Part shown: piece after piece, positions 1 through 44,858 of the stretch
How positions within the stretch are numbered: the first letter of the stretch is position 1
Layout: each line of letters begins with the position of its first letter
Origin: Rhizaria sp. SCN 62-66
Taxonomy: Eukaryota
DNA: 44,858 nucleotides
Direction: 5' to 3'
Assembly (NCBI GenBank): GCA_001724265.1
Contig: MEDY01000250.1
Coordinates: 1 to 44,858 of the forward strand
Translations under genes and position numbers: made by a program
Notes under the pieces: model-generated
Told to the model about the DNA's origin: nothing
Database searches by the model: none
The model's input: only the letters and a program-made list of their open reading frames with translations

Positions 1-96
1 GGCCCAGCCGATGCGCTTGTACTTGTCACCGTCGTGGCGGAGGAACGCCTTGGTGTGCTTCTTGACGATCTTAGGCTTGCTCACGGGAATGGCCAT
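1..96 (-). CDS. RPL32: 60S ribosomal protein eL32 (L32e), N-terminal 32 codons; the gene continues off the left edge
   Basis: The reverse complement of 96..1 reads ATG GCC ATT CCC GTG AGC AAG CCT AAG ATC GTC AAG AAG CAC ACC AAG GCG TTC CTC CGC CAC GAC GGT GAC AAG TAC AAG CGC ATC GGC TGG GCC = MAIPVSKPKIVKKHTKAFLRHDGDKYKRIGWA. This matches the eL32 N-terminal pattern KPKIVKKRTKxFxRHQSDRY. Codons are strongly C/G-ending, as expected for a highly expressed gene. Confidence 0.92.
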   Translation of the reverse strand, partial: MAIPVSKPKIVKKHTKAFLRHDGDKYKRIGWA

Positions 97-1077
97 CCTT
101 AATCAACCTACACATAAGCAAGGGAAGTTATGTGGACAACATTTGTAAGCACAATGACCGGTGAAGAGAAGTAATGAGGAGAAGCAGTCAGAAGTCAGGG
201 GACGTGACGAAGACACCTTAGTAGAGACCCATAGTCACATCCCGAAAACGAGTAATCAAACTAGCAAATAATATACGCGCCTGCACATGATTGAACATGA
301 AAAGCAATGCTATTTATCGTAGAACAGGCTCTCATAGAGGCTTCAAAGTCAGGCCCCCGTCGTGCCGCAAAGAGGTCCTGCGAGCGAGGCCGCAGCCACG
401 TCGGATTTTTTGCGAACCGAGCGGTCAGTGACGATTTTGAGGAGAAGAATCGAGGGCAGAGATCTGACGAGTTGCCGGCGTTAATATCTCCATCGTTTTG
501 TCGTCAAACGTGCGGTAAACATGGTATTCGCGCTAAATCATGCCGTTTCATACCATGATGAAATATTACAGATAATCGCCTGCGATATCCTTGTTTGCAA
601 GCTGTTGTGCAGTTGTCGCGCCAACATGTGTCAAGCTGCATCTCCCCTCACTCCTCGCCCAGCGCAAGCTCCTTGGGCTTTCCCTGACTGTAACCACTTC
701 TAATAACCAATGATTGACGCAATTATTTTGTCGGGTATATTTAACTCCGATTACACTCACATTTTGTCCCCGCTGTCTGTATCCTCCGCCGCGTCCCTTC
801 CTGTCCCCAAGTCGACTCTCGACGAACTTGAACGCCTCTCTTTGGCGCTTTATATCTTTTTATCTCAAGCCAGGTTGTCACAAATTGTGTTGTTTTAAGG
901 TTTTACACGACATTAGCTTGATTTTGAGCGTGCGGCCGACGCTTAGACCTCTATCCCCAGTGCGTTAATCGCATTCACCGCGCTCCCCCTTCACTCTTGG
1001 GGCCAGTATCCCCCGCGCCTCGCTTTTCACCCTACAGCGCTGTCCCCACCGCGTCTCCGCGTGACCCGCCACCCAGA
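97..1077. promoter_or_regulatory. Divergent (head-to-head) intergenic/promoter and 5'-UTR region shared by RPL32 and the giant BLTP2-like gene
   Basis: The two start codons point away from each other about 980 bp apart. There is a GC-rich patch at ~350-480 and a TCT/TOP-like CCTCTTT on the minus strand at 375-369. Confidence 0.55.
108..216 (-). other. Probable 5'-UTR intron of RPL32 (acceptor plausible, donor uncertain)
   Basis: The minus strand reads ...cataacttcccttgcttatgtgTAG|gttgattaaggATG, an acceptor 11 nt upstream of the ATG preceded by a pyrimidine-rich tract (ttctcctcattacttctcttcacc). Candidate donors are AG|GTGTCT at 216 or a GC-type CAG|GCGCGT at 280. Confidence 0.4.
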
Positions 1078-1200
1078 ATGATTACATCCTGTCTCATTCT
1101 GGCCGCGGTTGCGACAGCGGTGTTTAGCTGTCTTGTCGTGCTGCTTTTGCCACGCTTCCTCGCGCGGTATCTCATCCCCTGGCTAGTGCACACTCTCGCC
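1078..1200 (+). other. N-terminal transmembrane/signal anchor of the giant protein
   Basis: MITSCLILAAVATAVFSCLVVLLLPRFLARYLIPWLVHTLA is a hydrophobic stretch followed by basic residues. BLTP2-family proteins are anchored in the ER by such an N-terminal helix. Confidence 0.8.
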
Positions 1201-4200
1201 CGCATCGCAGACCCCACTCTCCCGACCCACAAACTTCCCACGGTGTCCGTAAGCCGCATCGACGCGTTCGCGCTCCCGCTGCTGCTGCGCGGCGTTGAGG
1301 TCTCCGTCGAGGGCTTTCCGCTGCCCGCGCTCGTCAGCACAACTCGCCACCGCGCCTTCGTTGCCACGACCGCTACCAGTGGCGCTGCAAGCAGTGACGC
1401 TCGCTCTTCTAGCGACGCTAGCGGCAGTCCGCGTGCCGAGCTGGGTGCCGATCACGCGGGCCAGTGGTGGGCGGCCCTGCTCGCGTCTGTGGCCAGCCCC
1501 GGCCTGCTCCTCGCGCCGCCAGTGACCGTGGGCCCCGCGGTCAGCCCCACGCTCGCGCTCACGGTCACCGTCGGGCGCGTCGGGCTCGCGGCGGCCGTGG
1601 GGCCCGCGCTCAGGGCTGCCGCCGCCGCCGCGGCTGCCGCAGTGTCGCACTCGCTCTACACAAAGCTCTTCGCTCGCAGCAAGAGCGGTTCTGCGAACGC
1701 AAGCTCTGACGACAGCACCGCGAGCGCGCCCGTGAGCGTCAGCAGCGCTGCCGTGATGGCTGCCGCGCTGTCCGTTGTCTGCGACGGCGTGGCCGTGCGC
1801 GTCCTGCTCCGCGACGCCCCAACCCGCGGCGCGCTCACGGTCACGCCCTACAAGGTCATCCCGCCGCTCTCCACTTCGCCCGCTCTGACGCCAGCGGTGG
1901 CGATGCCCGCGCTGCAGCCGCCAAGGCAGCGCGCGGCGGCCGCTGGCGCAGAGAGCGCGCAGTCGAAGCGGCGGAGCTTTCTAGCCAAGTATCAGGCCGT
2001 CAAAGCTGCTGCTGTTGCAACTGCTGCTGCAACTGCGAGCACAGCTTCCAATGACAATGGTGCGAATCCTAATGTCGGCACCTCTGCGGCTGCTGCGAAA
2101 AGTGAAAGCACCCCTGTCGAGGTCTCGTGGCTGCAGCCTATGGTTGTGACCACGCTTGCCGAGGGCTCCGCGACCGCTAGCCCTAGCGCAGCCACTGCGG
2201 CTCACAGCATCACGACCCAAGCGGTCGTCGCGAGCACTGCCTCCCCAAAAGGAGCTGTTGCGAGTGCAGCGACTGTGGGTGTGCCCTTCGCTGAGCGGTA
2301 TCCGCGGCTGTTTGCCGCCGCGATTGCCGCAGCCTGCGTCGGCGCGGCGGCGACCGCCCGCGCCGTCGCGGTCGCGCTGACGCACCTGACCGTGCGCGTC
2401 GGCGTCGACTGCGTGACCGTGGGCAACACGCGTGCCGCGGTACGCGTGAGCAACCTCGCCGCCACTGTGGCGTTTACCGCCACCGAGCTCTCCGACTCTC
2501 GCAAGACTGCACCTGCGAGGAATGATGACGCCGCCAGTGCTCTGATGCGGGTCGTGTGGTCCGGCGTCCGCGGACTGCAGGAGGGGCTGGCGGGCTCGCA
2601 GCTCACAGTCACTCTCGGCACTGTCATTGACGCGAGCGCTGACTCAGCGGGCGTTGACTCAGCTGCGGCCGCGACCGGCACCGGGGGCCTGGCCGTGAGC
2701 GTGCTGGGCCACCCGGCACAGTACCAGGCCCGGTTCGCCGAGCTGCTGGCCCCGGCTCTGGCGGTGCGCGCGGGCGGCAGCGACGACGATGACGACTGCA
2801 GTCACTCGCAGGCACTCCCCGAGTCTGTGGTTCCGGCCTGGGACGCGCCCGCAGCGGCCCCTCCGCTGCTCTCGGCCACTCTGCAGAGCGTTGTCGTGAC
2901 CGTGAGCACGACCGCGCCCGGGAGCGACCGTGTGCATCTCGTGCCCGCCGCCGCGACCGCCAGCAGCAGCGCCACCGCGAGCATCGGCCCCACCGCCCTG
3001 TGGCGCGGTCTCGGCCTCGTCGACTCGGTCGCCGTGACCGTGGGCCCCGTGACCGTGAGCGGCGACGTGGACATGCTGCCGTCCCTCGTGATGACGGTGG
3101 GCGCGGACCTTGCGGATTCAGCCATGGCTGTGGTCGCCGCGTGTGTTGCGCACAACCACACAGCGTGCATGCTCAGCAAGCTCACTGCTGCATCGTCAGA
3201 TGCTTGTGGTGGCGCTAGCGCTGCAAATGTGGCTGCTGCTGGTGCTGCTGTTGTTGACAACCGTGCAAACGCAGGAGATGATGAGCAAGACTTGGCTTTG
3301 TACAATGCGTCTGCTGCAGAGCCCACCGTGCTTCCCATGCTCTGTCTTGCGTTCTTGCCCACAGTCGCGCTCACCGTGGCCAACATCACGGCCAAGCTCC
3401 GGTCCCGCCACACTGGCGCTACTCTGGACGAATTCCGTCTTGTGAACACCCTCAAAGCATTGACACAGAACCCTGCGCCCTTGGACCTCCCGAGCCCCTC
3501 AGATACGACGACGACTGACGTGGAGCGTGTCGATGCGTTTGGCTCTGGCAGCGTTGCCATGAGAGTGAGCGAGGAGGTTTTCTCCGTCAGCCTCGGCCCG
3601 CTCACTGTCAGCTTGGCTCCTGATGCGAACGGATTGGCTCAGCAACTCAGCGAGCTCACAATGAGCCATAACACGAGTAATGTAAATGCAAACATTGTTG
3701 CTGTGCCCGAACTCTGGCTTGGCGCTGTACCTCCTAGCGCCACTATCACCGCGCTAAAGAGTGCAGCTTCTTCAATTCGTGTTCAGATGAATACTGCGCT
3801 CAGTGTTGCGCTCGCTGGGCTCGCCATTTCGGTTTCTCGTCCCCAAGATTCAGCCGAGTTAACCCAGTCTTTGCTTTCGCTTGGTGAGCTGACGGTTCTT
3901 GTTGCGATTGAGACGCCACTTACAGTCACTCCACATTTTTACGACAGCAACGATAGTGGCAGCAACATTCCCAACGATAAGCTTTTTGTTGTCGAGTCTA
4001 GTGCTCTATCGCAACAGCAGTGGTTCCAGATGACATCTGCCGCAATTTGTAACACCAACAACAAGATCAACAATAACCAAGGCAACCACTGCAATAATAA
4101 CGGCACTGACCGCGCTGCTACTGCTGCATTTCCGTCAACACTTGTGACCGTGTGCGGCAGCTTCACTGCTGCTCCCGGCGCAGACCTCGCCGTTGACATC

Positions 4201-7200
4201 CAGATCCGTCCCCAGCTTTGGGGTTGGATTCGCCAGGCAGGCTTTGCTGTGCTGTCTGCAATTACAGCCTCGGCTGCGCTCGGCGACTCCCTGACACTGG
4301 GACGTCGCAGTCTCGCCCTTGTTTTGGGTTCGAATGATGGTAGCAGCAGCGTTGATGAGTGCGGAGACACTGTCCGTGCGAAATCGAGCTCAAGCGTTTC
4401 CGATGTTACTTCACAAGGTGTTGTCACCCCGCGCGGCGAGTCGATCCACGCGCTGTCCTCTGTGGTGAACCCCATCACACTCAGCCTCGTGTCTGTGCTG
4501 CGCAACACGTCGCTGCCGGCGTCTCATATGACCGATTGCGAGTGGGTCAAGCTGTGTGCGCACCACTCCGTGACTGCCACTTCGGCCGCCGCCAAGAGCG
4601 ACCGCTCTGTTGGGGTCGGTGCTCCGCAGTCGCGGTCGAAGGGGTACTTGCCCTTACACGCCTGGCCGGTGCAGTGGGCGCCCGCGCCGGCGCTGCTTGA
4701 CACCTGGCGTGCCGTGCGGCAAGCGAAGCTCGACGCCACTGCCGCGGCCGCTGCTGCTGTCTGCGCCTGCCGCTGCAAAAGCAGTGTCGACAACAAGAGT
4801 ACTTGTTCTCATCCCAACGCCAGTGCGGGCACGAGTGAGTGTACATGTAAGTGTACGTGCGCTGAAGCATGCGAGCCTCCTGTTGTGGTCCCTCTCCATC
4901 GCAACACGGCTTCGACAAACACGAGCAGCAGCAACTGTGATGGCGCTGTCGATTCTGATATTGCACCCATCACTACGGGAACAGTCCCCGTACCAGATGC
5001 TGTCGACGTTGTTACTGAGTGGTTCAACACTCCTCTGCCTTTACCGTTCTCTTTCCCGCACGGCACACATGCCGCCGCAGCGGCGACAGCGAAGCGGCTG
5101 AACTTTACCCCCGCTGCCCCGTCACCTCTGTCTGTGTTCACGCTGCCTGCGGTGACCGTGGACGTGGATATGGCCGTGACTGCAGTCTCCGTGTCGTACT
5201 ATACGGTGCCCGTACCGTTTGCGCCGTTACTTGCTTCTGCCGTCAGGGCTACGGACACTAACAATGCAAGCTACAGTTCCGGCACAGATGGTGTGCTTTC
5301 AGTGCTGTTCATGAACGGCCTCTCAGCTCTGACCGCGCCGCACCTGACGGCTCCCGCCGCTGCGACACGCGCAGCCGGTCCGCTGCCGCTTTTTTGTTCC
5401 GGAGCGCGTTTTGCACCACTCGATGGCATATTTTCGGAGCCGATGCTGCCGTTGTTCCCGCCGACACCGGTTTACGCCGCACCCACCGTCACGACCACTT
5501 CGAGTTCTGGCAAGAAAATTCACACTGGGAGTAGCAGTCTTGCTTCCGCTGGGCATGCGACAGACGTGAACACGGTGAACGTTTGCTACGTGCAGACAAA
5601 GCCACAGCGTATTGTCCAGCTTACCCTTGCCCACAGTCGCGTCACGACCCGGCTGAACCTGTTCACGCCCACGTACGCATCTGCATTCTCTGCTGCGAAC
5701 GCTGCCCTCTACCCGCTTGGCTGCGACAACAACGACACAAGCGGCGCCGTTCCCGGCGTTGCTGGAGCCTACTTACCTCCGATTGCGACCGCCACTCACA
5801 ATAAGACTATGCGCCCTGATGAGATTGCAAGTGCATACGAGCGTGCTGTTGCCGCAGTGACTGCGGCCGAGGCGGCGGTGGCTGCGGCCGCTACTGTTCC
5901 GGGCGAAGGTGCAGTGTTCGCGTTTGTTTTGACCGACGCGATTTGCGTTGTCGACGCTGTGTATTCGCATAATCACATTACCCTGAATACCTTTACCAAG
6001 CGTGGTAGTGATGATCGTCACGGTGACGACGAGGCGAGTGATGATGAGCACGGTGACGATGATAGTGCGAGCGCCAGTGATGGTGACGTTGAGCCGCAAC
6101 AACACACGTCTGCGACTGCTGTCGGCGCCGTGCCATCTGCCACCAATCACAGTCCCACGCGTGTTGGGATGAAGTTAGGTCGTAAGCGCTCTAACTCTGT
6201 TTCCGTTGCACCTTTTACGTCCACGGAGTCAGCCTCCGGTGTCGACGCTCACGAGAAGAACAGCAACAAGCACACTGTGCGTATCGACATTACATCTCCT
6301 GCCTCCACTGCGGGTGCAGCGACTGTCACGACTGCTAGCGCGGGGCCGCGAAAGGGCGCCGCGAACCGAGCATATGCGCGCTTCCGTCGCAACGCTGCCG
6401 CTGCTGCCGCTGACGCTTCTCAGAACTCGAACGCAAACAGCTCTGGATCAGCGGATGCGGATGCGCCTGTGCGTGAGTGCAACCGCCCTAACTGGAGTGC
6501 CGGCGTGGGAGAGAACGTGTACGCGTTCGAGCCTAAAATGCTGTTCTCAGTCCCGTCGGTTGTCGTGAGTGTGCCTATTATGCCTCCCAAGCCGCCGTGC
6601 CCGTGCGTCTACTGGACCTACGGCCTCGCCCACGGCAGTCCCAGCGACGCCAATTTGTCTGTTCGCGAACCGTGTGGCGCTGAGGCGTCGTCGTTTACGA
6701 GTGCGGCTGTTGAGAGTGACGACGAGAACGACAATAGCGGTGATAACGATGGCAGCCATAGCCCTAGCCCGAGTGTGCCTGACTGTCACCGCACTCTCCT
6801 GCCACCGCCGTCGCACTCTACGTCGCAGATGTCCCGCTCGGTCAACGATCACACCGATGCCATTTCGGTGCCATTCATCCCGTTGATCCACTGCGATTGG
6901 TGCACACACCTGCCCCCGCGCCCTCTGCCCCAGCTGCCCTTGATGCCTGGCCCGCACTTTTCGATTCCTTCCTGCCACGTCGCGTATTCCGTCGCTGCGA
7001 CGGACGCCGCGGTCAGTATCGTCAAAGATGTTTTGTCGTCGCTGCCTGGTGTGTTCTACTTCAAGGACCTCTCTGCGTTTGCCCCTGTGCTTATGGGTAC
7101 AGCCAGTGAAAGTACGATCATGACGAGCGCTCTGCGGCTCGAAGGCGACCCCAACTGGCCCGTTATTACCAAAGGCATGCCGCTGCCATCGCCAGAAATT

Positions 7201-10200
7201 TCTGATGTCTCTCTGTCTTCTGTCTGGGGCGAGACAGGTTTATTCCGCGATTCGCAGTCTTCTGGCAAGTCCACCACAGGAGTGACACGCAATGCACACA
7301 AACACCAGTTCATCCTGGGCATGACGACAGAGACGCGCGCATCAGAGATGCTGCACTTGCGGCTGCAGCATGTGCAGGTTGACTTGCCGACTGAGGAGCT
7401 CTCTGCGACACTGCTTGCTGCGACAGCTGGCCTTCACCCAACTCAACTGAGCAACACCGGCATTCATCGTGGCGGTGTTAACTCCACTGCAACTGCCGCC
7501 GCTGCTGCTGTTGCAAGCGCCTGCCCAAGCTTTATTAAGTCTCCCGTCGTTGCCGAGAGCGATAATATCACTTGTTTATACACGTTCGTCGCATCCGCGG
7601 TACACCTCAGCATAGACACCACTGTTGACGATTGGTACGCATATCTCTCGCACGGTGTGCTGTCGCGTGATGCGTCTCCGATGCTCACAGTTATTGACTG
7701 CGAACTCCGCGGCGGCGACGCGAACGTGCGCAGGGGTCCCATGATTCATCCCAACGTTCCGAACGACTTTGTGTACTCGCGTCGGCAGTCAGAGATGTGG
7801 GGACGGCGCTGGCACGAACTCTACGCAGTGATCCCGCGCACGCTTACGCTGCCGCCTGCACACGGTCACTCTCACGGCCATCGCGCTCGTGCTGTCACTG
7901 TGCCCGTTTGCGAGGCACTGCACGGTGGAACCCCGAAGTTTCTCGTCGCCAGCGCCCGCGGCTGTCGCCTTGTCGGATCACCGTCATTCTTCCCTTCTCT
8001 GCTGCGACTGATTGACCAGACCGCGAGTGTCATTGGTGGGATCAGGCAGACGATCTACACGATGCTCTGGCCTTACTGCCCGCGCGCGAAACATGTGTGG
8101 CTTGTCCAGAGGGTTGCGCACGCAGCAGCGCTTGCCGACGCCGCCGTCAGTGCGGCCAAGGCAAACTCTGAGTCTGGCCGCAGTAAAAACAATGCAGCTG
8201 CAGCAGTTGAAGCGACAAAGGCGGTTTCCGCGCTTGTTGGCAACTCACGCTCTTATGCGGCAACTGTTGCTTTGACGAACGTTCCCTCTCGGGAAGGCGT
8301 TGGTGCTGATGTAGAGCCGGTCTCTGAGACTGCTAAGGATGACTCACACGACTCTCACTGCATTACAAGTCTTAACGAGTACGATTTTACGCCAGGTTCT
8401 GGGTTATCCTCGCTGTCTGGAGTGCGTTTTATCTGTGCACGTGCTGCAGCGTCTGCTCTTGACGCTGAGGCGGATGCCCTTGCTCGTACTTTAGCCTCCG
8501 CGAGCTCTACTACGACTCTCGCTCTTCCTGTCCCTGCAGTTTCCACTCTTGCCCCTGCTGCACTGTCACCTGATTTGACTTTCTACCGTCATCCGATTGC
8601 TCTCGCCGTGTTAGCCGCTCGCAGGCACCCTCAGTTGGCGCAATGGCTGACGTGGCACCAGTCGTTGCGCGCGCCGTGGCTCGCCGACTCGGCGCTTCAT
8701 GTTTCACTAGACGCGTCTGATATTGCAGTCGAGCTGGCGTTTCCCACTGACAACGCCGAGGGCGAGATCAACGGCGTCTACCCGCCCACAGATGCGGCGA
8801 CGTTCCCCGCTGCCACCGCCGCGTCTGCGACGGCACGTCGAACAGATTCTGACTCGGGTGCTTTCATTTCAGCTCCGACTTCTTCTGCAGCTTATGGTGC
8901 TGCTGCGAAGTCAGGGCGCAGTATGTCTGTCCGGCTCCCGCCTTTGCCGCGGCCTGCGCCGATTGCGCTGACAGTTACTGTCGGCCGCTTCCAGTCATGG
9001 TGCCTGCCCCACGCTTTCCGTTTCGAAGACGTTGGTATTACGCTTGCCAACGCCGTGCGCCCTCTCATAACTGTGGGCTGCGTGACGATGACGCGGACTG
9101 GATTTGTTCCCGCGTTTCTTACTGCCGCCTTCAATGAGCCGCTCTCGTTTCTCGGTGAAGGATTCTTGGACTTGACACTTGATATTGCACGCGTTCGGCT
9201 GAATGTGTCTTTGCGCACACCTCTGCGCCACCTGGTTCCTGTTGTTGCTGACAACATGCTAAGTTTGTTCTCAGCACTCTCAACCACTGTACCCTCTATT
9301 GCGTCGTACTCTCTGTGTCGCGGTGGCGCAGGCTATACCGGATTCCCGTCTCTGCCGTCTCCCAGCATCTCGCTCGCTCTCGCGGACTGCGCCGCGGTGG
9401 CCGAGGAAGAGCCTCTCGAGGAGTGGCTTCGGCGCATCACCCCGGTCTGGGGAGTCGAGCGTCGCGTGCAGCTTCAGCGCGAGCGCGTGCTCGAGGTCGA
9501 GTGGCGGCGCATAGTTGAAGTTGAGAAGGCGAGCCATATCCGGGCTGTGCTGAGTGGTCTCTATGATGATATTGCGCCTGTGCCTGTTTTCGCAGCTCCC
9601 GTTGTGAAGAACTTCACTCCTTCGCCGTCTGCTGTTGCTGCCGCTATTGCTGCTGCCACCGCCGCTGCCGACTCCACAGCAGATGCTGCCTTGGCTAAAC
9701 GTCCAACCGGCTCAACTCCTTTGATGCCGTCGTTCTCTAAGCAGCTCACTGTTGCTTCCGGATTTACGAACAGCACCGATGCTGCTTTTGCTTCGAGTAC
9801 CACCAGCCCGCCAGCACCATCGCCGCGGTCCTTGTCTCCGCGCGCGCGCAACTCACTGCCTCTGTCTTCCCCCAGAGCGGGGCCCCTCGGCTTCGCCCCT
9901 GGATCGCCGCGCACTCGTGTTTCCGTCTCGCTTGCTCCCCCATCTCCGCTTAATATTGCAAAGACTAGTGGGGCCACACAAGACGAGGATGATTCCATGA
10001 ATGCAGTTTCGGCTGAGGGTGCGATGCCCGCTCTCCCGAAGACTCCAGTCAAATCGAGCCCTGTCGCTGGTCGTGTGGCAGCACCACCGATGTCGCCAAC
10101 AGCGAGTGTAAGCAACACCGCTGCCGGCCGCGGCCGCAGTCTCACCGTATTGTCAGCTCCTTGCCCTGTGCCGCTAGCGCTCGTCGAAGACGATGATGAT

Positions 10201-13200
10201 GACGACGACACGGGTGCTATCACCCCTGACACTGGGGCAAAACCAGCTTCAACTCCTGACAGTGGCGCTAGTGCTGCAGAATCCACAGCGGCAAAGAACA
10301 AGGCGGAGTTGTCTATGAGCTTGCTTAATCTCAACGCAAGCAACACGGACAGTCGACGCGATTCCCGCTCGATTTCTAAGAAGATGGCTGATCGAAGCAA
10401 CACCCCGCCCAGCAGCAGCAATGCTGACGGGAACCTACATAGCGAGAACGACGACGCCTTTGAGAGTGCTGAGACAGCTGCGGCACGCGCTGCAAGCACT
10501 GCAGTTGCTGACGCGCAAACTCTCCTCGCTCTGCGTGCTCTGTTTGCAGCATCCGAAGTGAAGCCGTTTGATCCAACATCACTATTTATCTCATCCACCA
10601 TCGGTCAAAACGTGTATCAACACAGTGAAGACATTCTCGGCCCATCTCTTGCTTCAGCTGCCGCCAACGCTGCTGCAGCTATCAACAGCTCGACTGGCAC
10701 CGGCTCTGCCACTCGTGCACCGCTTAATGGCAGCAAGGCACTGCCTGATAGCATTGAGTCTCTTTTAAACTCTGCCAAGGCCGAGGGCTTTAGCGATAAG
10801 AAGATGCGTAAGCTGCTGTCTAAGTACCACGCTTTCAACCCCCGCTCTCCCATCGTCAACCAGCAAGCTGGCGGTCTCAGCTCGCCGTCGCCCCCCAGTG
10901 CAACGAGTGACGACTCGTACGCGGACTCACCGCCTGGTGATGCAACGATTGCCAGCGGTGCTGCGGCATCTTTGCGACGCCCCACGCTTGAGCCAGTGAT
11001 TATGACTCCGGAGCTTCTTGACAAGATCGTGAATCACCCTCTGTCGACAGTGTTCCTGGCACGACTCCTCGCCCGGCGCGCCCGCATTAACGCGCGTGTG
11101 CAGGCCAAAAACTCGAGCGAGTATCAGGCCCGCGCACGCGGCGTGTTCTTGCGTTTGCAACGGCAGCGTACGAGCGACAAAGAGGCCGATGCAGTCTCCG
11201 CCGTCAGGCTCAAGGCCGCTCCGCTGATCGCCATTGGCCCGGAGGAGGGCGGTCTCGGCCACGCACAACTGCGAAGGCTTTGTGGCGGCAGTAGCGAAGT
11301 GCTATCGGCAATCTCGACCGCGACCGGAGGAGCTGGTGCGGGAATTCCCGGCGCCGAGGCCGCTGCTGCGGCTGCTGCTGACCCCATCACTGTCAACGCG
11401 AAGGCATTGCGCGTTGCGGCTAGAGCTAAGAATACCGTTGCAGATAGGCCTGTTGCCGCGTCGGATGTGAATGGCTCTGCTAGCGCGTATTGCACACAAC
11501 ACTGCCTGCCGTTGTATCTCGCATATTCGAGTGCAGCCTATCGCGTGCGCCACAACCACCATCACCATCACCATCATCATCAACACCACCGCAACCATAG
11601 GGCACATAGTAGCTCCGTTTCCGACTCCGCCCAGTCCGCTGCTGCAGTGGCGATGGTCTTGCCGTCGTCTGCTATTAGTGCTTGCTCACGTCCATTGGTA
11701 TTACTGCGGTATGCTTTACCTGTGGCACCCGCGAACGGCTATTTCTATGGCCCCATTGCTGCTCACGCTCGCTCCGTACTTCACTTTGCCCAGTCTGCGA
11801 CTGAGATGCCCTATGCGTTCTACGGGCATTCTCAGACACTCCAGACTGCAGTCGCTGCCGCAATCAGCTCCGTCGCAAAGAACTCTGCTGCGGTCTTTGC
11901 AGCACGTGATCGCAACGACCGTGCATTGCGTGAGCGCCGGCGTGCCTTGCGGAGGCAGACGAGCATGCTGCCTACGCCCCCACGTTTCCCTTTGCCGCCA
12001 CAAATTTCTGACCAGACCGAGCTCGGAGCTTTGAGCCCCGATTCCGCAAGCACGCTCGCGTCGCCAACAAAGACTGCTGAGAGCGCTGTTCCTGGCGCGG
12101 TTAGCGGACTGATCCGGACTATGCACGCTGCTCGTGGTGACCGCTGCGGTGTCAACGCGGACGACTCTTGGCACTTAGGCTCGTTTCACTACGCGCCATC
12201 ATGCAGCGGCGGTCTTTACGCACAGACTCACCCAGGTTATAATGCCAGTGCGACTGAGACTGACCACCGTGCACCTGCCGTTGCCGCTGCTGTGCTGCGC
12301 CGTGACTCATCACTCGCTCCGCTTTCTTCTTTCACCGCCACTGCGGCGCTGACGTCGCCGTTCACAGCACGTGTTGCAACGACTGCACGCGAGCGTCGGG
12401 TGTTGACGGTTACGAATACCAACGGCAGCGCGAGCGCGGACGCCAAGACAAACAACACAGGCACCGAGAGCAAACCTGTATGCACTGCAGTTGTGGTAAG
12501 TTTTGCAGCTTCTGCGTCTGCGACTGAACTGTTCCTTTTTGGGACCTCTGCCTCCGCACTCACCGCTGCGCCGGTTGATGCCCGCAACTATCTCACAGTT
12601 CCCCTGTTCCCGGCAACGACTGTGGCCCGCGTCTCCAGTGGCGCAGTCACAGCGGCTATCGCGCCCCGCAGCGGCCCCGCTGCGTCCTGCTACCATCACG
12701 TGATCGGACTCTATACGGAACCGGTTGCGACTACAGGCCGTGGTACTGCTGTTGCAGCCGCAGCTGCTGTCTCTAAGGCAGTGCGCGCGGTAGCAGTGCG
12801 CGAAGGTTGCCGCTGTTGCGGTGCGTTCACCGCGCTTGGTGCAGGTCTTGGTACTGTTGCAGGCGCTCAAGGTTCCGCGACTGCTGATGTCGGCGTCATT
12901 GACTCGGCGTTACCCCCGTTGATTCCGATGCTTTCTGTCGAGACACATATTCAGGCAAAGACAGACTCTGAAGGAGACAACGTCCGCAGCAAAGCTTGCG
13001 CCGCAAAGACGAGCTCCACGAATGGATCTCGTTTGTTGACAACTAACCAAAGATGCGACTCCCCTACGGTAGCAGCAGCTGCTGCTCTTCTGGCAAAGGC
13101 TGCGGGCGCAAGCGTTGACAAGAGTTCTGCGACTGAGGCACAGTGGTTGCCTCACCAGGGCCTTTCTGTCGTTGCAGCTGGCGTCGATGCCGTGCTTAGG

Positions 13201-16200
13201 GCTGAGATTCCACGGCTTAACTTAACTGCTGGCGCGTCGGCTGCAGCGGGTTCCCAGGCTGCAGATACGGTCGCGATGGTTGACATGACTACTGATGTGG
13301 CTGTTCCGATGCAGAACATGACTAACGCTTTGTCTGCACGCGCTGCGTTCATCGCTGCGTCGGACACTCCGACTTCAGTCGGTGCTAGTCCTACCTCCGA
13401 GACGAAACTGCAGCATCAGAGTGTGTTTGATGTCCTACAGTCGGAGGGGGTGTCGACAGTTGCCCCCACGATTTTTTCTGCGAAGGACAGTGTTGGCTCA
13501 ACCGTGAGCTATCTCTTCGCTGGTTACAAGTCGCTTGGATGCCAAGGGTACCTCAAGCAGCGTCTCGCTGTTGCAGAACGCGCTGAGGCATTTGCGGTAC
13601 AGTCACTTGCTGATAGCGTGACAACAGGTATTCGCTCTGTCCACATCTGCTCTGCGGCCTGCAACAAGCCCACAACTCCACATTGCAACAATAACAGCAA
13701 CAGCAACATTAATGACAACAGCTCGCACCCTGTTGGAGCTCACGTTTGCCCGCAGTCCCAGAACACGATCCCAACTGTCCTTACTCCTGTTTTTGCACAA
13801 TCGATCGCACTCACAATTCCGACGATCCGCGTTTTCCTGCGCTCGTCAGCTCTTCCTCTAGTGTCACTCCGCGATCTAGCGGTCTCCGGGACCATGATGC
13901 TCGCATCAGCGCCATCTCCCGCTCTTGCGCTTTCGACTGCCCGCTCTGCAACAATTTCGCTTGATAATGTCCAGAAAACACCAGTGCCTACTTCGGTGGC
14001 AGCTATGGAGCGGTTTCCTTACCACATGTTCATGGATATGGATGTGCACCTTGGTGGCGTCGGCGCTTCTTTTGCTCCATCTTTCCTGGCAGCACTGCGC
14101 GACACTCTGATTCTCGGACAAGTCTTGATCCCGCCGCTGCCGCCACTTGCAACTGTAATGGATTTGATCGACGTAGTAGCTGCTGGTGATAACATGGCCA
14201 CGTGGACTGGAGCTGGGGCAAGTAATGCGGACGATGTTAAGAACAACAGCGATGGTACAAGACCGAGCGTTGGCGTCAATGCGTCATCCCACTCAATTAT
14301 TGACACGCTGAGTGACGATGACGAAGATGATGCTGTTCTTGCTGACATGATTTCCCGCTCGTCAAACTACAACAACAAATTGGAGACCCTAAAGACATCT
14401 CAGACAAATGCAGCTGGCTCTGCACTGCCACTCTCTGTTCAATTCCCGTCGCCTTTAGACCTCCTCAGGGCTTGCATCCATCCAACTATTACTGTTGCTG
14501 TTGACAGCGTCGATGCATTTTTGCTCACTGAAGACGTCAACGCAGTTACTTCTGAGCCTGATGGTCGCATCCGTGCGCTTGCTCAGGCTGTTGCCGATGC
14601 GGCTGCAAATTCTCAGTCTTTAGAGGCAGCTGTTGAAGCCGCTACAACTGCATACAATGCATTTGTTTCTGCCTTCAGCCCGGGTTCTGCCTTAGCGGTC
14701 GCAGCAGCTGCACAACAGCAGCAGCAACAAAAGCAAGCGCAGCAGCAGCAAGAGCAACCGGCTGAGAGTGCTGACGACGCAGCAGCAGCCTCGGTACCGC
14801 CAATGCCATCCCCTGTGTCAGCTGGTTCTGGTAGCGACATCAGTGTTTCTATTGGTGCTGCTGGCGCTCGTGCAGGTGGTGTGGCGGCAAGCGGAGGTGA
14901 AGGTCGCTTATTCACCCAACCCCACGACCCTATTGGCCGCTTCCGCGACGAAGGCGCTGCCGTTGAGGAGGACCCTGTGGTCACCTGGGGACGTATTGCG
15001 AAGGAAATTATCTCACCGACTTCACCGTCGCGAGATCATATTGCGACTATGGCTAGTGCCGGACAAGTCGATACTCGCAACACTGTTGTCGAAGACGATA
15101 ACAGCGCTCAGATGCTTGACAGTGTTGGAAAGCCAATGTCATGGTCGTTGCCGTACTTGGCATCGACTGCAGGTACAGTGCTTGCAGCTGTAGCTGCTGA
15201 GGCTGCGGAAGAGGACAGCCGCGCGTGGTCTCCGCCTGACGCACGCTCGTTATTCTCGTCTCTCGTGCACTCGCCACATCTTGCGTTGCTATTTGCGCGC
15301 GATCTCTTGGTCCCACACATCAATGTCTCAGTCTTTTCGATCCAAGTCTCGATTGTCGCGGGTGTTATTCGTGTCAGCACAGGTACTGTCTCTGTGCTGC
15401 CGATCACTCCACACGAGGTCGGACTCATGGCAGCTCATACCCAGTCGAAGGAAGGTGAGTGGTTCCGCGAGGCGACACGGCACGCGTTTGCCCGTGTTGA
15501 GTCATACCGCAACTCAATCTTACGCGCCTTCCGCCTCTCGCGCTGGGCGGACGCAAAGGGCGTTCTAGGGTGGTCATCTGCTTCAGCGTTAGAAGCGGAG
15601 GCGACTCGACACAGTAATGCTCAAACGATGAAGGGTATGGACTGTCGTGTGTCTGCAGCGTGGAGTGATTTTACTCTGGACCCTCCCTTGAGCGCAGCGT
15701 CTTCAGTACCCGGTCTTATGACGCTATATGGTGGCTGCATCAGGGCTACACGAGCGCGCCCGCTGGTGCGCATTCCTTCGTGTTCTCTTGCGATCGCGAT
15801 CAAATGGCAAGTCGTAGAGCATGCTAACGCTCTCGCTCTCGCTGTGAGGCATGATCCACTGACGAACGATACGTCACTGCCTGGGAACGCAACCACTGCT
15901 TTTGCGGATAATGTCTCTGGAGCAAATCCAGCCGTTGACACTAAGGTGTCGAAGAGTCAGCGTCGCCAGCAATACATGAGCCGCAGCCGCTCTGCAGCAC
16001 TCGCACTGAAGGAGACTGCGACACTAGCGCTTCGCCCGACGATGGTGCGTCAGAGCATTGCACACGTGGTTTTGTACGTGACAGTTGGTACTGTTGCACC
16101 TGAATCTGCTGCGATGCTTGTTGCACCGGATGGAGATCCCGTCACTGTTGCTGATGCAGCCGCTGCTGCTGCCGAGGCTGCTGCTTACAACACAGGCTGT

Positions 16201-19200
16201 GCTGACGCGGATTTTACTGCATATGCCAAAAACAACCTTGCAGCTGTCATGACTGGCGCTGGGCCGTACCCTGCTGTTGCCCTGGCTAAAGAAGCTGGGT
16301 TTGCACTTCCAGATATGCCTATCAAGAGTGTTTGCGCTGGCTGCGGCCACTATCCGGAGGCAAAGAAAGGGTCCGGAGCATGTTTGAGCTCTGAGACTCT
16401 GACCAGAAATGGCACCAACAACGACAATACCGGTCGTAAGTCAAAGGACACTGTTGCTGCCGGCCGCGATCGAAGCAACATTGTCACAATTGATCTCTTC
16501 ACCCAGACTGTGCCATTCCTAGTCAAATTTCTATCACGCTACCTTACGACTACCGTTGCTGCACCACTCGTTTCGTGCCAGCCTTTGGTCTCTGTGCGCC
16601 GAGCTGGTACGCAGGCGGAGTCAGAGTCAGGTGCTGCACTTTATTCGTTGTTGTCACAGCGCGCAGATAAGCTTTCCGTTACGAGTAGTAGTTCAACGGC
16701 TGCGGCCGCAGCTAGCTTTGATGTAAGTAGCCACAATACCATTTCTGGATCTGATGCGTACGACAATGAGGTGATGCAAGCTGATGGCCTGCGCTTCCGT
16801 CATCACAGTGACATATACGACAACAACGATCAGGACAACAACCACGACGATAGCATTGCCTCTATCGAAGGCGATCTTAACGATACGATTGACGACGGCG
16901 ACGATAGTGACTCTATATCATCCCAAAGCACCGCGTCCGCGACCGACTTGGCTTCCTGGGACGCATCGTTTAGCCTTAGTCTTGACGCATTGCCTCCCGC
17001 TGCTGTCACCGGTGACAACTCGTTCGATATGCCTCGTCCGGAGGTTCTTATGCACGCAGAGGCACCAACTCTTAGAGTGGTCAATGGCCAAAATCTCCCC
17101 GCGTTGCAGCTGACTCGACAGCGGTCCTCGAGTGAGACCTACGACAGCGCTTCAAGCAAGCACCAACAGCCTGATGATCGCATTAACTTAACTCCGACGG
17201 CGACTGCATTTGCTACTCCGACGCGCTCTCGTCCCGGTCTCCACATAACTCTCGGAGGTGTGCCAACTAGCCCGACCACAAGCTATAAGCGCTGGAACGC
17301 TCTTTCTGAGGCTCAAAACCAAGTGCCGTTACCAGGACCGACACCACGGTATCAGCGACAACACGCGGGTCCAGTTGCAGTTCCAACTGGTGCTGTTCCA
17401 ACACCGTCAGAGGATAACAACCGATCCACACGGTCACCGCTCACGGTCACCGTTGTGCGACTTGGCTCTGTCCACGTTGAGCAAGTCACGGTCGGTGCTG
17501 TTGCAATGACAGTATGGGGAAGTCAGCCTGATACCCCGTCACGTGGAGTTGTAGTTGGTGTTGAAAGTGTTGCATTGCGTGTTGTATTGTGGGATGATCA
17601 AGTGCGTGACATGTGTGTTCGCACATTGCTTGCTTCCCAGCAACTTCACCAACAGCAGAAGCAATGTCAGTATTCAACTTCGTCAGCTGCCGTTGATACT
17701 GAGCTGGACCCACCTGCGTGGTTGCCGCAGCTGGGTGGTGGTGAGGCCCTTTGGTCCTCGATCGTTCCATCTACACGTGTCCGCTCTGCATTCTTTAGTG
17801 ATATTGCACACTCTCTCCTCAGCAACACCACGTTCACGAGCTCAAGTGCACCTTCTGAGCAGGAGGCTGTTGATGCGGTGACCGACGCTGCTACGGTTGT
17901 GTCGACGAGCTCGTGTCCATTCCCTATCCCTCCAGCCACACATACGTTTGGCTGGTTGCGCACAGCGCTTGTGCCACTTCCTCTCCCACCTCTATGCATT
18001 GCGACGCACGAGGCGCCTTTCGGAAGCGTCACCGCACTTCCACTCGCGTGTCCTGTTCTACTGGGAGAGCAAAGGCTTGCACTCAAGGCGTGTCGTAAAC
18101 TGCTTAAGGTCGGTGCACCTGTTTTTGTGGTGCCTGATTCATGCACAAATAAGTCGCATCATGATGCGAGTCAACGTGCGTCGCATCATGACGCGAGTCA
18201 ACGTGCGACGGAGGCTGGCGCTTCTCAGTCCAAGTTTGAGGCACCACCGAGCAGTACCCGGGCAGCGATGCGCGAAGACTGGTCATTTGCAGAGCTACCA
18301 AAAGCAACTGTCACTGACGCTGATACTGCCACTCCCAGCTCTGTTAGGCAACTCCCGACGTCCTACGCTTTCGGCAGCAATCCTAACGCCACCGCTGGTA
18401 ACAAGACCATTGCAAGCAACGCCGAAACGTCCCCAACGCACAGTCTTGCGTCGTACTTGCCGCAAGACAGCGACTTTATCTTGGCGCCATTGCTTTCCCC
18501 GCTCCCTGCGCCAACATATTCACTATCTGCGCTCACTCACTCGGCGTCCGGTGTCAAGGTTGCCGTTGTGTCGACTGTTGCCCGTCGTCGCGCTGACGCA
18601 GCAGTCGGCTCAGCATGGGCCCGATGGACATCGCCGGACTGCACGATTGTCGCAACATGGGAAAACGAGCGCCATAACCTGGGTCGCGGCTTCTCAAAGC
18701 GTTTCTTGCTCCCGACTGATCGTCCTCACTTTAGCACACAGGATGGCGATCGCGCACTGCCGCGTTCTGCTGTGACGCTGCCATCCTCAGCATGGGTGTG
18801 GGAAACACCTTGGATGGTTGACACACTGATTCGCGAACCCGGCACTGTGGACGCGGAAGGGTGGGAGTATGCGCACGATTTCCCACGTCAGTTTAGTGGA
18901 ACCGAAGCGTGGTACTCGAACGTACGGCGCAGGAGGTGGATTCGAGTCCGTCGCCTAGTTAACCCAGAGAGTAGAGACACGGTGTCTGCTAAAACCGGCT
19001 TTACTAGCAACAGCGTTTCTTCGGGCGCTCCAGTTGGCGCACAGCCGAGCGATTTTATTTCGCCTCAGTCAAGCACTGCTACTACCCAGCCTCATGCAAG
19101 CCCCACTACTGCGTCTTCTACTGCAAGCCGTGCCGTCAATGAAGGATCGAACACTGGCGCTCCCAATCTGGCGCAAATGATGTTGCCAAAGGGGTTGATC

Positions 19201-22200
19201 ACGTACGACGCAGACGCAGAGCGCATAGAGGAGGAAGAGAAGCAAGACAAGCAGAAAAAGAAGCGCTCATTCCTCTCGCGCTATAACGAGAAGATGGTGC
19301 TTAAGTTTGGGAGGATTTTTGGTCGTTTCAACCGACCGACGAAGGATGGTTCCGTCGTCGTCACTGCCGCCGAAGCCTCCGCTGCGGCAGCGGCTCGCGA
19401 GGCTGCGGAGAGCACTGCGACTTTATCAGCGGCACCTTCTGCTGCCGTTGTCTCACCAACTGGCACTGGCTCAGGAGTGCCAGCTGACGTAGTGACTGGA
19501 AACATGAGTCGTACGAGTATTGCTAGTAGTAACACTAGTTCGTCCGATTTTGTGAGCCCAATTGACGCAGATGTTCTGCTGGCCAACGACCTGCAACCAC
19601 AATCGTCTCACAAAACTCCGCCTTCGATGGTGTCTCGCAGCATTGCAAAATTTGGCGATACCGTAAAGGCCAACGCAATCGAAAACGATTCTAGCCACAG
19701 TATCACTTTTGAGCAAGAAGCGATCATTGTGCCAGATCTAATGACCCACGATGTTTACCAATGTGTATGCTGTTACACTATTGACCCGACGAATACTGAC
19801 AATAACAGTAACAGTCGCTGCCCTGACCCAGCCACTTCTGGAACTCAGGACATTACCACCCTTCTCTCGTTTTATTACGACGACGGGCACGCTCGTTGTG
19901 ATAATGGACCTTCTACGAATCAGGCAACGAGCACTCTCTCGTCGTGTTGCACCAACTGTGGGAGTACCACAACAAGCGCTCTTCGCACACGCCCCCGGTC
20001 GGCGGATCCTTACATCGACTATGACGCTCCGCTAGATGAAGTCACTATCATATCTGTTGCGATTGTTGCAGTCACACAGCGACCTCATTACACTCCCTAC
20101 CCAATCGCGACAGCTGATCCGACTTATGCGGCTCACCTGAACGGCTACATGCGTAGCATTTTCTCGCACATGAACACTGTTGCCATGTCTCGGAATATGA
20201 CTGACATCTCTGCTGCGCGAGGCGCGGTGCGAGCATCACCCTTGATGCCAGCGACTGAGATCTTGCCAGTTTTAGTGTTCCGCAGCGTTGTATCAGTGTC
20301 TTCTTGGTCGCATCCGCTGTGGCGTGCTGCTCCGGATCCCGGACTCGTCATCGGCAACCGTGGTACTAGCGCACATGCTGCTGATTATAGTCGACCTAGT
20401 GTGGTTCGCCTGGGGACACCACACGTGAGGATTAGTCCGGCTGCGACTGCCTGCGTTGCGATGCGTGGACACACGCACACCCTCTCAGTTGTGACTGGAC
20501 GCCACTTGTCGATGTCGCCACAGTCTCAGCTTTCTCCGTCACGGAAATTAAAGTCGCACACGAGGCCGAAGCATACATTGCGTTTGCGGCCGCACCGCCC
20601 GACGGACTACGTATATAGTGGAAACGTTGTTAGCATTCCATCGGCTCACAGCGCAAGCCTCCCATCTGTTTCACTGTCGTTCACCCAGCTTCGCCGCCGA
20701 CTCACCGCGTTGTTCGCGCAACATCTTGGCGACTACGGCAGCCCGCTCCTTCGAGTGGTAACACCTGCGACAAGTGCATCAGCTGCAATTGTGAGCACAA
20801 TTGCTGCTGCGGTCACGGGAGCAACATCCAACGATACAGATGTTGCGAAGGCTTTTAATGCTGCAACAGCACCAGGACTTGTTTCTGCGATTAGCGCTTT
20901 ACAACTTACTGTCTCTGCGGCTTCCGCAAATGCGTACAATCACACACTCTGCCACAGCCACATTGATACCGCGACGCTGATGGCCGACAAGTGGGTCACA
21001 AACAAATTCATGCGGACAGGCGCGCTTGCGAGGCATGATGTCACAACCCCTTCTGGTGTCTCAAGTAGGGAGAGTGCGTTAACAGGTTTCAAGAAGGTGC
21101 TGTATATTGTTTCCGAAGAAGTATCGACTGATCTTGCGGCTAACATCAATCATACGACAAACAACACAAATGTTGCATCTGCTAGCATCAAGCAGTCCGA
21201 TGCGATCACTGCACCTGATATGTCGATCACGATGCCTGCGCTACGTGTGGCCGCTATGAAGCAGGCCAGGCTCCACTTATCACACGAGTTGCGTACTGCC
21301 GATGTCCAATCACTTGTCTTGTCACCAGCAGCGATTCTGACTGCGTGGCCTATCGGATTTGCACAACTTTGCACGCCAGCCTCCGTAGCTGCTGGTGCAC
21401 ACGCAGCCCATCTTATGTCAAATGCCCCAGCTACAGTGACATCCGACGCGACCGCTACTGCGGCTGGTAAGGACAGTTTATCTGCTGGTCCTGTGCTGAT
21501 GTTGTGTCCTCGTCCAGTCACCTTCCTTCGCTACGACATCGGGAGCAGCAGTATGAACGCCATGGCATCAATTACAACAGGGTTGACTCTTGCAACTGCA
21601 GTATCTTCCTCCGTTGCGAGTCGCATTCTGACGCAACTTTCTAGCCAACTAACTGCACCCACAGTCAATGATATCGCAGCGGCGTTTATGACTGTGCTGT
21701 CGCGCTATGTTGCAGATACTACAACACTGCGCCCGCAACCGCCTCACGCAGTTTCGGTTGCTTCACCACGCGCATATCTTTCGCCCCGCGGTCTCGAAAT
21801 GGTCTCCGAAGTCGCAATGGCCTACAAGCGTGTGGTTGAGAACCCTGATTTGTATGCTATGGTCGAGACTGTGCTTACATTCATGCTTGGTCGCTCTCTC
21901 TTAGATACGGCGACAAGGCAACGCCAGGGCCGTGCTGCAGAGGTCACCGCTAGTAGGATGCGTGCTTCAATGGAGTTTAGTGCTTATCAGGATCATGACA
22001 CCAGTGATGAAGACAGGAATGACTACGATTACTCAGCCGAGCACAGCGATGATAATGAACGTGACTGGTTGCAATGCGACAATTCTACTTTCACGCGATC
22101 TGCGACTGAGTTTAGTAGCTCATCAAAACAACAGCAACAACAACTTCCCCGTTGGCGTCGTTCCCGCGCAACTGTTGGATCGGCGTTGAACTCATCAGAC

Positions 22201-25200
22201 TTTTTAACTCCAGCCAACGGCGAGCCAGATTCTCTCACAGACGATGTCAGTAGTGAGTCAGTTACAAGCGCTATGTCTTCCTTCAGCAGTGGCAGCGAGT
22301 CTGACGCAAACTCCAGCTCTACTGACATTAGTGACAGCGATTCTGGCAGCCGTTCGGACAGCGAATCTTCTCGCACCGATAATTCTAGCGACGATGACGA
22401 CAGTGGCTATCGTACCAGTAACACGCACGCATCGAGTTTTTCCGGCAGTCGGTACTACACTGCAAAGCCAACGGCTGGTGGTGGAAAGACAAGTCGCATT
22501 CCGCGTAAAGTAGCCCGACCTACTTCGACCGCTGCAGCAGTTGCTGATACTCCCCACAGCACAAAGGAAGTGTCTGTCTCGTTTTGGCTTGCACACCAGC
22601 GCCGTCGTGTACGTGCTGCTGCGGTGCGCTGTATTCGTTCATCTACGGTCACTGAATTCGAACTTCAACAGCAAAAGCAACATTGCGCCACAACCACTTT
22701 AAGCGCTAAGACGCTGCAACCTTGGCCTACGCGCAAGACTCGCGAGTTCACCACAACGCCCGCGACGACGCAGATTACTCGATCCCACGATAGCCATGCT
22801 GGAGCGCGTGCGATGAGTCCCCCCGGTCCGAAGTCCGTGGCTGGAGTGCGTTACGCAGCTCGCGTTGCCGCGGCGCACCGCGCTTTGCTCGCCCTTTGCG
22901 GGCGGTGTGGTGGTGTCGGGTATGTCACAGCACCGCGGGGAGGACTTGAGACGCAGGGCCCTGGTCGGCTTGAAGCTATGCGCGATGGTGATGATGCTGG
23001 AGTGATCGCTGCTGTCCAAAACCTTGCTATGGTGAGCAAGGGCTCAGGAATGTTTGCGGGACTTCCGTCTCTCTACTTGCGTAACATCTCCACGGAAGGT
23101 ATTGTTTTAGCTGACACAGACACTGATAACGGATTCATCAAGACCCACTGTCACTTTGACAGCGATGAGTTCAGGGAGAACGGCCACGACAGTGTTTCGA
23201 GCACTGGTGCTAATCCTGATGTACGCTCTGTTTTGGCCGACTTGGATCACATTTTCAGCGGCTACCCGACTGTGGCAGCTGATGTAAGGTACCTGGTTAC
23301 CAGCAACCCTCTAACTGGTGGCCTGCAACATGAAGCTATCGACATGGGCTCTAATCTCAGTGCGGTTATGGCAGCGGCAAGCAACAGTAATAGCAGCAAA
23401 AACGATGCTCATTTGAGCGCTCAAATTATGCAGAACAATAATGATTCCGGGCATAATAGCATCCGACGTGGCCGCCGGTCTAACGGCATTTTGGCTAGCA
23501 CACTGAACAACGCTGCTGCAATCGTTGCTTCACTATGGTCGCCTGCCTCCTCACCACACAGTCGTACTGTGCATGGGTTGTCTCCCACCGCAGCTGCAGC
23601 TCTGGCTCTTCGTGACACCGCCGCGCGCGCAGCGATCTACGCCACTCCCGTCAGTGCGGGTCCTATCCTGGAGGGCGTTGCATTTAGTCCAGAAGAGACA
23701 ATCGTTCCCTGTCCGCTGTGCCGATGCTCAGCTGGCTCCATGCGTCGCGTAGCTGCGAGTTTGTCTGCCATTGGTGTTGGACTTAAACACTTTGCATTAC
23801 CTGCTGATAGCAATGCAGAGGCTGTCCTGAGTAGCCCGATTGAGACGAGCCCTGGTGGCGGTGGCATCGCTTCTGGAGATGCATTTACGACGACTGGCGA
23901 TGTTTGCGATCAGGAAGAGAAGGATGACGACAACACACTCAACGACAAAACAAATCCCCGCCACGGTCGTAAGGCGAAGGGTTCTTCCAGCCGTTCACTA
24001 GGTACGGAAGACCTCCACTCTGCAGACTTGACTCATAAACAGGAGTCAAATCTAAACATCACGCATAACAACAAGTTTGGCCAAATCCACCATAAGTTGC
24101 CGTCTGTCCCTGTGCCTCTGACTAGTACAAGTGCGACGACGGGGGCTACAACATTAGGCGTTAGTGCTGGATCTACTCGTACAACACAACAGATGGTGAC
24201 TGTCACTCTCCCTCAACGTCTACAGTGCACTGAGGCGATTTTTTCTTTCAATGTCACCGACGCTCAGGCTCAGCTGGATCACCGTGAGGCTCGTGCCCGC
24301 GGCACACTGTTATTTGCAGTGCAACAGGTCGGCTGTGTCATCAGGAATGAATGGGTAGCGCCTGTGCGCGTCTGGCCCGCTGCTGCTGTCACTGGTGGTA
24401 CTGATCAGACGGTTACATTTAAGACAAGTGTGATCACAACCAAGGGGATCAGGGGAAATGTTCATGATAGCCGGAGCGGTGTAACTTTAAACGCCGGAAC
24501 TAAACATAGTCACGACCAGCCTTCCCGCCCCTTTGCGCTTCCTCTTCTTCCTCCTGTATTGGCCGCTAAGACTGCTGCTTTGGCTGACTGTTTAGCGCGT
24601 GCGATTGCCCCACGTGTGTTTATGCTTCCATCTGCGCTGCATAGTGTTGCACCGATGTTGACTGTCACGGCAGCACAGGTTTTTGTTACCGCTGCTGATG
24701 TTGACGTCACATCTGGAGTCACATGGTACACTTCACCCGCTGCTCCTCAATCACGGGATCGCATGCGCGATAGTCTCTTCACAACAGCGGTAGACGTTAT
24801 TATGGCTGCTACTGCCGCCACAGCGGCTGGCAGCTCCGCCGCAGCAGCGCTTTGGCAGGTATCGCGTTCTGCTCGTGCAAACAACACCACGAGGTCGTCT
24901 CGTCAGCGGTCTACTGTACTTCGCCGTGCAGCAAGCAGCGGCGGTACAACCCCACAGGTTCCATCACCCAACGACGGTCGCACTAGCTCTTTGGCTGCAG
25001 CACCCATTGCTGGTCCTGCTAGACTCGGAGATGACACCTTGAGTGGCATTGGCGCACGTGACGTCGCAGGTGTTGAAGGCAGTGGAAATAGCACAAGAGT
25101 TGGGGGGAGCTTTGTGCACAGTCACTCTGGTGACGCCATCGACAACATTACTCCCCGTGATTCATCTGATAATATCGCTGCGATCCCTCTCGCCAACGTC

Positions 25201-28200
25201 AATGGTGGCGTTCAAGGTGATGTAAATGATGAAGACTTTGATCAAGAAGAGGATGCGCGCGATCATTTGTCAGCCGCCGGTGTATATGCCTATCTCCCAT
25301 CGACCTTAATCTCAGCATCACCATTGACTGGACCGGCATATGCATCAGCTCCTGTCCGCCAAGCCATGCTATCTCTCGACATGATTGAGGGCGGAAACGG
25401 AGTTATTCCAGGCCCACAAACAATGAGTAAACTTAAGAGTAAGAAACCTGCTGCTTTAACTTTAGGCATGGATGACAGCCTCGCCCAAGCTCAAAGCACT
25501 CACGTTACTGCTAAGGTGAGTGGTCTCAAACCTCGCCAGAAGGCGTCTCAAGCTGCCTCAGTGGTACCTCCTAGTGCCTTTACTCGTTTCAACGATAACG
25601 GCTTCCTGAAGCCTTTGACATCACCCATCACAGTTCGCGTTCAATGCTCAGTGCACCCCCACGCACCGCTGCTCACCACACCGATTCCAGCTCCAGTGCT
25701 TGAAGTCACGACACTCAAGCCGTGGCTGTTGCGTGGACTTTCTACCCCTACAGCTGCAGCTGCGACTGCAGCTGCAGCTGTAACTGCAGGGCGGGCTAGT
25801 GGGACAGCTGACGAGTATGACAGTGACGATGACGTGCACAACGATGCTGACGATGACTTCGAGCAAGACAGGGGTTTCGGCTCTGCAGTCCGTGGCCGCT
25901 CAGCGACGACGCTAGTTAACAACAACCACGGCAATAATACGTCCTCTGTCGGACCTGGTTCAACACTCGGATACGTCCTTGGATTTAGTACTCGCAACAA
26001 CTTTTCAGCTCTTGGGTCGAACACCAGCATTGAAGGCGGAAGCGGGGTAAGTCGCAGCGGCCATGGGACAACAATCTCTGCTCTCCGTCGTAGTCCCTTG
26101 AACCGCGGGCGTCTTATGTCACCTGATCAGCTTGCTCCAACGCCTTACACTGCTGTTTCTGCTGCTGCAGAGGCACTTTCTGGTGGGCTTTTGAGTGCTG
26201 AAACCGTTCATGACTTGTTTGTTGCACAACACGCAGCTTACGTTCACACCCAAGAACAATTCGACAACGCAGTTGTTGGTGGTGCATCTCAGTCTGCTTC
26301 TGGTTTGCAATCAGGTTTAAGCGATCACTCATCGCTGACTGGCGATTTGCGGGACGATATCAACAACGGCTCGACGATCACTGCTGCTGCTTTGGCCACT
26401 GCTTCGCTTATTGCGCCGATTCTGCCCAATTTGCCGACAGCTGACGGGTTATCGCGCCACCAGGGTCTTGCTCAGACAGACTCAATTGCAGCCCGTCCTA
26501 GTGGTGATTCTATAGATAACACTGTTCCTACATCGCAAAGTCACGACAATCTCAGTGCCTCAACAAGAGAGTTTGCCGATTCTCACGTCGACCGGGCAAT
26601 GCGTTCATCGCTTTCAACCTCCCAGCTCCCCACCGTTTTGTCACGTCCTCTCCCAACTCTTGCTGAGTCCCCCATGCGGTTCGGATCAGCAGGATTCAAG
26701 CTCAACTTTTCTCCCTCCGCACCGCGTCATCGCCGTGACCTGAGCTCTCCGTTATTTCTGGATACACTCGTACATAACATGTCAGCAGGAAAGCGTGGCA
26801 CTTTGGCTGGCATGAGCCCTATCACTGGCAGCTTGAAACGCGACGGTGCTGGATCAACACAAACCACGCTGTTCTCTATGTTACCGAGTGCTACCCTTAC
26901 CAAGCTTGCGAAGGGTGTGGAGCAATCGAACGCTGACACACATTTGCAAAGGTACGCTGCATTCACACACGTATCACAAAAGCACGGCCACAGGTCCAAG
27001 TATGGAGCTGAAGCGCGCACTCGCAGCAATTTACACGACATACAAGCCGATCACGCTCATCCCCATGACAGCGCGACTGACGACGACTCTCAATTAAAGC
27101 CAAAAGTACGGTTTGCAGCATCAGCACCCGTTTCCACGGTGAAAACTGGAGGGAGTCGACACGATCAGTCTAATGCGGTGTCTGACGGCATTCGCCATGG
27201 CTTGGGGAAGTACTTACCCTCGAAGCACCGTCGCCTCCTACTTTCCGCATTGACAAGCCGTGCTTCACACGTGCGTGATCCGTTCCACTCGGATACGAAC
27301 ACTGTCCAGGCACAACAGAAGCCCCAGCAACATCAGGCCCAACGCCAACAGCAGCCTTACCGTATTCGTCAGCAGCAAGGTCAAGGCCAACCTGCTGTTC
27401 GTCCCAGTGACTGTGAAGACATTGCAGATGAGCTTGAGTCGTCTGCTGCATACATTGCTGACTCTGCTGCTCAGATGGCGGTTAAGTTAGATAGTGAGAG
27501 CACGAGCTCGAAAGGTTTTGCTGATACTCCTCTTGCCCGGAATCTTTCACAAAACCGCCCTGTGACCGCTAATGCTGCTGCAGCAGCTGCTGCAACCGCA
27601 GCCGCAACAGCGCTTATCGCGAGCGAAATCTCATCCTTCGCTTCTGCTGCATGGCAAGCCGCTTCTGCAGGACCACATCCATACACCGGCGTTGGCGTCG
27701 ACCGTCACGCTGTCTCAGTCTCGCTGCCACCGTTTGCCGTCTACCTTCGTGCTGAGCAATTAGCGGTTGTTGGTCGCATTGCAAAGGAGTTGGCTGAATT
27801 CCAGCCTGCTGCTGCAGCCGCAGCTGTGCAGGCTGGCGTTATGAATCCCGAAGGCGCCAGCTCTGAAAAGAGTCCTACTAAGGGTGACAGCAAATCAGAT
27901 GGCTCTCAGTCATTGGGCGGGCTATCGTTGGTTTCACTTGAGTCACTAGCAACACAAGCGCTCTCTTTCTTGATCGCACCACGCGATCGTCTCCGTGCCA
28001 TCGGTCTTATCTTAGAGCGTTTACGCAGTGATACCTCACTTCCGCCAGGATTAATCCGTGCGCTGTCACCACTCTCGCCACTTTCGCTTGTGACTCTTTA
28101 TGCGCGTCTGCGTCGGCTGCAGCAGACGCTTCGGTGGTCGATTGCAGACGCAGGCGCATTATTCGGTGGACTCAGTCAAGACTTGCGCACGAACACTCCT

Positions 28201-31200
28201 GCTGTCTCTCGTGTGCTTCGGTCAGACGCACGGCAGCGTGCATACGCACGACTTGCTGCAGCACCTGCAGTCGCGACTGCTGAAGTAACTGCTGCGGATT
28301 CCAGCGAGGTCAAGCGTGTGATGAAGAAGATCTCTCATGTAAGGCTATGTGCCAACAGCAACGATGCAGCGCTGCCCAACAATGTCGCTACATATTGGTA
28401 CAACACTAGTGCGCAGTCCTCCAACGATGCCACGGCAGTGTCAATATCGTCGTTAGTGCCCACTTCAGCCATGCTTCCTGCGGCCCGCGCTCTCCTCTAC
28501 GATCCCATCAAGGGTGGGCCTGCGCTTGATGATGATGAAATCTCGTTCATTCTTCTCACAGTGGAGACAAACGAGGCAATTGCTACTGAGAACATGTTAA
28601 GGCGTACCCAGCGACGCGCAAAACGCCGCCAGCTTATGATGGCGCGTCTCTCTGGTGCACCATCAACTTCAGCTGCATCCGCCTCGAACAACGTCAACAT
28701 CGACCCCGAGGACTGGTCTGATCATGAAGCAGAGCGTGTTCTGACGCCAGCTGCAGCCGCTGCTCTTATGACCGCAGCTTCTGCTTGTGCGCCGATTGAT
28801 GTGACTCCTGCATTGAAACCGCGTCCTGCCAACGACGAGTCGAATGCGACTAAGACTGATGCGGCGCTTGCAGCATTTGCAGATGAAGTTCTCTCCATCA
28901 CAAGTGGTATTTCCACATATCAGCGGTATCAGGCGATCCGGTTGCAGGGACAACTGCGCAGGCACGCTGTCAAGGCTGCGAATGCTCGGGCTGCTCGACG
29001 TGATGCGGCCCGTGCTCTTGCGAATACCAATGACAATATTAGCATGAGTCTTGACGCGCCACCCCCTTTGGTCACCATAGTATCTCCACCCCGCTCTGAC
29101 AAACTACACCGCGACCCTGCAACTGATCAGAATGGATCAGCCTCTCTATCACAAGCAGATAGCACGAGTTGTCTGTCAGGCACTGCTCCCCATGTCGCAC
29201 TTAAGCCGTTGTCCATTGACCGTGCTAACAGCGCATCAACGGCGAACTTGTGGGTTCCTGCCGCAAGTGACAAGTGCCCAGTCGCAGACGCGTACTTGGC
29301 AGCTGCAATGGGCCGCTTATCCATGCGCGGTGGAGCTGCAATCTCACTATCTGCTGGTGGACGTACGTTTGATATCCACACGAGCTGGGTTGATAGTGAC
29401 AGTAGCGAGTACCTCGAGTGTGATATTGATGATGGCGACGACGAGGGTGATTTTGAAAGTGACGGTAATGGCCCGAGAACTGTAACTGACATGGGGATGG
29501 GTTCCGCGCTGAGTGGTTACCATTCATTTTCAAGTACGAACTCTCCGATTGAGTCGAATAGGCATACGTTTACCGGTAGTGCTGCCTCTGTTGCTGCATT
29601 TTCGCCAAGCTTAACTGCTGCCAGTACGAGTTCTCTTACTACCCCGACACTTTCGAGCGCACACAAGGCAAGCCCACAGGTGCTTGCACGTGGTTTCGCA
29701 ACACGCAATCTCCTTGATACCACAACAAGTCGAAATGAAAACGTGAGCTCGCCAGCTATCGGGGCCAGTCGAGCGCTAGAGCAAGAGCGTCGGCGCAAAC
29801 TTATGAAGCGTTATCGTCGTCATGCGGCCGCTGCCGCCCGTCGTGTTGGGCTCACTAGTGACAACGACGTTGGAGATGATGGCGAACTGTCATCAGATGC
29901 GTCATCTTCTGATGATGACGACGATGACTATTTTAACACTGCTGGCATTGACCACAACAATGAAAATGGTGATGACGACGATTTGCTTGAGAGAATGCTA
30001 TCTGACAGCGACCTTGAAGAGTTACTTAGCTCTCCGGACGAGCAAACCCCTGCATCGCCTTCTTTAGGATCTGCTACACTTCGCACTGTTGCTGCAGTTG
30101 CATCATCCAACGCAACTAAGGCAGCCACCGCAGAGACTATCTTTGCCCGCCGTCGTGACTTACTCGCAGCCCTCGGACGCAACCGTGCGGGCCCCAACAC
30201 TGCCGCTTTGGGGGCTGAGGGTCCAGTCAGTCACGCCTTAGCTACCGGCACAGGCACAGCACGTAGTGCACTGCTATCTCGTGCTGACCGGATGCGTAAG
30301 ATGGTATCGCAGCGCCAACGCCGTGCTGCCGCCATTTCGTTGTGGCAATCTGCCACTACGCATGTATCAAACACGGTTAGCGCTGTGATCGATCCTATCT
30401 GGCGCATGCAGGGGTTGTTAGGAGCGATTGAGCAACAAATGCTTGCCGTACGCACGCTGTTGCGTTATCGCGCAGCTGAAGCCGAGGCAGGTGTTGTTCA
30501 TCCATCGGAAGCTGCTAGTACGACTGCAAGCAGCACGAAGCTTGATTCTAATGCTTCTGCAACAATGGGAACTGCTGCTACGACTGGAGCTATCAATGAA
30601 TCCACGCCACAGGCCTTGTCTCTGACCGCAGCCGTATCCGCATCGCTTGTATCTGCAGACCCTACCGCATTTGGTGTTAAGCCAGCGTCGTCCGCAGCGA
30701 CAGTTACGCCTGGGCAACAGTTCCAGCAACTACAGCGGCGCCGAGGTACTGTCACTAAGGACTCAACTTTGAGCGACAGTAGTGCGCCTGTCGGTGGGGT
30801 GAATCGTGGGGGGCTCTATCCTGCGCACACTAACCTGAGAGACGTTGTCAGTGTAAGCACTAATAGTGATTACGACAAGGTAGAGAGCAGTGGCGATAGT
30901 AGTCGAGGCGGTGTGACTTTCTTAAGTGGCCACTCAGCATTTGTTGGTAGTCCACTTGCTGATTATGAGCACAGTGGCAATGCCATGTCATCTTCATCAG
31001 CGCTATCTCGCGCAGCTGGTGTACCTTCGAGCGTTCCGTTAGTCGCACCCAGTGGTGCGTATGAGGGAGGATGGCGCGATCAAGTCTCAGCCCGCCCGTC
31101 TCTCAATCAAGGACAACCACCACATGCAAGCAATGCCGAGTTTGCCGCAGCAGCAGTCGCATGCGCTCAACAGCAGCACCAGAATAGGGGCTCTCACATC

Positions 31201-34200
31201 TTTGGCGCTGGTCTGTCTCGCTTACTACTGCTCCCTGCTGCTACGGCTGATGAGATTGATGCAATTGCTGCCGCTGAAAGACTTGCTGCGGCTGCTGCTA
31301 TCCAATCGGTTGCCCAATTGCCATCCCAGGGATCGTTTTTTGTCGTCGACGCTGGCGCAATCACAGAACACGCCGTTTGTAGAGACTGTGGCAGTGCATT
31401 GCAACCCACTGTCGCGGTCAAGCCGACAACGGCGACTGGTACTTCGAAGTCTACTGCAGGCGTTGCAGTGGGCAGCAGTAGTAGCGCACCGTCTGGTGCT
31501 AGTCTGGGCGCGACGTCTGGTGGTAGTCAGTCGGCCGATGCAGCTGTGTTCTTCACGCTTGCACAGTCTCGCAACGCATCTGCGCTTGCCGCGCCAACAA
31601 AGGCTCACCCTGCGCCAGATGGCACGAATTCAATCGAGCAACAGTCGCAGGCGTCGTACTATCAGCCGACTATTGCGAATGTCAGCGAGTTCGTGCTGAT
31701 GTGGCTCCCACCTGCGCCATTACCGCTGCATAACATTGCCTTTAATCTCACGTTGGACTCCGTCTCGTTACTGGTTCACCGTGAGAGCGATGGCACGCCG
31801 TGGATTGACGCTACACTTGCCGGCGTGACAGTTGGCGTTGGCGTCGATGCCGCTCTTGAGCAGACAACTGGAGTCACCGTTCAAGTACGTGATTTAGTTG
31901 TCATGGACACTACTGCGCCGACTGTTGTGACCGACCGTTTCAATCGCCACGATCCAGGCAAATGGCGCGTGCTCGTCGGGCCCGATCCTGCAGTCATTGC
32001 TGCCAATGCCGCTGCTGCTGCCGCTGAGGCTGCTGCCATGGCAGCAGCGACTGCAACTGCAGGCTCCAATGCAAACATGCAATCTCGTGCTTCGAACCCA
32101 CTCGCGATGACAACATCTCAGACCCAAATGAAGGCGCAGGCGCGCGCATTTGCTCGTGCACAGAAGAACGCAACGGCGCGCTCACGATCGATCACAGCAG
32201 ATTCCGACTCTGAGTCTAGTTCTGATTCCGAGTCATCGGACTCTCACTCAGATTCTGATCCTGACGGTACGAATATGCGGCCAGTTAGTGACACGGATTC
32301 TGACATTGAAGAGGGTGCAGGCAGCTGTGTACGCAAACGTCCAATGCCGGTGACTGCGGTCGTGACAAAGGCGTGCGATGCCGCAGCGCTGTACGCTGCG
32401 TCTAGCCACAACTATCGCATCCCTCCACCTCCGCCTCTCACTTCGAGGTCTCTTGCGCTCATTGCTAGCGCGTCTACTGCAACCTCCCGTGCGAATACTG
32501 CACTCACAGTGCATTTTACATGGCGCCGCGAGATTCACCCACGCATTGTAACCGCTAAAACCACGTCTGAACTTCACAAGGAAAGTGCATTAGCAGCTGC
32601 AGACTCGCTGCCACCCACTATCGGCACCAGCGGCGCACTTTCTCCTCTCGTTTACCCAACGGCTGCGAGCTATAGCGCGTGCGGCAGCGCAGCTGCTGCT
32701 GCGCTGAGATACACTCTCGCGCCCATTTCTGCTGCGGTGACTGCTCCTGGTGTTATCGCGAGTTTGCGGCACACATATGATTCATTCTACTATGGACCCA
32801 GTGCAGCCGCATCCTCTGCTGCAACTGCTGCAGCGGCACGTGCTGCAGCGGTTGCTGTCGCTAACAGGTCAGGAGACGAGAGCAGCACCAGCACCGGCAC
32901 CGTGAATGGTGTGTGTAGCAACCCGGCGTGCACCGGTCAGGGCTCTCGCTTGGTTCCTATCGGAGTCGCAGTTGCTCCGCCAACTATTGCAACGAACGCC
33001 GCTGTTGCCGCAGCTGCTGTTGCTACGAGTAGCAGCAGTATGTACCCGTCGGCGCAGGTCTCGAGTGCGACCGCTACCGCAGCTGCCTCTGCCGCCAGTG
33101 CCGCTGCAGGCGCGACTGCTACCGCGATGGCTCTGTGCGTCCGGGCGCGCAGCGACTTTGAACGACAGTTCTTGGCGATGACGACTGCGGCGCGTGTTGC
33201 AAGTGGTCACTACGCTAACGCAGAGGAAGCTGCTGTTGTGCCTACCGTCACCTCGCTTGCTCTTGCACGACTGCTTGCAGGTGGAGATACGAATCACATG
33301 TTCACAGCCTCCGGTAATGGCGAACTCTTTTTAACGCGTGTGCTTGAGTCTGTTGTCGGTGCCACTGTCAATGCAGGCTATCAGTGGGTTCCTGACATCG
33401 GCTTAGTCAAGTCGACTCATGTTGTAAACACTGCACTCTTGACTGCAACTATGAAGCCAGATGAATCCACCGTCTCCACAGATTCTGCTGGTGGAAGGTT
33501 AACCCGCGCCCGTGCTGCTACAACGTGGGCGCCACCGACACCGATAGCTGTTAATGCGACGACTAATGAGGCCACTGGTTCTGTTGTTGGGTCCTCTGCA
33601 GCGGCGAACGCAGATCTGGCGTTAGGCCTCTGTGTCCTGACAGTCGTCGCGAAAGCACGTCTGCGTGCAGTTGCCAGGCACCGTCGTCGCACAGCAACGG
33701 CAGCAGCTGCATTCGCTGCTGTGGCCGCCGCAGGTGCAGCAGTTGCGGCAGCTGTAGATGGCCACGGTGGTGAATCTCAGGGTGCCGTGTGCGTGCCGAT
33801 GCTGCGTGGCATTGTCGGTGGCGTGTATTGCGATCAAGTTGCGACATCACGTGCATTGACAGTCACGACTCTGCCATCTTCATTACACATGAGTAGTTTC
33901 GGGACGACAGTTGGGTTTACGGGCTGTAATGGTGGCGGTAGTAGCAGTGTTATGCAGAGTTTAATAGATTCGTACTGGAGCGATCCAATCGCATCTTCGA
34001 CAGCCGCAGCAGTTGCGTCCGCTGCCTCTGCTACTGCAGCTGCCAATGCAGCGATTTCGGCTGGCAAAGACGGTAAATGCACTGCTGCAGTTACCTCCGC
34101 TGCTGCCAGTGGCTGTCTTGCTTACATGATCAGCAAGGTCGAGGCAGTCTCTTACTCGTTTATTGAGCAATTGTTATCCAGCATGCCTGCGAATGCTGCA

Positions 34201-37200
34201 AACGCAACGACAATGTGCGGGCGTGGTGCTGGTGGCCTCACCTCAGCTGCTCTAGCTCTCGCGTGTCTGCGGAGGCCCAAGGCTGTTACGCTGAGGGTTG
34301 TTGCGCCATTCGCCTTACCGAAGGCAATCAACACATCTTCTATTGATCCCACTGCTTCAGCGGCCCTTGCAGCTGTTGTGGGTAACGTTGCAGCCGCAAC
34401 TGCGACGAGCACTACAGCTGCTTTTTTTCCATCGTCAAGCGGAAATGGGCGTGCCTCATTCAGTCAGCTTGGTGCCCAAGTACTTAACCAGCAAAAGCAA
34501 CAAGAACAGGAAAGTGCGAGTGCCGCAGATTCACAGTGGCTATTGAATCTTCCAGAGCGTTCTTTGAATGGTGGTTTAACTATCATCCGAGGTCAAGGTA
34601 TGCTTGCAATGACTATGGCTGAGGTTGCTCTACGGCCCTTAGAGGTCCGTGTAACTGGCGCTACAATCGGCGGTATGATTGCGTTTGTCACAGGTTTGAT
34701 CGCCAAGCTCGAGTTCCCAGACCTTAGCAATCTTGACGCTAGTTTGCTGACAACAGCTACACTTGCATCACTTGCTCCATCTGGCAGCAAGAGTGCCGCA
34801 GCTAATGCAGCTGCAGCTGCAGCTGCAGACGCACGCCGGATGTTCCTTGGTCGCAAGTGGGCGAAGCGCCTGTCCGTGCCAGTCATTGAGCCATCTGTCG
34901 CAGTCACTCGGGCGTTTGCAGGTATGACTCTGCAGCCTAATGCAGCAAGTGTTGCAAGTAGCGGAAGTGTGGATACCACGTCATCTAGTTTGCTCACAGA
35001 TGCTGGTGATGTTCAGACTGGAAAGCTAGCTGCTGTTCCAGCGAGTCGCCGGACACAGGCTGGTTTAACCTTCAACGACGTTGGCGAGAACTCTGCATCG
35101 CACCATTTCTTTGAGGATAGCGCGTTTGATGCATTCTTCCTTCCATATACCGGCCAACTTCTTGCATCTGCGCCATTTACGCATCGCTTTACACGGCCAG
35201 TGCTGCAGTCTGCCGACACAGCAAACAAGGATGGGGCACACCCAAGTCTGAACACTAGTAATATTGCAGATGTTGCACCTCTGACCAACGCAAACGCAAT
35301 GACGCCGACACAAATGCTACTGGCGCTTGGTACGACCACAGGTGTCCCGCCCCTCAACAAGGATACTGCTTCTCTCCTGCGCAGCTTCTCTGACCCAACC
35401 TTACTTGACAAAGCGGCTGCTATTGCAAAGGTTCAGGGTGCAGTTCCAGCGTCTGTGACTGCAGGCCTGGCCGCGGCTCTTGGCCCTGTTCTATCCGCAC
35501 CTCAAGCATTGCGTCATACCCGGTTCCTGTCTCAAATTCCTGGATCTGCGGCGATGCTTGGCCCGATTACGGCGGTGGAGTCCATGGCGATGCGTGCGCT
35601 TCGGCTCACCGTCACCACACTGCCTACGGCGCCCGCTGTGATGGATGCGGCGACTCGCTTGACTGCGAAGATGCACGCAGCGAAGTCATACGGGGTTCTT
35701 TCGCCAAATAGTAACCCGAACGCGCAATTGGCGTATAGTGGTCTTGGTGGGCTGGGTGGTGGTGATCTCGGTGGGCTTGATTTGCTGCAAGTTGAGTCAA
35801 CAAGGCAGGCCAGTATGGATGACCTAACTGCGATTGAACTTGCCTTTGGCGCCAAGACAGCTGTATTGTGCCAACTTTGGGGCGGCGCAACATCGACTGT
35901 TGTTGCTCCTGCTGACCTGCGTAACACTCGCCATTGCATGAATATCATAGCGACTTCTAGCACGAGCGCGGGGACGAGTAACCCGTTCTATATGCTGCAG
36001 CAACTCCCGCCACAGGCTGAAACACAAGTACACGGCCAGACACAGATGCCTGATCTTACTCCGCGGCCTAACCACGCGAGGCATCTTAATTTCTCTGCCA
36101 TCAATGGGTCCCACAGCATGGGTATCACGACAGCAGCGCCTGCACCGTCACTACCGACGTTACCTTCGCCGATTTCCCTCAGCATCAGCCAGGTTTCCAG
36201 CAACGCTAATCTGCACTACGCAAGTGGACAGCGGACAGTTGATGGTGGTAACGACAACGGCCAGAATGAAGTTTCTGTGAGCAACCTTGCTCTTGAGGTT
36301 ACTGCTTCGTCAGCCCAGGGCGATCGCAGCCTTAATATGCTCACGCAACAACCGCAGGAGCTACAAAGCAATGAACGGACTGAACCTGATAACGACGGTG
36401 ACGATGACGACGAGGACGAAATTGTTGTAAGTACGTTTCCGCAAGTCTCTGTCTCCGGGCACTCCCAGCAACCTCAGTCGCACTCACCAGCGGTATCTGC
36501 TACGACAGTAACCAGGACCAACGCAAGCTCAAGCGCTGTCCCTGCGCTGCCCACTGCGCCTCGTCCCCGGCCGATCGGAGGCTTATCTTCTGCCGCCGCT
36601 GCAGTGGCGACAACTGTGCGCTTTTCGCCGAATCGCCGCGTGCCGACAGTCCCGGGGCAACCAAGAACTTCATCTTTGATCACAGTTTCTGGAAGTAGTT
36701 CATCGAGCGGAAACACTAGCAACACTGTCTACACATCGGGTGCAATGCCAACGATTCGTGGTGTTCCTTTAATCTCGCTCACACCGCCGCGCAGTTTGTG
36801 CTTGCTGTACGAGACTGTTTTTGCAGCACCGCCGGTTGCGGCAGAGATCAGGAGGCTTGGCTCAAGGGCGTATAGTAACACAACATCGAATGCGCTTGCT
36901 TTCGCAAGCAAGAACAACAGCCTCGCTACTGGATCTATCCCGACTGCTGCAGGCAATGCTGCCACCGATCGACTGTTGTCACCAGCAGGCACAAGCACCA
37001 AGCCTAATTCTGGTTTGCTTTCGCCAATGTCCCAGTCGCAGTCGCGCTCGCAATCACAAGCGCTTCCTTTGCTGTCCCCGTCGGGACAAGCTGAGTCACC
37101 TTCTCTCTCGTACTCGCGTCCGTTATCTCAGCCGCCAGTTCCGCCTCGTCTGCAGCAAGGGACATCAGAGTTTCAACAACCTGGTGCAGCTATTAACGCA

Positions 37201-40020: not shown

Positions 40021-40485
40021 ATCCAGATTAAAAGACGATGTAATTTCTTAAATAATATCCTTATTTAGTTCGTACCACCACAGTGCCATAAATTGGCTAA
40101 TATTTGAACTCATTTTTGCAAAATCTAAATACACATATCACTTGAATTCTCTCAAAGCTGCATATGCTCATTGTCGATTTTTTCGGTCCTATGCCTATCC
40201 GTCGACAACATCGTGTTGCCAGTCGACCTTTCGTACGATCAGTCTCGGAAGAAATAGCCGCAACCACACACATCATGAGCCGGAAATATTTCAGTATTTA
40301 GATAACATATGGTTTGATGTATTTTTACAATTTGGTATGATCACTCGAACACTTGATTCCGCCTCGGTATGCACATCCTTAGAAACTCACCCAGTACCAC
40401 GTTGTCTCACCCTCGCTACAGCGTTTCCCCCTCCCATCAAACTTCATAGAAAGCGTGTCAAGACTTGCGCGCATCCGCTATTACA

Positions 40486-40584
40486 ATGGCAGGCATTGAA
40501 GTCGCGCTAGGAATTATTTTGTCGGTCATCTCGTCCGCATGTAGTGCCCTAGCAAACGTGCTAATGAAAATTGGCCACAACAAG
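40486..40584 (+). CDS. NIPA-family (DMT superfamily) putative Mg2+ transporter, exon 1
   Basis: The ATG at 40486 gives MAGIEVALGIILSVISSACSALANVLMKIGHNK (33 codons), resembling NIPA TM1 (GxxLxxxSS....xxK). It ends exactly at AAG|GTCCGT in phase 0. Not in the ORF track. Confidence 0.85.
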
Positions 40585-40846
40585 GTCCGTTGGTCGCCCT
40601 GTACCAAACTACGATCCGATGTTTCTAAATGAAACACCAAACGATCGACAATATCACTGCTCCGCAATATTTCACAACTATGCTAATCTAGATTTTCACT
40701 TACAAACATTTCTCCGATAGCGTATCTCTTCTTAACTCTGCCTTCTTGCATCTGCCCTATGCTCACTCCCACTCCCGAACATTGACCAACCTGTTTCCCA
40801 CCGATCTCCCCGTTTATCTCGCATCGCCATGCCTCGCTACTCACAG
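40585..40846 (+). other. GT-AG spliceosomal intron (262 nt, phase 0) in the NIPA-like gene
   Basis: Donor AAG|GTCCGT, a C/T-rich interior with stops, and acceptor ...ctactcaCAG|AAA. The join is in frame with ORF 40829..43729 and restores the missing TM1. Confidence 0.85.
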
Positions 40847-43729
40847 AAACACCGCCAGGCTCTGGGCCTTGAAGAGCCCAACCGGCGCAAAGATCTCATT
40901 CTATGGATTCTCGTGCTTGCCTTCTACGCCGGCAACGTGATCTTCCGGTTCGTCGCCCTCGCTCTCATCCCGCTGTCCATTGTCGCGCCCACTTCCGCGC
41001 TCACGATCGCTTTTAACGCCGCCTTTGCGCGCTACTACTTCAAGGAGACGCTGACACTGATGGGGTGGGCTGGGACCCTGCTTGTTCTCGGTGGCTGCGC
41101 CGTCGCCGTCGCCGTGGGCCCGCAGCACGAGTCATCCCGCAGCATCCAGGAACTCATCCACCAGTTCTCCCGCGGGCCCTTCGTCATCTACTCCGCCATC
41201 ACGGGCGCGTTCTTTGTTCTCGCGCTTGTGTACGCCATCCACTTCCACCGTGTGACCGTCCCCGCGGTCATGAAGGCGTTCGGGATCACCACGGGCCATC
41301 AGGTCGAGTCGCTCGACGGCGTGCATGCGGGTGACGGCACCACCGTCAAGGTCAACGCCAACGACGCCGACGGCAACCCGAATAATAACACTGCCGGCAA
41401 CGCGTTTGCCAACGACGCTTACGTGGTGGACGCCGAGGGCGCCGTGATCAGAGACCGCTCGGCGCTGCTGCTGACTCACAGCGCCGCCGTGGGCGACAAC
41501 GCAACTGCCAACGCGGCGGCGGGCTTCAAGCTCGGCTCCGGCGACCCCGTTGCGATGCACCCGGAGGGCACCATTGACGTCGTTATTATTCACAACGATG
41601 CAAACAGCGAAAACACGACTAGCCTCAAGAGCGGCGACAACAAGGGCGACAAGAGCTCGCTGCTCTTGAAGGACCGCCGGTCCTCGTCCTCGACTGCTAT
41701 CGGCGTGTCCAACTCTGGCTCCAACTCGAACAACCGCACCGCTGTTGCCATCATGGGTACTGCGTCCCCGCCCCGCCCTCGCGCTGCTGCACAGGCGCAG
41801 TCGCAGTCTCGGTCCCAGACACCCATTCTCGTCCCCATGGCCTCCTTTGGACCCGGCTCCGCTCTCTTCAGCAGCACCAACAACAACAACAACAACGCGA
41901 ACGCAATCACATCCGCATCCGGCTCGATTCGCCGCACCAACACCGGCCCCGGCGCGTCCCCGAGCCCCGGCATGGCTCCTCTCGCCCCGCGCCGCGACGG
42001 CGCCGCCGCCCGCGGCACGTTCGCGCCCCCGACCCTGACCCACTCCACGTCCGCTACCAGCACCGACACGCCAGCCACGGGCACCGCCACCGCTGCCGCC
42101 CCCGTCGCTGCCGCCTCGGGCTCTCTTGCCCCGACGCGCGCCGTCCGTAGCGCCAGTTTTGTCGACTTTGTCGAGGATTTCGCTCTGCAGTTGCCGCCCA
42201 GTGCCGACATCATGCCGCTCACCGCGACCTCCGGCCCGCGCGCGTCAAAGGCCAGCCCGTTCCTGGGCCCCGCCTCGCATAGCTTCGGCTCCGCTGGGCT
42301 TTCGCTCGTCGCCCGCGCGTCCCCCGCGCTTAACAGCGCTTCGGGCCCGTCGCACTCGCCTTCGCGCTCGCGCACCAACTCCAACGCGTCGCTTAACGGC
42401 AGCGTGAAAAACAACTCGGCTGCGGCGCGCGGCAGCGCGAGCGGCGGCGCTGTCGTCTTCAGCCTCAACCCGTCACCGTCGCCCAAGTCGGTCAACCGCC
42501 CTAGTCTCAACAGGGATGACGTCAAGACACTCCGAAGCTCGAGCGCCAGCGCTAGCAATGAGCTCGTCACGTCTAACTCTTTCCCCATGCTTGGCTCCAC
42601 GACCACTGTCGGCATCGTGACGACGGGCGTGGCGCCTCTCCCGATCCCCGTGGGCGGTTGCCCCGCCGGCAGCGCGAGCGCGAGTGTGTGCGACCGCGAC
42701 CACGGCAGCGAGGGCGACCGCGTCCACGGCGTGCGCGAGCTGGAGACAGTGCTGGCGTACGACAACCACCATGAGCACACGTTCGGCGAAGTCAACCTTG
42801 ATACTAGCGCGGACACGCTCACCGATACCGTCGACCACAGCAACGAGGTGTCCAACCTCCAGGCCGCCGTTGCTGCTGGGTTCAAGCGCAGCGACGCCTC
42901 GAACGCCATCAACGGCATCAGCAGCAACAGCGTGGTCCTCCGCGACCACAACGTCGACAATACGATCGACGGCCACGGCGACGGCAAGGTTGGCGACGAC
43001 GACGCTGCCAAGGACGAGGGCGAGACCGCCGCCGTGGGAGATCACGTGTCGATGCTGCCGGCTGCGTTTGCGGTCACGCAGCTGTCGCCGACGGCTCGCA
43101 TGCTGCTGGCGTTTGCGATGGCGTACCTGCCCGCGATCACGGCGAGCTGGATGAACCTGACGGCCAAGTCGGCTATGGCGCTGCTTAAGGAGACTATCAA
43201 CGGCAACAACTACTTTATCTACTTTGACACCTACCTTATTCTCATTGCGCTCATCGTGTCCACGGTCATCACGCTGCGATTTGTCTCCGGTATGATGAAG
43301 CTGTTCGAGGCTATGCTCATTGTGCCCATCTACCAGTGTCTCTTCATCGTAGGCCTGATTCTTGTCTCGGCATTCTACTTCGATGACTTTGGACAGCTAT
43401 CGACTGGCAAGCTGATCGGTTTCCTTATCTCGATTGCGATCTGCTTCGTTGGTATCTTCCTGCTCACTCAGCAGTCCTCCACACCGCCCCCCGCTACTGA
43501 CGCCGAAGCCGACGTCGCTGCTGCTGCTGCTGCAGAGGACATCGTGGGTGTGAAGGCTGCTGATGGCGACGAGAACATGAACAACAACACGTTTAACAGC
43601 GGTATCGATGGCGACTACTACGACGAGGAAGACCTTGAGCGTGGCATTGCATACTCTCCTAACAACAATGAGCACGTCACCTCGAGCGCAAGTGGTGTTC
43701 AGATGGCGATTCTTGGCAAGTCTCAGTGA
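40847..43729 (+). CDS. NIPA-family (DMT superfamily) putative Mg2+ transporter, exon 2 (993 aa for the joined protein)
   Basis: FVALALIPLSIVAPTSALTIAFNAAFARYYFKETL..GTLLVLGG..VGP matches NIPA (FAP..LV.PLGAL....A...L.E.L...G..L...G). AKS..LLK..NGNN..F..TY and LFEAMLIVPIYQ..F...AFYFDDF match the C-terminal half. Stop TGA at 43727-43729. Confidence 0.88.
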   Translation, partial: KHRQALGLEEPNRRKDLILWILVLAFYAGNVIFRFVALALIPLSIVAPTSALTIAFNAAFARYYFKETLTLMGWAGTLLVLGGCAVAVAVGPQHESSRSIQELIHQFSRGPFVIYSAITGAFFVLALVYAIHFHRVTVPAVMKAFGITTGHQVESLDGVHAGDGTTVKVNANDADGNPNNNTAGNAFANDAYVVDAEGAVIRDRSALLLTHSAAVGDNATANAAAGFKLGSGDPVAMHPEGTIDVVIIHNDANSENTTSLKSGDNKGDKSSLLLKDRRSSSSTAIGVSNSGSNSNNRTAVAIMGTASPPRPRAAAQAQSQSRSQTPILVPMASFGPGSALFSSTNNNNNNANAITSASGSIRRTNTGPGASPSPGMAPLAPRRDGAAARGTFAPPTLTHSTSATSTDTPATGTATAAAPVAAASGSLAPTRAVRSASFVDFVEDFALQLPPSADIMPLTATSGPRASKASPFLGPASHSFGSAGLSLVARASPALNSASGPSHSPSRSRTNSNASLNGSVKNNSAAARGSASGGAVVFSLNPSPSPKSVNRPSLNRDDVKTLRSSSASASNELVTSNSFPMLGSTTTVGIVTTGVAPLPIPVGGCPAGSASASVCDRDHGSEGDRVHGVRELETVLAYDNHHEHTFGEVNLDTSADTLTDTVDHSNEVSNLQAAVAAGFKRSDASNAINGISSNSVVLRDHNVDNTIDGHGDGKVGDDDAAKDEGETAAVGDHVSMLPAAFAVTQLSPTARMLLAFAMAYLPAITASWMNLTAKSAMALLKETINGNNYFIYFDTYLILIALIVSTVITLRFVSGMMKLFEAMLIVPIYQCLFIVGLILVSAFYFDDFGQLSTGKLIGFLISIAICFVGIFLLTQQSSTPPPATDAEADVAAAAAAEDIVGVKAADGDENMNNNTFNSGIDGDYYDEEDLERGIAYSPNNNEHVTSSASGVQMAILGKSQ
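41879..41896 (+). repeat. (AAC)6 microsatellite encoding poly-Asn in the NIPA loop
   Basis: aacaacaacaacaacaac. Confidence 0.85.
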
Positions 43730-44420
43730 GTTCGTCAATCCATGCCGTACGGATGTTCTTCCTTTCGTTATTGTTAGGTTTCTGTTTCTGACAATGCGTA
43801 GCTTAATTGTCGTAGGCTGCGGAAACAGCTTCATACGACTACCCATGGTACTTAGATGCTTGTTTACAATTCGTTCATGTTATCATTATTTCGTGCCGCT
43901 GTTATTTGGGTGATCTTTTTGCGCAATAAGACCAAGCCAGCGTATACTCTTGTTCAATTACTTGCCTGCTGCACAATGACTTCAACAAAACGCTCTGTAT
44001 TTAAAAAAAAAAAGGATATGCTTTTTCTTGTGTTTATGTTTCTTTCTTTCAATTGTTCTAACTTGCTGAGTGTTCTCATCCTGTCTCGCACTAAGCAGCT
44101 GAGTTTTGCTTCAATCCCAGAGATTGTTTGTGTGCTTTGTCGCATTTTGTGTCGTGGTGTGTTTGGACACAGTGCGTTTTCATGCCTTTCTTACGGAATC
44201 TTCTTCTCATTCCGGTTTTATCGTATTTGCCTTTCTAATGTGTTCGCACGTTCACATCACTGCATTCATAGCTTTCTTCGAAATGTTTTGTTTTGTTTCT
44301 TGCTCTGTTTTATCTCAATTCTTTCTTGTCGGTACCTGTGCTAGAGTTTCTTCTACGTTGTACGTGACGTGATATTATCTGTCGTAGCTTGTGTTTCGTT
44401 GTCACTTAGTGCAACTTCTC
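43730..44420 (+). other. T-rich non-coding region, probably the 3' UTR/downstream region of the NIPA-like gene
   Basis: GC content drops sharply after the stop. There are T/GT-rich tracts, an A-run at ~44003-44013, and no coding-like codon bias. Confidence 0.5.
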
Positions 44421-44858
44421 TTCTGAGGCGTATTTGTAAATAGTACATTCAGCTACGCCACGGCAAGGGTCACTATATGTGAACATGATGTATCTTAAAT
44501 GAACAAGTGTGCAATCATCTTGTTCAGGTACGTGCATGAGCAGTTGCAACGAGCATGTCTACAATCGTCGCACCCTTTCACGTATGATATGGAGTGGTGC
44601 AGAGAACTTGTGGGTGATAGAGCTCGACTTAAACTATCGCTTGAGGACGCCATTATGGTGTCTTTTTGGTTGTATTTTATTTTAAAATCTAACCTCATGC
44701 CAATAAATTCAACTCTTTTATCGGTGGCGCTTCGTCTCTATTAGTACTAAACGAAGTACATGTACCCCTGATGTAGAGGTTTATGAAAAACGCAAAAACG
44801 CGCCTGGAAGGGGCGGTTTTAAATAGCCATACAACTTTGTCAAACATCCGTCAAATAA

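Follow-up and report, generated by a model that had tools for sequence, protein, structure and literature searches.

A 39-kb open reading frame most likely encodes an enormously enlarged relative of the BLTP2/Hobbit proteins that carries a DysF domain

Proteins of the Hobbit family, which includes Hobbit, FMP27 (Hob1/2), BLTP2 (KIAA0100) and SABRE/KIP/APT1 and corresponds to Pfam PF10344 (a model of 2,372 positions with a curated cut-off of 24.5 bits), are rods of about 12 repeating beta-groove units, and the family has been described as having few accessory domains. VPS13, ATG2 and SHIP164 are organised differently; they start with Chorein_N, without a transmembrane helix, and carry VAB, ATG_C or PH accessory domains. 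BLTP2 mediates bulk lipid transfer at contacts between the ER and the plasma membrane (PMC12270902, PMC12406788). As set out in the text of Levine (2022; PMC7613979), amphipathic helices cap RBG multimers, transmembrane helices start both Hobbit and Tweek, and the length variation of the Tweek/Csf1/BLTP1 family is attributed to disordered loops; Tweek homologues, at 4,203-5,093 aa, are given there as the longest known of the bridge-like proteins for lipid transfer (BLTPs). The protein described here, which we call the giant, shares with the Hobbit family a single N-terminal transmembrane helix, a C-terminal block that appears homologous, through two intermediate relatives (P0004 and P0002), to model positions ~2033-2342 of 2372, a putative helix, basic and amphipathic, that closes the ordered part on its C-terminal side, and an arrangement of short conserved blocks with variable loops between them. 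It differs in being about 5.5 times longer than the Hobbit model (12,980 aa versus 2,372 positions), in bearing a DysF domain, in consisting of spacer for about two thirds of its length and in being too divergent for a direct profile match. We consider it probable that the giant belongs to the Hobbit/BLTP2 family and acts by the bridge mechanism inferred for it below.

The window that we analysed, meaning the whole stretch of 44,858 nucleotides, has on its forward strand a frame listed as stop-free from 997 to 40020, whose first ATG lies at 1078, so that the gene (1078..40020, + strand) is a single open reading frame of 12,980 codons plus a stop. Each of the other five frames has 286-724 stops over the same span, equivalent to 22-56 per 1000 codons, and a 39-kb frame is therefore not open by chance; this confirms the original prediction of one stop-free 39-kb frame starting at 1078. 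Proteins from independent assemblies agree with the frame at both ends: two (P0003 and P0005) are identical to aa 1-1049 and 1-1053, with the same starting methionine, and a third (P0001) is identical to aa 12634-12980. The protein is 16% alanine, 12% serine and 8% threonine. Tandem Repeats Finder returned only 10 rows on the gene, the longest of 55 bp and every one with a period that is a multiple of 3, and a self-BLAST with a low-complexity filter gave no internal matches at E<0.01. The near absence of tandem repeats, together with the lack of internal repeats, argues that the length of the giant is not the result of a recent repeat expansion. GC3 along 1078-40017 is 0.70 at the 5' end, drops steadily to 0.45 near 24-28 kb and is 0.56 at the 3' end. 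Taken with the homology described below, the frame most likely encodes one membrane-anchored protein of 12,980 aa that is a hugely inflated relative of BLTP2/Hobbit.

The transmembrane helix covers aa 6-24 (LILAAVATAVFSCLVVLLL; 1093..1149, + strand) and has a mean Kyte-Doolittle score of 2.9; no other 19-residue window in the giant has a mean above 2.2. After it, aa 29-46 form an amphipathic segment (muH 0.463, 98.5th percentile) that contains a proline. Near the other end of the protein, within the C-terminal core block, which is conserved in both P0002 and P0004, aa 12712-12729 (RVISRLLGQTGTVVRQWI) have a muH of 0.667, the third highest among all 18-residue windows of the giant, and a charge of +3. 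Assuming that this stretch is helical, it would be a basic amphipathic helix placed after the last groove unit, as in Hobbit.

No profile of any BLTP family matched the giant directly. PF10344 gave no match at E<=1 in any of three large pieces, none in 45 tight hydrophobic islands and none in five C-terminal pieces, and it was absent from the 25 listed families among the 29 that matched 65 windows of 400 aa, the other four having E>0.55. The Pfam profiles for Apt1, VPS13, ATG2, BLTP1 and Csf1 were likewise without a match in the same pieces and islands, and among the families listed for the windows. The last 1,000 aa retrieved nothing in a language-model search of the Atlas, and a PDB search with the first 4,500 aa returned only His-tag artefacts. 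A histidine run, HHHHHHHHQHH, lies at aa 3494-3503 (~11557-11586 of the window) and produces false PDB matches to His-tagged constructs.

The connection to the Hobbit family instead runs through two metagenomic relatives, one compact and one inflated. The compact relative, P0004, is a protein of 1,471 aa from a 65-kb metagenomic contig that was found by searching with the DysF region of the giant, and it has much less low-complexity sequence than the giant. It starts inside the DysF domain, six residues before the motif GWEYAHDFPR, and is 74% identical to the giant over 23 aa. Residues 485-1243 of P0004 match PF10344 with E 1.9e-17 and 62.2 bits, against the cut-off of 24.5, and the best stretch of this match pairs residues 860-1223 with model positions 2033-2336 of 2372. 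The match appears only when this ordered stretch of 759 aa is searched alone; the whole of P0004 gave no Hobbit match against Pfam, and we infer that its low-complexity tails caused the HMMER filters to drop the full-length protein. Since low-complexity sequence was able to hide a 62-bit match in this way, inflated proteins of uncultured eukaryotes are likely to be under-annotated.

Five blocks occur in the same order in P0004 and the giant. The first is the end of the DysF domain (aa 5928-5950 in the giant; the phmmer alignment of P0004 6-47 with giant 5927-5968 has iE 3.4e-15). It is followed by aa 7716-7763 (24223..24366, + strand; P0004 503-550), where BLASTP gives E 0.64 and the block counts by colinear order only; by aa 7863-7888 (24664..24741, + strand; P0004 586-611), which is borderline, with a phmmer iE of 0.03 (P0004 586-609 on giant 7863-7886) and a BLASTP E of 0.049; by aa 11173-11203 (34594..34686, + strand; P0004 992-1022), which falls inside the Hobbit-matched region of P0004 and, with a BLASTP E of 2.6, again counts by order only; and by the core C-terminal block, aa 12681-12736 (39118..39285, + strand; P0004 1178-1233), with iE 1.2e-5. 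Outside DysF only this last block is significant individually, and three of the five are not. The shared signal nevertheless exceeds that of shuffled sequence: P0004 485-1243, with the DysF part removed, scores 14.0 bits against the giant, and none of 300 locally shuffled giants scored above 3.2 bits. A profile built from the C-terminal blocks of the giant and P0002, which we call A2, scores 20.2 bits against P0004 1177-1232, with none of 1000 shuffles above 4.8 bits.

The inflated relative, P0002, is a metagenomic protein of 1,631 aa. When the last 1,000 aa of the giant were compared by phmmer with 1.84 billion representatives, only two proteins were returned, a fragment of the giant itself and P0002 (E 9.2e-23). 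P0002 aligns by phmmer with aa 11462-12852 of the giant in several colinear blocks (iE 2.4e-34, 9.4e-7, 4.7e-4 and 8.8e-30). The first pairs aa 11462-11956 (35461..36945, + strand) with P0002 222-703, at iE 2.4e-34 and a BLASTP E of 3e-15, and the last pairs the C-terminal region, aa 12574-12852 (38797..39633, + strand), with P0002 1349-1602, at iE 8.8e-30 and the E of 9.2e-23 in the representative library. Overall block spacing is 1,277 aa in P0002 and 1,283 aa in the giant, and from this near equality we conclude that P0002 is inflated in the way that the giant is. The top Pfam match of the C-terminal block of P0002 is also Hobbit, at model positions 2287-2369 (E 0.043) or 2287-2342 (E 0.018, 12.5 bits); this match is below the Pfam cut-off of 24.5 bits and lies in the same place in the model as that of P0004. 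Because the equivalents in P0004 and P0002 both match PF10344 there, the final stretch of the Hobbit model probably has its counterpart in block 12681-12736 of the giant.

Membership of the BLTP2/Hobbit family is thus supported by transitive homology for the C-terminal half of the giant. This upholds the family assignment of the original prediction through the P0004 and P0002 intermediates, and for that half; a direct profile match was not obtained. Similarly, of the roughly 15 blocks that had been proposed to be colinear with BLTP2, none has a direct PF10344 match, and what stands is the colinearity of five blocks with a Hobbit-positive relative. Two of the three blocks that had been named individually, at nt 24658 and nt 39115, fall on blocks conserved with P0004 (aa 7863-7888 and 12681-12736, respectively), and there is no direct Pfam match at these two or at the third, nt 14446, which lies outside the parts covered by either relative; on the terms set by the original prediction, this lack of direct matches would refute it. 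No further relatives emerged from a word-indexed search with the C-terminus of the giant among proteins of 5,500-17,500 aa, nor did metagenome contigs yield any when scanned with A2 or with P0004. A PDB search with the A2 profile produced only a chance match (E 9).

The DysF domain occupies aa ~5853-5960, of which ~5860-5960 correspond to 18655..18957 (+ strand). It matches Pfam Pex24p (PF06398) with 28 bits (cut-off 26.8), over aa 5853-5956 and only positions 244-358 of the 358 in the profile; among the 65 windows of 400 aa, Pex24p/DysF was found in two, with a best E of 5.6e-8. DysF is exactly what Pfam returns for the giant, in line with the expectation that automatic annotation would call only this domain. 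In the PDB the domain is closest to TECPR1 (8p5p, E 1.4e-15 over ~100 aa), followed by dysferlin (4cah, E 4.7e-6) and myoferlin (2k2o, E 4.8e-4), and a PDB search with P0004 found only the TECPR1 DysF. A complete DysF domain is what the giant has in common with TECPR1, dysferlin and myoferlin, and the Pex24/Pex30-type peroxins. Unlike in those peroxins, no reticulon-like membrane region was found in it, and it has no second hydrophobic helix; unlike the ferlins and TECPR1 it has no C2 domains or tectonin repeats that we could find. Since both the giant and P0004, which are only distantly related, keep the domain, it is not an artefact of chimeric assembly. DysF seems to be an accessory domain that this subfamily conserves, and the original prediction had not treated it as such. 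Literature searches found no paper linking a DysF domain to any BLTP; apparent matches to 'dysf' in BLTP papers proved, in those that were checked, to be the word 'dysfunction', and the string occurs zero times in the text of Levine (2022; PMC7613979).

The position of the DysF domain bears on how much of the giant is a bridge. Evidence of homology is confined to the part downstream of aa 5,850; the N-terminal 5,850 aa matched no family, and the first 1,500 of them, used as a query, returned only fragments of the giant itself. Hence it might be argued that only the C-terminal part (DysF plus ~aa 7,700-12,750) derives from Hobbit, with the N-terminal ~5,850 aa being a different module fused to it, such that no continuous bridge would extend from the ER anchor; the N-terminal part also contains 2,560 aa of hydrophobic islands, which is more than half a Hobbit needs. 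We think this unlikely. A lone N-terminal transmembrane helix is itself a feature of Hobbit and Tweek (PMC7613979), and in P0004 the DysF domain lies ~855 aa upstream of the residue that matches Hobbit model position 2033, which would place it in the middle of a family member of normal size. If DysF sits in the middle of such a protein, the N-terminal half of a Hobbit is expected upstream of it.

The inflation of the C-terminal half can be gauged against P0004. From the end of DysF to the C-terminal block there are 1,227 aa in P0004 and ~6,800 aa in the giant, and single gaps are up to tenfold larger in the giant; the gap between the last two blocks, for example, grows from 156 to 1,478 aa. 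Conserved blocks in the giant are up to ~3,300 residues apart (aa 7888 to 11173), and about two thirds of the protein is spacer rich in alanine, serine and threonine. One possible reading, which had been raised as the alternative to added loops, is that further groove modules are concealed in the added sequence and that the bridge is longer than those of known BLTPs and spans an unusually wide gap. Hydrophobic islands free of low complexity do add up to more in the giant, with 1,680 aa as against 820 aa in P0004 over the region of P0004 30-1233, and with 4,500 aa in the whole giant. On the other hand, self-BLAST detected no internal repeats at E<0.01, and ~5,100 of the ~5,580 extra residues in the P0004-equivalent region are spacer by the same island measure, which is a crude one in a protein rich in alanine, valine and leucine. 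We regard hidden modules as improbable, and favour a Hobbit-type rod of ordinary size with inserted loops. A normal core with added loops, as originally proposed, fits the C-terminal half, given the expansion from 1,227 to ~6,800 aa without internal repeats; the 1,680 versus 820 aa of islands leave some room for modules. Structure prediction with AlphaFold2 without an alignment had a mean pLDDT of 32.7 for aa 1801-3000 of the giant and was alike, at 31.7, for the Hobbit-positive stretch of P0004, so that these low values do not bear on the fold. The hydrophobic moment, compared with local shuffles, showed no enrichment of amphipathic beta periodicity (largest z 1.73), in a crude test that had no positive control.

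Sequencing runs provide information on the integrity and expression of the gene. Of the words sampled from 35000-44858, 88% or more occur in four runs from three bioreactor or wastewater metagenome studies, and all 30 bins of 24900-44858 are covered in two DNA runs (X2 and X4). Contigs from a polyA metatranscriptome (X6) match 25236-25443, 30814-31157, 33372-33630, 33637-33873 and 39447-39857 with 0-1 differing letters; all fall inside the open reading frame, in both spacer and tail regions, and joints were seen in none of the RNA runs over 24900-44858. These contigs are weak evidence that the giant gene is transcribed, being short, from one polyA library in which DNA carry-over is possible, with none spanning a long stretch; those parts of the frame that no RNA contig covers carry no information on expression. 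As the RNA support is so limited, it could be supposed that the frame does not yield a single protein, and is instead read as several transcripts from internal starts or belongs to a decaying gene. This seems to us very unlikely, because a stop-free frame of 39 kb needs purifying selection along its whole length, because P0002 keeps the inflated layout at 37-48% identity, and because the only length difference between samples inside the open reading frame, over the 24900-44858 that were compared, is an insertion of 9 bp after 26323 that is in frame. This insertion is carried by run X4 and lies in a spacer, as a length polymorphism that preserves the frame.

The remaining question of family is which type of BLTP the giant most resembles. 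In a language-model search of the Atlas with P0004, Hobbit clusters took ranks 1-3 (0.84-0.85); the next family was BLTP1, first seen at rank 10, with BLTP1 and Csf1 clusters at ranks 10, 21 and 23 (0.78-0.81) and VPS13 clusters also lower. Of the best 10 among 30 clusters, one has no common Pfam domain, and in the other nine at least some members carry one of the RBG family. All of these scores (0.78-0.85) are under 0.9, with 159-161 shared features, a number below that typical of genuine family members, and we treat the ranking as a lead only. The giant resembles Tweek, Csf1 and BLTP1 in having an N-terminal transmembrane anchor, which lies in the ER in that family, and in the amphipathic segment that may follow it, but differs in that neither it nor its relatives match the profiles of that family, in that BLTP1 ranks below Hobbit in the Atlas search with P0004, and in size, the largest cited member being ~5,100 aa. 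Membership of BLTP1/Tweek/Csf1 rather than BLTP2 is very unlikely, since the features in its favour (aa 29-46 following the transmembrane helix as Levine describes for Tweek, the BLTP1 and Csf1 clusters in the Atlas list, and the record length of Tweek homologues; PMC7613979) are set against a proline within aa 29-46, a significant profile match of P0004 to Hobbit only, a top match of P0002 to Hobbit too, and no match to the BLTP1_N, BLTP1_M, BLTP1_C or Csf1 profiles in the giant, P0002 or P0004. A place with VPS13, ATG2 and SHIP164 is similarly at odds with a protein that starts with a transmembrane helix and has no VPS13 or ATG2 Pfam match.

Given its assignment to the Hobbit/BLTP2 family, we propose that the giant works most like BLTP2/Hobbit, and by analogy with these proteins it would transfer lipids. 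Its domain and helices are called from the sequence, and the other steps of the mechanism are drawn from the known behaviour of the family. The single N-terminal transmembrane helix would anchor the protein in the ER, and the short conserved hydrophobic blocks would form the repeating, lipid-carrying beta-groove. At the far end, the last block closes with the conserved, putative basic amphipathic helix, which may touch the acceptor membrane. TECPR1 detects exposed sphingomyelin (PMC10476172), and the DysF domain of the giant, whose nearest match is the sphingomyelin-sensing domain of TECPR1, may add a site for sensing lipid or membrane partway along the bridge. The alanine-, serine- and threonine-rich spacers between the blocks would loop out of the rod without lengthening it.

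The kind of protein, a member of the Hobbit family, is already known; what is new here is a probable member that bears a DysF domain and is inflated to an extreme degree. If the assignment is correct, no BLTP of greater size would be known, the largest cited otherwise being ~5,100 aa (PMC7613979), and the giant would reveal the amount of loop insertion that a beta-groove rod can bear. It would also add DysF to the accessory domains of the BLTP superfamily, and the likeness to TECPR1 suggests that some bridges may read the lipid state of a membrane by means of a built-in sensor. A stronger proposal is that the giant represents an undescribed Hobbit/BLTP2 subfamily, and the largest BLTP, in which a lipid-sensing DysF is built into the bridge, the rod of one lineage contains more than 8,000 spacer residues, on a scale conserved between species, and the spacers have a function. 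In that case the spacers would not be neutral bloat; they might form an exclusion brush, say, or contain extra groove modules that produce an unusually long conduit. We hold this proposal as a whole to be unlikely.

The giant gene is flanked by two other genes. At the 5' edge of the window, on the minus strand, are the first 32 codons of a gene for ribosomal protein eL32 (1..96), which runs off the window; the fragment matches eL32 chains in the PDB (E 2.4e-6), and eukaryotic eL32 chains in general. This gene is divergent from the giant gene, with a spacer of 980 bp between them that has a GC content of ~50%. Downstream, on the plus strand, is a gene for a NIPA-type magnesium transporter (40487..43729), which matches Pfam Mg_trans_NIPA with E 4.5e-24 from position 50 of the 295 in the profile. 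As read from the sequence, it has a probable exon 1 at 40487-40585, an apparent GT..AG intron at 40586-40846 and an exon 2 that extends to the stop at 43729. The main exon encodes 966 aa, and an insert of low complexity, several hundred residues long, separates the membrane halves of the transporter. The apparent intron, probably spliceosomal, and the presence of the sequence in bioreactor or wastewater metagenomes speak against a trypanosomatid as the source. Because this neighbouring gene is inflated, and P0002 is inflated on the same scale as the giant, the source seems to be a eukaryote from a lineage in which proteins tend towards inflation. No Rfam families or tRNAs were found in the whole window, including 44214-44858 and 31560-32225. 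These two intervals have a raised summed contig depth in the DNA runs, of 167-181 and 35-79, respectively, as compared with ~6 elsewhere; the internal jump at 31560-32225 may be due to cross-mapping, and the jump at the 3' end of the window points to an element that is multi-copy or widely shared.

Follow-up and report, generated by a model that had tools for sequence, protein, structure and literature searches.

A DysF domain at a family-conserved site in a giant, diverged BLTP2/Hobbit relative from Rhizaria sp. SCN 62-66 and its putative role as a membrane dock

It is currently an open question how bridge-like lipid transporters reach the correct membrane. The present answer for BLTP2 combines a C-terminal tail with an adaptor in trans that contributes a lipid-binding domain; specifically, canonical BLTP2 requires an adaptor whose lipid-binding NT-C2 domain is docked on the rod, and for targeting this domain is placed close to the C-terminal half of the rod (PMC13104988). 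In plants (Viridiplantae), VPS13M carries a DysF domain in cis, located within its adaptor-binding VAB domain (PMC10683392), and the yeast DysF-only protein Spo73 belongs to the Vps13 adaptor complex Spo71-Spo73-Vps13 (PMC8372973). Binding to phosphatidic acid liposomes is documented for the DysF domains of Pex30, Pex31, and dysferlin (PMC12101078). In TECPR1, the DysF domain at the N terminus inserts W77 and W154 into sphingomyelin membranes, and TECPR1 recruitment is abolished by mutating any of 12 residues, i.e., R76, W77, C84, L88, L89, S90, I142, D143, K152, K153, W154, and C157 (PMC10476172).

The window, i.e., the whole stretch of 44,858 nucleotides analyzed here, contains a giant open reading frame (ORF) in which a DysF domain lies among segments related to the BLTP2/Hobbit family. 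The BLTP2 proteins of model organisms are not known to have a DysF domain. The features of the ORF are as follows.

997..40020, + strand: giant ORF of 13,007 codons, stop-free, encoding a diverged BLTP2/Hobbit-family protein
1081..1149, + strand: N-terminal hydrophobic helix, then an LPR motif; ORF residues 29-51; presumed ER membrane anchor
8968..9678, + strand: Hobbit-family block with beta strands and a long helix; ORF 2658-2894; profile domain E 1.3e-30
13702..14373, + strand: Hobbit-family block; ORF 4236-4459; profile domain E 1.9e-12
17422..17601, + strand: short conserved block upstream of DysF; ORF 5476-5535; profile domain E 6.8e-7
18415..19212, + strand: DysF with family-conserved flanks; ORF 5807-6072; profile domain E 2.4e-57, 179.7 bits
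18634..18945, + strand: DysF domain core; ORF 5880-5983; located by PF06398, 8p5p_A, and AF2/Foldseek
38650..39495, + strand: C-terminal Hobbit-family block; ORF 12552-12833; profile domain E 1.2e-8

Identity and spread of the DysF domain

When the ORF product was compared with Pfam in 4 large chunks and in 37 overlapping 700-aa tiles, PF06398 (Pex24p) was the sole family above its cut-off (E 2.6e-7; 30.4 bits versus a cut-off of 26.8). The match comprises profile positions 244-358 of 358, which are the DysF part of the profile, and one DysF domain was counted in the whole ORF. The PF06398 model was built on the Pex30/Pex23 family, and the match is limited to its C-terminal DysF part. Solved structures matched by sequence were the N-terminal DysF of TECPR1 (8p5p_A; E 3.1e-15), the inner DysF of dysferlin (4cah; E 1e-5), and myoferlin (2k2o; E 1e-3). 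An AlphaFold2 model of the domain, based on a 31-row alignment, reached a pLDDT of 93.7 and a pTM of 0.84 and features long first and last strands (E13-25 and E107-118). With this model, 8p5p_A was again the top match in Foldseek (E 6.2e-10; target TM 0.91; rmsd 1.8 Å; 40% identity), and all 13 matches at E<=0.001 were DysF domains. The eight Trp/Arg residues of TECPR1 (W116, W118, W122, W138, R159, R161, R165, and R167) whose stacking holds the wrapping loop in a fold with two long antiparallel strands, as listed in PMC10476172, are conserved without exception. By sequence and by predicted fold, the domain is a DysF domain. It had originally been predicted at 18655..18960, and the PF06398 match at 18634-18945 places it at nearly the same site. 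Its description as the best-conserved stretch of the ORF was likewise borne out: the DysF block contributes 179.7 of the 287.2 bits obtained with the family profile described below, and identity to homologs is 42-51% for DysF versus 26-32% for the other blocks.

The combination of Hobbit and DysF had been regarded as unusual, but it is not peculiar to this ORF. PF10344 (Hobbit) and PF06398 were both present in 9 of the 26 nearest database matches, and, when the 150 best representative clusters were considered, at least 12 proved to be of the Hobbit type with DysF at the same site. The reliably named organisms among the Hobbit+DysF matches number three, all of them Rhizaria (Plasmodiophora brassicae, Spongospora subterranea, and Nonionella stella). 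The insert is a single copy of approximately 105 residues that maps between positions ~1344 and ~1898 of the 2372-position Hobbit profile, within its C-terminal half; the 10 proteins of the family profile, as well as P0056 and P0070, all carry it at the same profile position. Since DysF sits at one and the same site across a small clade of protist BLTP2 proteins, the alignments show that the insertion was inherited within this clade rather than being private to the ORF. The proposal that DysF falls outside the described BLTP2 architectures agrees with the main text of the RBG-family survey PMC7613979, from which Hobbit+DysF is absent and in which the terms "dysferlin" and "ferlin" have 0 occurrences; no description of DysF in BLTP2 was found in the literature searches, which took in main texts. 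DysF in a lipid bridge as such is not new, as a cis DysF has already been published for plant VPS13M (PMC10683392) and the domain is frequent in VPS13 proteins, which made up 9 of the 12 long DysF matches scanned.

A tree of DysF domains, proposed earlier as a means of finding the donor family, placed 19 of 20 Hobbit-type DysFs in one clade (SH-aLRT 92); in the best tree all 20 are monophyletic, with a support of only 20. The nearest outgroup consists of the VPS13 DysFs P0154 and P0155 (SH-aLRT 88), whereas the Hobbit DysFs lie outside the TECPR1 N-DysF clade (SH-aLRT 99) and group with VPS13-embedded DysFs. The tree thus recovered a Hobbit clade with VPS13 DysFs nearest to it, but it does not allow a donor to be named with confidence.

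Membrane-facing tip and proposed role

Comparison with the 12 TECPR1 recruitment residues revealed five identities in the ORF DysF (R76, L88, L89, D143, and W154, the last corresponding to W5972 of the ORF) and one conservative change (S90 to T). The other positions read H for W77, S for C84, H for I142, E for K152, A for K153, and N for C157. Among aligned homologs, the tip Trp is preceded by basic residues in 6 of 7, and the W77 position is aromatic in all 7. Because the tip has lost the K152/K153 basic pair (E/A) and W77 (H), the affinity of the ORF DysF for membranes may be weak or of another kind.

Taking the evidence together, we consider it probable that the ORF encodes a single membrane-anchored BLTP2/Hobbit giant in which the inherited DysF, located in the C-terminal half of the bridge, would serve as a built-in dock that binds lipid. 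Acting in cis on membrane lipids, DysF would dip its exposed aromatic tip into the acceptor membrane and thereby help to dock the non-ER half of the bridge, or to hold it, at a contact site, beside the C-terminal tail; it would be a functional parallel to the NT-C2 domain that Hoi1/Bbo/EEIG1 bring in trans. An anionic lipid, e.g., phosphatidic acid, appears as likely a ligand as a sphingolipid.

An alternative that we judge unlikely, but deserving of consideration, is that DysF is a protein-interaction or autoregulatory module and not a lipid binder, acting, for example, in adaptor binding or groove gating. The degraded membrane-facing tip (H for W77, E/A for K152/K153) next to a perfectly kept structural core would fit such a role, as would the way in which Spo73 acts, via contacts between proteins of the Spo71-Spo73-Vps13 complex (PMC8372973), and the location of the plant VPS13M DysF in the adaptor-binding VAB domain (PMC10683392). 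However, the DysF domains tested biochemically in PMC10476172 and PMC12101078 all bind membranes, and the homologs retain the aromatic W77 position and the basic residues ahead of the tip Trp at the frequencies given above.

It is improbable that DysF acts as a TECPR1-style sensor of sphingomyelin on damaged membranes that aims the bridge at injured organelles for repair. The sphingomyelin-binding TECPR1 N-DysF is the closest solved structure by both sequence and fold, TECPR1-like proteins made up 24 of the 32 scanned best-scoring representatives for a profile of Hobbit-type DysFs, and the equivalents of W154, L88, L89, R76, and D143 are conserved. This reading is nevertheless weakened because only 5 of the 12 recruitment residues are kept and because the Hobbit DysFs fall outside the TECPR1 N-DysF clade, alongside the VPS13-embedded DysFs; moreover, no Hyd_WA/Tectonin repeats were detected in the ORF with Pfam, in either chunks or tiles. 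On these comparisons the sphingomyelin-sensor function appears weakly supported, and the cis-acting dock described above remains the reading that we prefer.

The giant host protein

The link of the ORF to BLTP2 was made with a family profile composed of 10 proteins, each above the Pfam Hobbit PF10344 cut-off (31.9-118.6 bits; cut-off 24.5). This profile matched the ORF with a full-sequence E of 9.5e-90 (287.2 bits) in 10 collinear segments that together extend over residues 2118-12833, the result being the same with filters off. Four segments other than DysF were significant (E 1.3e-30, 1.9e-12, 6.8e-7, and 1.2e-8), whereas the first ~2,100 ORF residues remained unmatched with or without filters. 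The block at ORF 2658-2894 aligned to P0004 (BLASTP E 2.8e-19). For two of the non-DysF blocks in common, the counterpart in a homolog is located inside a Pfam Hobbit stretch or overlaps one: ORF 4236-4459 aligns to P0018 1615-1760, within the Pfam Hobbit match of that protein (1391-1887), and ORF 12552-12833 aligns to P0004 3724-3792, overlapping its Pfam Hobbit match (profile 2040-2336). At the N terminus, 23 uncharged hydrophobic residues directly follow the first Met, with a Kyte-Doolittle 19-aa maximum of 2.9; N-terminal helices with hydropathies of 2.21-2.62 were present in 9 of 13 homologs examined, and in 8 of these 9 a PR motif follows the helix. Linked through intermediate sequences, the host is thereby shown, at the level of profile comparison, to be a diverged BLTP2/Hobbit relative.

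A direct match of PF10344 to the ORF was not obtained with the 4 large chunks, the 37 overlapping 700-aa tiles (E<=5), or 5 isolated blocks (E<=10), which reflects a failure of detection, the protein being very diverged and of low complexity. The assignment to BLTP2 made at the outset therefore holds via the collinear profile of Hobbit members, although Pfam Hobbit itself gives no direct match. The placement of DysF between GFWDK-like and Apt1-like regions held in part: the domain is flanked by Hobbit-collinear blocks, but direct Pfam detection of Apt1 and GFWDK in the ORF yielded nothing, and the literal GFWD motif is absent.

The AlphaFold2 model of ORF 2500-2900 had a mean pLDDT of 54, with values of about 54-92 in the ordered part (10-residue block means), and comprises a 51-residue helix and five strands, each 11-13 residues long. 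When this low-confidence model was compared with known structures for the putative repeating beta-groove of the rod, Foldseek returned nothing at E<=0.001, Atg2, Vps13, and LPD-3 appearing as weak rows (E 0.17-0.69), and VIA-align returned coiled-coil-like matches to the long helix only (Z <=5.7). The helix at 2806-2856 may correspond to the adaptor-binding "handle" of BLTP2; if it does, a trans adaptor may still serve, which argues against a replacement of the adaptor by DysF.

The ORF begins mechanically with a TTG at 997, the first ATG at 1078 being the likely start. Its 13,007 codons contain 0 stops versus ~445 expected from base composition, and the other two frames of the region have 18-84 stops per 1000 codons. 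With 13,007 residues, versus 2,238-4,024 for the BLTP2 proteins encountered in the analysis, the product is about five times the usual size, its conserved Hobbit blocks being separated by long low-complexity stretches rich in Ala, Ser, and Thr. Tandem repeats were rejected as the cause, as the 44.9 kb hold only 4 small arrays; the enlargement is unique low-complexity sequence rather than repeats. Among proteins of 5,500-17,500 residues, a word-indexed search yielded no homolog, and one with ORF block 2650-2900 gave no match among 8,000 candidates, probably swamped by low-complexity words. Public gene callers appear to have split the ORF, the Atlas entry being a sub-ORF that starts within it; an Atlas search with the C-terminal 508 residues gave no usable match. 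A host belonging to another type of repeating-beta-groove protein, e.g., a BLTP1/Tweek-like giant that shares blocks with DysF-bearing proteins, would agree with the missing direct Pfam Hobbit match, the exceptional length, and the unmatched N-terminal 2,100 residues. We regard this as very improbable, given that Hobbit and Pex24p are the sole Pfam families of the matched homologs at E<=0.01, that two shared non-DysF blocks fall in or overlap their Hobbit stretches, and that block order and N-terminal anchor agree with the Hobbit family.

Upstream, an RPL32-like gene starts on the minus strand at 96..1, head-to-head with the giant ORF; the downstream neighbor is a NIPA gene that seems to carry a GT..AG intron. 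For this neighboring gene, Atlas searches returned "NIPA transporter" only. Because the NIPA gene appears to have an intron, the genome is taken to splice, and a kinetoplastid-like organization (intronless, GC-rich, and polycistronic) was rejected on the basis of this apparent intron and the head-to-head RPL32-like start. Sequencing runs were also compared with the window. A contig of 4,764 bases from run X2 covers 14696-19459 continuously and without a joint. Run X1, a polyA metatranscriptome labelled activated sludge, gave eight listed short pieces scattered over 9300-24112, with 0-1 other letters each, although DNA can occur in such libraries; those nearest DysF lie at 17709-17973 and 19005-19219, and among the listed pieces no RNA contig covers 18338-19004. 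Run X3 contained next to nothing for the window. That Hobbit+DysF is an artefact, either of chimeric assembly or of a separate DysF gene or exon inside the long open frame, is hardly credible despite the environmental origin of the contig, the thin RNA support with its gap at 18338-19004, and the splicing suggested by the neighboring gene, because the same architecture and DysF position recur in independent assemblies and named organisms, family-conserved flanks stand in frame on either side of DysF (ORF 5807-6072), and the run X2 contig and the stop-free frame run through the site.

Comparison with other lipid bridges and DysF proteins

Hobbit+DysF, which is not unique to this contig, is a useful lead rather than a surprise, and its function is putative. 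A natural BLTP2 clade with a built-in lipid-binding DysF would offer a comparison for the role of a second contact and could reveal whether the presence of DysF goes along with loss of the adaptor. It would make BLTP2, after VPS13, another family that has recruited DysF, hinting at a general link between DysF and bulk lipid transfer; the ORF protein is, in addition, an extreme case of BLTP2 size expansion. On a speculative but conceivable view, a protist lineage whose reliably named members are all Rhizaria hard-wired DysF into BLTP2 at a fixed site, supplementing or replacing Hoi1/Bbo/EEIG1, and DysF would be a recurrent, general module coupling bridges to acceptor membranes. If this is true, the BLTP2 DysF would join the cis DysF of plant VPS13M and protist VPS13s and the trans-acting Spo73 of yeast Vps13, and the module might gate bulk flow by sensing a lipid, phosphatidic acid being one example.

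The closest relatives in named organisms are the Rhizaria proteins PBRA_007561 (P0010; Plasmodiophora brassicae; 2269 aa), P0009 (Spongospora subterranea; 2238 aa), and P0008 (Nonionella stella EukProt; 2865 aa). P0009 bears the database name "Peroxin/Ferlin domain-containing protein." They share with the ORF the order of parts, i.e., Hobbit blocks, a single DysF at the same profile position, and a C-terminal Hobbit block, and their DysFs are 50-51% identical to that of the ORF. An N-terminal hydrophobic helix is present in P0008 and P0009 and absent from the P0010 model. Unlike the ORF protein, with its 13,007 residues, they measure 2.2-2.9 thousand residues and pass Pfam Hobbit directly, and in 2 of the 3 the tip Trp is preceded by a basic residue, in place of the E/A of the ORF. 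No experimental study of P0008, P0009, or P0010 was found in the literature.

Among DysF proteins, TECPR1 provides the closest solved structure (8P5P), whose exposed W154 is kept as W5972; TECPR1 itself, however, combines tectonin propellers, two DysF domains, and an ATG5-binding context, whereas the ORF has none of these and one DysF. The DysFs of the Pex30/Pex23 family and of Spo73 act at membrane contact sites, but they reside in separate proteins (reticulon-like ER proteins in the former case, a DysF-only protein in the latter) and are more distant in sequence. VPS13M and protist VPS13s resemble the ORF in being bridge-like lipid transporters with a cis DysF accessory domain; they belong to another transporter family, and their DysFs, often in tandem, lie at the extreme C terminus or else in or close to the VAB domain, in contrast to the position in the middle of the Hobbit rod. 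The canonical BLTP2/Hobbit/Fmp27-Ypr117w/SABRE proteins are an ER-anchored, rod-like lipid transporter family, as proposed for the ORF product; there, NT-C2 is supplied in trans on the Hoi1/Bbo/EEIG1 adaptor, which docks on the helical "handle," whereas in the ORF the DysF domain is built in.

DysF domain of the giant open reading frame

The open reading frame (ORF) was scanned with Pfam as four large chunks and, at E ≤ 5, as 37 overlapping tiles of 700 residues. The sole family above its cut-off was PF06398 (Pex24p; E 2.6e-7, 30.4 bits, cut-off 26.8).

997-40020, plus strand: ORF, 13,007 codons, zero stops
18634-18945, plus strand: PF06398 match (ORF residues 5880-5983), profile positions 244-358 of 358, i.e., the DysF part

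The original prediction had placed a DysF domain at 18655-18960 and called it the most conserved stretch of the ORF. Its observation is confirmed on both counts, while its interpretation holds in part. The DysF block contributes 179.7 of the 287.2 bits that the ORF scores against the family profile, with 42-51% identity to homologues versus 26-32% in other ORF stretches. Among solved structures, the domain sequence matched the N-terminal DysF of TECPR1 (8p5p_A, E 3.1e-15), the inner DysF of dysferlin (4cah, E 1e-5), and myoferlin (2k2o, E 1e-3). An AlphaFold2 model built from a 31-row alignment reached a pLDDT of 93.7 and a pTM of 0.84; its first Foldseek match in the PDB was again 8p5p_A (E 6.2e-10, target TM 0.91, rmsd 1.8 Å, 40% identity), and all 13 matches at E ≤ 0.001 were DysF domains.

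The frame is continuous, with family-conserved flanks in frame on both sides of the DysF domain. A 4,764-base contig of run X2 covers 14696-19459 without a joint, and the fusion was also seen in independent assemblies. From base composition, approximately 445 stops would be expected over 13,007 codons, and the remaining two forward frames contain 18-84 stops per 1,000 codons, so selection keeps the frame open. The TTG at 997 is a mechanical start; the first ATG, at 1078, directly precedes a run of 23 hydrophobic, uncharged residues whose hydropathy peaks at 2.9, and an LPR motif comes next. Of the 13 homologues examined, 9 share an N-terminal hydrophobic helix, which 8 combine with a PR motif; the remaining four look truncated or mis-started.

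The ORF is three to six times as long as any recovered Hobbit-type homologue (2,238-4,024 residues). Its protein contains 16% Ala and 12% Ser, and the extra length consists of Ala/Ser/Thr/Asn/Gln-rich sequence separating the conserved blocks; since the whole window holds only four tandem arrays, all small, this is unique low-complexity sequence rather than recent repeats. A 27-base unit in two copies (96% match, 18153-18207) encodes HHDASQRAS/T twice, a short distance upstream of the DysF flank. No similar DysF was found in proteins of 5,500-17,500 residues within the searched collection. An ESM Atlas protein (window 38536-40017) starts at residue 15 of the ORF C-terminal query, read as M; because this record begins inside the ORF, public gene calling evidently split the latter, hence the missing self-match among long proteins.

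The ORF is flanked by two further genes.

1-96, minus strand: partial gene start, 32 codons, reading MAIPVSKPKIVKKHTKAFLRHDGDKYKRIGWA, running off the window
40486-43729, plus strand: NIPA-type magnesium transporter gene (PF05653, E 4.5e-24; Atlas match "NIPA")
40486-40584, plus strand: putative first NIPA exon, 33 codons, which would supply the missing first helix
40585-40846, plus strand: putative GT...AG intron of the NIPA gene, 262 bases

The NIPA gene carries a low-complexity insert of approximately 600 residues between its transmembrane halves. Judging by the sequence and by a Pfam match that starts at profile position 50, the gene probably includes the upstream exon and intron, and with this intron the genome appears to splice. 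The minus-strand start, too short for a Pfam match, presumably resembles ribosomal protein L32e; it is arranged head-to-head with the giant gene, which speaks against a kinetoplastid-style polycistron.

Relationship of the host protein to BLTP2/Hobbit

The assignment of the host to the BLTP2 family could be upheld through relatives, although the ORF protein gave neither a direct Pfam Hobbit match, also when its conserved blocks were scanned singly at E ≤ 10, nor a literal GFWD motif. A DysF-region search among proteins below 5,500 residues gave 26 matches from 1,600 candidates. Ten of these carry PF10344 (Hobbit/FMP27/BLTP2), nine of them together with PF06398; our own Pfam scan of 14 proteins found Hobbit in those ten at 31.9-118.6 bits (cut-off 24.5). 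BLASTP showed the ORF protein to be collinear with Hobbit homologues outside DysF too: the related database protein P0004 matched ORF residues 2660-2847 (E 2.8e-19), the DysF domain (E 9e-27), and residues 12692-12762 (E 5e-4). When the ten proteins were combined into a profile, it matched the ORF with a full-sequence E of 9.5e-90, unchanged with filters off, and 10 of 11 domain matches kept the profile order across residues 2118-12833, the first approximately 2,100 residues giving no match.

Family-profile blocks in the ORF (residues, plus strand, domain E)
2658-2894, plus: non-DysF, 1.3e-30
4236-4459, plus: non-DysF, 1.9e-12
5476-5535, plus: non-DysF, 6.8e-7
5807-6072, plus: DysF with flanks, 2.4e-57
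12552-12833, plus: non-DysF, C-terminal, 1.2e-8

Two non-DysF blocks align within or overlapping the Pfam Hobbit matches of the homologues. A model of residues 2500-2900, with a mean pLDDT of only 54, displayed a 51-residue helix along with five strands, each 11-13 residues long; Foldseek returned nothing at E ≤ 0.001 for this low-confidence model, with Atg2, Vps13, and LPD-3 in weak rows (E 0.17-0.69), and in VIA-align the long helix alone was matched. Linked via its relatives, the ORF protein belongs, on sequence comparison, to the BLTP2 family, of which it is a strongly diverged and much enlarged member.

Distribution and origin of the Hobbit-DysF architecture

The reliably named carriers, Plasmodiophora brassicae, Spongospora subterranea, and Nonionella stella, are all Rhizaria; a 234-residue partial sequence with the label Beta vulgaris came up as well. 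An exhaustive HMMER search of 1.84 billion representatives with the Hobbit-type DysF profile yielded 2,958 proteins at E ≤ 0.001, of which 845 reach E ≤ 1e-10 and 59 reach E ≤ 1e-30; among the best 150 of the 2,958, at least 12 are Hobbit-type by family-profile matches outside DysF, and P0056 and P0070 are new, Pfam-confirmed members. DysF occupies one profile position in every Hobbit-type case, which in the homologues falls between Hobbit profile positions ~1344 and ~1898 of 2372. In primary sequence it lies 57-66% along eight full-length homologues versus 46% along the ORF, because the C-terminal half of the latter is more expanded. Hobbit-DysF is a real, inherited BLTP2 variant of a small, mostly environmental protist clade.

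The architecture had been considered unusual. We found no description of DysF in BLTP2/Fmp27/Hobbit in the open literature: a term search of the RBG-family survey PMC7613979 gave no occurrence of "dysferlin" or "ferlin", and dysferlin and Hobbit were co-mentioned solely in a plant VPS13 paper. The combination is nevertheless already present in databases, not private to the ORF, and has a parallel in VPS13: 9 of the 12 long DysF matches scanned were VPS13-type, and for plant VPS13M a DysF within the VAB domain has been published (PMC10683392). DysF fusions recur among bridge-like transporters in general, and the Hobbit variant is relevant to those studying how such transporters are targeted.

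In a rapid maximum-likelihood tree computed from 93 DysF domains, poorly resolved because of its 109 columns, 19 of 20 Hobbit DysFs formed one clade (SH-aLRT 92), with two VPS13 DysFs as nearest neighbours (SH-aLRT 88) and the TECPR1 N-terminal DysFs in a separate clade (SH-aLRT 99); the branch with all 20 Hobbit DysFs on one side had a support of only 20. TECPR1-like proteins made up 24 of the 32 scanned among the relatives scoring highest against the Hobbit-type DysF profile. The tree is consistent with a single ancestral insertion; it names no donor family, for which such a phylogeny had been proposed.

Other DysF proteins were observed alongside. Protist-type VPS13 proteins of 3,500-4,500 residues carry a C-terminal DysF (P0024, P0061, P0062, P0097, P0126, P0137), five of the six with two stretches matched by the DysF profile; in P0060, P0089, P0110, P0154, and P0155, DysF adjoins or lies within the VAB domain. 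DysF is combined with galectin (PF00337) in P0031, P0034, P0035, P0039, P0046, and P0028. The galectin domain lies between both DysF domains in 5 of 24 TECPR1-like proteins scanned, and the pairing also occurs in one 555-residue protein; such proteins could read exposed glycans and lipids of damaged membranes together. Further architectures (carriers P0117, P0111, P0044, P0069) are PH and DysF in a protein of 4,288 residues that also has C2 and a weak Sec6-like stretch; PH, DysF, and ankyrin repeats; and DysF with FYVE.

Putative membrane-binding residues and proposed function

In the alignment to 8p5p, whose TECPR1 numbering was verified on 26 residues that PMC10476172 names, all eight fold-holding Trp/Arg residues are kept in the ORF, as is the exposed W154 (W5972). 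Mutation of 12 TECPR1 residues is described there as abolishing sphingomyelin-dependent recruitment. Five are identical in the ORF (R76, L88, L89, D143, W154), S90 is T, and the others are changed (W77H, C84S, I142H, K152E, K153A, C157N). The W77 position is aromatic in all seven aligned homologues, and in six of them the tip Trp is preceded by a basic residue. DysF domains of Pex30, Pex31, and dysferlin are reported to bind phosphatidic-acid liposomes via an aromatic and basic loop (PMC12101078), and Spo73, a yeast DysF-only protein, to belong to a Vps13 adaptor complex (PMC8372973).

By analogy, the inserted DysF is probably a cis-acting lipid-binding dock of the bridge, which would serve its non-ER half. 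Canonical BLTP2 is described as requiring the adaptor Hoi1/Bbo/EEIG1, which docks onto a helical "handle"; the adaptor's lipid-binding NT-C2 domain is positioned close to the rod's C-terminal part (PMC13104988). By approximate mapping, the long conserved helix at ORF residues 2806-2856 may be this handle; if so, DysF would supplement the adaptor and not replace it. Compared with canonical BLTP2, the inserted DysF would parallel in cis the NT-C2 domain that the adaptor supplies in trans.
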